From: Marsupella aquatica
Taxonomy: Eukaryota > Plantae > Marchantiophyta
Reading direction: 5' to 3'
Assembly (NCBI GenBank): GCA_973895155.1
Contig: OZ316898.1
Span: forward strand, 188,751 to 252,750
Length of the DNA stretch: 64,000 bases
Each line of letters starts with the position of its first letter. Positions within the stretch are counted from its first letter, which is position 1. Below the pieces are notes generated by a model. The model was not told where the DNA came from. It was given only the letters and a program-made list of their open reading frames with translations, and searched no databases. The position numbers and the translations under genes were made by a program. Shown here in pieces: positions 1 through 64,000 of the stretch.

Positions 1-778
1 TGATTTAAAAAAACCCTATGATTCTTATAATTCTCAAAATTGGATTAAAATAACCCTAATGTTCTTCAACAAAAATTTAAAAGTATTTCATTAAACCCAA
101 TAAAAAACCCTATACTGATTCGCGCGTGATGGGTCGAAGAAAAGAAGTGAGGACCCCGGGCTTTGATCACGGTACTCATTGCTTATAGCGCATGAAACAA
201 CCTTCAAGTGTAGAGTACACTTTCCAAACCGCCAGAGCACAATGTGAACAGTTGGAATGAAACTCGTCTGGAGGGCTTACTCGAATGTATGCCCCCCTCA
301 AAGGATCATTGTTTTTTGGATTCAACGGACATACGACCCAACCTACGGATGAGAATGGACCAACGGGGAATATCGACCCAACGGGTGCTAACGTTCATTT
401 CATTATGAACTTAACCGACAAAACTTCAACGGTAATACTCATTCTGGAAGGCATATTATTGGCTAACACCTGGCGCTATCAAAAACAAAGTCATTTCCAT
501 GTCATTTTCGTTGCTTGAAAATTCCAAAAACATGTTATTTGGATAACCTCGGGCGCTATAAAAATAAGAGTCACCCAGAACATGTCCCCAAAAGAATCTG
601 AATCCAAGTTTTGCAATGGTCTTTGGCATGAAGCCAGACGCTAAATTGAAATATACAACTTTCATATTTCTCCAAGCTCACTAGTGAACACAATATACCA
701 ATTTGACTACAAATCTTTGTTAATGTCTGAACATTTTTATACAATGGAAATGATACAAATGGGGTTCTCATAACTGAT

Positions 779-2320
779 CTACTCAGATGACTCTATCTCA
801 CTACTATCGGATCTATCGGTAGACTCCACCTCATCGTCCACAAACTCACTCCGGCACATGTCATCCACAAATTTGTTCACCAAAAACTTCCTATCGGAAC
901 CTCTCCTAAGTCTCAGACCTTTTGTTTCCCAAGACAATGTCCGAGACCTCTCTACTTTTCTGGCGGCTTTCTCAGCATAGGATGGGAGAATAAATGGTTT
1001 TTTGGGTGTAATCTCCATAGCTTCAGCGATCATTTTCCAGAGTTCAAACCTTCTCCGCGTATTCCACTTCGACCTGAAAGTTTCATCCATATTAAAACAA
1101 ACACTAAGTTTACCAAAAATATGTTGCTGAAAACAGTCGTACATTTGGAGTGAGCTTACGAGCATTACTCAGAAGACTCCTCATCCTCGGAATCATATTT
1201 TGATCCTGAGGGATTTATTTTCTCTGCCTCGTTGTCTCCTAGATTGACAACTGGAACCTCTTCCTCATCAGATTCCCCAGCAACATCCGGCTTGCTCTCT
1301 TCGGAATCAAAGTTCAAAATTGATCGTACTCTGTCCAACTTCTCTTTCCCTGTCCTTGACAATCTCTTCTCTGGAGTCAAAGTTGACTTTGGCTCCAAAA
1401 GGTCAGCTAAGGTACACTTTGAAGCCGTGACAAACTTTGTTCGCCCTTCCACCCCAACAACAAATCTACCACAATAGTCTCCCGCCACGAATGAACTTCC
1501 TGAGCAACAGGTCCAGTCGATCACAATATCCCCTAGACAGGAGATGATCTCTATAACGGACTGCATAAAACCAATTGTGAGCTGCCCATTTTGACAAGCC
1601 ACAAGTTCTGGCATTGGATTCGACTTTAAAGACGAAAGTCCTATCAGATTTGTAATTGATCGAAGGATCTTTGGAAGGCGACAATGGACGGAACTTGGGA
1701 TCTTTTGGTATTGTTGATTTTCTCAAAACCCAAGTATATCCAACCGCAGCGTGAAGATCTACAAAACAATAGAATAGTAAGGTCGTGAAACAAAAATATG
1801 TAGATGTATATTGATATACAAGATTAGCGCCTGGCGCTGGCCAAAATGGATGATATACAAGATTAGCGTCTGGCTTTGGCCAAAATGGATGTCATTCATT
1901 ACCTGAATGTCAGACTTAGGTTTGTACATAGGAAAGCCCATGACAACTGTATACGATGCAATACAATCAAAATTTTGCGACTGTTGGCATGCAGATATCA
2001 CTTCCAAAATCTGGTCATACTCTCCAGTGTGAAGAATAGCCAGAAGTCCGTCGACCAAAAGGAAAGGGTTCATTGCGCTAAAGAAAGCCCCAGGGAGAGA
2101 GTGGTCTTGCACATTCCATTTCGGGACTTTCTTGTCCAAAAGTGATGGCCTCAATCCGATAGGCAAATATAGAAATCTTGCATCGACACCAAATGCCCTA
2201 ACTTTGCCACCTCTCATAACCCCCTTCGACCAAGAACCCAACTTCACAAGATTCTTCCCTAGGCCTCTACCCACTAGTAGAAACCGGGGTAATTTAGACC
2301 ATACCTTATAGGACTAAGCC
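779..2320 (-). pseudogene. Transposon-type gene with beta-class amino (N6A/N4C) DNA methyltransferase-like fold; frameshifted and 5'-truncated
   Basis: ORFs 1759-2274, 1466-1726, 1165-1614 and 779-1165 can be linked by GT-AG introns (about 1759-1903 and 1073-1168) plus frameshifts. FLYLPIGL...VPKWN resembles a degenerate motif IV (DxPY). It precedes FMQSVIEIISCLGDIVIDWTCCSGSSFVAGDYCGRFVVGVE, which resembles motif X/I (GDxVLDPFxGSGT...GRxxIGxE). Confidence 0.6.
1812..1889 (+). repeat. 39-bp tandem duplication in a predicted intron
   Basis: tgatatacaagattagcgYctggc..tggccaaaatgga at 1812-1850 and 1851-1889. Confidence 0.9.
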
Positions 2321-3156
2321 CACTAAGTCCTTCTTCCATACTTTAAATGACTCGCATCCATTGCCAAGGTTTTGTTAAAGACTATAAAAGACTTTGAGTG
2401 TTTTCCGGTTTAGTTAAAGACTATGAAAAGTAACCTTGCTACTTTGTGAAGGGTGAACACTCTAGGACATCATGGGTTTTGTTCTTGGAATCACTCTAAA
2501 GGTCCACACAAAGACTAGTATAATACAACGTCTTACAAGGGTTCATGATAAGAGTATACTTAAGAAGGACCGGCGACATGCTACTTTTTGGCCTAAGTGC
2601 TTAAGGACATGCCTTGTGTATATCACCAACCTTAACTAACATTGCACCATAAATATCCATGTAACGGGTACTTTTCATAACTTAGGGTACAACTGTACTG
2701 GAGGGCTTAGGGTGGTTTCTAACCGGAACCGGAACTAATGCATCACTATAACCCTAGCTAGGTACAACTCCCACACCATGATATATTCCGCATTGCCAAC
2801 TAGTGTCATTTTAATAGGGTCATGGCCACTAATTGGCACAATGAACAGTCTAGCCCGTGATTGATTTTAGTCTAAATGATGGTGCCTTTTGATCCAAGAT
2901 TAATTCCACAAGGGGGGGGGAGGGTTAGGGTGGGGCACAACTAATTAAGTGGCCATGACTTTGTCACCAAAGGATTTTATTTAAATTTATCCTTAACCCG
3001 TGTTAGTTTTGTGTCTTTTGTTGCCTAACACTCTGGCGTGGACGTACTTATTATGCTCAACGGGTCACCTCAACGGAAACGAGCTTACATGACTGCTTGC
3101 ACTAAGTCTTGGGTTAGGGTGAGTGTGCTTTGGTCATCATAGCAAATTAGGAATAT

Positions 3157-3299
3157 TGTTGTAACTCATACTTGAGTTAAGTCTACCTTTGGGATAACTA
3201 CCTATGTAACTACCCTAACTACTTAGGCCGTAGCCACATGTACATATTCTACCAAGAGTAAAGATGGAACCAACTCTTTGTCTCATTTCTCCCACAACA
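3157..3299 (+). repeat. 5' LTR (143 bp)
   Basis: tgttgtaactc...ctcccacaaca, identical by eye to 7161-7303. Confidence 0.95.
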
Positions 3300-3313
3300 C
3301 GTTATCAGCACGA
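3300..3313 (+). other. Primer-binding site, half-tRNA-Ile type
   Basis: CGTTATCAGCACGA directly after the LTR; complementary to the tRNA-Ile anticodon arm (CGTGCT[A/I]ATAACG), not to a CCA 3' end. Confidence 0.75.
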
Positions 3314-4527
3314 GCCTAAGACTGGCTGAATTTTTTTTTAGGCCATGACTGATTCACTCTAAGACGAAGAAAGAAGGGAAAAGACGTGATTCGAATGTGC
3401 CAAAGTTTTTTTTGCGAGAGCTGCTTGAAGCGCTGCACGAGCAATTTTTCTTTGGAAGAAAGGCCAAGGAAGAATTGATCCCAGCTATGGTGAATTGAAT
3501 ATCAAGGCGCCATCTTATTCGGTGCACGCTTTTCAAGTCAGTATAGCAGTAAGGCAATAGCAACAGTCAGTCAGAGCCAATGTTGTTGACGCGTTCACAA
3601 ATCTGGAAACGAGCCAGCGATTGGAACTCCAGCCATTTCGAGGAGTCGGAAGTTGGTGGCCAAGGTGTTTTCTCACTCCCTGGCGAGCAAGACCCTCACA
3701 CCAACTACATCTTTTATTGATAAGATTTCTAGCGAGCACCAGCTCACTGACGGCTGGTCGTGAGCGCACAACAGATTGGAGTACGACAACCTACTCTATT
3801 TCCTGTGTTTGCTTCCAGTTCTACTCGAGTCTACCGCTGGAGGCATTCGAAATGGACGAAGCAGTAACAGGATGTTGTGATTTCTTTCCCGACACTACGC
3901 TTTCCCGACACTATGCTGACAGAAAAGCAGGACAAACATGGGGAAATTAAACCCGTTGGTCGCATCACTGGAAAACGAAAGAAGGATTTGGAGCAATCGC
4001 GTAAGAAGTGCAAAAAGAAGCAAGTGAAGAAAGTCGCGACTTACAGACCATAGAAAGTAGCGACCTCCACTTCAGGCAGCGAGATCATCACACAAGCAAA
4101 CCGATCCAAGGCGCAGATCACAGCCTCAATTCCATAAGGAACTCGTAAGGATAGCAGGAGATAAGGAAATTTTTCTTAGAAGATTCGAAGAGAACTCAAG
4201 AAGAAAGCAGAACAGGCTATGGCGATTAAAATCTGAAAACGCTCGGGAAGAGAAGAAGAAGAGAGATCGAACAAGAGAGCACTTTTTAGAAAATTGGACA
4301 TAGAAATTCATAAGGCATTCGAGAGGAATCGATAAGGACAGCAAGAATAGAAACGCAAATCGATATCATCACACAAGAGGACCGATCCTGAGAAGCAACA
4401 TTCCCCCAGGGTGAAAAGGATAAGAAGAGCAAGACGACAACAATAGAGAGAAGACGATCAAAAAGCAGAAAGAAGAATTCGATTAGGACATCGCGACCTC
4501 ATAGGGACAGGCCTCGCTCGATAGCCA

Positions 4528-5269
4528 ATGATAGCCGCATGGGATGCAGCTATCTTGGAGCAAAATTTGGCTATCACGGAGAGAATAGTTGCATATGAGG
4601 AGAGAGACGTTGCTCTTCTGCTACGTGACGTAGCTTACGCTGATCGAGATTCCGCCATGGAGGAACGCGATGCTGCTGTTACAACTCTTGATATTTCAGC
4701 GAACAACACCCTTGTCGAAAAGAGGCCATTGGTGAAAGATTCAAAGCTCTTCCATACGCTGAGTATGAAAAAGAATTGTACTATTGTAGGAGTTTTTCAT
4801 CAGGCTCCCTTGTCTTCCACACGGTACAGTGCTGTTGTTCAAGAGCAAAGTGACCTTGGCAAGATCGGCAATGCCAAAAGAGTCAGTTTGTGGGTTTCCT
4901 AGGAAGAGGAAGCTAATAGTGAAATCTACGCTCGATCGCACAGTGCATTCGAAAAGATCATGTCGTTCTCCCCAAGAGCATCGTTTGGAGCTTGGAGATA
5001 GCGACGAGGCCGATTACCTGAAGGGCCCAAACGATGATGTTCACGTTGATAATGTGCGATACCCCATTCCCCACTACTCCTGTATAGGTGTGAGACAGCA
5101 GTGTTACAGATGGGGTAACGGGGGCTGGCAATTCTCGTGTTGCACTACTATGATCTCCATGAACGTTTTGGAACAACTCGGCTCCAAAGGGATAAATGTA
5201 AATTATCCTGTCGATTTGAAGGAGCACTAGGCAAAGCATGGAACTAACCGTTACGTTACAATTCGATAA
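4528..5269 (+). pseudogene. Captured BBR/BPC GAGA-binding transcription factor (class II, alanine zipper), disrupted
   Basis: N-terminal AILEQNLAITERIVAYEERDVALLLRDVAYADRDSAMEERDAA zipper. C-terminal PIPHYSCIGVRQQCYRWGNGGWQFSCCTT...PVDLKEH*AKHGTNRYVTIR*. Frameshift near 4830-4900, internal deletion, and TAG in place of the conserved Trp at 5228-5230. Confidence 0.92.
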
Positions 5270-7150
5270 CAAGACGAAGCATGCTCCGTCATTCAAGATC
5301 GATGACATGTAGGGAAGTTTCCGTCAATCATATTTGTGAAGCTCTCATGACAAGCGCAAAATGTTTTGGTTTCGGGGGCCAAGTGAGGCACACTGGGCGT
5401 TTGCCGAGATGATACGTGGTTATACTGACGCGTCTGCACGAGTTCCACATTTGAAGTATATAATACTGTTGTATTTTGTAAGTTCATGGAGATCTGCGTT
5501 TTGGAACGAGTCATCAGACCTCCTATTTCCAGTCCGTGAAGGCGACCTCATACGGAAGATTGATTCATAAGGAACACCCATACGCCTAATTCCCAATTGA
5601 AAAGATAAGAAGAGAGAAGATGCTACAGAAATCGAACGCAGATCGTGAGCAAGGCAGGCAGGATCGCGAACATATAAAGACAGTCCATGATCGAACGCAA
5701 AGGGAGAAACTGAAAACTTCGAAGGAAAGAATGCGAGACAGCGGAGAAACAATAAGCACCGAAGGCAAGGAGGATAAATCCAAGAACATTGAAGGAAGCA
5801 CAAACCCGAAAAACCAAAGAGAGAACGTGAGGAACGCCAGGAGAGAGAAGGACGTCCAGTGCAGACGGAGATCGTGGTACAAGCTAAAGACGAGACGCCG
5901 GGCAAAGGAGACAAACAAAGAGAAGCCATCAAACCAAAGGAAAGTCCTCCACCTTTTCTTCTAAGAAGACCATTTTACACTAAGTAATGGAGAACTAAAG
6001 AACAAAGAGACTTTCTCTTCAAAAGGAAAGAAAAACCAAACAACAAAGCATGAAGTAAGGACATAAAGAAAGAAGCTGAACTACAGAACCTACATGGCGA
6101 CAAATGATGATTACTTCCACCAATTAATTTCATAAATTCAAGGGGAGATATTTTTCCCAGGGGTGCCTACTACACATAAAATCCCTGTGCCTACTGCACA
6201 TGGAAGCAAATGGGTGCCTACTGCACACCCAGCCAGAAAGGAAAAATATTTGACAAATTGAGGGGGAGACCTCAAGTAAGACTTGACATCAAGCAATGTA
6301 ACCCATGGGATGTGCCTATTGCACAAGTGCCTTTCGCACCAATGAATACCTAAAAATGGAACTCTATTCCATGCATATGGCAAATCATGAAATCTAAGGA
6401 ATTTTTATAAATGATTGAATATGGTGTTAACACAATCACTTACCAATACTTGATGAGGTATACTGGATATTAAAGTACCATATGATAATATGAGGTACAG
6501 TACCAGGTCATAAGGTACCATAAGGTGAGACATGGCATGGTAAGGCACCATAAGAGATGGTGCGCCATACCCCAATATGATAACCCTACGTTGTGGATAT
6601 GGTACGTGATGTGGTGCAAATAGGTTATGCCCACACCAAATCTAGGGTTGGACACCCAATCCAATTCCAAGGCCATGGATTACACCATATCATCTTCGTT
6701 TTGTACTAATACTTTACTTTGTCATGGCATGTAATCGGTGACCATCAAGGAGTCTCCATTTCCAGATTGGAAGGAGACACGAGAAACAATCAACCAAGGA
6801 AGATCTTCAACAAGCCTATAGTGTTGACAAACACCTTAAGAGACTTTGTAGAAATTACACATACACTATATTCTTAAACCCAATTATGTTACACCCATGG
6901 GGATGGTAATACTCTTTCCTCCCACAAAGAAAGTAGGGGAGGTTTTAATGAGGTTACATCCCCCACTTACACTTTACCATGCAACATGAATTATAAGACA
7001 TCTATTAGGAGAAGCTTGACATTCATTTATAGTAGACTTGAGATGGCTACACCATTTATAAAATAGGCTAGACATAAACAAAACCTATTGTATACCACTG
7101 AATATACCCAAAGTAGACTCTTGATTGTAACATTTCAACCCCAATGTTAC

Positions 7151-7160
7151 AAAGGGGGAG
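7151..7160 (+). other. Polypurine tract
   Basis: aaagggggag immediately before the 3' LTR. Confidence 0.85.
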
Positions 7161-7303
7161 TGTTGTAACTCATACTTGAGTTAAGTCTACCTTTGGGATA
7201 ACTACCTATGTAACTACCCTAACTACTTAGGCCGTAGCCACATGTACATATTCTACCAAGAGTAAAGATGGAACCAACTCTTTGTCTCATTTCTCCCACA
7301 ACA
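7161..7303 (+). repeat. 3' LTR (143 bp)
   Basis: Identical to 3157-3299, followed by TSD AATAT. Confidence 0.95.
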
Positions 7304-10300
7304 AATATTGCATTTTAGGACTGGATTTAATGTTGGGCAACCTTAATCCTGATTATGGCACAATAGAATGCCACTATGTGCCGACCATGTATGTGCAAAT
7401 ATGACCATTCATTGCCTTCTTAGGGTAATTTGCCAGGCCATTTTTGCCTTGTTGGAGTCCACTAGTGTTTACAGAACATATGCTTCTGTGCTCAACGGCT
7501 CACCCCAACAGTTAGGGCTTTGTAAATTCCTTCCCCTAATTCTGTTTAAGGGTTTACGCTTAACTTTTGGGCCGGACTAAACTACATGGGCAAGGCGCGG
7601 GAGAATTCTTCGTGACTTAGTGGTCGAAACAAGGTGGTGGGGTCTTGGGTTGGGTGTTCGGGGTTTTGCCAAAGGGTTTTTCATTGACAATGAGCTTTCT
7701 CGATCAGTCCAAGCGTCATGCTGCTCTAAGTGTATACACTCTTGCCATCCCGAGCACCTCACGCAAGCTGTGAGCAGTTGCATCCTCCTGTTGTAAGTGC
7801 ATTGATCTGCCAAGCGTTCAAATGCAAAGCTGCTAGCGTCTACTCCCTGTGCTGGTTGAATGTGTAGCGCTGTCTTGTGACGATTGAAGATTGCCCCTTA
7901 CCTTTTACCGCCATCGCTGAATGCAGGATCGACCCAAATATAGCACCTGTGCAGAGGCATTGGGTGAACATAGTGAATGCCGTTTGTGTCTTGTGCAAGG
8001 TTGTGGGCCTAACGTTCATGAGTCGTGAGCTGCAGACTACATGCGACTCCAAAGGAGGCATTGGGGAGGACACGGTGAAGCAACAAGGAGCGGCGCGGGA
8101 GCTTAGAGTGGGCCAACGCTAGCTGAATCCAATCCAGGAGATGTTGTGCTAAGGTGAGACTCTGAGTTTAGGGTTGCTTCAGTGTCCAAGTAGGTTTTCT
8201 CTTTGCGTCGGCAGCTAGAAGGTAAGCTCGGGGGCTTTACAAAGGGTTAGTGTTGCGGACTTTCCCTCCTGGAAGTTGCGTGTCTTCATTTGCAACTTGT
8301 TTGTGGACCTGTGATCCTGAGACTGTCAAAATTGTTGTGGCCGCACCGACAACTTGATGACGCATTTTGTGGATGCACCGTTAGTAATCGCGACTACAGC
8401 TCTCCAATGATTGCACTTACCATTTTTGACCACCTTGCATGATTTCCATCCGTGGGCTGGACCCCAGGGAGTAGATTTTGGTACATTTTGGTAGATTTTG
8501 TCTATGCCCCCGGTCCTCATTTTGTGCAGTGTCCGCCTGGCACTTGGTTCTTGATCCCTACATTGTCGTCTGCCGCTCGGCTGCTTGCGGAAGGGATCGA
8601 ACAGATTGGAGGTCACTGTGGACTGACATTCAGGCCTGGGTCAAGCAAGGAGGTTAGAGTTGAAGTCGCCTATGCTTGGCCTTCTCTATTTTCTCTGCTT
8701 GCCACTGCCTCTATTGTTGCTTACCATTTGCAGCTGGTGAAGCTGCATGCGGGTTGCATCTATTCTACGGGCACGCTACGGGTGTTTTATGGATTGTGGA
8801 CTTTATGTGGTGCGAGAATCGGTAACAACATGAACCGGACTTTTTTTACAGTCTTGGAATGTGCGTGAGCTGTGAAGGTTGCGCTTCAGAGCTGATATTC
8901 CTGTCGCCGCCTACTCCCATTGTTGTGTGTTCGTAACGTTGTGCATCGTAACATTGGAACTCAAAGCTGAGCTGCGCACTGTCAACCATCAAGCGCTGTT
9001 GCACATTGTCAACCAAGAGGAGATGCCGCATCCCACATTGAGTTGAACATTCAGCTAGGGACCTGAGCTGCGGACTTTCAACCATCGAGCAACGACCAAG
9101 CTTGGCAGCGCTCTGGGATTTATCGGCCACATTGACAAAGCGGAAGACAGAGGTGAGTGTTCGTGCACCGTTAGAGTAACCGTGAGTACTCTATTACATG
9201 CCTTGTTGTTCTCTATTACATGCCTTGTTCTCCCGTCCACTGTTTCCTACGATTTTCTTTCTTCCAGAAGATAATGGTGATTTCTTCTTCAATCAAACAA
9301 AACCCCACCCAACCACCACCCAAGAACGTGGGGTGTGCGCTACTTAATCCTCCTCAAACTGGCCCATTGTTCATTGAAACCCAATATATTACCCCCCGGC
9401 ACCAAGGGACCAGTCCCAACCTGTCTTCCGCTTGCCACCCTCTTCACTCTCTCGCACATCTATCTCCCAATATTTCACGCGTAGCCGAGCCCACCGAAAG
9501 CTCTCTCCCTACAATCCCTCCCAAATCAACTTTCTCGTTTCCTGCTGCTGCTGATGTATGTTTGTTCTCCCCTATTTTTGTTTACTGAATTTGGTCTCTC
9601 CACACTTCTTGCTTGACATTACTGTTGCTTGTAATCATGTATTTCTTCACACTAGAAAAGCAGTCTGTCAGATGAGGTTGTCAGGATTGTCTGTGGGTCA
9701 GTCATCTTACGGACACCTAGCAACGTCAAATGAATGGCGGAAACGGGCCATGTTGTCATTTTGAAATTTGTCTTTCCTTTTGCCATGCTACCCAATCATT
9801 TTGTTAGTCCATGAGTCATAGATTCATAGATTCTATGTTTTGTGCTTTGTCTAGAATGCTATGGCGCCCATGCTACAATTTGTGGTTTTTGTCTAAGCAC
9901 AAATCCTCTCTGTGCCTGGTCTCTGTGTCCGGTCATTTGGATTGATTGTGCAGACGTTTCCTCTTCTCCCAGTCCTTGTCATCCACCAGCCAAAGCACAT
10001 TGGATTGTTTTCAAAGGAGGGCTGTGTAGTTCGGAGGCTTTGATCTATGCAGCAGATTTGAGCAGATTGGCGGTTGTTAGTTTCTTCTTGTAAAACCTGT
10101 CTGTCTTTTATGCTTTTGGACATGCTCCTTCACTTCTTGCTGCAAGCTCAATGTGCTTCAGCTATGGCAATATTCACTTACCCTATCCCAACGGCACTGC
10201 CGTGAGCTGTAGGACAGCCAACAGAAGCAGATTGTATCGATTGCATGTAAGTCAGGGTATTTTATGTATTGCGGAACAACTGTCCAAGTATGCTGCAATG

Positions 10301-12066
10301 GTCGGTCTTGCGCAGCTGAATGAGCCAATTTCATTTTCCTTGTGCACTTCTATTTCTCAGAGAATTCCCTGGTCATGCTCATTTCCCCCAGAGTTAGAAA
10401 ACAAAGAAGAAGAGCTGACTAATTGTAATTCCAATCCATATCCTGATCGGTCAAGGATTGTTCACTACATTGGCCTTGTCATTGGCCGAGGTCACCAAAT
10501 TTTGCTTGGTTTCATTCTTGTGGAGCACTGCTGTGATGGATTTGTCGTAGCATTTTGCAAACTCTCACGGTTTGCTTATGGCCATTATTTGCAATTTGCT
10601 GCTACTAATATGTCTTCTTCTGAGCAGCATACACCGGAAGTAAGCAATAGTGGAGGTTTAACTGCACATCAACACATCCAGTGAACTACCTCTCTGCTGC
10701 TCACTGGAGGGTGAGACTTTCACTCTTTCTGGATATTGTAGTTTGTAAGCAAGTTGATTAGGAGTGTTTCATGCTATGTTTACACTGTGACCCCTAGCTG
10801 GAACCAATGGAATGACACAGTGAGTGGGAACTGATAATTTAAGGTTGGTTGCTGTTGGTGAGGCAAGTACAGCTCTTGCTCACCTTGCTGATCGAAGGTG
10901 CTTATCAGAGGACGTGAACACACAACATCTCCACAAAAGCAACACTTAAGGTGAGGACCCGCAACGCTGAACATGTGCGGCTTGCACGCAAGGCAGAGAT
11001 GTTGCACCTTGAGTATGTCAGACTTGGGATCCTTCCAACCCAATCTGCATGGTACTTTGAGTACCCAGTTGTTGCCAGGAACAACTACAGCCGGCCTGTA
11101 CCTGCTTCTCCACCCTTCCCAACATCCTTGGTATTTCTGTCTCTCGTACATGACCCGCCACAAATTAGGGCCCAAGGGTGTGTGCACAGTTGCCAATATG
11201 ACTGTCCTGCCTGTAGGGCTTCTGGCCTAGAGTTGGATGACCGTTCTCTTGGATGTCGGTTTTTTCACAGAGCACAATGTATCATCTGGAACCACTCGCC
11301 ATCCTGTAGTGTGCCTGGCGATGTCACTTGTCCTGCCCTCCCAGACCCCACCACCGGTCACTCTGGTGTCTACACATGTTTGGATCACACGCTCTAGAGG
11401 ACCACTTGTCACACCGCATGCAAAAACCAGAGACCATTGACCTATAACTTAACACTTTGACTTGAACAGAGAGGATATTTACTTAAGATTTTGAATTATG
11501 ACCAATTTTGGGTCCAGGGTTTAGGGTCAACAGTACATAACTTATCCTATTATGGCTGCACTAAGTACAATATCCTAATTTAAGAGGCTAGCAAGCTCAC
11601 TTAAAAGTCTCCTTTCAAAGACTGGAATTAATGGGCCATGTGATAACCTGGAAAAAGTGATTTATGCCTAACTTATTTGTCTCATTCACTATCATAGCCT
11701 ATTTAGGATGTATAAATTACAACCCTGATCACACTGCTTGATACCAATCCTGTTCAAAAAATGCCTGTTTTACATGTCACGACTGTTATATGTGATTCAA
11801 ATGCATTAAATCTTGTTGCAGATCTCCTTTGGTGAATCATAGCCACAAAATTGAGGTGTAGGTGGAGCTATTGTACGAGGGGATCAGTTTTTAGTGTGGG
11901 CTCAACAAACCAAAAAGTATGTCTACTCTGCACATGTGTGTGAACATTTCATTGCAGTAGCAATTGCCACTCTAGTCTATATGCTACACTGTACTTTTTG
12001 TACACTGCACTAAATTGTATTGTCTGTGCACTCTGCTAAATTGTACTATCTGTCTCATGCGTAGGC

Positions 12067-12741
12067 ATGGCACGCCCTAAAATCCGAGCCAAGAAGCGGG
12101 GGACAGAGGTGAGCAACACAGGTGTAGTTGGGCCAGATGGTAGTAACTTCTCCGCAAGTCAGATTTTCCAGAAGGCAGCTCATTGTTGTGCCATTTGTGA
12201 CGATGGTGGTGGCTTAGCCATATGTGAGGGCCCTTGCATGAGGCATTTCCACCTCAACCCAGAGTCTGACCTTGCTGTAGAAAACAACTGTCCAGGGGTG
12301 GGCCTCCCGTCAGCACACCAGGGAGGCTGGATGTGCACTGATTGTTTGGAGAAGCAGACTAAGTGTGCACAGTGTGGAAAGTTGGGGTCTTATGAGGGCT
12401 CTGTTGATGCTCCACCACTTGTTAGGAAATGCCCTGACAGATATTGTGTGAGGTTCTTTTGTTTTTCATGTTTGCCCGATCTTGCCACAGCTTGCCCACT
12501 TCATAAGTGCAAGGCATGTGGTCAGCACGATGAAGATTTCTGGGTGGACATAGTCCACTGTGTTAGGTGTCCCACCATGTGGCACTTTCATTGTTTGAAG
12601 GAGCGTCAAGCAGAAGGCTATGCTTGTGACAGACACATCTATGATCACTCTGCACATGGTGTTGATCGATGGATCTTCTATTGTCATCGCCATGCCATAG
12701 ATCCTACTTTGCACACTCCCATGAGAGATCACATTTCTTGA
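12067..12741 (+). CDS. Stand-alone EDM2-like composite PHD-finger protein (224 aa)
   Basis: CAICDDGG..CEGPCMRHFH..C..C..C..CGKLGS..CPLHKC..C..CVRCP..WH..CL..YC.RHAIDPTLHTPMRDHI follows the EDM2/NSD-type PHD cassette, including the EDM2-like HxID...TPxRDH tail. Basic N-terminus is NLS-like; ORF is intact. Confidence 0.85.
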   Translation: MARPKIRAKKRGTEVSNTGVVGPDGSNFSASQIFQKAAHCCAICDDGGGLAICEGPCMRHFHLNPESDLAVENNCPGVGLPSAHQGGWMCTDCLEKQTKCAQCGKLGSYEGSVDAPPLVRKCPDRYCVRFFCFSCLPDLATACPLHKCKACGQHDEDFWVDIVHCVRCPTMWHFHCLKERQAEGYACDRHIYDHSAHGVDRWIFYCHRHAIDPTLHTPMRDHIS

Positions 12742-13345
12742 CTTTGAACCTGAATAATGTACATGCATAGTGCACCTGATGTGGATACCTTGGAGATTGC
12801 AGACATTCCAATTTTGAGAAGAAGGACCTCTGTAGGAGAGGATGCTTAGGCAACAAGTACCCTAAGTTCATTACTTGTTCCTGGGTACATGCCTTCAAAA
12901 ACTCCCCTTAAGCCTTCTAGGAACTTTTTTAACTCTGCAATCATTTTGATCACGACTTACATGACACTGCTTAAATTAAATCAGGACTTCTCATTATGAG
13001 CATATAAGTTACAAGGCTATTTAATTTGCGAGAATTCCCTTAAAGTGTACCAACATTTTGTATTCTCATTGAATGTCTGCCCATTTACAACATCTGTATG
13101 TGGCATCACAAAACAATTGCACTTGTCACCTTCAATATTGTGAAGGCACATATTCAAACTATGAGGTGCATGCTTGCAGGTGTCTAGTACGTTTGTCCCA
13201 ATATTTCTCCCGTTTGGAATCGGAGCAGAGACTCACCAGCCGACTGGACTGGACCAAGTTATAAACGCAGCATTTTAAGGGCCCTCCGATTATCAGGTGA
13301 ACGCATTATCTTCCGGTCTACAGTGATTAGGTGGCCCGTGTGTAC

Positions 13346-14194
13346 ATGGCCTCTAGGAAACGTACAAAGGTTGACCACCCGCCTCCGTTGGCTGGAATCA
13401 AAGCCATTTTGATTCCTGGCCACTATGGGTTCACCCAAGTGAGTTGGCCAATCGTACAAAAACGATTCTCAGAGTTCCATGGGACTGAAGTCAAGGACAT
13501 CACTCCACAGACTACACATGTTGTTGCGGGGACATGGCTGGATGTGATGAACAAGTGGTCATGGTCCTTCATTGATTCTGCCATTACCAACCAAGGTCTA
13601 AAAGTAGTTGAAGTCTCTTGGCTGACCGATTCTGTTAAACATAGGTGTGTACAGAGTACTGAGCAATATGAGTTGTGGGAGAGTGAGGAGGCCACTGTAG
13701 AGGCTTTGGCTGAAAAGGAAGCCTATGAAGCAGCAACAGAGAAACCCAACTTTGCTTCTGTCCAATATGGACCTGTTGTCAACATAGGACACCATCCTAT
13801 GCGTGCAGATGCTATATTGAATGAGCATGGCAAGGAGAGAAATACCATTATGAAAGGGTTCAGTGTGGTATTTGCAGAAGAAGGAATTGGGGAGACTAAG
13901 TGCAGATTGTACAAGTCCATAGTTGTTGAGCTAGGTGGGACAGTGGAGGAGAGTCTAACAGAAACCTCCACTCATGTTGTAGGTCTGTCATACATGAAAA
14001 TATGCAGAAAATTCTTTAAGACAATAGTGCGTGATTTTGTCATGAACAACAATCTTTGGGTGCTTTCCCCTGATTGGCTTCTGGAATCAGCAGCTACAGG
14101 GAAGCGACAGAATGCTTGGGACTTTGATATTTTTGAGGCCTGGCCCTCCAAGATTCAGCGGAGATGTATGCTTAGCAAAGGTGGGAGAGAGTGA
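13346..14194 (+). CDS. Tandem double-BRCT protein; BRCTs resemble the plant DNA polymerase lambda N-terminal BRCT
   Basis: Two units ending THVV...V.V.WLTDS and THVV...VLSPDWLLES; NLS-like MASRKRTK start; no catalytic domain; ORF is intact. Confidence 0.8.
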   Translation: MASRKRTKVDHPPPLAGIKAILIPGHYGFTQVSWPIVQKRFSEFHGTEVKDITPQTTHVVAGTWLDVMNKWSWSFIDSAITNQGLKVVEVSWLTDSVKHRCVQSTEQYELWESEEATVEALAEKEAYEAATEKPNFASVQYGPVVNIGHHPMRADAILNEHGKERNTIMKGFSVVFAEEGIGETKCRLYKSIVVELGGTVEESLTETSTHVVGLSYMKICRKFFKTIVRDFVMNNNLWVLSPDWLLESAATGKRQNAWDFDIFEAWPSKIQRRCMLSKGGRE

Positions 14195-14370
14195 GGAGTA
14201 GGAGTCCCTCATATTTTTGTATAAATCACAATTTTGTAATAAATGTGATCCTTGAACTAACTCATCTTGTCATGGTTGGTCGCAGTTGAAGTGATTGTTG
14301 TTTCCTACTGCGTGGGGTGTGACTGTGAATCTACTTGCTGGGCTCTGTTTGGCTGAAGACTTTGGTGGGT

Positions 14371-14904
14371 ATGCTGCCTCTTCCAGACCGTCTGGCCCTA
14401 TGTAGGGTCCTCCTACGGGTTGCATCGTGCATGGCTACTGCTTGGGCTTACTTGTGTGGATTGGTAACCAGACAGAGTGTAGCTCCATCCGAGATAATGC
14501 CTGCAGACCTTGGATGTGTTGAGAATGCTGTGGTGAATGAGGATGCACAATCCGAAGAGGACATTTACTTTTCAGCAGATGAGTTAGACAAGCACGATGC
14601 TGTAGGTGGTTCCTTGTTGCCTGATTTGGCAGATGATATAGTTCTTACACATGTCTGGCCGAGGGTTCTTGTGGTGTCTGGCGCACAAGATATCTGCAAA
14701 TATAGACTAATTAGTACCCAGTGGAGGGACTTGGTAGCAACATGTGCACCATGGAGGGCACTGCTGCCACTGCTTGTAGGCACGGATCAAAGACCACCAT
14801 GGCATGAGCAGGGTTTAGACCTTGATGACTTAATGTACATGCCTGAGTACCTCAGGGCTGAGTGGCATCGACAACAGGATTGGTATCCGTATTTGATGTG
14901 GTAG
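14371..14904 (+). CDS. Small F-box-like protein
   Basis: LLPDLADDIVLTHVWPRV...CKYRLISTQWRDLV matches the F-box pattern; start codon uncertain (ORF open from 14335). Confidence 0.65.
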   Translation: MLPLPDRLALCRVLLRVASCMATAWAYLCGLVTRQSVAPSEIMPADLGCVENAVVNEDAQSEEDIYFSADELDKHDAVGGSLLPDLADDIVLTHVWPRVLVVSGAQDICKYRLISTQWRDLVATCAPWRALLPLLVGTDQRPPWHEQGLDLDDLMYMPEYLRAEWHRQQDWYPYLMW

Positions 14905-15532
14905 TAAGATGAGGACATCTCACACCGGTCTCGCACCTAGCACCTGTGTCTATGACTATACATGATTGGACTCTGATATGGTCATGGATGTACGTGCAGA
15001 GGCAGTACATGTGAGGACAGTGGAGGAGTTGACACCCTCAAACATTTAGGAATTTTGTCTCATTCACTTGAGAATAGGTACATGACTCAGGCACCTATAT
15101 TTTTTGTTTTTTTGTTTTTTTGGAACGTTACGTATTTTGGCAAGTACAGTCGGGGGTGAAATCCTTAACAGGAAGTGTATTTTTCACTTGCATAATAAAA
15201 TGACAGGGTGCTGAGTGCGTGTGTATAGTGATGGCTCCAAGGTTGCCTCTTCACAACCCATTTAAACCCCAATTTAAGGAAAACTGAACTTTGGAAATTC
15301 CAAAAATCACTAAATATTATTATTTTAATAAAAAGGGGGCGACATGACGCGTGGCTGCGCGTGAAACCCTGAAAATGACTGCAACGTCACATTTTAACCA
15401 ATCCAACTTGACGGGACCAAGAGACATGCTCACGCGAATAATAATAATAGAGAAATAAATCTTTGAGATCCTTTATATATGATAACCAGTATATAAGGAG
15501 TTTACAAATGGTTTCTAGAACGACAATACAAA

Positions 15533-16250
15533 TTAATCTGATCTCATGCCGACTATTATTTTGGAAGCGTCCAAAATTGGGCGTCTGTTAAATTGCTCTA
15601 CTAGATATCTATCTCCATGCCTCTGAATCACAGGGTCTTCCCATAGAGTATGATTATAATCATAATCTCTAAAAATAGATTTAACTGACCAATCTGGATA
15701 ATCTCTTCCATTGGCAATGACAAGCGGCTCACAAGAGTTTGCTAGCTTGCTAAGATATGGAATCAGCAAGTTAATCAGGAAACTGTTGTCGACCGACCCA
15801 AAATATTTGGGCAGAAATAATAATCCAACAACAGGATCTAAACAAGCATGAAATGCATCGGATTCAATAAGCATTATATTTTGCTGCAGATACGCCTTCA
15901 TATAAATTCCAACCTTCTCAAAACACTTCAAAAATATCCGCTTATTTGATGTCACCCCATTGCATAAGTAACAATGAGACTGATCCCAAATATACTTAAA
16001 TGAGGCCATTTCCATCGCAATAAAAATAGATGCTAAAATCTGATCTAAAAGGTTCTTCCCAAGAGAGGACCAGATCCCTACATCAAAATTCTCAAAACAG
16101 AATCTCAAGAATTCGTGAAGATGAGGCCTTGGAAAAATGTATATATTCCCAATCCGAATTCCAGTTGAGATCGCCATCAGTCGGGAATGCGGTGCAGTGT
16201 AACAGAGTAGATGCTCCACGTCTAAAACTATGAGCCCATTTTCTCTGCTG
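15533..16250 (-). CDS. FCP1/NIF-like HAD phosphatase domain, copy 3 (degenerate catalytic motif)
   Basis: LIVLDVEHLL...FPRPHLHEFLRFCFENFDVGIWSS...WDQSHC...IFLK...NIMLIESD. Confidence 0.75.
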
Positions 16251-16347
16251 CAATGAATCTCCTATAGAGAAACACAAGAAGATGCATGAGCCCGTATGGA
16301 TGTAGTCACGCAAATGGTCGCGTCACATATTACAGAGAAAACATCCT

Positions 16348-17053
16348 CTACACTCTGGCCATTGATAAGTGACGTCTGTTGAAGTGCTTGATAAGAACTT
16401 GATCCGCATGTCTCTGCACGTACAGATGCTCCCATATATCCTCGTTCAGATCCCAATCTCGATGTAGATTTCTAATCGACCAGATGGGATAATCGAACTT
16501 GTTAGCGAACGCAAGACAAAGCCCTGAATTTGATAGCTTTCGTAAATATGGAATGAGGTCATCCCTCAAAAAGACATCATCCACGATCCTTGAAACGACT
16601 TAGCGAACAATAATCCGCATACAGCTGTCTGGCATGTATGGGAAGGACAGGCATCAATCTGGATTATATTCTCTGGTCGATAATCTTGAAACATATCACG
16701 TAGTCTCTCGATAGATTGAAGACAACAGTCTTATAATTTTTCTTCACATAACCAAGATTCCAGCAATGATCCCGCGTGAACACATATATCAGCTGCGACA
16801 GGTCGGTGCTTGACAACACTTCTGAAAGTATCTGATAAACCAGTTTATCGTCGAGAATAGACCAGACCATCACATCAAAATGATCATAACAGAATTTTAT
16901 AAGATCATGAAGATGCGGCCTCAGAACAACACATAGAGATCCGATACGAATTCCGGGTGCCGACTTGAGCTGAGGAGTATATTTTGAAACAGAGCACATG
17001 AAGTTTTCCAGTCCTAAAACTAGAAGTTGACGCGACCTGCTCCACTTAGACAC
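16348..17053 (-). pseudogene. FCP1/NIF-like HAD phosphatase domain, copy 2, frameshifted
   Basis: LLVLGLENFM...LRPHLHDLIKFCYDHFDVMVWS (16664-17053) plus DDVFLRDDLIPYLRKL..WS..(16348-16584), paralogous to copy 3. Confidence 0.75.
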
Positions 17054-17178
17054 CTGTAAATGAACAATTCGATTCTCATATTATGCAATTGCAAACAACC
17101 ACGCGACCGGGCGCGTCACTCCCAAAAGTTCAATTTCAATCAATTTATAAATAATAATTGATAATAAACAATAAATGT

Positions 17179-18084
17179 TTACTTATTGGACTTATCCCGG
17201 GCTTCTATAGCACAGTCTTTTTTGGCAGATAAGTATTTCATAAATTCGTCAAACTTTTCTAAATGGTCTTTATTCCCCTGATTACGAATGATCACGTTTC
17301 TCCTCCAAAGATTCGTCTTATCAATATAATCTTTCTCAAGATTTTCTTGAGAGAACGTTGGAATCCCATATCCACTAAGGAGCTCGCGGAATGTCAACTT
17401 GTCAATTGACATGTCGCATAGATATGGATATAGTTTCTTTCTAAAAAATAGGTCATCATCGAGCCCAGAATATGCATCGGGATACAACGATGAATAGAAG
17501 TCATTAAGGCTCGTCTTATATGCAACGTCATCGATAAGAATGACATTCTCGATGTTGTAATCTTTAATATCGGCGGCAATGTCCGAGAGACATTTGACAA
17601 ATAAAGGGATGTCATTATTATTCTTCCCAATAAGTCGAGTTGATTCTTGTCCCCATATAAATTTAATACGTTTCAAAACTTCGGGTCGAAGTATCAGCCT
17701 TACACAAGATAGAATATTCCGTTTGAACATGCACGACCAGATCGCAATGTTGTATAGATCTGCCACCTTCTCAAGAAATTCCATTAAATCAGGCCTTGGA
17801 TAGATAACCTTGTGCATCTGTCTCACACCCCTTGACCGAATGGGCATCCCAGGGCTGATCTTCTCTGACCAGATAAGTACCCGATTCAGATCAAAAATTA
17901 CAAGTCTCTTCTGAACCGGTGACTTCTTTGCCGATGGATTAGGCGCCATCTGTACCTGTGATTTTTGTGCCGCAGGGTTTGGAGAACGTACTAGAACGGT
18001 CTGTTTGTTTCCCGCCTCTGGACGATCACCGGACTTCCGGACTGGTGCCTTCGATACTCGATCAGGGGGTTTCGGGATAGGCTT
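17179..18084 (-). CDS. FCP1/NIF-like HAD phosphatase exon, copy 1, spliced in frame to the Ulp1 exon
   Basis: KRLVIFDLNRVLI...YPRPDLMEFL...IAIWS...FIWGQ...PLFVKCL...NVILIDD. GT-AG intron 18085-18170 joins it in frame to the upstream exon. Confidence 0.8.
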   Translation of the reverse strand, partial: KPIPKPPDRVSKAPVRKSGDRPEAGNKQTVLVRSPNPAAQKSQVQMAPNPSAKKSPVQKRLVIFDLNRVLIWSEKISPGMPIRSRGVRQMHKVIYPRPDLMEFLEKVADLYNIAIWSCMFKRNILSCVRLILRPEVLKRIKFIWGQESTRLIGKNNNDIPLFVKCLSDIAADIKDYNIENVILIDDVAYKTSLNDFYSSLYPDAYSGLDDDLFFRKKLYPYLCDMSIDKLTFRELLSGYGIPTFSQENLEKDYIDKTNLWRRNVIIRNQGNKDHLEKFDEFMKYLSAKKDCAIEARDKSNK

Positions 18085-18170
18085 CTGTAAAACATTAAGA
18101 AATGAAAATAAGTTTATAACGCGAACGGTTGCGTGACTACAAAGAGAGACACTGAAATGAAGTGTATTAC

Positions 18171-18936
18171 CTGTACAAGACGGTCGTTCAGTGCTGGAAT
18201 TCCGCCAGAAATATCAATCATAGCAGCACGGATCCCGGTAACTAGGTTACTTGCGGACGTCGGCTTGCGGAAGTCCATGTCAAATAACGACAAGACTATC
18301 TCCCTACGGAATTTTGTTTCCTTGACACAAGCACTTGGCGTATCTCAAGATAAACACACCACAACTGTGGCCATCACTCTGGTGAGGAATATCATTCCGA
18401 TATATCCGTTCCCAACCTGAGAGATCCAAGTTGACACCAGTTCTCCAGCCAATTTCGTCGGCGTAGTACTTCCCAACAATATCTAGCACCCCAGGATTTT
18501 GTCGATTATGAACTAGAGAATCTAAGTACTCCAGCCGTTTCTCCTTCGGATACAAGACTACCAATGACCAATGTTCTTTCACAACATTGTGTACTGGAAA
18601 GACCAGTTTCTCGTATTCACTGATTTTTAGCGGAAACTCCTTTGTCCAAGCTGCTATCTCCTCGTAAAAAATGGTAGGATCCATGGAGAGAAGCTCAAAA
18701 TGGTGTGTTTGGAAGAATTTGACGAGGTCTGACTTTCCAACTCTATCGAGAATCAGTTCGAGAAAACTCAAATAAGCGTTAATTATATCATCGGTGAGCA
18801 ACTCGCGCGGTCTCAGACACATCATATGTTTCCTCTTGATCGAGTGTTGTAAGAACTTGGTCAATAGCTCTTCCATATCCTTAGAAGGATCAAGGCATTG
18901 ATCTATTCGACTAGCCAAATTTTCAAAAAACTGCAA
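18171..18936 (-). pseudogene. Ulp1/SENP (peptidase C48) SUMO-type protease exon, frameshifted near its C-terminus
   Basis: LTDDIINAYL, PVHNVVKEHWSLVV..LEYLDSL and HQSDGHSCGVF give the His/Asp/Gln/Cys catalytic set. The expected FRREIVLSL tail continues in another frame after about 18315. Confidence 0.9.
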
Positions 18937-19064
18937 AAAACAGAGATTTCAGAACGCCTTCAAATAACGTACTGAGGTTGTAGCCTAAGGGTTGTAGCCT
19001 CAGAAAACAGAAACAATAACAGATCAATAATAAAATAATGACGTCTATAATAGAAACTTTAAGC

Positions 19065-21030
19065 TTATAGCTTGCGAATGACCTTTGGATTGGGTGGATC
19101 CGGCCTTTTCGCAACTGATCTCTTGGGTGCCTCAATCGCAACAACATCCTTCAGCCCTCCTTGAGACCGCAGTGATCGCTCCACCGGACCAGTTTGCGAA
19201 GGTTGGAGCGATGAGGCGGGAAGACCTTCAAATGGTTGTGGCATTTGTTTCAAATATTCCACAATCTGGGAATCCGATTCCAAAATATCCGGTGCCACAA
19301 TTTCTGCGCGAGTCACCTCTGCAATATATCGGGGTCGAGACCACGAACCCGGTTGCGTCAAGTCAGCTGTTAGTCTCTTAACGACTTGAGCCGAGTCTGG
19401 TGCCAAAAACGTTCCCAGGTCTTGCACTCGATTCTCGGAAAAGCGGACATTATTGATGATTGTCTCCATTCTGGATGCAGTGGCAGTCTTCTCCTCGGTA
19501 ATCAAAAGACCCTTCCAATATTGCAAAGCAAGGACTACCTGGACTCGGAGCTGCTCCGGTGAATATTTATTCCAATCATCCAACGACACCGTACTTAAGG
19601 GTGGATCGTTAAATTCAAACTCCGAGCAAAGAAAATAGTCTAATATTTTCTTCTTAACTGCAACTGAGGGTGAAGAAGGCTTCTTCAAATTCAGCCTTAT
19701 TTTTGGTAGACGTTGTGCCTTAGGAATAAGCGAAAGATCCTTGGCCCTCTCGGCCTCCTTCCTCGCTGCCTCCAGTCTTGCGGCTTCTTTTCTCTCCAGT
19801 CTTGCGGAATCCACCTTTTCCGCCTCCAACTTCTCCGCCTCCACCCTCTCCGGTCTTGCGGTCTCGTCCGCCATCCTCTCGGCCAGCAGCCTCTCAGCCG
19901 CCTCACTCTCCGCCTTGGCCCTATTTTCCTCTATCACTAAAAGGACTCTCGCTGCCTCCGCTTTCTCAGCCTGGGCTTTCTCCGCCTGGGCTTTCTTCGC
20001 CTGGGCTTTCTTCGCCTGGGCTTTCTCCGCCTGGGCTTTCTTGGCCTCCGCTTTCTCAGCCTGGGCTTTCTCGGCCTCCGCTTTTTGAGCCTGGGCTTTC
20101 TCGGGCTCCGCTTTCTGAGCCTGGGCTTTCTCGGGCTCCGCTTTCTGAGCCTGGGATTTCTCGGCCTCCGCTTTCTCAGCCTGGGCTTTATCAGCCTGGG
20201 CTTTATCAGCCTGGGCTTTCTGAGCCTGGGCTTTCTCAGCCTCCGCTTTCTGAGCCTGGGCTTTCTCGGCCTCCGCTTTCTCAGCCTGGGCTTTATCAGC
20301 CTGGGCTTTTTGAGCCTGGGCTTTCTCAGCCTCCGCTTTCTCAGCCTGGGCTTTCTCGGCCTCCGCTTTCTCCGCCTGGGCTTTCTCGGCCTCCGCTTTC
20401 TCAGCCTCGGCTTTCTCCTTCTTCTTCGCGGCAGTTGCTTTTCTAGCTGCTGCCTTTTTCTTCTTATCCTCCTTCTTTTGAAGCTGCTCTTGCCGGGCCG
20501 CCTCTTGTCGGGCCGCCTCCTCCTGCCGGGCCGCCTCCTTCTTTTGAAGCTCCTCTTGCCGGGCCGCCTCCTGCCGGGCCGCTTCCTTCTTTTGAAGCTC
20601 CTCTTGCCGGGCCGCCTCCTGCCGGGCCTCCTCCAGCCTGGCCTCCTCCAGCCTGGCCGCCTCGTGCCGGGCCTCCTCCTGCCGGGCCGCCTCCTCTCTG
20701 GCCTCCTCCTTTCGGGCCGCCTCCTCTTGGTCCACCTCATGTCGAGGCTCCTGTGTGGCCTCTTCATCAGAGTCCTCAGCGTCCTCAGAACCCTCCATCT
20801 CCTCGTCCTCTTCATCAGCGTCCTTAGCGTCCTTCATCTCCTCTCCGTCACTCTCTTCATCTCCTCTATTGTCGGAATCTCCGATGTCGTTCTGCGTATC
20901 GGTCATCCACTATGGATCTTGGTCATTGACATCCCCATCCACGTCACCTTCCGCGTCACCTTCCCCCTCACCATCCGCATCACCATTGCTCCCTACATCC
21001 TCAACATTGAAGCCGCAGTCGACTTGATCT
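19065..21030 (-). CDS. Acidic plus charged alpha-helical repeat exon of the same transposon-type gene
   Basis: 613-aa ORF with D/E tract, (Q/E)EAAR and AEKAQ/AEKAE repeats. Acidic frame continues upstream past an in-frame TAG near 20910 to an acceptor near 21030. Confidence 0.7.
19950..20730 (-). repeat. Coding 15-bp minisatellites (AEKAQ/AEKAE and QEAAR units)
   Basis: Arrays such as gcctgggctttctca / gcctccgctttctca and tcctgccgggccgcc on the + strand. Confidence 0.95.
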
Positions 21031-22955
21031 GAATAAAATCAGATCATTTGATAAGAATGACTCACGCGTGAAAAGAAATGTTATGAATGTCCACGCGCAT
21101 GTTCGCGTGACGCAATAAAAAGTAAGAGGTTTCAAAAGTAACTTACCTTGGATTGGCCCACTAGGGTACTCCGTTGGTCGAATGTACAATCGATCGGAAT
21201 CTTCAGAGAGTGCATACTCTTGCAATAATTGATTACAAATATTATCAGGGATTATCCGAACAAGATTTCTCCCTTCATGCATGAATGTCGTATTTGGCTA
21301 TGAGGACGCGATTCTACTACTCTATGATACTGGTAAACCTTCTGCGCCCAGGTTACGCTATAAGCATTTTTATGACAAAATGCAGATAGTCAATGAGCTC
21401 CCAAATCTCACACACACAACCCAGTCGTTAGGCTCTCCGGAAACGCAAAGGTTTACCAGCAATATATCGGTGGAAAATATAAAATACCGGAATCTCAGGA
21501 CGAACAGCTTCCCAATCTGTGCATGCATAGTTGTTGGCATTCTTGTCCGAGCTAGTGTCCCCGTCACCGTCACCGAATAAACTGCCCGAACAGGATGTCT
21601 CCGAACACGACCCTCGTTAGCTATTCAACAAGGATCGATTATGAAAGAGGGAAAAAAATATCTAACCCATTACGATGAATTTACTGGTAATCCCGACTTT
21701 GACAGATGTACCTACTCCTTACCTCTCCAAGCATTTTAATAAACTTTTTTTTAAGTGTGGTCAGCTGTCTCTACTATTGTATGCTCGCCTGCCTCAATCA
21801 ATGGGAGACCAAATTGCGCTGCAAAAGTTGCATTGAAGCCAACTTTATGTTCCTCGCGTTAATTCTGAATGCATGCAGCTGCGCGCGCCCACCTGCGGCG
21901 TCTCCATGCGTTTTGCTCAAGAAGGTGTCTCTCGTTTGTTTAATTTCACCCGGGGTTTCTCCAGCACCGAGAACATCTCCTTCCCAGTATTCCTCAAAAG
22001 TCCTCGCTTCTCATTCTTGTTTGATCTGAATTTCATCATGAATGGTGTCGCGGGTGGGGGGGTGGGGTGGGGGCAGACCTAGACCTGCGCCTTGGTTAAC
22101 GCTGGCTCACTTTCCCATCTGAGCATCGGATTCTCTTTGGAAACTTCTACCGAGATTAGCAAACTATAAAGCCTGGCCCTAATTCATCTCTCCCCCATCC
22201 ATGCCTACATCCGCTTCGATGGCCCTTCCTCATTTGTCCACTGTTTGTACCAATGTGCTCGCGTAAATAACAGTAGCATTTCATGTGGCGATCGAGGGTC
22301 CTTTGGCATTATACTAAGTAACACCGATGCCGCATATATGTGGACATCCCTAACACACTGCCGTATTTCATCAAGGAATGGCGGGACGGTCCAAATCATG
22401 TCTAGCCTGGGCGTGTGTACTCTAATCCCAGGATTGTGGTGCGATATCGATTAATACCCCAACCGTTGGTACACCTTTCTCGATTGTCATATATATGCCA
22501 TGTACTTATCACTGGACAGAACTTGGAACACATTAATGAAATCACGGGGAGGTGACCGTACGTACGGTCCACATACAGCAAGGCTAGCGAGCTGGGCCAA
22601 AATCACTTCCCAACACTCTAAAATTCTGTACACTAGCTTCTAACCATCTAACTACATTGTCGGCACGTCGAAGTCACGACCTCAAAAAAAACTCTCGATC
22701 TTCTTCCCACACGTAATTTTCTGCGTCCTCCGGATTGAAGGGGAACTCGTCAGTTTGCGTGAGCTCTCCGATCCTTGGCAGGCTACAGCCAGCGGCAGGA
22801 TCGATCCCTTTTCAATTTGTCATAATACTCCCAAGCTTCATGTCTAATTAGCATGGGGGAGGACTAGTAGATGTACAAAACTCATCCACCCACTGCTGGA
22901 TATTGGGATATATGTGGGTGGTGTAAAAATGGAAGGACTGAAGACCACGTACATG

Positions 22956-25313
22956 TGTCACGCGATTGACATGGGTCTTAACACCAAAAACGTCACTATG
23001 GGTGCCAAAACCATCTCCTTGTACCTGAGGATCACGAAGGGATGTTGTGAATGCCGGTAAACACCAGTTTATGCCCTTAACACCAGACTATCATAGCAAG
23101 ACTCTATCACACATCACCCAAGCTCAATCCCAAGGAACCAAGGTTGGGGATCAGATCTGCGCTCATGATAGTTCTGGTGAGAAGGGGTCTTCATATCGGG
23201 CCCGTACACACAGGGCCTAGCGCTACGGTGCGCATAGGTCTATACATATGCTTACTGTCATAGGTATGTTTCTATTCCGCCGCCGGAATGTACCCATAAA
23301 CCAGTGACTCCTGACTGATTCCCGGCTTAGGGACTTCTAAGCCATTGCCCCACCACTCTGCCATTCCACTCTCAACAATCAGAGCTATGACAGTCCTCAC
23401 CCAGCCCGCTTCAATGCACCCGGTACACCTCTCAATGGCGCTGCTAGTTCCATCATACACTCAGATTGCCTCACACACACACACATCCATGAGAGAAATG
23501 AGGCCTGAGAGGAAAACTCAATTAGATTCAAAGATGTGCACAATAGTTCACTGAGAACACTTGATCCGAACACTAGGGCCGAAGGCTGTCTCCTCCAGAT
23601 TATGACGTGCTTGCCCTGCAAGCCCCGTGCTTGCCATGCAAGCTCAATCCTGAACTCAACCTCCTTCACTACACTTCATTCTTGGGGGCACATACAGATC
23701 TCACACCTCCAATTCAGAACGTCAAGTTACGCATGCATAGTTGACTCGACTTCAAAGCTGGTACCGGGCCTAACGGCGATCTATCCCAGACTGCAATGAG
23801 GCCCGGCCTCACGCTTGCCCTGCAAGCTCAGCTCTGGCCATAGATCCCTTAGTGCTCTCCACCAGACAAAGGCCGGGACTCCCCATGGATCACGTAGCCT
23901 TGCCAGACTGAACTGTAAATGCTCCTCCTGCTGCCCCTTAATTAGTACCTCAGCCTCCCTAATGTGCCCACCGCAAATTGAATTGAAATCCTCCCCACAG
24001 TTTACAATCACCAATACATCACCTATCACCAAGGCTCTGTATCGGGGGAAAAGAACCCAGTTGTGCTGCCCACTAGAAAGAGCCACAATCCAGCTCGCAA
24101 ACCTAGCAATCCGTTGTTGTGAAACTTGGCTGATTACTCCCTGAGTAATAGCACAACCAAGCTCTCCCCAACACGCAGCGTCCAAGTCCAGCCTTGCTTG
24201 CACAGAGCTCCTCCCCGCTACTCAGTCTAAGTGAGATCACACAACTGAAGTCCCCCCCCCTGCCTCTACCGGAGGGATGCTCTATATACTCTCTCATACT
24301 GAGCCCAAATGGGTGGATACTATGCTGCTGGAGCCCCATCCCAGCCCTAACAGAGCCGCCACTATCTCTAACTACTGAACCCTAACTCGCAACTTTATTT
24401 CTATCTCGAATTGGCTATGTACTTCGGATTCGGCCCTCCTCCATGGTTTTCGCGAGCTTGCGCCTCCTCTCCCGATTTCTCTATTTAACCATTTTCTGCG
24501 TGGATAGCAGCGTTGGAAGCGGCTTGAGCTCCTCTTTCCAACGAGGTCAATTATAGCCGATTTGATCAAATACACAGAGAGTTATGCCCCCGCAACCGAG
24601 AGGGGGTACTCACTGCTGCGCTAACCCGAGTTTGGCTAACCTAGCTATCCTATCTAACCCGAGTAGAGCTAACCCGTGGTCTCGGGTTAGGCCACTACCC
24701 GCTATCCGCTATCCGCTAACCTAGCCTAAGCTGAGCCCGAATCCGAGCTTACCTATGCTAACCTGAGGCCGCGCTGACCTGAGCTAAGCTGAAGCCGTGT
24801 TGACCTGAGCTAAGCTGAAGCCGTGCTGACCTGAGCTAAGCTGAAGCCGTTCTTACCTGAGATAAGCTGAAGCCGTGCTTACCTAAGCTAAGCTGAAGCC
24901 GTGCTGACCTGAGCTAAGCTGAAGCCGTGCTCACATAAGCTAAGCCGTGGTCGAACTTGGGTTAACCCGAAACTGAAGCCGAATCCGCTAATTCCGGCCA
25001 CAAGTTAACCCGTCACACTAATCAGGCCGTATCTTTCTTAATACACCTCCATTTCCCGAGTGTTTTATATCGATTTTACTCGCCTTGACCAGATCTTTCC
25101 AATGCTCTTTACAGATCCGGATTTGGTGACATATTGAAAGAGATATGGTCACCGACCACCTGCGACATAGCTTTTATTTCCCTACTCTTAACGCCATGAT
25201 TGCCCTTATTCTTGCCATCTTGCTAATTGTTATGCAATATCAATAGCTACTCCTTGCATACAGCAACCTACTTAATCAGATTACAAAATAAGGACCATGT
25301 CATTGGCGTCACA
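22956..25313 (-). mobile_element. Solo LTR, Ty3/gypsy family Z (2358 bp, non-coding)
   Basis: Minus strand reads TGTGACGCC...CGTGACA; TSD ACATG at 22951-22955 and 25314-25318; homologous to 37192-39365 and 52615-54444. Confidence 0.92.
24773..24948 (+). repeat. 26-bp tandem repeat, about 6.7 copies, inside LTR Z
   Basis: gctgacctgagctaagctgaagccgt units, head to tail, no spacers. Confidence 0.95.
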
Positions 25314-26001
25314 ACATGTCGTGCCGCAATGTCGTTAGTTGCGTTCCACTCTGCTGCTTAAATAATTAAAAAGAGGTTGATCATTTGGGGCAGCGTACGT
25401 ACTTCCCATGGACTTTTCATTTTCCCCAATTCAACTTTCCAACACAAGGGGTACCACTAGACCGGATTATTTTCCTATGGAGTCCAGGGCTATTATATTG
25501 AACTTCTGAATGATTGTGCCTCCTCGGAACGTCGATCCGCGTACCGATGATCTCCATGTACTAGAATTGTCAGGTATAATTGAGGGTTGGCAAGGTGTTC
25601 TATCTCTAATTCCAATTAATAATACACGGAAATTGCGTGAGTCTGTGACGCCGCCGGTACGGCGGTTAATGAGTGATTCAGTCTAACTGCGCTCAGCACG
25701 CGCGTTAGGTGGGTCTTAGGCCGCTATCATTAGCATAACGACAGTATTTAGGTAATCATTAGGGGTAGGACATCATTAGGCAATAAGGGGGACTTCAGGT
25801 TCGGGCTGGCGGCGGGTCACTATTCGCACACCCGGGTTACGAGCGTGGAGGGGCCCCTCCCTCGGGTCCGTATAACGAACTTAAGGAAGCGGCCACTGAC
25901 GCACGCTGACTCAGACCGGCGGAGTGGCCGGTACACCACAAGCGTGAGCAGTTCAACCTATGGGCGTCGAGGAGACGTCGGGGATCGACGAGCCCTTAAA
26001 G

Positions 26002-26008
26002 TATAAAA
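26002..26008 (+). promoter_or_regulatory. Candidate TATA box of the Y-LTR gene
   Basis: TATAAAA about 100 bp upstream of ATG 26110, followed by a CT-rich leader. Confidence 0.5.
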
Positions 26009-27935
26009 GGGGAGCCAACCCTTTGTAGTGCACCAGTCCATCAGTCCATGCGCCAGCTTCGACCCCAGCTCTCTCGTTCTCTCTAGGTCGCCACTACTAT
26101 CTCCTCTGAATGTCGCACACGATCCTCTCCAGCTCGGCCATTCGATTCTGGACGCAGTTCCTATCTACCGGAAGGCACTTGGCCGATTCATTGAAACACG
26201 CCAACCCGCGCCGATACGAGATCGAACGCGAATACGAGAGAGCCATCCGCCTAGCAGGACGACACCACTATGTCCTTAACTTTGACTACCCGTCTCAGAG
26301 CGAGCTTTACCGACCAGCTGAGGTATCTGGGTACTTCTTCAACGGAGACAAATATATCGGGTTCTAGGAAGCATTGCTTCGGCTTCCGGACGAGGTCTTC
26401 AATATCCCGGGTACAATCGACCTGCAGCGACATCACTTCGACCACATCCCTGCCCAGGTTCGGGCTGTCATTAACGGCGAGTCCAGTACCAACCGTTCGA
26501 CAAGGGCGTCCGCACTCGCTTCGGAGAACTTCTACCAGCACCTGCAGAGCTTCATGGGAACTCGGCCATCAACCAACATGACCAACTCAGCCGGACCCGT
26601 AACCGTACCCGTGCCCATGCAACCTCAGCCTCAACCTCAGCTTCAGCTTCAGCCTCAGCCGCAGCCTAGCCAAACCCCACCACCTATCACCCAGCCAGCA
26701 CAGGTACGCTCCATCATCAACGCTGTGGATCTTAGCGATGACGACGAGGCTACCCCACCCTTGACCAGGCGGCCCAGAGGAACAAGCGCTCGGGGGGCCG
26801 ACACTATATCGTCCCCACCCCCTGCTCTGACCCCAGGAGCGGCCCCAGCAGACAACATAGTGACCGTGGCCGCCCCGGGCCCGTTACCAACCGCAGTGGC
26901 ACTCCCCAGGCCCGATCGGGAGGATGGGGAAGTATCACCTTCCCCGAGTCAGTCACGGGGAAAGAAGAGGAAGGAATCCGCCACTGCATCCGGGTTACCG
27001 TTGGCCACGGTAGCCGTAGCCAAGGTGACGATGCATCGCATGGGGGAAAACGTTCACAGCAACATCCTCCATCCCAAGCATGCGGTGTACCTGAAGACTC
27101 AGGGATTTGAGCACCTCGCCTCTCTCCCCTGGAACACTTGCAGGTACTACGGGGAGGACATGACAGAATTCGTCAAGAATTATGACGACGTACGTCAACA
27201 GACTCGGCTGCGGGGAAGGAATATGTCCCTCACAGAAGAACGGCTCAAGATGATCTTCGGGTTACCCGAAGGTGACCATCGAGTCAAATCACGGGCTCCC
27301 GGGGGCAAGGGGGCCAAGTACCAATCTTCAAGTTTTCCCTCAGAGGGATCAGTAGACAACGGGTTCGTGATGAGGACCTGCCTCATGCCCGAGATAGCTG
27401 AGCGGCTGGAGTTCCAGAGGTACGCTCTCCACATGATGGAACCCCGGGGGGAGATCTCCGCCTCCCAGGTTATCCAGGTCGAGAACTATCGACCTAGGAA
27501 ATGGGCGTCGTACTTCGCTAAGAAATTCCATGAAGAGATGGAGCGGCGAAGGAAGACGCTGTACATTGGCGGGAAGGCGTATTTCGCTAGCCATATCGAA
27601 ATCATTCTTGAGTGGTACGCCCGGTTTGATCGACGAACCCTTCCCCGCATCAACGTTACAAAGCTGGTCCCAACTAGGTGGGTTTTTCCGGCATTGGAGA
27701 GACGGCCCCAACCCGAGGCCCGAAGTCCAGTGGGCACGCCAGCTTCACCCACCCCACCTCCACAAATAGCTGTAATCGTAACCGAGGAGGCGCCGGAGGG
27801 GTCGGTCGTCGCAACCGTTGATGCGACCCAACTAGCCGGGCTAAGTACAGAAGTTGGTACGGTAGAGGTCTTACCCGAACCCGGGTCTCCCAAGGACCCG
27901 CCGGTGGCAATTCCGGAGAACCGGACATCGCTGCA

Positions 27936-30900
27936 TGTGATGCCTAGACAGGAATCACTCGGCCGGTTAAGTGGGTAAAGCAGGAAGGCACCCTAGGAAC
28001 ACCTTAGTATAGTGACAAAACAAGGAAAATATAAACAATTAGGGGCAACCATGGAACCTGGGCAGAGGCCGGAGGTAAGGCTGAGGGTGAAAACCCGATT
28101 AGGGTTAGGGCGCGTTAAGCGTCGGCGGCTAGGAAGGATCAACGGGAAGAAGGACCGGCAGAGGAGAGGGGTAAGGAGCGCTTGCAGGAGATGGTGGCTC
28201 ATTTGCGAGCACGAACTAGGCAGACGACTACGGGAGGCCAACTACTGTCAGCTGCTTAGGCAAGCACTCGGGGAGAGAGTAGATACCGACGATCAACCTA
28301 AGGAGGGTATGAGCAACGTCAATCAAGCGGCACATTTCTGGGGATGCCTGTTCGAACGGGCAACTGAGTACATCAAGACTTACAAGGACGAGGAGTCAGA
28401 AAAGGCAGCTCGAGAATGGCAGGAGCTCGCTCGATTGTGGGAGCTGCAGAAGACGGCTTTCTTAGGAGGCGAACTCATCAAGGACGAGTTCCTGTGGACG
28501 CCTACTTCCAATCAACTCGACGATCTTCTGTTTTGCAAAGACAGTGTCGTCGGCATCCGAGAGGCCATCAAGAACTGCAACGACATACACTGGGAATTAA
28601 AGGGTAGCACGGAAAGGTGGACCCAGGCAACGGTGCTAGGAGAAACCTCCACGGCAGCAGAGATGAAGAGGAAGGGAGCCGTCAACGATGAAGCCACCCC
28701 GGCAAAAAGAACGAGGTCGGCGGCACCAAAGAAGCCAGCCGAGCAGCAGAGCAGGAGGCAGGGAGAAGCCGAAGAGGAGGAGGTCGATCCCATCAAGGCC
28801 ATTCCTACCAGGGATGACACCTGGAAGGGCTGGGCGGCAACCCTACCGGTGGAGGTGCAACTACATTTTGCACGGGAGGAGGATGCATGCTTTACGGCCA
28901 TGCAGACCAAGAAGTACCAAGGCTTCATGGCCGGATCCGGCTTGGAGGCCTTTGTAAGATTACCATGGCTGAAGCCGGAGGTACCGGAGTCAGACCTATT
29001 AGAATTCGTGGGGTCATGGGAACCCGAGACCAATTGCACGAGGATATATGGGAAGGATTTCTATCTTACTCCCAAGGTGATTGCCGAAGTGTTTGGCTTG
29101 CCGATGGGCAATAAGACCAAAGTTGATACCAGGAAGACCTTGCCTGACAAGGAGTTCCGGTCGTTCCCCGGGCCATCAACGAAGAATGGCTTCTTCCGGA
29201 ACACCTGCACCAACCCGCACATAGGAGAGATGATCGACTTCTTGCGGGTGACCATGCATTGTAACTTGCCGAGGGCAGAGATCGGCAAGGCACAGGTCTA
29301 TCTGGCAGAAAGGCCAGACCCAAGCCGGGACTACAACGGGTACCTCCTCAACCAATTGAAGAAGATCTTAAAGGAGGAGCAGCAGGTAATCGGCATGGGG
29401 AGCGTGTCGCGGCTTGGCTATCACATGCCGCTGTTGTGCCGGTATGCCAGAGGTCAGACTTTTGCCCCGGTACTTCCCCTGCAGGTAAGGGCACCCGAGG
29501 AAGCTCCAACGCCGAGGCCGTTGGCTGAGAAGCCTCAACCACCTATTAGTCCTACGATTGAGCAGGTGTTTAGGCCCAGGAAGGAAGACTTGCCGATGCA
29601 GCAACCAGGCATGCAGAGTCTGCTGAAACTACTGGAGAAAGAAAAGAAATTGGCATCGGCAACAACAACGGCAACGGCAACAATGCAGGACACTACTACA
29701 GAGGTAGGCCTACACCGGCTCACAAGAGAAAACCCCTTTGCTGGAGACAAGGAGAGAATCAGGCCGGAATCCAAGCCAGGTGTTCGAATGTACGTGGGAA
29801 CCTCAAGCTCCGAATCTGAGGCAGAATTGCCTGAAGCTCCTACCGAGGAAGAGGAGAGGGAGAAGCCGGAAATCCAAGAGGTAGAGGAGGCAGTGGAGGA
29901 CTGCAGCCATGATAATTCCGGCTATGGGTCGGACCATCACGTTCCAGGAGTAAGGACCTGTGGCCGGTTTGTCCCCACACTTCCAAGGGTAGTGCGAGGG
30001 GACCCCAACCAGCAGAGTAGCCCTGAGTCTCCCCCACCAGATGTTGCTCCCCTGAGCTTCGACGGCATAAAACAGACGGTGCAGGAATTTCAGGAGCGAA
30101 TCAAGCAGGAGGAAGAGGCCGCCCTGGCTAAGGAAAAGGATTTACCAGGAGGAGATTGGCCGGAGGACATCAGGCGGCTAGCCGAAAAAGGAAGCAAACC
30201 TCTAGCCACGATTGAAGAGATCCGCAGGACGGCTTGGGAGCAGAGGCCACGATGGGCGATGCCGATCACTTCTACTTACTCCACCTACGCTAAGAATAGA
30301 GCCATGGAGTATGGTGAGATGTGTGGGGAACTTGCGCTCGGCATCTTTGGAGAGGAGTTGGAGGTAGGACCCTTTTTCCATAGGGAGCAGTTGGAGAAGC
30401 ACCAATTAGAAGAAGCGGTGGCTTTAGAGAGAAGCAAGAAGGACGAGGTCATTCGGCGGCTTAGGAGGATGGGAGCCGAGATTGAAGATCTAAGGGCGGC
30501 CAAGAAAGCCCAAGATGAACTGCGGATTAAACGACATGAGCTGAACATCATGCAGGGGCAGTTGGACGCCGCGCAGGCTGATAATCAGAATATCAAGGAT
30601 AAACTGACTCAGACGCAGGAAGAGTTGGCCGACACGATCAAAGAAAGGGAAAAGTGGAAGCAAGAGCTGAAGAATACAGAGGAGGCCCACATAACAGCCA
30701 ACAGCCGGGCCATGGCGGAGACCCAAAGAAAGGAATGGGCGTTGAAAGGGGAGCTCGAGAAAATCCGCGGAGCCCTTGAGCAGAAGGAGGTCGAGTTAGG
30801 GAAATCCTATCAAGGGATTATGGCGCTGCAGCAGGAGCTTGCGTCCCTGACGGCCAGCTTCAAGGCCGACCTAAGGGAGAAGGACGAGATGCTCGAACAG

Positions 30901-32583
30901 ACTTACGCCAAGATGAACCAGATGGAGTCTGTCATCATTGCAGAGCTCGACAAGGAGCTAAGAGCAACCCAGGAGGAGAAGGCTACCTTGAAGAAGGAAT
31001 TGGAGGAAGCCCACAGGGAGCAGGAGGAGGCCAAAAACGAGCTGGAGGGGGCACGTAAGGACCTAGATGAAACCCAAGAGGAGTTGGAGGAAATCACGAG
31101 GAAGATGGAGAACCTACAGCGGCGGGCCGACAACCAAACAGAGCGGCTGAAGAAACAAGCCGCAGTATTTAAATGCTTAGCTGCAGCAGGTCCATCTCCT
31201 GTTGGGACAAACCAGTTACCAGGGGTGGTAATTGCCGAAGGACAAGCCGCGCCACCTGCACCAGTGCCGGAGGTAAGTGGGAAGGGGAAGGGACCAGCTG
31301 CCGAGCCACCAACGAAGAAGAAGCGGAAACCTTCAGGGTCAAGGAGTAATACGACTTCACAGGCCGTGGTGATCAAGGAGGTAGACCCAGCACCGACCCC
31401 AGACAGGGTCACGGCTAAGGATCCAACTACCCTAGGGGAAGGGGAGGCCGAAGCCGTGGGGTTGGCTGAAGCCGAAGCCGTGGGGGTGGCTGAAGCCGAA
31501 GCCGTGGGAGTTATCGAGGCTGAAGCCGAAGGTGGACCCAGTCAGGCCGATGGAGAGTTGACTCGGTCAAGGGCAGGTAATCTGTCAGTAGGCGGGCCAA
31601 CGGCAGTGGCTGAGGAGGAAGTGTTGGGGGCGTCCATTGAGGATCCACCACCGGTATCGTGACGGTGCAAGGGCGCCGTTCCTTTTAGGGAGGGCGGACG
31701 TGGAGGGAGGAGGCGTGAGTGGGCAGGGCGGGCACGGATCTCCACGTTTAGGATTAGGATCAGAACCAGGAGCGGCCCTGACACTTAGCTTAGTGGGATT
31801 GCGGTCCCACTGGTAGGAGCAACACTTGTGCTCCTGCCTTGCTGTACATAGGTAGATTCGGGCAAGTAGATTACTGTTAAGTAGATTAGGCTTACGATGC
31901 AAAGAATGGCGGATCCACTACCAGGATAAGTACCTGGGCAGCGGGGAGCTCAGGGCCTCTTCTTTAGCAAGTTTTTAGTTTGCACCAGCCGGGCTGGGAT
32001 CAAGTAGTACGAGAAGCTCTCGGTTAGTCATACAGTGACCCTTGTGTATATTCATGTTTCCTCATGCCTAAGAGCTGAATAGAGTTGGCCTCACGGCTTA
32101 GTTCGCAGAACTTGTGTATGAGATGTACTGTTTGTATGGCAAGTGCATGGTATGACTCAGTCAGAATGAGTCATTTTGCTATTTGTGTGTCGCATTAACT
32201 TGTGTGAAGAGTGCCCACATCAACAGAAGGAAGGAAAGTAAGCAGGGGAGTGAGAGTTGGATGTGTCGAGCTGAGAGAGGTCTTAGCGGCTTAACCAAGC
32301 CTATTGGGGATCATTCCGGCGGCGGAATCCAAACATACCTAACAAGACGGAGGGGAAGACAGGGGAAGACAGGGGAAGGCCTATATTAGGCCGGCTACGT
32401 ATCTCATGACCCGATGAAGGATCTGTCCAGTATATGTGTGTAAAATGTTAATAGTAGTAGTAGAAGGTTAGCAGCGTCCCATGCCGCTAAGCCGCGGAAA
32501 CGGCCTCGCCAAGCACGAAACCTGCGGGAATCGGCTTGAGCTGGGGGGTTTCTTGGGTTTAGGGAGCCATGGGACGCACCACA
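27936..32583 (+). mobile_element. Solo LTR, family X (4648 bp), protein-coding, nested in the Y-LTR gene
   Basis: TGTGATGCC...CACCACA termini; TSD CTGCA at 27931-27935 and 32584-32588; nearly identical to the 3' LTR at 54445-59095. Confidence 0.95.
28012..31662 (+). CDS. X-LTR-encoded 1216-aa protein (first ATG at 28051); plant-transposon eORF domain plus long coiled coil
   Basis: Intact ORF wholly within the LTR. Core GLEAFVRLPW..DLLEFVGSW..TRIYGKDFYLTPKVIAEVFGLP, NLS-like KKKRK, and EAEAVGxA repeats. Confidence 0.9.
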   Translation: MTKQGKYKQLGATMEPGQRPEVRLRVKTRLGLGRVKRRRLGRINGKKDRQRRGVRSACRRWWLICEHELGRRLREANYCQLLRQALGERVDTDDQPKEGMSNVNQAAHFWGCLFERATEYIKTYKDEESEKAAREWQELARLWELQKTAFLGGELIKDEFLWTPTSNQLDDLLFCKDSVVGIREAIKNCNDIHWELKGSTERWTQATVLGETSTAAEMKRKGAVNDEATPAKRTRSAAPKKPAEQQSRRQGEAEEEEVDPIKAIPTRDDTWKGWAATLPVEVQLHFAREEDACFTAMQTKKYQGFMAGSGLEAFVRLPWLKPEVPESDLLEFVGSWEPETNCTRIYGKDFYLTPKVIAEVFGLPMGNKTKVDTRKTLPDKEFRSFPGPSTKNGFFRNTCTNPHIGEMIDFLRVTMHCNLPRAEIGKAQVYLAERPDPSRDYNGYLLNQLKKILKEEQQVIGMGSVSRLGYHMPLLCRYARGQTFAPVLPLQVRAPEEAPTPRPLAEKPQPPISPTIEQVFRPRKEDLPMQQPGMQSLLKLLEKEKKLASATTTATATMQDTTTEVGLHRLTRENPFAGDKERIRPESKPGVRMYVGTSSSESEAELPEAPTEEEEREKPEIQEVEEAVEDCSHDNSGYGSDHHVPGVRTCGRFVPTLPRVVRGDPNQQSSPESPPPDVAPLSFDGIKQTVQEFQERIKQEEEAALAKEKDLPGGDWPEDIRRLAEKGSKPLATIEEIRRTAWEQRPRWAMPITSTYSTYAKNRAMEYGEMCGELALGIFGEELEVGPFFHREQLEKHQLEEAVALERSKKDEVIRRLRRMGAEIEDLRAAKKAQDELRIKRHELNIMQGQLDAAQADNQNIKDKLTQTQEELADTIKEREKWKQELKNTEEAHITANSRAMAETQRKEWALKGELEKIRGALEQKEVELGKSYQGIMALQQELASLTASFKADLREKDEMLEQTYAKMNQMESVIIAELDKELRATQEEKATLKKELEEAHREQEEAKNELEGARKDLDETQEELEEITRKMENLQRRADNQTERLKKQAAVFKCLAAAGPSPVGTNQLPGVVIAEGQAAPPAPVPEVSGKGKGPAAEPPTKKKRKPSGSRSNTTSQAVVIKEVDPAPTPDRVTAKDPTTLGEGEAEAVGLAEAEAVGVAEAEAVGVIEAEAEGGPSQADGELTRSRAGNLSVGGPTAVAEEEVLGASIEDPPPVS

Positions 32584-35500
32584 CTGCAGGAGGACACTCC
32601 AGCCCCTTCCAACGTTATGTCCCCAGGGCTGGACGTCACTGCCCCGGCCCCTGCGCGTGTTGATGTCTGCCCGTGCCCAAATCCGGATAGGCACAACTTG
32701 GACCACCCGGAACTCTTCGTACAGGGTACGTTTCTGAACGGGCTTCTGGGAGATTTCTCTCATCAAATTGTCCGGGATACCGGGGAGTTCATGGCCCGGA
32801 AGGTAGCCTGTTTCTTCAATCAGGAGTTGGTTGCCGCCGTAAAGGCAGGTCGGGCCCAGTCGGAGGCCCTTCAGAGGATAGAGCGGTACCGGGTGGAGTC
32901 CGTGTACCTAAAGAACGAAGTGGCGGCTCAAGAGGCTGAGCTTCTGCAACTACGACCCAAGGTTGCAGCCGCCGATGAGTTGTTAGCAAAGGCGTACGCC
33001 CTTACCGCCCTAGCCGAACAGGCCAAAGCGGGGAACGAGGCCGAGATTACACGACTTCGGAACCAGATTGACAGTTTGAAGAAACAAGCTGTCACCTGGC
33101 AGAAAGACCTGGAGGAAGCCGAGGAGCGAGCCCAGCGGGACGCGACGGAGATAGCCACGCTACAGGCCGAGATGGCGCGGCTCCAAACCGAGGCCGAGAA
33201 GCAGGACCAGCTGGCGAGTAAACTGACGAGCGACGCCCAGCAGCTGGAGGAGGCATGTCAGGAGGCAGCAGAGGAGACGGACGCGGCGAGGCGAGAGAAC
33301 GAATCTCTGCTGGACCAGGTCCAGCTCCTCAAGGCGGACAATGACAGGCTTCGAAGGCAGCGGGATGGCCGTTCCCATTCGGGCGGCTCTGGCAAGCGTG
33401 CCAGGCATTAGCGGCGGAGTAGGAATAGATTAGGATTAGGATTGGCTTAGTCAGGCTCTTGGGACAGGCACCTGCCTTAGGTACAGCAGCGCTGCCCTGC
33501 TGTCCAGCCTGCGTAGATTAGGATCTTCTAATAAGACACAGCCGTTTTCCGGCCTGACTGTCAGCTTAGTTAGGACCTTAGTCAGCGAATCTTCGGCGAG
33601 AGGACACCCCGTTCCTCGGCTCTTAGTATTTAGTGCACCCCTCGGTAGAGGCAGGGGGGTTTTTAGTTTCAGAGTCGAACATCCGCGGGACATGCGGGGA
33701 GTCCCGACCTCTGGGAATGACAGAGTACCATGGGGAGGGGGTAGGACTAAGCTCGTCGGGCGAGTGCGGAGCCGGGCTCCGTTGTAGTGTGCACCCTCGG
33801 CCTTGAACCTGTGCATTCCAGGGCTGTCGTGTCAACTAAGTGTACGCATATGTTCCCTTTGTAGTAAAATCCTTTCCCATCATTTTCCTTCGTGTAAATC
33901 GAGATTGTATGCATGTGTGCGCATATGTGTGTGGGTTTCTCGTATATGGGTGGCAGCGCCAGGCCGAACGCACTACCCGAGACGTGCACAGGGTGCAGCC
34001 TGCGGGTAAGTGGTTGCGAGCACGGGTTGAGGACCTGTATCATCGAATCCGGATCGAAGGCGGACAGCACGAAGGCTTAGAAGCCCTTAAGCCGGGGTCG
34101 ATCCTGCTATCGACTAAGGTACGTTCCGGCGGTGGAACACAAACCATACCTAGGAGGTGTCCGTATTTAGCAGTATGCGCACTTAGTGCTAGTTTACGAG
34201 AATAAGGTGCATTACGTGCTTCCCTTCCTGCCCGAACCCTCAGATTTACGAGGGATGTGCTCGTCTAAGCTGAAGTCTGAGTTAAGGCCGAAGCCTACGA
34301 CGTGACAGAGTCCAGTACTTGCCTTTGGGTACTCGATATTTTGGATTGTAAGGGGTATTACATACATAATCCGGTCAAGGTTTCCTGGTCGAATGGCGCG
34401 TTTATTGTTAATTCTTGCACCCGACGGAATGATGTGCAAGGTCTCCAGCCCCATTGCCTCATCCGCTTCAATTGATCGTCGTCAGAACGCCCACCCGCTG
34501 GACTGATTGAAGAAGCCCTTTCGGGAATAGAATGCTCACCAGTTGGACTTTCTTCGCTTACGTTGATCGGGTCTTCCAGCACTTGTGCTAGCATATTGGC
34601 TGCAGTGGCAGCCTCTGCCCTTAGTTAACACCTGTACTTGGAATATCCCAAGCTTTGTACCGAACATATTAATTTAATGTTATTGCTGGACCAGTTTGTT
34701 CCCACCTATGTACTTCCCTCAATCACTTCTCCATTTCTTTATCTCTCCTCTATGCACTCTCCGCGAGCGCGGCAATTAAGTGTAAGCACTCTTCTCCTCC
34801 AGCTGCTGGCGGAGTCCTTTGCACTGAACTTCATCCCGATGGAACTTTTGTTCGTACACCAACATCTCCATCCTTGTCGTGCTCTCCATGGAACCTTTGT
34901 TCCTATACTCCCATGGCTAGCAGAATGGCGATCATCTCTCGCCGATGCTGGACTGGTAAGTGACCTTATTGGTATAGTTGGCGCTACAAACACTTTAATC
35001 ATTCTTTTGTCGGTGGATGGCGTGGGTGATTATAAATGCCGGCATGGCAAAGTCGCTTTGCTTGGTTGCATTGCCTGGCCGAGTGGATAAGCTGCTTCTC
35101 ACCACGAGTGCACCGGTGGCATTTCGGTGCACCGTGCTCTTCGGACTGAAAACACCAAACAAACCCAAAACTGCATTTTGCGACTATTTGGATCAGTCCT
35201 TAAGTACCGGTCCGCACAAAACAGAGGCTCTACACGAGAGCCGCATATCCCGGGTCAAAATTGAATTTAGGGACAAAGTCCGCTTGGGTTTAAGGTGTAT
35301 GGTTGCTGTTTTTCAGTTAGTGGACAGTTATGGGCTATTTCTGCCCCTTCAGAGTTGAGGGTGTCTGCACAAAGACTCTAGAGAGCCTGAAAACCGGGGG
35401 GTGTGTGGTGTTGAGCAGGGCATGGGTTCAGTTGGGCCGGAGCCAAAGAACGGATACCAGCAGGGTGAATGGTGCCATGGTATGATGCCATGAGAGTTTG

Positions 35501-35970
35501 CAACTGAGGCAGCTGCACTATCCGGGCTCCTTATCAGTTGACGTTTTGAGGTTGGGGGCGAATGGACTTCCTTCTTTATTACTCTCCAACACCATGTCAC
35601 CTTGGATGTTTGAGAGGGGGTGGTCCCCTCATATATACTACTTGAACCACAACCCATGCGTGTTTGAGTTCCTAAATCTGGTGGGAAGTACAACCGAGTC
35701 TGGGAGTCGGAACCCGGTCTCCATCGGTGCTGACTCTCATTACGGATGGGACCCCGGGGCCTATTTGCACCCCAATAACTCCGGGCCGTCTGGACAGTCT
35801 CAGGAAGTTGGTTTGTAGGGTTTGGGGTCTGTGTACGGGGGGATGTCCCTGCTTCCCTCTCCCTTGTTGCTCCTTTGTCGTTGATCGTCTCTCCATCATG
35901 GCTCCTTTGTCGCGGATCGCGTCTCCATCGGTGCTGACATCCCTAAAACCCTAAAATCGGGAGCCATGAC

Positions 35971-37135
35971 GAAGAAGGTAAGGGTTTAGGGAAAACCCCT
36001 AAACACGTAACCACAGAACCCTAACCGCCGGGAAGGCTGAGGGGTGCCCTGGTTTTCTGCCATGAATGGAGTTTGAGGTAATTCCAGGTTCGGGCAACCC
36101 AAATAAACCTTAAACTCCGGGCGGGTGTGTGCTGGCCAGCCGCACAGGGAGAGGCTCTAGTCGTGCAGCGGGGAGTGGAAGAAGGCAAGGGTTTAAGGAA
36201 AACCCCTAAACACGTAAACACAAAACCCTAACCGCCGGGAGGGAAGGCTAAACCCTAAACCCTGGTTTTCTGCCATGAATGGAGTTTGAGGTAATTCCAG
36301 GTTTGGGCAACCCTAATAAACCCTAAACTTCGGGTGGGTGTGTGCTGGCCAGCCACACAGGGAGAGGCTCTACGCGATAGTCGTGCAGCGGGGAGGTGGA
36401 AGAAGGCAAAGATGGGACTAGTACAGTAGTGGTGCTACGGTAGTATAGTTTTGTGGAGGGCGTTCGTGTTCTCTAAGGCGAGTGTTGTGCCCATGGAGTG
36501 AACGTGGGTTGAGGGTCTAGGGTCACACGTCCTGGTTGCTGTAAAGCCAGGAATCAGGTGTCGCAAAATTAGATGGCGGGGAAATGATTGAGTGTTACGG
36601 AATTGGCCAGAAAGAGGTGAATCCCGTGAGTGAAGTTCCAGGAGAGGCAGAGGTGAGGCAGTCCACAGTGGCCGCAGTGTATGGAGAGACTGTACGCGAT
36701 AGATGGCAGGGTAGGCAGAGTTGGTGCGAGGGGAGTACGGGAAGACGGCCGTAGTGCTATCCGGGCTCCCGAAGCAGTGACGTTTGAAGAATGGTGTAGG
36801 GATTGATTTACTTTGTATTTTCATGGCACGACTGTCTTTTTCGGGCGTTCGGGGCAAGAAGAACACAAAACTGGGGTAAACCCTAAACCGTAAACGGTAA
36901 ACCCTGAACCGGAAACGGTAAACCCCGGAACCCTAAAATAAACCCTAAATGACGGGGAGGGAGGGTGGCCAGAGTTGATGCGAGGGGAGTATGGGAAGAA
37001 GGCCGCAGTGCTATCCGGGCTCCCGAAGCAATGACGTTTGAAGAATGGCACGGGGATCGACTTGCTTTGTAATGTTGGTTCCTTTGTATTTTCATGGAGG
37101 GACAGTCTTTTTCGGGCACTCGTGGGAAAAAGACC
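35971..37135 (+). repeat. Subterminal-type duplications with telomere-like motifs
   Basis: Tandem duplication of about 207 bp (35971-36177 and 36178-36409); duplication near 36715-36860 and 36968-37130; degenerate AAACCCT run at 36877-36949. Confidence 0.75.
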
Positions 37136-37191
37136 ACAAAAAAGACTGCAAAGACCGCACATTGCGATCGCTGGGCTGCATGAAAATGTAT

Positions 37192-39365
37192 ATAGGATAG
37201 CTAGGTTAGCCAAACTCGGGTTAGCTATGTAACTCGGGTTAGCATAGCAGTGAGTACCCCCTCTCGGTTGCGGGGGCATAAGTGTCTGTGTATTTGACCA
37301 AATCGGCTATAATTGACCTCATTGGAAAGAGGAGCTCAAGCCGCTTCCAACGCTACTATCCATGTAGCAATTGGTTGAATAGAGAAATCGGGAGAGGAGG
37401 CGCAAGCTCGCAAAAACCATGGAGGAGGGCCAAATCCGAAGTACATAGCCAATTTGAGATAGAAATAAAGTTGCGAGTTAGGGTTCAGTAGTTAGAGATA
37501 GTGGCAGCTCTGTTAGGGCTGGGATGGGGCTCCAGCAGCATAGTATCCAACCATTTGGGCTTAGTATGAGAGTATATAGAGCAGCCCCCCGGTAGAGGCA
37601 AGGGGGGGAACTTCAGTTGTGTGATCTCACGTGGATTGAGCAACAGGGAGGAGCTCTGTGCAAGGAAGGTTGGGCTTGGAAGCTGTGTGTTGGGGAGAGC
37701 TTGGTTGTGCTATTACTCAGGGAGTAATCAGCCACGCTTTACAGCAACAGTTGGCCAGGTTTGCAAGCTGGATTGTGGCTCTTTCTAGTAGGCAACACAA
37801 CTGGGTTCTTTTCCCCCGATACAGAGCCTTGGTGATCGGTGACGTGTTGGTGATTGTAAACTGTGGGGAGGATTTCAATGTGATTTGCGGTGAGCGCATT
37901 AGGGAGGTTGAGATACTGATTGAGGGGCAGCAGGAGGAGCATTTACAGTTTAGTCTGGCAAGGCTACGTGATCCATGGGGAGTCCCGGCCTTTGTCTGGT
38001 AGAGAGCACTAAGGGATCTATGGCCAGAGCTGAGCTTGCAGGGCAAGCATGAGCCGGGCCTCATTATAGTCTGGGGTAGATCGCCATTAGGCCTGGAACC
38101 AGCTTTGAAGTCGAGTCAACTGTGCATGCGTACTTGACATTCTGAAATGGAGGTGTGAGATCTGTACGTGCCCCCAAGAATGAAGTGCAGTGAAGGAGGT
38201 TGAGTTCAGGGTTGAGTTTGCAAGGCAAGTACGGGATTGGTTCAAGTCCAATCTACCGTCGCAATCTGGAGTGAGTCGGGCTCAGGTTCAGGATTGAGCT
38301 TGCATGGCAAGCACGGGGCTTGCGGGGCAAGCACGTCGCAATCTAGAGGAGACAGCCTTCGGGTCTAGTGTTCGGATCAAGTGTTCTCAGTGAACTATTG
38401 TGCACATCTTTGAATCTAATTGAGTTTTCCTCTCAGGCCTCATTTCTCTCATGGATGTGTGTGTGTGAGGCAATCTGAGTGTATTATGGGACTAGCAGCG
38501 CCACTGAGGTGTTTACAAAAGACAACAAACAGGAAACAGGATTTAATAACAGAAACTGGTAACAGGAAAAAAAACTGGTAACAGGAAAAAAAACTGGTAA
38601 CAGGAAAATGGGTGGAATTTTTTTTTGAATTTTTTTTTTGAATTTTTTTTTTTTTTTGTCGACCAGTTTTTTTTGCTAGCGCCCGACGCTGCTAATAGTA
38701 GCGCCCAAAGCTAGCCAAAAATGTTGCATTGTTAATTTTTTTTGGAAATAATATGTTTTAGGAGACATTTTTAAATTGTCATTTTTCCTGGTAACAATGA
38801 TTTTTTCCTGGTAACAGCATATTAAAAACAGGAAAAAAAATTCCTGTTTACCTGTTTCCTGTCTCCATCGCTATACCCGCGCCACTGAGAGGTGTACCGG
38901 GTGCATTGAAGTGGGTTGGGTGAGGGCTGTCATAGCTCTGATTGCTGAGAGTGGAATGGCAGAGTGGTGGGGCAATGGCTTAGAAGTCCCTAAGTCGGGA
39001 ATCAGTCAGGAGTCACTGGTTTATGGGTACATTCCGGTGGCGGAATAGAAATATACCTATGACAGTAAGCATACGTATAGACATATGCGCACCATAGCAC
39101 TAGGCCCTGTGTGTACGGGCCCGATATGAAGACCCCTTCTCACCAGAACTATCATGAGCACATGATCTGATTCCCAACCTTGGTTCTTAGGGATTGAGCT
39201 TGGGTGATGTGTGACGGAGTCTTGCTATGATAGTCTGGTGTTAAGGGCATAAACTGGTGTTTACCGGCCTTCACAACATCCCTTCGTGATCCTCAGGTAC
39301 AAGGAGATGGTTTTGGCACCCATAGTGACGTTTTTGGTGTTAAGACCCATCTCAATCACGTGACA
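37192..39365 (+). mobile_element. Family Z LTR, missing about 660 bp of its 5' part, with a MITE insertion
   Basis: Reverse complement of 22956-24653; ends GTGACA at 39365. Confidence 0.9.
38508..38878. mobile_element. Mutator-like MITE (about 370 bp)
   Basis: Absent from the other Z copies. Flanked by a 10-11 bp duplication GCGCCACTGA(G) at 38498 and 38879. Imperfect inverted ends (acaggaaacagg / cctgtttcctgt), AT-rich, internal aactggtaacaggaaaa repeats. Confidence 0.8.
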
Positions 39366-42300
39366 CCTACTTTGGTCCCCAAATTTTGGCCCCCCACCTG
39401 GACCACGCATGGGCACGCCACTAGCTGCTTATGCCCATAACTTTCTAGTTAGGCGTCCGTAGGCGGAGTGCCTTAGCTCGTTGTGATCGGGCCAACCCAG
39501 TGCTTATGCCTAGACCCTCAAAACCCGTCATCACTTGGGGTCCCCGAGCGGCCACACCTAGGCCGGGCCTATCTCATGCTCCAAGTGTCCGTTACGCATG
39601 AAGTAAACTCCATTAGCCTTGGGCCCAAGAGGAGCTCTCACTCCAGCCCTCAAAACTCAAAGTCCGTCTGGGGGTCTCGACGGTCAACCTTGAGCTTGGC
39701 CCCTTCCCCATGACCCGACCAGCCCCAAGCTAGTTTAAGTCCTTAGTTTGCGTCACCAGCTTAGCGCCTTGCCTTCGCCAGTGCAACGCCTCATTGCCCA
39801 TAGTCTCCCCATGCTTAGTCCTCACCAGATGGTCGTTCTGGGCTTGGACCATAGAGGAGCTCAGTGTTGCTAACTCCGACACCAGAGCTAAGTGTTAAGG
39901 TAGTCGAGTTCCGCAAGTCTCCATCATGTGGAGTGTGTACCGCTGGAAGTCAAGCCGCTCTGCAACCTTTGGCCTGATACATGTTAACTTTGAGAAGGAA
40001 GCCGTTGTCTATGGACCCGTCGGGCGTGAAACTGGATGAGTGGTACTTGGCCCCCTTCCCCCCCCCCCGATGCCCATAATTCTACCCTGTCCATGCCTGC
40101 GGGCAAGCCAAAGATGAGTTTGAGCTGCGCTTTGGACAAGGACAAGTGTTTAGTAGGGATTTGACTAGGGCCCAGTAGTGATTGCAGGCCAGATTGCAGA
40201 CTAGAATTTGGATTCCCAAAACTGCCAGATCATTTATGTGAATGTGGCTGTGTTTGTTGAGCACCACCTCCGGAGCTCGATTGGCCCACCTCCATTGTGT
40301 GATGTCTGAGTGAGGAGACATTGTTAGGTCTACTATGTATCACCAATCTTTCTCTCTCAGGATTTGCTCTAAATGAATATTAGTATTACTAGTCCATTGA
40401 TATCTAAGAGAATGTGATCTTTGTTGTAGAAGACATCTTAAAGTATGCGATGCAGATTTCACAGTTATGGCTATGATACCATGATTGTGTAAAATCTTTG
40501 TGAATTGATGAAGAAGACATCCCTGAAATGGGAGTTAAACACAGATCCAAATTGTGACTAGACCAACGATTGGCTTGGATAGGGATCTATTACAAATGAC
40601 TGACCAGGAAGTGTCCATTTGATTCTAAGGAACATACACAATGCTCACCTGTTGCCTGTTTCATACTCAATCGACTATTTCATACTGTTGACAAAACCAG
40701 TGAGTACTCGAGCTCCGCTGCTATACGTATGTCATACACAGCCTCTATAGTAACATCTATTGCAGAAATCTGACTGCCAACCATTGCGTTGCATATCACA
40801 CTATTGTGACCATGTAAAAATTTCTGTTTACTTCTCATTCTGGATGCACTTTCGCCCAGATAACAACTAACCCTGAGATTCATTTGATGTTTGCCTGTGA
40901 ACAGTGAAGGAAGAACAAACGTGGAAGTCCATTTTGTCACCAAAACACCAGGGCACACTGATTCTGGACCAAAACACCAGCGCAATGGTTCCGAATGTAA
41001 AGTACAATCATTGATAAAATAGATGTCAAATGGAGGCTCTACACGAGAGTCGTGTATGGTGGGTCGGACAATGAAGGCGATTTGGGTCCTATGGGTGAAT
41101 GGAATCAGAACGTAGATGGAGGTGAGTAACAAAGTATGAATTCCGCAGCCATGGATGCAGTGCTAAAGGGGAATCCAAGGCAATGAGCACATTGAAGAAG
41201 TAGATTAAAGGCGATAGGAATTCAAGAAGGCCATGCGCCTTGGCATTGTGGGTGTGCTGCGGCCATGGGGCCATGAGTGACGATGAGTTGAATTGGTTGC
41301 AAGGGTGGTGATTGATGTTAGCATGAATGGTGACTGTATTAGATGTGAGTGTAGATTGGCATTGAGTCCGCTACAGTATATATCCCGGTTCCCGACTGTG
41401 CCACATTTAATTAGTTCTAATCACCAAGCTTTGTCTCCTTTGTATGTCGTTTCCGACGTACAAAATTGAATGTCTTGCAACACAATTCAACTCATCGTAC
41501 GTACAAAATGGAAAGTAGTATCAATCACCACCCTTGCGGCCATGGGGCCATGAGTGACGATGAGTTGAATTGGTTGCAAGGGTGGTGATTGATACTACGT
41601 ACAAAATGGAAATGGTGATTTTTATCTCCTGTAGCTTTAATACTCGTACGTACAAAATGGAAAGTTTCAACATCAAAGCTACAGGAGATAAAAAGTTTAA
41701 CCAGAAATGTCATGGGAGTCTAAGAATTCAAGTGGGTGAGTCACCTTTGATGCCAGTGGTGCTTAAACGACATAACAAAAATGTTATGGGAGTCTAACAT
41801 TGCCCCCAGGTAATCAATACTAGCCGAGTTTAAAAAATTTAACATCAATTCCATGGGAGCCACATGCAAGAGACTGCACAACGTTCCGCAAACCTGAAGA
41901 CCTGCCTCATTGCATGCACAGTGACCAGAAGATATGAACCTTCCTCTGGACCCGCACACAACTTGACCAGCTATTATTGTGCAAGGGCAGTGTAGCAGGC
42001 ATAAGGGAGGCCATCTAGAGGTGTTCAAGCATTTGGAAGCCATCACGGCCACTGTAGATTTGGACAAAGGAGATCATTCTTGGAGGTGAATCACCTTGGT
42101 ACACAATGAATGGAAAGGTAGGAGGTAATGCGGAGGCCTATGGGGCATCAAAGAAGGCTAGGTAGGCTTAATGAGTCAAGAATCGGACAACAGCAACACC
42201 AAGCAAAAAGGAGCCAAAACCAGATGGGACGTGAGTTTGAAGCAACAGTGGAGACATCACAACAAAATGATGAGAAGTGGGCAGGTTGGACTCAGAGCAA

Positions 42301-43458
42301 TCCAGTGGATTTTCAGCTGCAGTAGGGTATTGCCGGCCACTCCCACTCTTGCTAGCGAAATTCCCTGTTTGCTTGCATCATACAATACCTCATTGGGTGA
42401 CTTTTGACTGCCAACAATTGAGGAAAACAATTCACAACTCACATTGGCATTCTACTGTCAAGAAGATGCACAAATTACAGTTCATGATTGATTGCTGCCT
42501 GAATGCTGTTACGTTAGCTCAAAGGAAGAATGGTGTTCTTCCACCAGACGTCTTCGACATCAATCTCACCCAAGCAAATTCAAACCAAAAAGAAGAGAAA
42601 ACAGATTAATCTCCCTCTTAAGACCTTCTCCAAGATGAATCGATTTACTTGAAGTAGGCATGGGCCCGGCAGAAGCAACAGACACATGCTCATCCACTAT
42701 TCCTTGCAGAACTATGCTCCCATCTCCGTTCACGTGCACTGTCTATGAGCTTTCAGATTTCAATCATGCCAGCAACGCAGCAAGATTTCTACTGCAAATA
42801 CAGCCCACTTTCCTGCCTTGTCCGATGATCCTTGAGGATAGCAGTGTACAGTGCATCATTCTCATTCTCGCATAATTTCAGGACTTCCTCCCCAGAACCC
42901 GGAGTAGTTAACATGCTTTAGAGCACCTTTCACGACCTTATCTTGTGAATCTGCGAAGCTCAGAACAGTTGAGTTGCAGATGAAACTTCATATCTTTGGT
43001 TGAGTTCAGGGCTTTCTCTGCAAGTCTGAAACTGATTGCTTAAAGTTTTTATGCTGGTGGAGGTTGTCATCGGCGAATTTTATCTTCATGTCCTTGATGT
43101 CTCGTGTCAGCAAAGTAAGTTCCCGTCCAGTACTATGTTCATGGCAAGGCAGCTACTGTATGCGAACCCTTCTTCTAATCTAACAACAAAATGTAACGAA
43201 GATATCAAACGAACTTTCTACATGGCGGGCCAAGAGCTTGATTTCACGCATCTATGATTTCGACTCTCAAAAGTAAATCCCCTTAACATTTCTCTTACAT
43301 GAAAACGTCTTTCAGCCAGAAGAGGGCTAGTTACAGTCCCAAATTGCAGAATCTCAAAATTAATGTTACAGAATTGCAGCAACGAACACCTGATTGTACC
43401 TGCGCTGCCAGTGAGTACTGCTTTAGATCACTTTCCAGCCAGCCCAACACAGCTGGGT

Positions 43459-46400
43459 TCACCAGTAATCACCACAAGAACACACTCCATCTTTAAAATG
43501 GTGGAACCGATTTGCATCCCTCGCAATAATCTCGCGTCCTGTCACCCTAGAGATATACTTGGTTGCTGAGTGGCAATCTGAACACACCCGAAGGTTCTTA
43601 TTTACACGAATTGGTTCTCCCAAAGGTAGGTGCATGAGTCCGTAAACAATAGCCAACTTCTCACTATGCGAGCAAAGAGCTAGCTCTTTATCCTCCTCAT
43701 TAATATCATGCACCACAAGCTTGGTATCCGGAATGTAGCCTTCAGCCTTCAGCTTTTCACTCAATTTACTCAGCTCAGAATAGATCGCCTCCGCTTCTGG
43801 GTGAGATGTATCCCCCACAACAAATTCATGGATCTTGTTATCAACATCAATCCAGCAACGTCCTGGTTCCTTCCGAACACCTCTCTCTTGCATCATAGTG
43901 CGCACAGATGACACCTTCTCCCACTTCCCAGCTGCTGCATAGATATTGGAGAGCAGCACATATGTAGAGGCCTTACCAGGTTCCAACTTGAAAAGCTCGT
44001 TAGCGGCCCGTTCACCCAGCTCCACGTTACCGTAAGTTCTACAAGCCCCAAGCAAGGCTGTCCAAGTCACATCATCTGGTTCGATCGGCATCTTACTGAT
44101 GAACTGCGTTGCTTCCTCCAAGTGTCCCGCCCGCCCAAGAATATCCACCATGAGGTTATAGTGAACAACAATACGCTCGATACCATAATCTTGCGTCATA
44201 GCTGAAAAGATTCTACGGCCATCATCAACAAGGCCTCCATGAGAACACGCTGACAACACAGCTATGAATGACGTCTCGGTGGGCTTCACATGGTCTGCAT
44301 TCATTTGCCGGAAAAGTTCCAGGGCTTTATGCCCATGTCCGTGTTGTGCAAGTCCACCGATCATTACATTCCATGTGATAACATCGCGTTTCCCGAGTCT
44401 GTCAAAAACTTGTTGGGCGTCATCTATACTGCCACTCTTTGCATACATGTGAAGGAGTGCGTTGCCCACACGCAGATCCGACTCCAGTCCAGCTTTCCTA
44501 GCGTGGCCATGAACCTCCTTCACCCACTCCAAAGCCCCCGCACTTGCAGATGCACTCAGAATACTCAGATAAGTGATTGCATCTGGTTCGAAGCCTTCAA
44601 GTCTCATTTGGAGAAACAGTCGATATGCTTCATGCCCACATCCATGTTGTGCAAGTCCACCGATCATTATATTCCATGTGACAACATCACGTTTCTCCAT
44701 TCTGTCGAAAACCAGTCGGGCATCATCTATACTGCCACTTTTTGCATACATGTGAACCAGCGCACTACCCACACGCAAATCTGACTCTAGTCCCGCTTTG
44801 CTAGCATGGCCATGAACTTCCTTCACCCATACCAAAGCCCCCTCACTTGCAGATGCATTGAGAATACTAGCATAAGTAAATGCATTTGCTTCGAAGCCTT
44901 CACGTCTCATTTGAAGAAACAGTCTATATGCTTCTTCCCCACATCCATGTTGTGCAAGTCCACCGATCATTAAGTTCCAAGTGAATACATCGCGTTTCTC
45001 CATTCTGTCAAAAACCAGTCGAGCATTATCTATACTGCCACTCTTTGCATACATGTGAACCAGTGCATTCCCCACACGCAAATCCGACTCCAGTCCGGCT
45101 TTGCTAGCGTGGCCATGAACCTCCTTCACCCACTCCAAAGCTCGCGCACTTGCAGATGCATTCAGGATGCTCAGATAAGTGATTGCATCTGGTTCGAAGC
45201 CTTCCAGTCTCATTTGGAGAAACAATCGATATGCTTCATACCCACATCCATGTTGTGCAAGTCCCCCAATCATGGTATTCCATGTTATAACGTCACGTTT
45301 CTCCATTTTGTCGAAAACCAGTCGGGCATCATCTATACTGCCACTCTTGGTATACATGTGAACGAGTGCACTGCCCACACGCAACTTCGACTCAAGTCTG
45401 GCTTTGCTAGCGTGGCCATGAACCTCCTTCACCCACTCCAAAGCCCCCGCACTTGCAGGTGCATTCAGAATACTCGCATAAGTGAACGCATCTGGTTCAA
45501 AGCCGTCCCGTCTCATTTGGAGAAACAATCGGAATGCTTCATGCCCACATCCATGTTGTGCAAGTCCTCCTATCATTACATTCCAAGTGACTACATCGCG
45601 TTTCTCCATTCTGTCAAACACCAGTCGGGCATCATCTATGCTGCCACTCTTTGCATACATGTGAACGAGTGCAATGCCCACACGCAGATCCGACTCCAGT
45701 CCGGCATTTCTAGCATGGCCATGAACCTCCTTCACCCACTCCAAAGCCCCCGCACTTGCAGATGCATTCAGAATACTCGCATAAGTGAATGCATTTGGTT
45801 CGAAGCCTTCCCGTCTCATTTGGAGAAACACTCGATATGCTTCATGCCCAGATCCATGTTGTGCAAGTCCCCCAATCATGGTATTCCATGTGACAACATC
45901 ACGTTTCTCCATTCTGTCAAACACCAGTCGGGCATCATCTATACTGCCACTCTTCGCATACATGTGAACGAGTCCAATGCCCACACGCAAATCCGACTCC
46001 AGTCCGGCATTTCTAGCATGGCCATGAACCTCCTTCACCCACTCCAAAGCCCCCGCACTTGCAGATGCATTCAGAATACTCGCATAAGTGAATGCATCTG
46101 GTTCAAAGCCTTCCCGTCTCATTTGGAGAAACAATCGATATGCTTCGTGCCCACATCCATGTTGTGCAAGTCCTCCTATCATTACATTCCATGTGATTAC
46201 GTCGCGTTTCTCCATTCTGTCAAAAACCAGTCGGGCATCATGTATACTGCCACTCTTTGCATACATGTGAACGAGTGCATTGCTCACACGCAAATCCGAC
46301 TCCAGTCCGGCTTTGCTAGCGTGGCCATGAACCTCCTTCACCCACTCCAAAGCCCCCGCACTTGCAGATGCATTCAGGATGCTCAGATAAGTGATTGCAT

Positions 46401-47964
46401 CCGGTTCGAAGCCTTCCCGTCTCATTTGGAGGAATAGTCGATATGCTTCCACACCATGACCAGCTTCTGCATATGCTCTAAGCATTGCAGTCCATGTCAC
46501 TCCATCACGTTTCTCCATTCTGTCAAAAACTAGTCGGGCGTCATCGATACTGCCACTCTTTGCATACATTTGTAAGAGGGCAGTCGCTACACGCACATCT
46601 GATTCAAAGCCAGTATGTCGAATATACACATGAACTTCCTTTCCCCATTTTAGAGCTAATGGGTAGGCACATGCCTTCAGGATGCTCAGATATGTGATCT
46701 CATTAGGCTGCACGCCTTCTTGGCGCATTTGATTGAAAAGCTCGAATGCAGACTGAACATGATCACTCTTAGCATATCCTGCAATCATGTTGGTCCAAGT
46801 AATAACATTCTTCTTCTTAAGTTGATCAAAAACTCGGCGTGCATCCAACAATGCCCCACATTTAATGAACACATTCAAGAGGGTTACCGCCACATATTGA
46901 TTCTTATCCATTCCACTCTGGATGATGTGGTCTTGCACCTGCTTCGCCGCTAAAAGGTCTTTCTGTTTTGAGCACATCTGCAGAACTTTCACATATGTGT
47001 ACGAGTTTGTAGTAATGCCTCGTTGCAGACGATTCTGCAACACAGCAATTGCTTGACTCGTGGTCCCCACGCCATGCATGTCATTACTACCATCCCGTTG
47101 TGCACTGTCTCGAGAGCAATCTCTGCTGCCAGAATTGGAAAGAGATCGAAATCCACCTTGACCAGTCAAATCGAGCCCTGCCTCCCTCCAATTTACTTTC
47201 CTGAGCAGCTCCTCGGTTATCAGGTGTTGCCTTCCTAAATTGTCAGGCACCCTTTCTTCACAGATAGCTGAAGATTGCTTCTTTTCCTCCCTGGATAGCG
47301 GTTCCGGCTTTCGAATCTCTTGTACACCGTTTGCTGTCATACATCTGGTTAATTTCGCTTCTATGTCACCAGTTCGTTCGAGTTGCACTTTCAAGCTGTC
47401 AGTGTTCTGTTGACGTGATTCAATCCCACCAACGACTTTATGTGAAGGGTTCCGATTCTGCTCGATCACCTTTGCAGCTTCCCTCCACGTGACAGCTCCT
47501 GGGCGAGTTTTAGCGGATGGTGCCTCCAGCTGTGCTACATGGTTGTCATGCCCCGTTACACTTTGAAAACCAGCGCGGGCTTCAGATTCCCCGTTGTATT
47601 CAGGCTGTGCTGATTGAACTTCCCTCCCATACAGCTCGACAACCTTCTTCTGAAGCCTCCACTGATCACGAAATGTGTCGAGCTCGTGCTGCACCCGCTG
47701 TAGGCACGGGCTGTAAATTTTTGCCACGCCAGACATCTGCCGGATGACGGGGCCCAAAATTCCATATGCACGAGATTCCAATCTGCCTTGAGTAATCAAT
47801 TTGAGCCTTGCCTTCGCCCATGCTGGAGTGGAGCAGCCATCCACCCAAAGTGCTTTCTTTGTCATCTTATGATTAAAGTCAGGTGTTCTGGGCTTCCTCT
47901 GTGAGCACCACAACCCACGATCAGATCGACCAGCACAAAATGCAAGCGACTCCACGAGGTGCAA
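43459..47964 (-). CDS. PLS-class pentatricopeptide repeat protein with E1/E2/DYW deaminase domain (organellar RNA editing or processing factor)
   Basis: About 29 PPR motifs (L, S, eight PLS triplets, P2L2S2); PG box PGRCWIDV; HSEKLA..CSDCH zinc site; terminal DYW. True start may lie in an upstream exon. Confidence 0.97.
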   Translation of the reverse strand: MHLVESLAFCAGRSDRGLWCSQRKPRTPDFNHKMTKKALWVDGCSTPAWAKARLKLITQGRLESRAYGILGPVIRQMSGVAKIYSPCLQRVQHELDTFRDQWRLQKKVVELYGREVQSAQPEYNGESEARAGFQSVTGHDNHVAQLEAPSAKTRPGAVTWREAAKVIEQNRNPSHKVVGGIESRQQNTDSLKVQLERTGDIEAKLTRCMTANGVQEIRKPEPLSREEKKQSSAICEERVPDNLGRQHLITEELLRKVNWREAGLDLTGQGGFRSLSNSGSRDCSRDSAQRDGSNDMHGVGTTSQAIAVLQNRLQRGITTNSYTYVKVLQMCSKQKDLLAAKQVQDHIIQSGMDKNQYVAVTLLNVFIKCGALLDARRVFDQLKKKNVITWTNMIAGYAKSDHVQSAFELFNQMRQEGVQPNEITYLSILKACAYPLALKWGKEVHVYIRHTGFESDVRVATALLQMYAKSGSIDDARLVFDRMEKRDGVTWTAMLRAYAEAGHGVEAYRLFLQMRREGFEPDAITYLSILNASASAGALEWVKEVHGHASKAGLESDLRVSNALVHMYAKSGSIHDARLVFDRMEKRDVITWNVMIGGLAQHGCGHEAYRLFLQMRREGFEPDAFTYASILNASASAGALEWVKEVHGHARNAGLESDLRVGIGLVHMYAKSGSIDDARLVFDRMEKRDVVTWNTMIGGLAQHGSGHEAYRVFLQMRREGFEPNAFTYASILNASASAGALEWVKEVHGHARNAGLESDLRVGIALVHMYAKSGSIDDARLVFDRMEKRDVVTWNVMIGGLAQHGCGHEAFRLFLQMRRDGFEPDAFTYASILNAPASAGALEWVKEVHGHASKARLESKLRVGSALVHMYTKSGSIDDARLVFDKMEKRDVITWNTMIGGLAQHGCGYEAYRLFLQMRLEGFEPDAITYLSILNASASARALEWVKEVHGHASKAGLESDLRVGNALVHMYAKSGSIDNARLVFDRMEKRDVFTWNLMIGGLAQHGCGEEAYRLFLQMRREGFEANAFTYASILNASASEGALVWVKEVHGHASKAGLESDLRVGSALVHMYAKSGSIDDARLVFDRMEKRDVVTWNIMIGGLAQHGCGHEAYRLFLQMRLEGFEPDAITYLSILSASASAGALEWVKEVHGHARKAGLESDLRVGNALLHMYAKSGSIDDAQQVFDRLGKRDVITWNVMIGGLAQHGHGHKALELFRQMNADHVKPTETSFIAVLSACSHGGLVDDGRRIFSAMTQDYGIERIVVHYNLMVDILGRAGHLEEATQFISKMPIEPDDVTWTALLGACRTYGNVELGERAANELFKLEPGKASTYVLLSNIYAAAGKWEKVSSVRTMMQERGVRKEPGRCWIDVDNKIHEFVVGDTSHPEAEAIYSELSKLSEKLKAEGYIPDTKLVVHDINEEDKELALCSHSEKLAIVYGLMHLPLGEPIRVNKNLRVCSDCHSATKYISRVTGREIIARDANRFHHFKDGVCSCGDYW

Positions 47965-50559
47965 TGAATTGTTTTTGATTTGTTTCAGCAGTCAAGACCA
48001 TATTTCTACAATCAAACGGTAACAACAGGAAAGCAGACCGGTAAGTCCCTGGTTCTTGGGCTAGGACCCTACATCCGTCCAAAGATATATTTTCTTGTCT
48101 CCTGTGATCTGCTGCTATATTTCGTACGGAAAACGTGCAAAAGCGATATAACCCGGTTTCAATTGAGAGTAACGGCGATCTGTCAAGAATGCAATGGTCT
48201 CAGAATATACGGAAATAATTGTGAGAGGCATATCCAGGTAGCTAAATAATCTATATGCTCGTTCACACTCCAGTACACTTTGCAGTCCTGGCCGTATGGA
48301 AATGCAGGGGAATCATTGTTTGGCAACTCGGTGATCACTCGATCAATGATGCCAGCGTTGGCCATATCCACATCTACACCTGAGAGTGTAAAAACCAAAT
48401 ACGAGAACAAATCCAACGTTAGGCATCAGGAAGAGTTGACTCATCCACATCAAACCAAGGTAGGGATAACTCCCCCAAAATTACATTCTCACTAAAGCAA
48501 ATCCACCTAACTAGGACAGAGTTGAGCTCTCTTCTAAAGGTTTTCCCTTCTCTACTAGGACTTCCGCATGTTTGTATTAGAGCCTTTTCCCAAATTTTTG
48601 GATGCTGCACAACTCAAGGTACACCAGAATTTGTATTTCAATTACAAACAATTTTAGTGAAAGCCGAATCCTTCTAGATTTTACACCAACCACGCCGCTT
48701 GAAAGGGGCAAAACTAAATTCATCGACTGTAATTGCTTAATTAATTCAACAATGCCAGTGCTGCAACGGCTCGTTATTTTCAACTGCTGCATCTCCCTAA
48801 TCATAACAGAACATGAAGAAATCATTTGTAGTAAGACATAGAAAAGTCACACACATCTTGCCTCATCGTATCCAATCTCTAGGCTCTGCCGCTCCAGAAG
48901 CTTGCCCACCACAACTGCTCCTTCCACTCCAGCATTTTGTGCTACGATGTACGCAGGCATCTGTCCAAATCATTTGACAAGTGTTGCTAACACACTGTAG
49001 CAAGCCAAAATCAAAAGCTGTCATGCTTCAAGTCCTTCAAACTTTCAACTTTTGGGAACTTAACAACTGAAATAAAATAAGGAGCTATATAACCTCGGTC
49101 AAGCTTCGTGCCTTCCACTACTTCTAGTTCGTTGTAAAGATTCTTTCCGTCCTCCAACATCGCATTTATCTATACTTAACAGAAGAAAGAACGACGGGAA
49201 TTTCAGTGAGATTTAAATAGGAGGACCAGGATCCGTAGGCAAGTTTGCAAAGGCCTCTGCCACCGTCACACCATCCCTACCAACTTTACGATAACCAAAA
49301 CTTTGCTCTGTAACCATATTTCGACCTTGGAAAAGAGTTACACACAGCAATGAGTGACTAGTATAAGGCTGTCGCGCACCTACAACACACCTAGACATAA
49401 TTTTATGAGGACAATGTTTACGGTTGTTCACTTGTTGAAGAGCAAATCTTCTGCAAGATGAAGCATGCCGAGGAAAGGCTCAGCAACTTAGTGGAGAATC
49501 GGAAACTCTAGCTATAAAACACATCTTCCCGGGTGATCGCTACACCAGCGAACGTTCACAAACACGTCCTAAAGTATCCCATATTGTCACCAATCCTCAC
49601 TTCCTTAGAAGACAGCGATTTCTCCGTGTATTATTTTGTGCACAGTGACACTAGGGGAAGAAATGATGAAGAAGCTAAATATGTTTTCAAAGGCCTAACT
49701 CTGTAAATCCAAGCTCCCAGTTAGCAAATCCATCTTATTCCACTACGTACCATGACCGAAATCTCATGCCCTAAAAAGATGCCCGGCAGCTCCCATACAC
49801 TACTGTGTCCCAGAATACAGATCCCGGCTCATACACAACCTCAGGAAAAGATAAACCCGGGACCTGATCACCTCTTCCGCTTACTACGACCATGTTGCAG
49901 CAGGGATTCCAAAGACGAAGACAAAAGAAAATGCACTAAGAGATGGGGTGAATAACCGACTGAGAGCCAAGAATAGAAGAGCAAACCCACCTTGCAGCAC
50001 TCACAAAATGTTGTCCCCGGCTGCATTGTCGCTGCCCGCGTATCATCAATTGGGCATGAAGCACTACTCCACACCTGCATTTGTTGTATGTCATGTTGAC
50101 AAGCCATATAACATACATTATGTCCTTATGTTAAAATTTACACCATTTGAATAAAATTCAGTGTTTTCCTGGCACTTGAACCATTTTGCCATCAAGTTTT
50201 GCCTTTAGATGAAAAAAATTCTCAAGAAAAAAATTCTCAAGTGGGGTTTCCCTTTGTCTTTTGATCCACTATTCTTATTACTTTATCACATCTATTTTGT
50301 CTCAAGCACTTTTGGTACTCATCTCTATTGATGTTCAAAGAACGGGTAATGGGAGCTAGTATATCAAATGGGAGCTAGTATATCAAACTGCCAAAAAGCA
50401 GGAGGCGCTGAACTGGGAGACATGACCAAAAACCCAATTAAGGGAGAACAAGAAAAGTACCAAAAAGCCAAAAAGACCAGGCACTAGTACAACTAAGGAA
50501 AACAAAAGACACACCAACCAAAAACTCTACCTATCTGCAAATTGAAGAGTTTGGTAAAG

Positions 50560-51140
50560 CTTAGGCATGAACTTCGTAGGAGGGTCAAGCAAGGGAATCC
50601 AACCAGATGCCTGGAATCCAACCGCCTCTCCTTGACAAAGAATAGTGAAGGCTTGTGCTTGCTGAAGTGCAATAGATACCCGTTGTCTATAAAAGGCCGT
50701 GATAACAGACATGGGGGAATAAGGCCATCGCTCGACATAATGAATCACACAAGAACTCAAGAAATGGTCGACTCAAAAAGCGGGTGCAACGCTCCAAAGA
50801 CCTCCACAGCAAACGGATAGAAAAGGTCCCTCGGGTAACGTGTAGCATAAGCCTCCTCTTGAAGGCGAGCAGCCCTTGCTGCAGCATGGCCCCGGATATG
50901 GGCAGCGGATGCCACATTGGCTCCACTTGTAGGGTCAGCAACAACCACATCCCCAAGGGCACAAACACCAGATTGAGAGAAGACCAATTAGCATGATGCC
51001 TGTTTGGAACTCCATCCTGAGCGGTAACACATGGTGCTGCTCCATCATAACATGATACCCAAAATCATGATCAATGGCAGCCACCACATCCCAGCTGTAT
51101 GTCATCATATGTTGTCGTTCGCTTGCTACCATGACCACAC
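50560..51140 (-). mobile_element. Decayed 3' fragment of a restriction-like-endonuclease non-LTR retrotransposon (CRE-like)
   Basis: Frameshifted DVVAAI..GYHV..EQHHVLP / GDVVVADPT..AAARAA..Y..FYPFAVEVFGAL / RQRVSIALQQAQA. Confidence 0.7.
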
Positions 51141-52614
51141 CCCTGGGCCCTCATATTACAAAATAACGAAACACACGTGCAAACGTCCGATGGGTATTAA
51201 ATATCGATTTCGCAAATAATATTATAACACCATTAGAACAAACAAGGTCCTTATATATCGTCGCAACAGATTAGAATAGGTGAAGGGTTTTTTTAAAGGT
51301 GTCCCAAAGTTAATCAATTGAAGGGCCATTTTAATATGCAATGACACGCGTCACTTTCTCATTCGACCACGTGTCACCTGACCAGTGGCTTAGGGTTTAC
51401 GGGTTTTGGGGGGAACGGTGGTCAAAGTGTCGTGCGGGGTGTCATGTTCCCCCCTTTGCCCCTCCTACTTTGTAGGAGCCGTCCGATGTAGGATGCCCTA
51501 GATCGGACGGCCAGGAGAATGAAGGACACTCGGGGCGGTGGGGCTCGGGGAGACGGTGCGAGAGGGTGGGATTGGAGGGGCGGGAGGAGGGGTCTCCGAA
51601 GAGGTCCGAGTCAGGGCCATACTTTGGGGCTTTCGGACTTTCGGACGTTTTTGCCAGTTTCTCCCTCCAGCACTGCAGTTTCTTCACTCGTTTCTTCGTC
51701 ATCTCGCTCCGCATCTCGCGTGATCTTGAGTTGGAGTTTGGGCAAAAGTGTTCGACGTTCGGTCCCGCGTTTGTTTGAACTCTCGGGATTTCTCTGGGGC
51801 TTTGTCCCGGGCTTTGTGAACGTGTCTGTGCCCCGGTCTGTGCACTCACTCTCACTCTCTTCTGGGACTCTCTTGCATTCAGGCTTTCATTCCTGTCCCG
51901 ATTCCCATGTCCATTTCGTGATCAAGTCTGTAAGGGAATTTTGTAAGCTGATTGCGAGCTGGGCGGGGAGCTGGGCGGGGAGCTGAGGCTACATTTCGAC
52001 CTTGGCCATTGCAGCGGGCATTGCAGACGGGGTTGCGGGCTGCATTTTGACCTTGGCCGAGTTGGACCCCGGTTTTTCTCACCAATCTCGGGACCGATCG
52101 AAGCTCGGGGACGGGCAGTGGGATCAACTGGCAGGTCAACTGGTCAAAGATAATTCCTGAGGTAATTGTTATAAATGGTACCAATCCTGCTTCCTACTGT
52201 TTGGAATCAGCGAAACCATGGGCAAAGATTGTGCCGGTGATTTGAGTTGAGGCACAAGTGCATTTTGTTGTTGCTGCCTCCAGGGCTGCCTCTTGCCCGG
52301 CCTCTTGTCTTCAACATTTCGGACTGTGCTTTTCTGTTGCTGGCTTTTCAGGCGGAAGACTTATCTCGCTTTTTGTTTTGTAGGTTGGTGGTGACTATAG
52401 TCAACACCGGCCGCGGCACCGACAGGAATCCTGCAGCATATTAGGGCATGGTCCGCGGCAAGAAGGGACATTAACGGGGACATTAAGTTTGTGTCTGTGG
52501 CAATTTGTGTTGGTTTGTGTTTGTGACAGTTTCTATCGCTCTGCCCCGCGCTCTGCTTGTTCCCGCATGCTACAAAAGCTATGTTCAAAAGAAAGGGTGG
52601 TCATGCATGTGTTT

Positions 52615-54444
52615 TGTCACGCGATTGACATGGGTCTTAACACCAAAAACGTCACTATGGGTGCCAGAACCATCTCCTTGTACCTGAGGATCACGAGGGG
52701 ATGTTGTGAAGGCCGGTAAACACCAATTTATGGCCTTAACACCTGACTATCATAGCAAGACTCTATCACACATCACCCAAGCTCAATCCCAAGGAACCAA
52801 GGTTGGGGATCAGATCTGCGCTCATGATAGTTCTGGTGAGAAGGGGTCTTCATATCGGGCCCATACACACAGGGCCTAGCGCTACGGTGCGCTTAGGTCT
52901 ATACATATGCTTACTATCATAGGTATGTTTCTATTCCGCCGCCGGAATGTACCCATAAACCAGTGACTCCTGACTGATTCCCGGCTTAGGGACTTCTAAG
53001 CCATTGCCCCACCACTCTGCCATTCCACTCTCAGCAATCAGAGCTATGACAGTCCTCACCTTGCTTCAATGCACCCTGTACACCTCTTAGTGGCGCTGCT
53101 AGTCCCATCATACACTCAGATTGTCTCACACACACACACATCCATGAGAGAAATGAGGCCTGAGAGGAAAACTCAATTAGATTCAAAGATGTGCACAATA
53201 GTTCACTGAGAACACTTGATCCGAACACTAGGGCCGAAGGCTGTCTCCTCCAGATTGTGACATGCTTGCCCCGCAAGCCCCATGCTTGCCATGCAAGCTC
53301 AATCCTGAACCTGAGCCCGGCTCACTCCAGATTGCGACGGCATATTGGACTCCAACCAATCCCGTACTTGCCTTGCAAACTCAATCCTGAACTCAACCTC
53401 CTTCACTGCACTTCATTCTTGGGGGCACATACAGATCTCACACCTCCAATTCAGAACGTCAAGTTACGCATGCATAGTTGACTCAACTTCAAAGCTGGTA
53501 CCAGGCCTAACGACGATCTACCCCAGACTGCAATGAGGCCCGGCCTCATGCTTGCCTTGCAAGCTCAGCTCTGGCCATAAATCCCTTAGTGCTCTCTACC
53601 AGACAAAGGCCGGGACTCCCCATGGATCACGTAGCCTTGCCAGACCGAACTGTAAATGCTCCTTCTGCTGCCCCTCAATCAGTATCTCAGCCTCCCTAAT
53701 GTGCTCACCACAAATCAAATTGACATCCTCCCCATAGTTTACAATCACCAATACATCACCTATCACCAAGGCTCTGTATCGGGGGAAAAGAACCCAGTTG
53801 TGTTGCCCACTAGAAAGAGCCACAATCCAGCTCGCAAACCTAGCAACCCGTTGCAGCTGTGAAGCTTGGCTGATTACTCCCTGAGTAATAGCACAACCAA
53901 GCTCTCCCCAACACGCAGCGTCCAAGTCCAGCCTTGCTTGCAGAGAGCTCCTCCCTGCTGCTCAGTCTAAGTGAGATCACACAACTGAAGTCCCCCCCCC
54001 CCTTGCCTCTACCGGGGGGCTGCTCTATATACCCTCATATTGAGCCCAAATGGGTGGATACTACGCTGCTGGAGCCCCATCCCATCCCTAACAGAGCCGC
54101 CACTATCTCTAACTACTGAACCCTAACTCGCAACTTTATTTCTATCTCGAATTGGCTATGTACTTCGGATTTGGCCCTCCTCCATGGTTTTTGCGAGCTT
54201 GCGCCTCCTCTCCCGATTTCTCTATTCAACCATTTGCTGCGTGGATAGCAGCGTTGGAAGCGGCTTGAGCTCCTCTTTCCAACGAGGTCAATTACAGCCG
54301 ATTTGGTCAAATACACAGAGAGTTATGCCCCCGCAACCGAGAGGGGGTACTCACTGCTGCGCTAACCCGAGTTACATAGCTAACCCGAGTTCGGCTAACC
54401 TAGCTATCCTATCTAACCCGAGTAGAGCTAACCCGTGGTCTCGG
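52615..54444 (-). mobile_element. Family Z LTR (3' part) interrupted by insertion of a family X element
   Basis: Matches 22956-24685; abuts the X LTR end at 54445; predicted TSD CTCGG (54440-54444). Confidence 0.9.
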
Positions 54445-57400
54445 TGTGGTGCGTCCCATGGCTCCCTAAACCCAAGAAACCCCCCAGCTCAAGCCGATTC
54501 CCGCAGGTTTCGTGCTTGGCGAGGCCGTTTCCGCGGCTTAGCGGCATGGGACGCTGCTAACCTTCTACTACTACTATTAACATTTTACACACATATACTA
54601 GACAGATCCTTCATCGGGTCATGAGATACGTAGCCGGCCTAATATAGGCATTCCCCTGTCTTCCCTTGTCTTCTTGTTAGGTATGTTTGGATTCCGCCGC
54701 CGGAATGATCCCCAATAGGCTTGGTTAAGCCGCTAAGACCTCTCTCAGCTCGACACATCCAACTCTCACTCCCCTGCTTACTTTCCTTCCTTCTGTTGAT
54801 GTGGGCACTCTTCACACAAGTTAATGCGACACACAAATAGCAAAATGACTCATTCTGACTGAGTCATACCATGCACTTGCCATACAAACAGTACATCTCA
54901 TACACAAGTTCTGCGAACTAAGCCGTGAGGCCAACTCTATTCAGCTCTTAGGCATGAGGAAACATGAATATACACAAGGGTCACTGTATGACTAACCGAG
55001 AGCTTCTCGTACTACTTGATCCCAGCCCGGCTGGTGCAAACTAAAAACTTGCTAAAGAAGAGGCCCTGAGCTCCCCGCTGCCCAGGTACTTATCCTGGTA
55101 GTGGATCCGCCATTCTTTGCATCGTAAGCCTAATCTACTTAACAGTAATCTACTTACCCGAATCTACCTATGTACAGCAAGGCAGGAGCACAAGTGTTGC
55201 TCCTACCAGTGGAACCGCAATCCCACTAAGCTAAGTGTCAGGGCCGCTCCTGGTTCTGATCCTAATCCTAAACGTGGAGATCCGCGCCCGCCCTGCCCAC
55301 TCACGCCTCCTCCCTCCACGTCCGCCCTCCCTAAAAGGAACGGCGCCCTTGCACCGTCACGACACCGGTGGTGGATCCTTAATGGACGCCCCCAACGCTT
55401 CCTCCTCAGCCACTGCCGTAGGTTCATTCTCTGACAGATTACCTGCCCTTGACTGAGTCAACTCTCCATCGGCCTGACTGGGTCCACCTTCGGCTTCAGT
55501 CTCGACACCGGCCTCGGCAATACCCACGGCTTCGGCCTCAGTCACTCCCTCGGCTTCGGCTTCAGCCACTCCCTCGGCTTCGGCCTCCCCTTCCCCTAGG
55601 GTAGTTGGATCCTTAGCCGTGACCCTGTCTGGGGTCGGTGCTGGGTCTACCTCCTTGATCACCACGGCCTGTGAAGTCGTATTACTCCTTGACCCTGAAG
55701 GTTTCCGCTTCTTCTTCGTTGGTGGCTCGGTAGCTGGTCCCTTCCCCTTCCCACTTACTTCCGGCACTGGTGCAGGTGGCGCGGCTTGTCCTTCGGCAAT
55801 TACCACCCCTGGTAACTGGTTTGTCCCAACGGGAGATGGACCTGCTGCAGCTAAGCATTTAAATACTGCGGCTTGTTTCTTCAGCCGCTCTGTTTGGTTG
55901 TCGGCCCGCCGCTGTAGGTTCTCCATCTTCCTCGTGATTTCCTCCAACTCCTCTTGGGTTTCATCCAGGTCCTTACGTGCCCCCTCCAGCTCGTTTTTGG
56001 CCTCCTCCTGCTCCCTGTGGGCTTCCTCCAATTCCTTCTTCAAGGTAGCCCTCTCCTCCTGGGTTGCTCTTAGCTCCTTGTCGAGCTCTGCAATGATGAC
56101 AGACTCCATCTGGTTCATCTTGGCGTAAGTCTGTTCGAGCATCTCGTCCTTCTCCCTTAGGTCGGCCTTGAAGCTGGCCGTCAGGGACGCAAGCTCCTGC
56201 TGCAGCGCCATAATCCCTTGATAGGATTTCCCTAACTCGACCTCCTTCTGCTCAAGGGCTCCGCGGATTTTCTCGAGCTCCCCTTTCAATGCCCATTCCT
56301 TTCTTTGGGTCTCCGCCATGGCCCGGCTGTTGGCTGTTATGTGGGCCTCCTCTGTATTCTTCAGCTCTTGCTTCCACTTCTCCCTCTCTTTGATCGTGTC
56401 GGCCAACTCTTCCTGCGTCTGAGTCAGTTTATCCTTGATATTCTGATTATCAGCCTGCGCGGTGTCCAACTGCCCCTGCATGATGTTCAGCTCATGTCGT
56501 TTAATCCGTAGTTCATCTTGGGCTTTCTTGGCCGCCCTTAGATCTTCAATCTCGGCTTCCATCCTCCTAAGCCGCCGAATGACCTCGTCCTTCTTGCTTC
56601 TCTCTAAAGCCACCGCTTCTTCTAATTGGTGCTTCTCCAACTGCTCCCTATGGAAAAAGGGTCCTACCTCCAACTCCTCTCCAAAGATGCCGAGCGCAAG
56701 TTCCCCACACATCTCACCATACTCCATGGCTCTATTCTTAGCGTAGGTGGAGTAAGTAGAAGTGATCGGCATCGCCCATCGTGGCCTCTGCTCCCACGCC
56801 GTCCTGCGGATCTCTTCAATCGTGGCTAGAGGTTTGCTTCCTTTTTCGGCTAGCCGCCTGATGTCCTCCGGCCAATCTCCTCCTGGTAAATCCTTTTCCT
56901 TAGCCAGGGCGGCCTCTTCCTCCTGCTTGATTCGCTCCTGAAATTCCTGCACCGTCTGTTTTATGCCGTCGAAGCTCGGGGGAGCAACATCTGGTGGGGG
57001 AGACTCAGGGCTACTCTGCTGGTTGGGGTCCCCTCGCACTACCCTTGGAAGTGTGGGGACAAACCGGCCACAGGTCCTTACTCCTGGAACGTGATGGTCC
57101 GACCCATAGCCGGAATTATCATGGCTGCAGTCCTCCACTGCCTCCTCTACCTCTTGGACGTCCGGCTTCTCCCTCTCCTCTTCGTCGGTAGGAGCTTCAG
57201 GCAATTCTGCCTCAGATTCGGAGCTTGAGGTTCCCACGTACATTCGAACACCTGGCTTGGATTCCGGCCTGATTCTCTCCTTGTCTCCAGCAAAGGGGTT
57301 TTCTCTTGTGAGCCGGTGTAGGCCTACCTCTGTAGTAGTGTCCTGCATTGTTGCCGTTGCCGTTGTTGTTGCCGATGCCGATTTCTTTTCTTTCTCCAGT

Positions 57401-59095
57401 AGTTTCAGCAGACTCTGCATGCCTGGTTGCTGCATCGGCAAGTCTTCCTTCCTGGGCCTAAACACCTGCTCGATCGTAGGACTAACAGGTGGTTGAGGCT
57501 TCTCAGCCAACGGCCTCGGTGTTGGAGCTTCCTCGGGTGCCCTTACCTGCAGGGGAAGTACCGGGGCAAAAGTCTTACCTCTGGCATACCGGCACAATAG
57601 CGGCATGTGATAGCCAAGCCGCGACACGCTCCCCATGCCGATTACCTGCTGCTCCTCCTTTAAGATCTTTTTCAATTGGTTGAGGAGGTACCCGTTGTAG
57701 TCCCGGCTTGGGTCTGGCCTTTCTGCCAGATAGACCTGTGCCTTGCCGATCTCTGCCCTCGGCAAGTTACAATGCATGGTCACCCGCAAGAAGTCGATCA
57801 TCTCTCCTATGTGCGGGTTGGTGCAGGTGTTCCGGAAGAAGCCATTCTTCGTTGATGGCCCGGGGAACGACCGGAACTCCTTGTCAGGCAAGGTCTTCCT
57901 GGTATCAACTTTGGTCTTATTGCCTATCGGCAAGCCAAACACTTCGGCAATTACCTTGGGAGTAAGATAGAAATCCTTCCCATATATCCTCGTGCAATTG
58001 GTCTCGGGTTCCCATGACCCCACGAATTCTAATAGGTCTGACTCCGGTACCTCCGGCTTCAGCCATGGTAATCTTACAAAGGCCTCCAAGCCGGATCCGG
58101 CCATGAAGCCTTGGTACTTCTTGGTCTGCATGGCCGTAAAGCATGCATCCTCCTCCCGTGCAAAATGTAGTTGCACCTCCACCGGTAGGGTTGCCGCCCA
58201 GCCCTTCCAGGTGTCATCCCTGGTTGGAATGGCCTTGATGGGATCGACCTCCTCCTCTTCGGCTTCTCCCTGCCTCCTGCTCTGCTGCTCGGCTGGCTTC
58301 TTTGGTGCCGCCGACCTCGTTCTTTTTGCCGGGGTGGCTTCATCGTTGACGGCCCCCTTCCTCTTCATCTCTGCTGCCGTGGAGGTTTCTCCTAGCACCG
58401 TTGCCTGGGTCCACCTTTCCGTGCTACCCTTTAATTCCCAGTGTATGTCGTTGCAGTTCTTGATGGCCTCTCGGATGCCGACGACGCTGTCTTTGCAAAA
58501 TAGAAGATCGTCGAGTTGATTGGAAGTAGGCGTCCACAGGAACTCGTCCTTGATGAGTTCGCCTCCTAAGAAAGCCGTCTTCTGCAGCTCCCACAATCGA
58601 GCGAGCTCCTGCCGTTCTCGAGCTGCCCTTTCTGACTCCTCGTCCTCGTAAGTCTTGATGTACTCAGTTGCCCGTTCGAACAGGCATCCCCAGAAATGTG
58701 CCGCTTGATTGACGTTGCTCATACCCTCCTTAGGTCGATCGTCGGTATCTATTCTCTCCCCGAGTGCTTGCCTAAGCAGCTGACAGTAGTTGGCCTCCCG
58801 TAGTCGTCTGCCTAGTTCGTGCTCGCAAATGAGCCACCATCTCCTGCAAGCGCTCCTTACCCCTCTCCTCTGCCGGTCCTTCTTCCCGTTGATCCTTCCT
58901 AGCCGCCGACGCTTAACGCGCCCTAACCCTAATCGGGTTTTCACCCTTAGCCTTACCTCCGGCCTCTGCCCGGGTTCCATGGTTGCCCCTAATTGTTTAT
59001 ATTTTCCTTGTTTTGTCACTATACTAAGGTGTTCCTAGGGTGCCTTCCTGCTTTACCCACTTAACCGGCCGAGTGATTCCTGTCTAGGCATCACA
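54445..59095 (-). repeat. 3' LTR of family X (4651 bp)
   Basis: TGTGATGCC start directly after the PPT, CACCACA end; boundaries coincide with the TSD-defined solo copy. Confidence 0.93.
55357..59019 (-). CDS. X-LTR-encoded 1220-aa protein, second intact copy
   Basis: Near-identical to 28012-31662; indels keep the frame. Confidence 0.9.
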   Translation of the reverse strand: MTKQGKYKQLGATMEPGQRPEVRLRVKTRLGLGRVKRRRLGRINGKKDRQRRGVRSACRRWWLICEHELGRRLREANYCQLLRQALGERIDTDDRPKEGMSNVNQAAHFWGCLFERATEYIKTYEDEESERAARERQELARLWELQKTAFLGGELIKDEFLWTPTSNQLDDLLFCKDSVVGIREAIKNCNDIHWELKGSTERWTQATVLGETSTAAEMKRKGAVNDEATPAKRTRSAAPKKPAEQQSRRQGEAEEEEVDPIKAIPTRDDTWKGWAATLPVEVQLHFAREEDACFTAMQTKKYQGFMAGSGLEAFVRLPWLKPEVPESDLLEFVGSWEPETNCTRIYGKDFYLTPKVIAEVFGLPIGNKTKVDTRKTLPDKEFRSFPGPSTKNGFFRNTCTNPHIGEMIDFLRVTMHCNLPRAEIGKAQVYLAERPDPSRDYNGYLLNQLKKILKEEQQVIGMGSVSRLGYHMPLLCRYARGKTFAPVLPLQVRAPEEAPTPRPLAEKPQPPVSPTIEQVFRPRKEDLPMQQPGMQSLLKLLEKEKKSASATTTATATMQDTTTEVGLHRLTRENPFAGDKERIRPESKPGVRMYVGTSSSESEAELPEAPTDEEEREKPDVQEVEEAVEDCSHDNSGYGSDHHVPGVRTCGRFVPTLPRVVRGDPNQQSSPESPPPDVAPPSFDGIKQTVQEFQERIKQEEEAALAKEKDLPGGDWPEDIRRLAEKGSKPLATIEEIRRTAWEQRPRWAMPITSTYSTYAKNRAMEYGEMCGELALGIFGEELEVGPFFHREQLEKHQLEEAVALERSKKDEVIRRLRRMEAEIEDLRAAKKAQDELRIKRHELNIMQGQLDTAQADNQNIKDKLTQTQEELADTIKEREKWKQELKNTEEAHITANSRAMAETQRKEWALKGELEKIRGALEQKEVELGKSYQGIMALQQELASLTASFKADLREKDEMLEQTYAKMNQMESVIIAELDKELRATQEERATLKKELEEAHREQEEAKNELEGARKDLDETQEELEEITRKMENLQRRADNQTERLKKQAAVFKCLAAAGPSPVGTNQLPGVVIAEGQAAPPAPVPEVSGKGKGPATEPPTKKKRKPSGSRSNTTSQAVVIKEVDPAPTPDRVTAKDPTTLGEGEAEAEGVAEAEAEGVTEAEAVGIAEAGVETEAEGGPSQADGELTQSRAGNLSENEPTAVAEEEALGASIKDPPPVS

Positions 59096-61048
59096 TAGCT
59101 CCCCACTTAATTGTGAAGCGTCCTCGCGAACAACTTCATCTTCGTCCATATAGTATTTCTTGAGGCGGTCATAATGGATGCGAACTGGATATACCTCTCC
59201 CGTAATGTTGGCCAATTGCACGGAGCCATTGGGGAACATCATGGTTACTCTAAAGGGTCCTAACCAGCGAGTGTAAAGCTTTCCTGGAAACCTACTATAC
59301 CTACTGTCATAAAGTAGCACAAGATCACCGGTATGAATACTAACTACTTTTAACCTTTTATCATACTGCTGCTTCTGTCTATATTCTACTCTCTCGGCTG
59401 AAATCATTCTCGCTTCCTCTAAAGCTTCTAACCTATATTCTCGCTCCTTTAGGCTCTCCTCCGCTGAGGCTCTTTCCTCAATTGTAACTTGAAATGTCGG
59501 TATCTCAAGTTGCATGGGTACCAGGGCTTCTTGTCCAAAGGTTAAGAAGAAGGGTGTATGACCGGTAGTGGATTTATAGGCAAGATTGTAAGCAAAAACA
59601 GCAGCAAACAATTTATCATCCCAATCGAGTTTGTTCTGAGCTACTGTCTTGTTCAATATCTTTCCTATGATTCCGTTTGCTCGTTCTGTCAACCCGTTTG
59701 CCTTTGGATGGTAGGGAGTAGTAGGCCTATGTTTAACTAAATACTGCTCATTTAAACGACTAATTATATCATTCAAAAAATGGGTTCCTCTATCACTAAC
59801 TAATTCTAGGGGTGCTCCATACCTGGTGAAGATCTGCTCATACATGAATCTAGCCGTAGTAATTGCATCATCCTTCGTTGTTGGTCTGGCCTCTACCCAT
59901 TTAGTTGCATAATCCGTAGCCAGGATTATGTACTTGTTCCGTCGAGGGTGGGTCAGTGGTTTCAGAGGTCCAATGTAATCAATACCCCACTTCTCGAATG
60001 GTGCCAGAGGTAGAATAGGGTGCAGTGGATGCCTGGTGGACGCCCTTGGTCCTCCCGCTCGTTGACAAGGATCGCATTGTTTGATAAACTGATAGACATC
60101 TTTGTGCAAGGTGGGCCACCAGTAACCGGCATTTAATATCTTCTTAGACGTGGTTACTGGGGAAAAATGTCCTCCGGCCTCCTCTCCATGCATGGCCCAT
60201 AGGACTCGTTTTACCTCTCTCTTTTCCAAACACCTTTGAATCGTGCCGTTGATTCCATGCTTGTGCAGTATGCCTTTAATGCACTGATACTGTCTGACCT
60301 TCCGCACAAAGACTGCGGCTTGCTCTCGGCTTAATCCTGGCTGTAATCTGGAAGTGCTGAGAAATTGTAAAATCTCAGGGTACCATGTACCAGCTATTTC
60401 CACAACGAATAGCTCCTCTTCGGGGAATCGATCATCGATGCAATCCGTGGCAGGTTTACCTGTGATCCTTGAAAAGAAGTCGGCATTGGCATGTAACTTT
60501 CCCGGCTTGATCCTCAGCTCATAGTCAAACTCCTGTAATAGCAAAATCCATCTTGCTACTCTGCCTGTAAGGTCCGGCTTATTGACTGGGTACTTCAAAC
60601 TTTCATGATCAATATGAAAGATTACCTTGTACCCTAGTAAATAATGTCTAAACTTTTTACAAGAATAAATGACTCCTAATGCTTCTCTTTCCGTGGTAGA
60701 GTAGTTCCGTTCGGCATCGGCAAGCTGACGGCTTGCGAAGTATATGGGATGGTCCCTTCCTTTCTCATCCAACTGACTTAGTACTGAGCCAATACAGAAG
60801 CCCGAGACATCTACAAAAACATGAAAATCTTTGTTCCAGTCCGGTGCTATCATGACTGGGGCCTCTACTAACATCTGCTTCAATTCTACCACCGCTGTGA
60901 CTCGTTCGGGTGTGGGTTCGAAGTCTGCTCCTGCCTTGAGCATATTGGTTAATGGTAAAGCTAGCTTGGCAAAATCCTTGATGAACCGGCGATAGTAACC
61001 AATGCATCCCAAGAAGGATCTTACATCCTTTATGTTCTTAGGTTGCAT
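59084..61048 (-). CDS. pol: Pol fragment: RT C-terminus, RNase H, integrase (HHCC, D,D35E, GPF), no chromodomain; 5' end interrupted
   Basis: VRSFLGCIGYYRRFI, ERNYSTTEREALG, H..GGH..CDPCQR, WGIDYIG/SDRGTHF/NGLTER, WLGPF. The stop codon lies inside the LTR. Confidence 0.95.
   Translation of the reverse strand: MQPKNIKDVRSFLGCIGYYRRFIKDFAKLALPLTNMLKAGADFEPTPERVTAVVELKQMLVEAPVMIAPDWNKDFHVFVDVSGFCIGSVLSQLDEKGRDHPIYFASRQLADAERNYSTTEREALGVIYSCKKFRHYLLGYKVIFHIDHESLKYPVNKPDLTGRVARWILLLQEFDYELRIKPGKLHANADFFSRITGKPATDCIDDRFPEEELFVVEIAGTWYPEILQFLSTSRLQPGLSREQAAVFVRKVRQYQCIKGILHKHGINGTIQRCLEKREVKRVLWAMHGEEAGGHFSPVTTSKKILNAGYWWPTLHKDVYQFIKQCDPCQRAGGPRASTRHPLHPILPLAPFEKWGIDYIGPLKPLTHPRRNKYIILATDYATKWVEARPTTKDDAITTARFMYEQIFTRYGAPLELVSDRGTHFLNDIISRLNEQYLVKHRPTTPYHPKANGLTERANGIIGKILNKTVAQNKLDWDDKLFAAVFAYNLAYKSTTGHTPFFLTFGQEALVPMQLEIPTFQVTIEERASAEESLKEREYRLEALEEARMISAERVEYRQKQQYDKRLKVVSIHTGDLVLLYDSRYSRFPGKLYTRWLGPFRVTMMFPNGSVQLANITGEVYPVRIHYDRLKKYYMDEDEVVREDASQLSGELCDA
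59096..59110 (-). other. Polypurine tract of family X, overlapping the end of pol
   Basis: ttaagtggggagcta immediately before TGTGATGCC. Confidence 0.8.
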
Positions 61049-62459
61049 GATATCTAGCCATACTGTGGTATGGGTGTCCCTGCAATTTTTTCTGGAAACT
61101 TGTTTATTTTTAGCATATCACAAGATTTACTTACACTTTAGACACCTTCCGGCCAACATTTACTTGTTCTGGACACTTATAGAAATATTTGACATCTCCG
61201 GCTTTCCTGACGATTCCTAGTGTACTTTGCCCGACGCTGTGACCAGCGCCCGTTTCTTTTACTCAAGACGCTGCGGAAGCGTCCAACCTCCTCATGACGC
61301 TTTTGGCAGTGCCCGACCGCCACCAAGACTCTATGAGGATTTCGACCGACGCTGTGGAAAGCGTCAGCTTCAACACACGACGCTGTGAGCAGCGTCCACC
61401 CTAGTATTGACGCTGTGAGCAGTGTGAGCAGCGTCCGTTGGTTTTACTTAAGACGCTTCTAGCAGCGTCCAGATTCTCCCGACGCTTCTAGCAGCGTCCG
61501 CTCAACACTTAGTTTTTGAAGTAGATTACTAGTAAAGTAGTATTCTACCACCCTTGTTGAAGTACTTATGCTGTGCTTCTCCCTTGTTTAGTTTTAAGCT
61601 TGGAAAGGCACGACTGTTCTTACCTCCTCCATTTTAGGATTCCAGCACTTATAAGACAGAGTAGAATGCTCATTTGAAGTAGAGAGAAATAGAGTTAATA
61701 CTGTATTCAGAATTGAGTCTTCTGAATAGTTTTCTCCTCCTTCCATTGTAACAAGGCATGCTGTGAGTGTTTTGTATGGAAGTAAAGCTATATTGATTGA
61801 AGTTAAGATTGAATTCAAGAGATTCCTGTGGTGATTGAATTCAGTTGCAGATTTCTGAAACTCGTATTGAATTCACTGCTAGGCTTGCTTGCAGAGTCGG
61901 GATTCGCTAGCCAATTCAAGAATAGTTAATGATAAATGAGAAGTAAATTCTGATTCTCAGAGTAGTTAGTACTGTTGCTTTGATTCTGGAATATGGTTTA
62001 GAGTTTGACTGAATTGCGTATCGCTGATGTCAAACCATGTTGACGGCATTTTAAATCATATCATTCATTTGCAATCAGAAAGCTTCTGCTTCATCAGATT
62101 GAGAATTCCATTATCATTAACCTTTGTGTTTTGAAGAGTGAGATGGATGAATTATGAGATAGATTTCATGTCTATACTGAGCCCAAATCCTTTCTGAAGG
62201 AGTGGCAATAGCAGTTTGTAGTCTCTAAATCCTTACTCATTTCTTCTCTAATTCATAAATCAGAAGTTCAGTTACTTTGTTGTTTGTTTATTCGATTTTT
62301 TTATTGAGAAGTGAAGTCAACATAGAGCTCAAGACTCTAAATCACTCGGAGTGATAAAAGTTATACAATTCATTCTGAAATCTGTTCTTAAAGGGATCGA
62401 AACCCTGGTTTTAGGTGAGGAGAGTCACTTTTGATACTTAGCACTATACGACATCTTTT

Positions 62460-62477
62460 TGGCGCCGCTGCCGGGGA
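62460..62477 (+). other. PBS complementary to the tRNA-Asp 3' end
   Basis: TGGCGCCGCTGCCGGGGA, one mismatch to the Athila-type TGGCGCCGTTGCCGGGGA. Confidence 0.88.
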
Positions 62478-63671
62478 ACGAATTTAAGATTGAATTGACG
62501 TACAGGCAGTGTATGCCAGAAGGAGCTAGACGGGAGAGGAATTCACGTTCTACTATAATTGTGAAGATGCGTCATCACTCCAGTTAAAAAGATGAAGAGC
62601 TTCCATTTCGAGGTGATGCCGTACTCTATCCAAAGCGCCCCGGAAGCTCTCTTAAGAGTATTGGAAAAATTTGTGGTGCCAAACTTAAGAGAAGAAACCG
62701 CCCTCCCACCAGAAAAGGCCTCACAGAGAGGAGCTGTTGCTCGTCAAGTTGCTTTGGAGATAGTCGAAGACACCAAAGACACTTTGAGTGACAAGTGAAG
62801 TTATTCTAACGTTGCTCGGGACGTATGATTTGTAAAATTGTCCAACCATCCTGGTTCGTGTGACCGATGCCACCTATCCGATCTTTGGGAACATTAAGAA
62901 TTAGGAATTTGAGGAATCGTTATGTTAATTCTTGGGTTCTGAGCCTGAGAGGGAGGAATGGCATACATTGGTTAACTATCACCTGGTGGGAAGATGAAAG
63001 TTTGCATTTAGTAATATTAAGGCTGAATGGTAGGATCACACAGGAGTGATATTTAGTCATTTCCATTCGGGAGTTAGCGGAAAGAATCATGCACCAGGAA
63101 TTGCGTAGAAGATTAGGAAGGAGTTAGACGTCTGATTAGTAGGATGGCCTAGTGTAGCGTACCATGTGGTAAAGAAATTTCAGGGTGAAGGAAGTCGGAG
63201 ATTATGGGGAACGCCCGGTTCCAGTAATCGCCACCGTAAAGGAGATAAGGAAGGACGCCGCGAAGAGCGTCCAATGCGATTCGTCCCAGAAGATTCCGCA
63301 AGTCAGGACGCTTCGAGTAGCGTCCGATCCCAGTGGACGCTGTGAGCAGCGTCCGGTGGAATCTGTGACGAACCAACGTGCGCGACGCTTCTGGTGTGCC
63401 TTTCCGCGTCTCAACCTGAAGGACGCACCAGAGAAAACGAGGTTTTAGAATCTCGGCTGGTCACTGAAGGGAAGTATTAGCTACGGGATAGCAAGGGGGA
63501 GGAATCATGCAAGGGATGTTGAACGACGCTACGGGAAGTCACTTTGAGGAAGCAGGTTCATATCTCCCGGAGTGGGGTGATAACGTCGCACCTAAATGGT
63601 GACTCCTTGCATAAAGACTCCTGAGGAGCGGGTCTGGTGTCTCAAAATCACCCGTGCTTGGAGAATGAGGA

Positions 63672-64000
63672 ATGTCTGAGGGAGATCCACCGAATAAAAG
63701 AAAACCTACCAAGACCTCCAGTAATTCGGATGCTGCAAAATTAGTAGTGACCCCTCGCACATTGTTACCCGAATTCCAGTCACCAGGAGCACCTGCACCG
63801 GGTAGTGTGTGGAAACAAGTGGGATCTATTCAAGAGGCAAGTGGCTCTTTGGAAAGGCCCACGTCGACCCGACCCCTGTTTGTAAATCTTCGTTCAGGTC
63901 CAAAACTTATTGGTTCTCAAAAGACCAAGCTCCGCCAGCAGATAGTACGTTCGGTGAACCAAATTGACTCTGGTGTGGATAGTACCACTGAGAGGGCCTT
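63672..64000 (+). CDS. Probable 5' end of gag or a 5' ORF (partial)
   Basis: ATG at 63672, open to the window end (MSEGDPPNKRKP...VNLRSG...), downstream of the PBS. Confidence 0.5.
   Translation, partial: MSEGDPPNKRKPTKTSSNSDAAKLVVTPRTLLPEFQSPGAPAPGSVWKQVGSIQEASGSLERPTSTRPLFVNLRSGPKLIGSQKTKLRQQIVRSVNQIDSGVDSTTERA

Follow-up and report, generated by a model that had tools for sequence, protein, structure and literature searches.

A repeated insertion unit of Marsupella aquatica, likely a solo LTR, carries a gene with a predicted VANC21-like core

Insertion units Y, X and Z in the window

The window analysed here, a stretch of 64,000 nucleotides from the liverwort Marsupella aquatica, contains at 25644..34307 on the plus strand a unit of family Y, a likely solo LTR. 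Its 5' end at 25644 reads TGTGACGCC and its 3' end CGTGACA closes at 34307; the termini are of the TG..CA type and are flanked by the target site duplication (TSD) GAGTC at 25639-25643 and 34308-34312. On inspection of the sequence, the bounds and TSD proposed in the initial annotation hold, as does the length of 4011 bp that remains after excision of a nested unit of family X (8664-4648-5, the 4648 bp of X being removed together with a 5-bp TSD). The empty site was recovered as a joint 25638->34308 with 5 ambiguous letters and one TSD copy in three of the four sequencing runs examined (the joint alone seen), and uninterrupted Y copies without X, as envisaged in the initial annotation, are present as a joint 27930->32584 in two of the four, both counts being made among the 15 of 174 joints listed. 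The four runs (X1, X2, X5 and X6, from four coded organisms, one of them possibly the source of the window) belong to 14 listed, of which 11 contain the stretch or part of it and 5 contain half or more, none being recorded as RNA. In runs X1 and X2 the summed depth reaches ~93,000-347,000 in Y-only bins versus 490-800 in the flanks, a ratio that does not stand for copy number. Y ends do not occur among the loose ends of sequencing reads in the 24 of 2177 rows listed. Y is a discrete unit of insertion and is highly repeated.

The insertion within Y is a solo X LTR of 4648 bp (27936..32583, plus strand; TSD CTGCA), 98% identical to a second X copy at 54445..59095 on the minus strand, which starts and stops at the same two points of the repeat as the solo copy. 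The second copy follows directly after a purine tract and the end of an integrase, and serves a Ty3/gypsy element as its 3' LTR. As it adjoins integrase and polypurine tract and recurs solo with a TSD, X is a true Ty3/gypsy LTR that carries its gene inside, namely an intact accessory ORF of 1203 aa (28051..31662, plus strand) with a core at ~28828-29475 and a coiled coil at ~30400-31180. Between the two X copies, pN/pS of this ORF is 0.33, and the X gene is under purifying selection. The non-coding X trailer (31663-32583) diverges by 0.66% between the two copies versus 3.3% at synonymous sites of the ORF, a pattern suggestive of constraint in cis or of recent exchange.

The pol remnant of the X element (59084..61117, minus strand, 677 codons, with its stop inside the LTR) extends from RNase H to integrase in the order RH 69-197, integrase zinc domain at 299 and core 372-471. 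The integrase runs into the LTR with no Pfam match to a chromodomain after it, and Pfam finds no second RNase H beyond RH, either ahead of the integrase or behind it. The element is interrupted near 61100 by another insertion and by the window end, with the 5' LTR outside the window; the sequence that cuts pol upstream of RNase H (~61100-62450) is unrelated, AT-rich and resembles the LTR of another element. Among the best 120 of 2308 matches to X pol, the closest reaches 65%; the best named relatives belong to two liverworts, Calypogeia fissa and Riccia sorocarpa, with 42-63% in the upper rows, followed by gymnosperms and angiosperms, an order that makes a bryophyte host likely. According to the definitions in PMC6317226 (publications given by identifier are cited throughout for the available part of their text), the element is a non-chromovirus and neither Phygy nor Ogre, Retand or TatIII, because it lacks a chromodomain, lacks the additional archaeal RNase H that the latter three carry beyond RH on one side or the other of the integrase, and the TSDs found here (GAGTC, CTGCA, ACATG) differ from the NCGN target of Phygy. 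In TatI and TatII the additional archaeal RNase H is placed between protease and RT, a portion of pol that lies outside the window.

A third family, Z, is represented by a solo unit of ~2.36 kb at 22956..25313 (minus strand, TSD ACATG) and by further copies at 37189-39365 (plus strand) and 52615-54444 (minus strand). Z possesses the Y-type termini and three trailer motifs of Y, with no sense-strand frame above 146 codons. A gag gene after the second Z copy was considered and ruled out, as 39366-40400 holds no long frame. Of tandem non-coding repeats, none was found in Y, while a single 28-nt repeat occurs in X and an array of 26 bp x 8 in Z. A conserved 3' block with hairpins lies in Y at 34074..34155 (plus strand) and is common with Z and in part with X, whose copy of the hairpin motif common to all three lies at 32312..32341 (plus strand). 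The initial annotation saw no nucleotide similarity between X and Y by eye, but their 3' trailers share a block of 29 nt, whose score of 36 exceeds the null maximum of 30 (200 resamples). Rfam gives 0 matches on 31600-34400, and none for the Y block. As the z-scores of the hairpins predicted in X, Y and Z are modest (-0.28, -1.82 and -1.68), the conserved 3' structure is a lead and not a result. The block after the hairpin reads like the 5' splice-donor consensus AG/GTATG in antisense orientation (34138-34152 in Y, 32328-32341 in X and 23261-23274 in Z).

The units are also found nested, with X in Y (27936) and X in Z (54444) within the window, and with joints in run X2 that suggest X in X (32583->29432, 29999 and 31729; 31372->27936) and Y in Y (33320->25647). 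Elsewhere in the window, a long gene with 303-bp repeats and a C-terminal DYW region at 43459-47991 (minus strand) presumably belongs to the PPR family, as judged from its motifs. A twin BRCT frame (13331-14194, plus strand), a NIF-type phosphatase domain (17179-18213, minus strand) and a charged helical protein with 15-bp repeats (19065-20909, minus strand) are host genes or cargo of another element. Identical direct repeats of 143 bp at 3157-3299 and 7161-7303, 4004 bp apart, may mark the two ends of a small, young element.

Y and X have a common layout of leader, long sense ORF and trailer (896 nt in Y versus 921 nt in X). Pol is absent from Y, as 7 queries taken from the 120 pol relatives match only 59138-61063, and there is no terminal direct repeat, the longest shared word being 11 nt. 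Together with the 3' motif common with X and the TG..CA and TSD signature, these features make Y probably a solo LTR. An alternative is a non-LTR, self-contained unit, non-autonomous or DNA-transposon-like, with short TG..CA inverted ends and a captured VANC-like gene, for which speak the imperfect inverted repeats at the Y ends (8 of the first 10 bases) and the lack of a Y-gag-pol junction among the sequences seen. VANC itself resides on a DNA transposon, and two Riccia relatives of the protein core (P0175 and P0181) are fused to pieces of a DDE_Tnp_4 transposase, gene models which are possibly artefacts. These fusions hint that the core domain also occurs on Harbinger-type DNA transposons, and it is thus probably not confined to retrotransposons. 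On the other hand, the inverted ends of Y cover only ~10 nt, while a 5-bp TSD combined with TG..CA is the usual signature of LTRs (93.4% of elements have 5-bp TSDs; PMC6317226), and Y has the 3' motif, orientation, trailer length and gene layout of X, which is an LTR by position. As an internally deleted retroelement would moreover retain two direct repeats, of which Y has none, a non-LTR origin of Y appears decidedly unlikely.

The Y gene and its conserved core

The Y frame extends from the ATG at 26110 to the stop at 33409-33411 and comprises 85+1+522+1+273 = 882 codons, of which one is split by the X insertion, with equal phase on both sides. The proposed merger of three ORFs into one frame of about 882 aa with a single TAG was thereby reproduced. 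Piece 1 (26110..26364, plus strand, 85 aa) constitutes the first part of a conserved N-terminal domain, recognized by alignment to P0191, a natural intact relative of 906 aa (0 of 500 shuffles attain the score), and by a profile from five relatives (E 2.5e-6). The in-frame TAG (26365..26367, plus strand) is a lesion of this Y copy, as the site reads as a sense codon in 95-100% of the depth in all four sequencing runs. Piece 2 (26368..27935, plus strand, 522 aa; E 3e-70 to P0191) contains the end of the N-domain, a Pro/Gln-rich linker, basic clusters and the conserved core, and piece 3 (32589..33411, plus strand, 273 aa, in phase with piece 2) a helical region, a coiled coil and a basic C-terminus, colinear with residues 636-899 of P0191 (0 of 500 shuffles attain the score). 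With all three pieces aligning in order to P0191, the Y ORF is, as read from sequence, one real gene. Both the stop and the X insertion count as lesions of the window copy, since other copies have a sense codon at the stop or are uninterrupted and P0191 is intact. For this copy, the idea of a self-contained expression cassette is excluded, as one in-frame stop and a 4.6 kb X insertion prevent it from working.

Comparison of the Y and X proteins gives 27% identity over 240 columns (BLASTP, E 6e-17) and an alignment score of 189 versus a shuffle maximum of 71, with 0 of 1000 shuffles attaining 189; the motifs named in the initial annotation as common to X and Y all lie within this alignment. The proposed homology of the two proteins stands for the core and falls for the coiled coil, as the coiled-coil parts show no significant likeness (best E 0.068). 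Nor do the N-termini (71 of 1000 shuffles attain the score; Y-type N-domain profile versus X, E 0.75), and it is therefore only the core that is shown to be homologous. A frameshifted remnant of a further Y-like core is located at 39920..40144 (minus strand; tblastn E 1e-13, DNA alignment), and one of an X-like N-terminal region at 41941-42319 (plus strand).

The Y core domain (26998..27660, plus strand, 221 aa) is predicted to adopt a VANC21-like fold of the DUF1985/PMD type. Its AlphaFold2 model has a pLDDT of 94, and the best structural match by Foldseek and VIA-align is VANC21 (PDB 9LNJ), with the predicted fold spanning 205 of the 221 residues at ~10% identity; a two-sequence model with a pLDDT of 31 was set aside. 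Membership of the core in the VANC/PMD fold group is, on these models, highly probable. Sequence profiles give less. Among eight window proteins Pfam finds nothing for the X or Y core at E<=1, with weak coiled-coil matches elsewhere. PF09331 (VANC/DUF1985) at its cut-off of 35 recognizes neither X nor Y, one of 69 relatives reaching 23 bits, and PF10536 (Plant mobile domain) at its cut-off recognizes 0 of the 8 window proteins and 0 of the 69 relatives. DUF287 gives no match, a sequence search of the PDB returns three rows at E 0.02-0.7, none across the core, and a viral structure library has no match at E<=0.001. An Atlas lead to PMD scores 0.86-0.89, with PMD on 18% of cluster members. The protein is VANC/PMD-like by predicted fold, but by the tests run not a member of VANC or of Pfam PMD.

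The 69 relatives of the core come from a full HMMER scan. Word-index searches yield none at E<=0.001, neither among 1535 candidates for the Y core nor among 322 for the X core; in view of the HMMER result, these blanks mark a limit of sensitivity. Among the relatives of at least 450 aa, 7 of 24 pass a crude coiled-coil screen, many of the relatives being fragments. A scan of metagenome contigs for related loci produced 274 pattern matches and 0 confirmed loci; a motif scan of the contigs gave one match, rejected as chance because it lies inside a bacterial gene, presumably sufB. The liverwort relatives, from two liverworts, are known as proteins alone. Of the initial proposal that such LTR-borne genes are an old, lineage-wide trait, the age of the protein family is borne out by these relatives, while 'lineage-wide' is overstated, as the third family Z is without this ORF.

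Basic clusters and the lack of a membrane segment point to nuclear targeting, and the C-terminal coiled coil is predicted to serve self-assembly. The highest hydropathy over 19 residues is <=1.26 in Y pieces 1-3, X, P0191 and P0198, and consequently no membrane segment is predicted in any of them. This bears on an env-like membrane protein as a further candidate, suggested by the X ORF, which lies in sense orientation directly after pol, the position of env-like genes (PMC7264820). With the transmembrane ORF after pol that characterizes Athila/env-like elements not found by the hydropathy scan, a DNA-binding protein as the fold match and the viral structure library blank at E<=0.001, an env-like protein is highly improbable.

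Candidate promoters and a possible role

The TATAAAA at 26002..26008 (plus strand) noted in the initial annotation is indeed located before the Y ATG and is a candidate promoter of the Y gene, a modest indication with a chance probability of ~0.04-0.05 in 466 nt for a word chosen post hoc. In X, TATAAA at 28030 (chance 0.09) precedes the first ATG by 21 nt and the second by 279 nt, and in both families canonical TATAAA words are found only upstream of the ORF. That the 5' TATA drives the Y gene is, from these motifs, somewhat favoured. Downstream of the Y stop, a TATA-like word with a G-rich block common to Y and Z (33625..33659, plus strand; 36 nt at 89%, E 1e-6 when six segments were compared) is a candidate promoter of the genomic RNA. 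Under the simplest model, the accessory mRNA would start from a promoter at the 5' edge and the genomic RNA from a separate one in the trailer, so that the gene would lie in U3.

Alternatively, the ORF may lie in R/U5 and open the genomic RNA as its first cistron, behind one 5'-edge promoter, similar to the 5' extra ORF of Ogre, a layout compatible with either role of the protein discussed below. Under this single promoter, solo LTRs need not be separate cassettes. The restriction of TATAAA words to the region before the ORF in Y and X agrees with it, and a sense 5' PMD-CC ORF is present in the Tat elements of lineage IV (Ogre; PMC4408406). Such a layout would, however, require strong-stop DNA of 3.6-4.5 kb and translation of gag behind an ORF of 2.6-3.6 kb, and the TATA-like block conserved in Z is situated after the Y ORF, which makes it fairly unlikely.

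The explanation that best accommodates these observations, with slightly better than even prospects as a whole, regards Y as the likely solo LTR of an X-related non-chromovirus Ty3/gypsy element, X and Y both carrying an LTR gene whose product has a VANC21-like core and likely counteracts silencing via the element's own DNA. The accessory gene would occupy a long U3, with its promoter at the LTR's 5' border (TATA at 26002 in Y, 28030 in X), its transcript would terminate in the ~0.9 kb trailer, and genomic RNA would start within the trailer, near 33625 in Y. Solo LTR formation by host recombination is the usual way in which retrotransposons are disarmed. As recombination between LTRs leaves one whole LTR, every solo LTR would keep the gene, and solo LTRs may supply the protein in trans after loss of gag-pol. 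The core would bind motifs in the element and relieve host silencing, as VANC does for VANDAL (PMC5735166).

Whether the protein acts in anti-silencing rather than in another nuclear job is, arguing by analogy, evenly balanced. With the same arrangement of LTR and accessory gene, the protein could instead activate transcription, export RNA, assist nuclear import or direct integration, for instance towards sister LTRs. A fold match at ~10% identity carries no function, reviews propose Tat/Rev-like roles for plant extra ORFs (PMC7264820, PMC11963269), and the nesting, conspicuous in the window for X within both Y and Z and suggested by joints in other runs for X in X and Y in Y, would suit targeting. 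The best structural neighbour is, however, a DNA-bound anti-silencing factor, and nesting is expected anyway given the abundance of the repeats, so that one of these other jobs seems rather improbable.

The boldest reading is that a bryophyte Ty3/gypsy lineage moved a VANC-like gene for sequence-specific anti-silencing into its LTR, with the solo LTRs as cassettes that keep the family demethylated in trans; we regard it as tentative and on the whole doubtful. If true, retrotransposons would have an equivalent of VANC that predates the PMD ORFs of seed plants and the VANC of dicots, and giant protein-coding LTRs would have been missed by pipelines capped at ~2 kb or annotated as host genes. Units of this kind can end up annotated as host genes, several relatives being 'unnamed protein products' of Calypogeia fissa.

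Relation to known systems

The role of extra ORFs in plant retrotransposons is left open in the consulted parts of the reviews PMC4408406, PMC6317226, PMC7264820 and PMC11963269; the predicted VANC21 fold offers a direct test, binding to DNA motifs and local demethylation. In addition, a gene of 2.6-3.6 kb in the LTR changes what the formation of a solo LTR means, as gag-pol is removed and the accessory gene kept. Accessory genes inside Tat/Ogre elements are already known. In the accessible literature, searched by titles and the opening lines of abstracts, neither a plant LTR that encloses a protein-coding gene nor a VANC-like retrotransposon protein is described; the LTR position and the bryophyte host of the accessory gene look new. 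Non-chromovirus LTRs of up to ~5 kb are known (PMC6317226), while extra ORFs are placed in the internal region in the available text of a review (PMC7264820).

The PMD-CC ORFs of Tat lineages IV (Ogre) and V and the PMD ORF of TatIII are likewise accessory genes of non-chromoviruses (PMC4408406, PMC6317226), and in Tat IV/V a PMD-type domain is followed by a C-terminal coiled coil, as here (PMC4408406). In contrast, the X/Y core misses the Pfam PMD cut-off, and the Tat extra ORFs, from seed plants, are located 5' (sense) or 3' (antisense) in the element, whereas those described here are in sense orientation inside the LTR (PMC4408406). Moss Tat-like elements appeared without an extra ORF in the part of PMC4408406 seen, from a pipeline which capped LTRs at 2000 bp, the use of the cap for moss being unstated there. 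If host and lineage are as the pol matches suggest, the present units speak against the view that moss Tat-like elements are without extra ORFs and that these first arose in gymnosperms.

Retand TRP28 and Grande gene23, the latter with its own promoter, also encode accessory nuclear or predicted DNA-binding proteins (PMC11963269, PMC7264820), but are antisense and internal, between pol and a 3' LTR of 315-1194 bp, and have a different domain. Due to this internal position they are lost from solo LTRs. MMTV sag and HIV nef, on the other hand, are protein genes in U3 and so present at both ends; with ~200-320 aa and unrelated proteins and functions, they offer an analogy of layout only. Phygy, a Physcomitrella non-chromovirus, shares the lack of a chromodomain, but is described as short, with a polyprotein filling the internal part and NCGN sites, as opposed to the 5-bp TSDs and 2.4-4.6 kb units of X, Y and Z (PMC6317226).

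With respect to the predicted fold, the host genes MAIN, MAIL1 and MAIL2 (PMD-C) are reported to share the DUF1985 fold of VANC and act at promoter motifs against Polycomb silencing (10.1101/2024.09.27.615353); they are flowering-plant genes, and their link to the present proteins is the Atlas lead. The structure shared between PMD-C and VANC is described in 10.1101/2024.09.27.615353 and PMC13547354. VANC21 of the Arabidopsis VANDAL21 is likewise encoded by a transposon and likewise has variable low-complexity regions and a predicted coiled-coil self-assembly (PMC5735166, PMC13547354), yet VANC resides on a Mutator-like DNA transposon of dicots and X on Ty3/gypsy, the two being connected by ~10% identity and a fold that is predicted here.

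What the first reader, a model, noticed from the sequence alone, without database searches (positions are those of the whole stretch)
27936..59095. Giant protein-coding LTRs: a 1216-1220-aa gene lies entirely inside the family X LTR
Seen: the same 4.65-kb unit occurs as a TSD-flanked solo LTR (CTGCA, 27936-32583) and as the 3' LTR after PPT and pol (54445-59095). Its boundaries are therefore defined twice, independently. A 3.65-kb intact ORF starts under 120 bp inside it and fills most of it. Both copies are open, indels keep the frame, and several differences I checked are synonymous (near 28083, 28530, 28545, 28677, 28806). Known: extra ORFs of Athila/Tat/SIRE elements normally lie between pol and the LTR; LTR-encoded genes are mainly known from retroviruses (MMTV sag, HIV nef overlapping U3). 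Inference: a full element carries two copies of this gene, and it survives solo-LTR formation, the host's usual route for deleting retroelement genes. NLS-like motifs and no obvious transmembrane segment suggest a nuclear accessory factor (anti-silencing or targeting) rather than Env.
Basis: partly seen in the sequence, partly recalled or inferred. Interest (0 to 1): 0.9.

Follow-up and report, generated by a model that had tools for sequence, protein, structure and literature searches.

The report
VANC-like gene inside giant retrotransposon LTRs
The 4.65-kb end-repeat (LTR) of a plant jumping gene contains a whole open protein gene whose core is predicted to fold like a known anti-silencing DNA-binding protein, so each leftover end-repeat would likely be a self-contained unit that helps the element escape host silencing.

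Summary
Confirmed. A 4,648-bp solo LTR (TSD CTGCA) and a 98%-identical 3' LTR after pol each hold one intact ORF. It is 1203/1207 aa from the first ATG, not 1216/1220, and probably 1117/1121 aa from ATG 28309, where homologs start. Selection is purifying but moderate (omega about 0.4-0.5 once mutation bias is allowed for). The solo LTR sits inside a second, 4,011-bp solo LTR (family Y, TSD GAGTC) that carries a 26%-identical homolog in the same layout: TATA, ORF, 0.9-kb tail. A profile search gave 69 relatives; the named ones checked are from liverworts. The core folds confidently (pLDDT 89); its only match at Z>=2 among 48,161 PDB chains is the anti-silencing factor VANC21 bound to DNA (Z 8.3, borderline by the tool's own scale). 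A 6-mer is enriched specifically in family X. No 5' LTR and no RNA could be examined, so U3 location, expression and function are inferred. Accessory ORFs of this kind are known outside LTRs, and MMTV sag is the retroviral precedent; ten literature searches found no plant retrotransposon gene wholly inside an LTR. This scan noted genes inside LTRs in other genomes before.

The parts
27936..32583 (+). Family X solo LTR, 4,648 bp, TG...CA, 5-bp TSD CTGCA (27931-27935 and 32584-32588)
28030..28036 (+). TATA-like box 94 bp inside the LTR; inferred promoter of the LTR gene
   Evidence: sequence; same layout in Y; function inferred
28051..31662 (+). LTR gene, intact ORF of 1203 aa from the first ATG; likely start at ATG 28309 (1117 aa)
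28309..28620 (+). Conserved N-terminal domain (residues about 87-190) shared with Y and liverwort homologs
   Evidence: profile E 6e-4; best of 500 shuffles 2.2
28807..29490 (+). Core domain (residues 253-480), predicted VANC21-like fold; weak links to DUF1985, Transposase_32, ATHILA and PMD
   Evidence: atlas leads 16, 51
30390..31170 (+). Predicted long coiled coil (residues about 780-1040), followed by KKKRK at 1089 and a 24-bp repeat tail
32314..32327 (+). Small inverted-repeat motif 270 nt from the LTR end, shared by X, Y and Z, 67 nt upstream of a second TATA-like box; candidate main-promoter or RNA element
54445..59095 (-). Family X 3' LTR, 4,651 bp, no TSD of its own; inserted in a family Z LTR copy
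55357..58980 (-). Second intact copy of the LTR gene (1207 aa from the first ATG)
59096..59110 (-). Polypurine-tract-like sequence directly before the 3' LTR
59084..61074 (-). pol fragment (end of RT, RNase H, integrase; no chromodomain or extra RNase H seen); frame runs 12 nt into the LTR; cut upstream by another LTR element
25644..34307 (+). Family Y solo LTR, 4,011 bp without the X insertion, TG...CA, TSD GAGTC
26110..33411 (+). Y LTR gene, homolog of the X gene (about 882 codons), preceded by a TATA box at 26002; broken by one premature stop at 26365 and by the X insertion
22956..25313 (-). Family Z solo LTR, 2,358 bp, TSD ACATG, same terminal words as Y, no long ORF (longest stop-free frame 146 codons), 26-bp tandem array
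28550..31304 (.). 12 copies of the 6-mer TGCCGA on either strand within the X gene; candidate family-specific recognition word

Best explanation
A Ty3/gypsy retrotransposon without a chromodomain, likely from a bryophyte, carries an intact accessory gene wholly inside its 4.65-kb LTR, and the protein is likely a nuclear, sequence-specific DNA-binding factor that protects the element's own copies from silencing, as VANC21 does. Shown: the LTR boundaries, the open ORF in two copies, purifying selection, a homologous gene in a second LTR family, and a protein family with N-terminal domain, core and coiled coil. Predicted: the core has the VANC21 fold. Inferred: the gene lies in U3 with its own TATA promoter near the LTR start, while the genomic RNA starts near the LTR end; reverse transcription copies U3 to both ends, so a full element has two copies and each solo LTR keeps one; the protein oligomerises through the coiled coil, binds a short family-specific word (candidate TGCCGA) and counters DNA methylation in trans.
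For: Boundaries: TSD, TG...CA, purine tract. In public runs 35 contigs of X1 leave the reference at 54445 with low agreement (0.38), and one contig of X6 leaves it exactly at 59095. Selection: 19 of 36 differences in codons 1-1120 are synonymous against 11.4-13.3 expected under context-matched mutation, p 0.007-0.037; of 15 listed common variants in the ORF 10 are synonymous, 5 of the 6 that are not also differences between the two window copies. Second family: Y core 26% identical over 242 aa, E 4e-17, same TATA-ORF-0.9 kb layout. Family: 69 relatives at E<=0.001; their start Met lines up with X M87. Fold: pLDDT 89, pTM 0.87; VANC21-DNA is the only chain at Z>=2 of 48,161 (Z 8.3, rmsd 4.1, 208 aligned) and has the highest Foldseek TM-score among the rows listed (0.49). 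VANC proteins bear DUF1985 (PMC5735166 passage); DUF1985 also appears for 1 of 68 relatives and among atlas leads. Word: TGCCGA 12 and 13 times in the two X LTRs, 3 in X pol, 0 in Y and in the Z solo LTR; z 4.86, above the best 6-mer of each of 300 synonymous shuffles.
Against: Z 8.3 is at the level the tool calls common for unrelated folds (7-8), identity is 8-10%, and the Foldseek E-value is 2.7; a shared fold shows no function. The same fold family includes MAIN, which helps silence transposons (PMC13547354 passage). Neither X nor Y matches any of these Pfam families directly. VANC21 words lie densely, in one orientation, in non-coding tandem repeats; X has no enriched 5-8-mer in its non-coding parts, its candidate word lies in coding DNA on both strands, and Y shows no such word. 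Omega of 0.4-0.5 from two copies is moderate, and no new stop is expected with probability 0.15-0.46 even without selection. No 5' LTR was seen. Pol relatives at 33-48% identity show no homolog of the gene in 19 of 19 loci, many of them short, so the gene is not needed by the whole lineage.
Confidence: 0.55

Rival explanations
1. Same architecture, other nuclear job: the protein binds DNA or chromatin to activate the LTR promoter or to tether the integration complex to chosen sites.
For: Nuclear-type basic clusters, a long coiled coil and a DNA-binding-type fold fit this equally. Both X copies in the window sit inside related LTRs (Y and Z). Retand accessory proteins with TRP28 and SMC-like domains are proposed to be regulators (PMC11963269 passages).
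Against: The only structural relative has a demonstrated anti-silencing role. Two insertion sites are too few to show targeting.
Confidence: 0.25
2. The protein restrains the element (copy-number control or recruitment of silencing), like host PMD proteins MAIN and MAIL1, and solo LTRs that keep it are tolerated by the host.
For: VANC and MAIN are reported as structural homologs, and MAIN acts in silencing (PMC13547354 passage; PMC9289625 passage). PMD is among the atlas leads.
Against: The family looks abundant and young (98% identity, deep coverage in two runs); the gene is kept in diverged element families, which fits benefit to the element.
Confidence: 0.09
3. The unit is not an LTR but an independent mobile cassette, or the ORF is a passenger with no current function.
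For: No 5' LTR or primer-binding site is visible (no genome); selection is moderate.
Against: Copy B has no TSD and starts exactly after a purine tract at the end of pol; copy A has a 5-bp TSD and TG...CA; no terminal repeats inside the unit; homologous genes in two LTR families and 69 relatives.
Confidence: 0.06
4. The protein is an Env-like or movement factor for cell-to-cell spread.
For: Sense ORF downstream of pol, the position of env-like ORFs (PMC7264820).
Against: No transmembrane segment; no match at E<=0.001 among predicted viral structures; fold match to a DNA-bound protein.
Confidence: 0.05

Closest known systems
VANC21 anti-silencing protein of Arabidopsis VANDAL21 (Mutator-like DNA transposon); PDB 9LNK/9LNJ; PMC5735166 (passages)
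   Same: Predicted fold of the core over 208 residues; transposon-encoded accessory protein; coiled coil reported for VANC (PMC13547354 passage); variable regions with peptide repeats.
   Different: Here encoded by an LTR retrotransposon and inside its LTR; 8-10% identity; no direct DUF1985 match; no non-coding tandem array of a target word in X; activity untested.
Extra ORFs of plant Ty3/gypsy elements: Athila ORF-1 (PF03078) and Transposase_32 (PF20167), Ogre PMD (PF10536), Retand TRP28 plus SMC-like coiled coil (PMC6317226, PMC7264820, PMC11963269, PMC11728184)
   Same: Non-chromovirus Ty3/gypsy host; globular domain plus coiled coil; predicted nuclear; weak profile and atlas links to these families.
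   Different: Those ORFs are described in the internal region, 5' of gag or between pol and the 3' LTR; this one lies wholly inside the LTR, so it is duplicated and survives in solo LTRs; scores are far below Pfam cut-offs.
MMTV sag/naf ORF in U3 (PMC9412291 passages)
   Same: A complete ORF within the LTR, with a promoter inside U3.
   Different: Retrovirus of mice; superantigen with an immune role; homology not tested and not expected; the gene here fills 3.4-3.6 kb of the LTR.
Long non-coding plant LTRs, up to about 5 kb in non-chromoviruses (PMC6317226 passage); Retrosat2 with LTRs over 3.2 kb and ORF0 upstream of gag-pol (PMC3485330 passages)
   Same: LTR size.
   Different: The passages read do not place an ORF inside those LTRs.

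Membership tests
LTR of a Ty3/gypsy retrotransposon | TG...CA termini and a 4-6 bp target-site duplication around a solo copy | tested here: met
   CTGCA on both sides of 27936-32583
LTR of a Ty3/gypsy retrotransposon | 3' copy preceded by a polypurine tract and pol in RT-RH-INT order | tested here: met
LTR of a Ty3/gypsy retrotransposon | Matching 5' LTR followed by a primer-binding site and gag | not testable with these tools
   outside the window; no genome held; short contigs cannot span it
Chromovirus (including Tcn1) | Chromodomain at the integrase C-terminus | tested here: not met
   no Pfam chromodomain; pol frame ends at the LTR
Phygy / Selgy / TatI | 4-bp TSD (NCGN in Phygy), no extra ORFs (PMC6317226 supplement 3) | tested here: not met
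   5-bp TSDs CTGCA, GAGTC, ACATG
Ogre / Retand | Archaeal RNase H between RH and INT | tested here: not met
   about 100 residues between RH and the integrase zinc finger, no Pfam match there
Athila | 5-bp TSD, no extra polyprotein domain | tested here: met
   only the RH-INT part could be read
Athila | RT/RH/INT phylogeny within the Athila clade; tRNA-Asp primer site | not tested
   no reference set at hand; primer site outside the window
Pfam Transposase_32 / ATHILA / PMD / DUF1985 | Score above the curated cut-off | tested here: not met
   no hit for X or Y; 2 of 68 relatives hit Transposase_32 and 1 of 68 DUF1985, all below cut-off
Pfam Transposase_32 / ATHILA / PMD / DUF1985 | Remote relationship by profile, features or fold | tested here: inconclusive
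   atlas scores 0.82-0.89, leads only; hhalign to a DUF1985 protein probability 12%, E 0.002
VANC anti-silencing proteins | VANC21-type fold | tested here: met
   sole match at Z>=2 of 48,161 chains, Z 8.3, rmsd 4.1, 208 aligned; borderline score
VANC anti-silencing proteins | Encoded by a VANDAL (Mutator-like) DNA transposon | tested here: not met
   encoded in a Ty3/gypsy LTR
VANC anti-silencing proteins | Dense same-orientation target words in non-coding tandem repeats | tested here: not met
   no enriched 5-8-mer in X non-coding parts; a dispersed 6-mer in coding DNA instead
VANC anti-silencing proteins | Sequence-specific DNA binding and loss of methylation in trans | not testable with these tools
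   needs bench work
Env-like ORF | Transmembrane segment | tested here: not met
   maximum 19-residue hydropathy 1.09
U3-encoded gene (MMTV sag type) | ORF upstream of the genomic transcription start, inside U3 | tested here: inconclusive
   TATA-like boxes at both ends of the LTR; no start site mapped

The most novel reading that the evidence does not exclude
Bryophyte Ty3/gypsy families have moved a VANC-fold anti-silencing gene, with its own promoter and its own recognition words, into the LTR. Every solo LTR is then an autonomous anti-silencing cassette: the host's usual way of deleting a retrotransposon leaves behind a gene that demethylates the remaining copies. It would be a retrotransposon counterpart of the VANC system and would place that fold in non-flowering plants.
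Probability: 0.35. Interest if true: 0.9.

Novelty: new variant of a known kind. Interest (0 to 1): 0.76.

Why it matters
Plant retrotransposon accessory ORFs have been described for decades without a known function. A structural link to VANC21 gives a testable one (bind a short word, counter methylation), and a candidate word is at hand. The position matters too: solo-LTR formation is regarded as the end of an element's coding capacity, yet here it would preserve a complete gene, and thousands of such repeats may be mis-annotated as non-coding or as host genes (the named relatives checked are unnamed or hypothetical liverwort proteins). LTR finders with a size limit below 4.6 kb would miss these elements.

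Tried and rejected
No whole genome is held, so full-length elements could not be collected. The run search listed no RNA holder; this is no evidence on expression. A second read-laying, on the Y locus, gave no result, so Y's boundaries rest on its TSD and termini alone. Word-seeded protein searches found nothing for the X core at full length or for longer proteins and one fragment at near length; exact look-ups found none of 3 window proteins. Viral and metagenome contig scans with the core found no locus, a viral scan with pol none, and the deep alignment had no stretch usable as a pattern. PDB sequence searches with the core profiles gave nothing significant. A fold from two sequences was unusable (pLDDT 36). 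Foldseek gave no match at E<=0.001 in PDB or among viral models. The naive dN/dS of 0.26-0.32 was replaced by a mutation-aware test. A short LTR in L005 could not be confirmed: its two ends did not align. TTAG is enriched in the non-coding parts of X, Y and Z, but I picked that word by eye, so I give it little weight. The sigma-70 scan does not apply to plants. No complex prediction was run. The loci are not in genomes held for search. The paper on VANC evolution (PMC9016345) is not held, and no paper on the VANC21 structure was found.
Full report
Observation. Self-comparison of the window shows one 4.65-kb unit twice, at 27936-32583 (+) and 59095-54445 (-), 98.2% identical. Copy A begins TG, ends CA and has CTGCA on both sides. 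Copy B has the same 15-nt termini, no duplication of its own, and follows a purine tract at the end of a pol frame that runs 12 nt into it. That frame has RNase H, integrase zinc-finger and integrase core matches and no chromodomain; its best solved relative is Ty3 Gag-Pol. So A is a solo LTR and B a 3' LTR of a Ty3/gypsy element. The unit has no internal terminal repeats. Each copy holds one open frame: 1203 and 1207 aa from the first ATG. The longest stop-free frame in 300 shuffles was 355 codons.

Selection. The copies differ by 65 substitutions, a 12-bp in-frame indel in the ORF and a 9-bp indel in the tail. A plain count gives dN/dS 0.26-0.32. Most changes are transitions, so I re-tested with base- and methylation-context-matched placement: 19 of 36 changes in codons 1-1120 are synonymous against 11.4-13.3 expected (p 0.007-0.037, omega about 0.41-0.53), and with codons to 1150, 22 of 43 (p 0.003-0.022). 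Absence of stops alone is not significant. Of the 40 variant rows shown by the read tool (763 more were not shown), 15 lie in the ORF; 10 are synonymous; 9 repeat differences between the two window copies, and 5 of the other 6 are synonymous.

Other genomes. Twelve runs in 9 studies hold the stretch or part of it, none on record as RNA. I laid 4. In X1, 35 contigs leave the reference at the LTR end with agreement 0.38, as many different flanks would; in X6 one contig leaves it exactly at the LTR start. Summed depth over 12 ORF bins is 3.6 (X1) and 4.2 (X2) times that over 6 pol bins (medians 2.8 and 3.5), close to the 2 non-coding LTR bins (4.2 and 3.2 times). I left X3 and X6 out of this ratio because their pol bins have spikes from other families. 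This fits an ORF in both LTRs plus solo copies, but the tool warns that depth is not copy number, and no contig spans an element. In X3, 8 contigs follow pol and leave the reference at 59089, which suggests a sister family with a different LTR.

A second and a third family. Copy A sits inside another open frame. That frame belongs to a TG...CA unit at 25644-34307 with TSD GAGTC, 4,011 bp without the insertion: family Y. Its protein is 26% identical to the X protein over 242 residues (E 4e-17), with no DNA similarity there. It starts at ATG 26110, 108 bp after a TATA box, and is broken by one premature stop and by X. Both LTRs end 0.9 kb after the stop codon. Family Z (22956-25313, TSD ACATG) has the same terminal words as Y and no long frame. 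X, Y and Z share a small inverted repeat 184-333 nt from the LTR end. Decayed relatives of both genes lie at 39910-40063 and 41941-42319. The gene-in-LTR layout is therefore old enough to have diverged to 26% identity.

The protein. Pfam finds only a sub-threshold coiled-coil match. A profile of the X and Y cores found 69 relatives at E<=0.001 among 1.84 billion representatives. I looked up 20 of them: 10 clusters carry a species name, all liverworts (8 Calypogeia fissa, 2 Riccia sorocarpa); the rest are unnamed or 'hypothetical'. Whether these lie in LTRs could not be checked. With the PPR-DYW gene in the window this suggests a bryophyte host (inference). Several relatives share an N-terminal domain that begins 6-13 residues from their start. 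A profile of it matches X residues 91-190 (E 6e-4; best of 500 shuffles 2.2), and their start Met aligns with X M87. The likely start is thus ATG 28309 (1117 aa), 279 bp after a TATA-like box at 28030; one out-of-frame ATG lies between. Downstream come a linker, about 260 residues of predicted coiled coil, KKKRK and a repeat tail; there is no transmembrane segment.

Fold. With 48 of the sequences aligned, the core folded at pLDDT 89, pTM 0.87. Against 48,161 representative PDB chains only one reached Z>=2: VANC21 bound to its target DNA (9LNK, Z 8.3, rmsd 4.1, 208 aligned, 8% identity). Foldseek listed its sister entry with TM 0.49 but E 2.7, and realignment gave Z 7.8. The tool notes that Z near 8 can reflect a common arrangement; here the match covers the whole domain and nothing else scores. 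Weaker lines agree: atlas leads to Transposase_32, ATHILA, PMD and DUF1985 (0.82-0.89), sub-threshold Pfam hits in 3 of 68 relatives, and DUF1985 being a VANC domain. VANC21 binds a 9-base word and removes methylation from its own transposon family (PMC5735166, passages; PMC8756742, passage). VANC is also reported to be structurally related to MAIN, a silencing factor (PMC13547354, passages), so the fold does not fix the direction of the effect.

Target word. X has no enriched 5-8-mer in its non-coding parts; Y's tail and Z do, Z through a 26-bp array. Prompted by earlier scan notes on dispersed words, I searched the coding DNA against synonymous shuffles. TGCCGA occurs 12 times against 2.4 expected; its z of 4.86 exceeds the best 6-mer of each of 300 shuffles (maximum 4.75; one other word scored higher because of the repeat tail). 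It occurs 12 and 13 times in the X LTRs, 3 times in X pol, never in Y or the Z solo LTR, and at 0.1-0.35 per kb elsewhere. It lies on both strands and in coding DNA, unlike VANC21 words, and Y shows no counterpart. It is a candidate only.

Mechanism. Established: reverse transcription copies U3 from the 3' end of the RNA to both LTRs, and recombination between LTRs leaves one LTR with the TSD (own knowledge). Inferred: the gene is in U3, with a promoter near the LTR start, and the genomic RNA starts after the second TATA-like box about 200 nt from the LTR end; the alternative, a 4.5-kb R-U5, is less economical. A spliced message from the 5' LTR is not excluded. The protein would oligomerise, enter the nucleus, bind family X DNA and counter silencing (0.55); promoter activation or integration targeting (0.25) and self-restraint (0.09) are the main rivals.

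Lineage. Five-base TSDs exclude Phygy, Selgy and TatI as defined; no chromodomain and no extra RNase H before the integrase exclude chromoviruses, Ogre and Retand; Athila-like is compatible but untested. Nineteen metagenome loci with pol at 33-48% identity show no homolog of the core (tblastn E<=1 none; best profile E 0.066). Many end near pol. In L003 the 2.5 kb between pol and the next gag has no frame over 89 codons, and L007 has an unrelated 252-codon frame after pol. The coding LTR is thus a feature of some families only.

Literature and novelty. Read: PMC7264820 (parts 1-2 of 3 of the whole text); PMC6317226 (passages, section 15, supplementary file 3; its per-element table and sequence files were not seen and may hold LTR-located ORFs under 5' or 3' extra ORFs); passages of PMC11728184, PMC11963269, PMC13547354, PMC9412291, PMC5735166, PMC8756742, PMC3485330, PMC7466625, PMC9289625, PMC12885004 and bioRxiv 10.64898/2026.09.17.752431. 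These place plant extra ORFs in the internal region and note LTRs up to about 5 kb; MMTV has an ORF and a promoter in U3. Ten searches showed no plant retrotransposon gene wholly inside an LTR. Steinbauerova et al. 2011 (seen only as a reference) and most subscription papers were not searched. Earlier notes of this scan report genes inside LTRs in other genomes; they are unchecked, and no look-alike sequence was indexed. Verdict: real, a new variant of a known kind, interest 0.76.

Noticed in passing
window 25644-34307: Family Y: a second, TSD-flanked 4.0-kb solo LTR with a homologous gene, broken by one premature stop and by the X insertion.
   Followed up: yes
window 22956-25313, 37189-39366, 52615-54444: Family Z LTR: one complete solo copy and two partial copies; same terminal words as Y, a 26-bp tandem array of 8 units, no long ORF. 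Possibly a gene-less or non-autonomous sister that relies on X- or Y-type proteins.
   Followed up: partly
window 32314-32327, 34124-34137, 23275-23288: A 6-bp inverted repeat around a 4-base loop near the end of all three LTR families; Y differs by a paired change at the outer position and a G-U-compatible change inside, as an RNA hairpin would. Not found in 19 pol-related loci apart from one loose match.
   Followed up: partly
window 61075-64000: Another LTR element (+ strand; LTR about 61075-62453 followed by a primer-site-like sequence) is inserted in the RT region of the X element and pushes its 5' half out of the window.
   Followed up: partly
window 39910-40063 and 41941-42319: Decayed fragments of a Y-like core and of an X-like N-terminal region.
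   Followed up: no
window 43459-47991 (-): Intact PPR-DYW gene of about 1470 aa whose repeat units are unusually alike at DNA level (303-bp period, 7.4 copies, 88% matches), suggesting recent internal expansion.
   Followed up: no
window 15533-20906 (-): Cluster of a lysine/alanine repeat ORF, a Ulp1-type protease and two NIF phosphatase-like ORFs; possibly transposon cargo.
   Followed up: no
window 12067-14904 (+): Exons with NSD-type PHD fingers and BRCT domains, probably a host gene.
   Followed up: no
window 3157-3299 and 7161-7303: An exact 143-bp direct repeat 4 kb apart, possibly the short LTRs or ends of a recent insertion.
   Followed up: no
window 35971-37141: Tandem duplications (213-bp period and a 166-183-bp pair) with telomere-like TAAACCC runs.
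   Followed up: no
L007 7076-7834: A related Ty3/gypsy element has a 252-codon sense frame after pol with a pyrimidine tract before its first ATG; no similarity to the X gene and no Pfam family.
   Followed up: partly
window 59089 (run X3): Eight contigs follow the end of pol and then leave the reference just inside the LTR start: probably a sister family with a different LTR.
   Followed up: no
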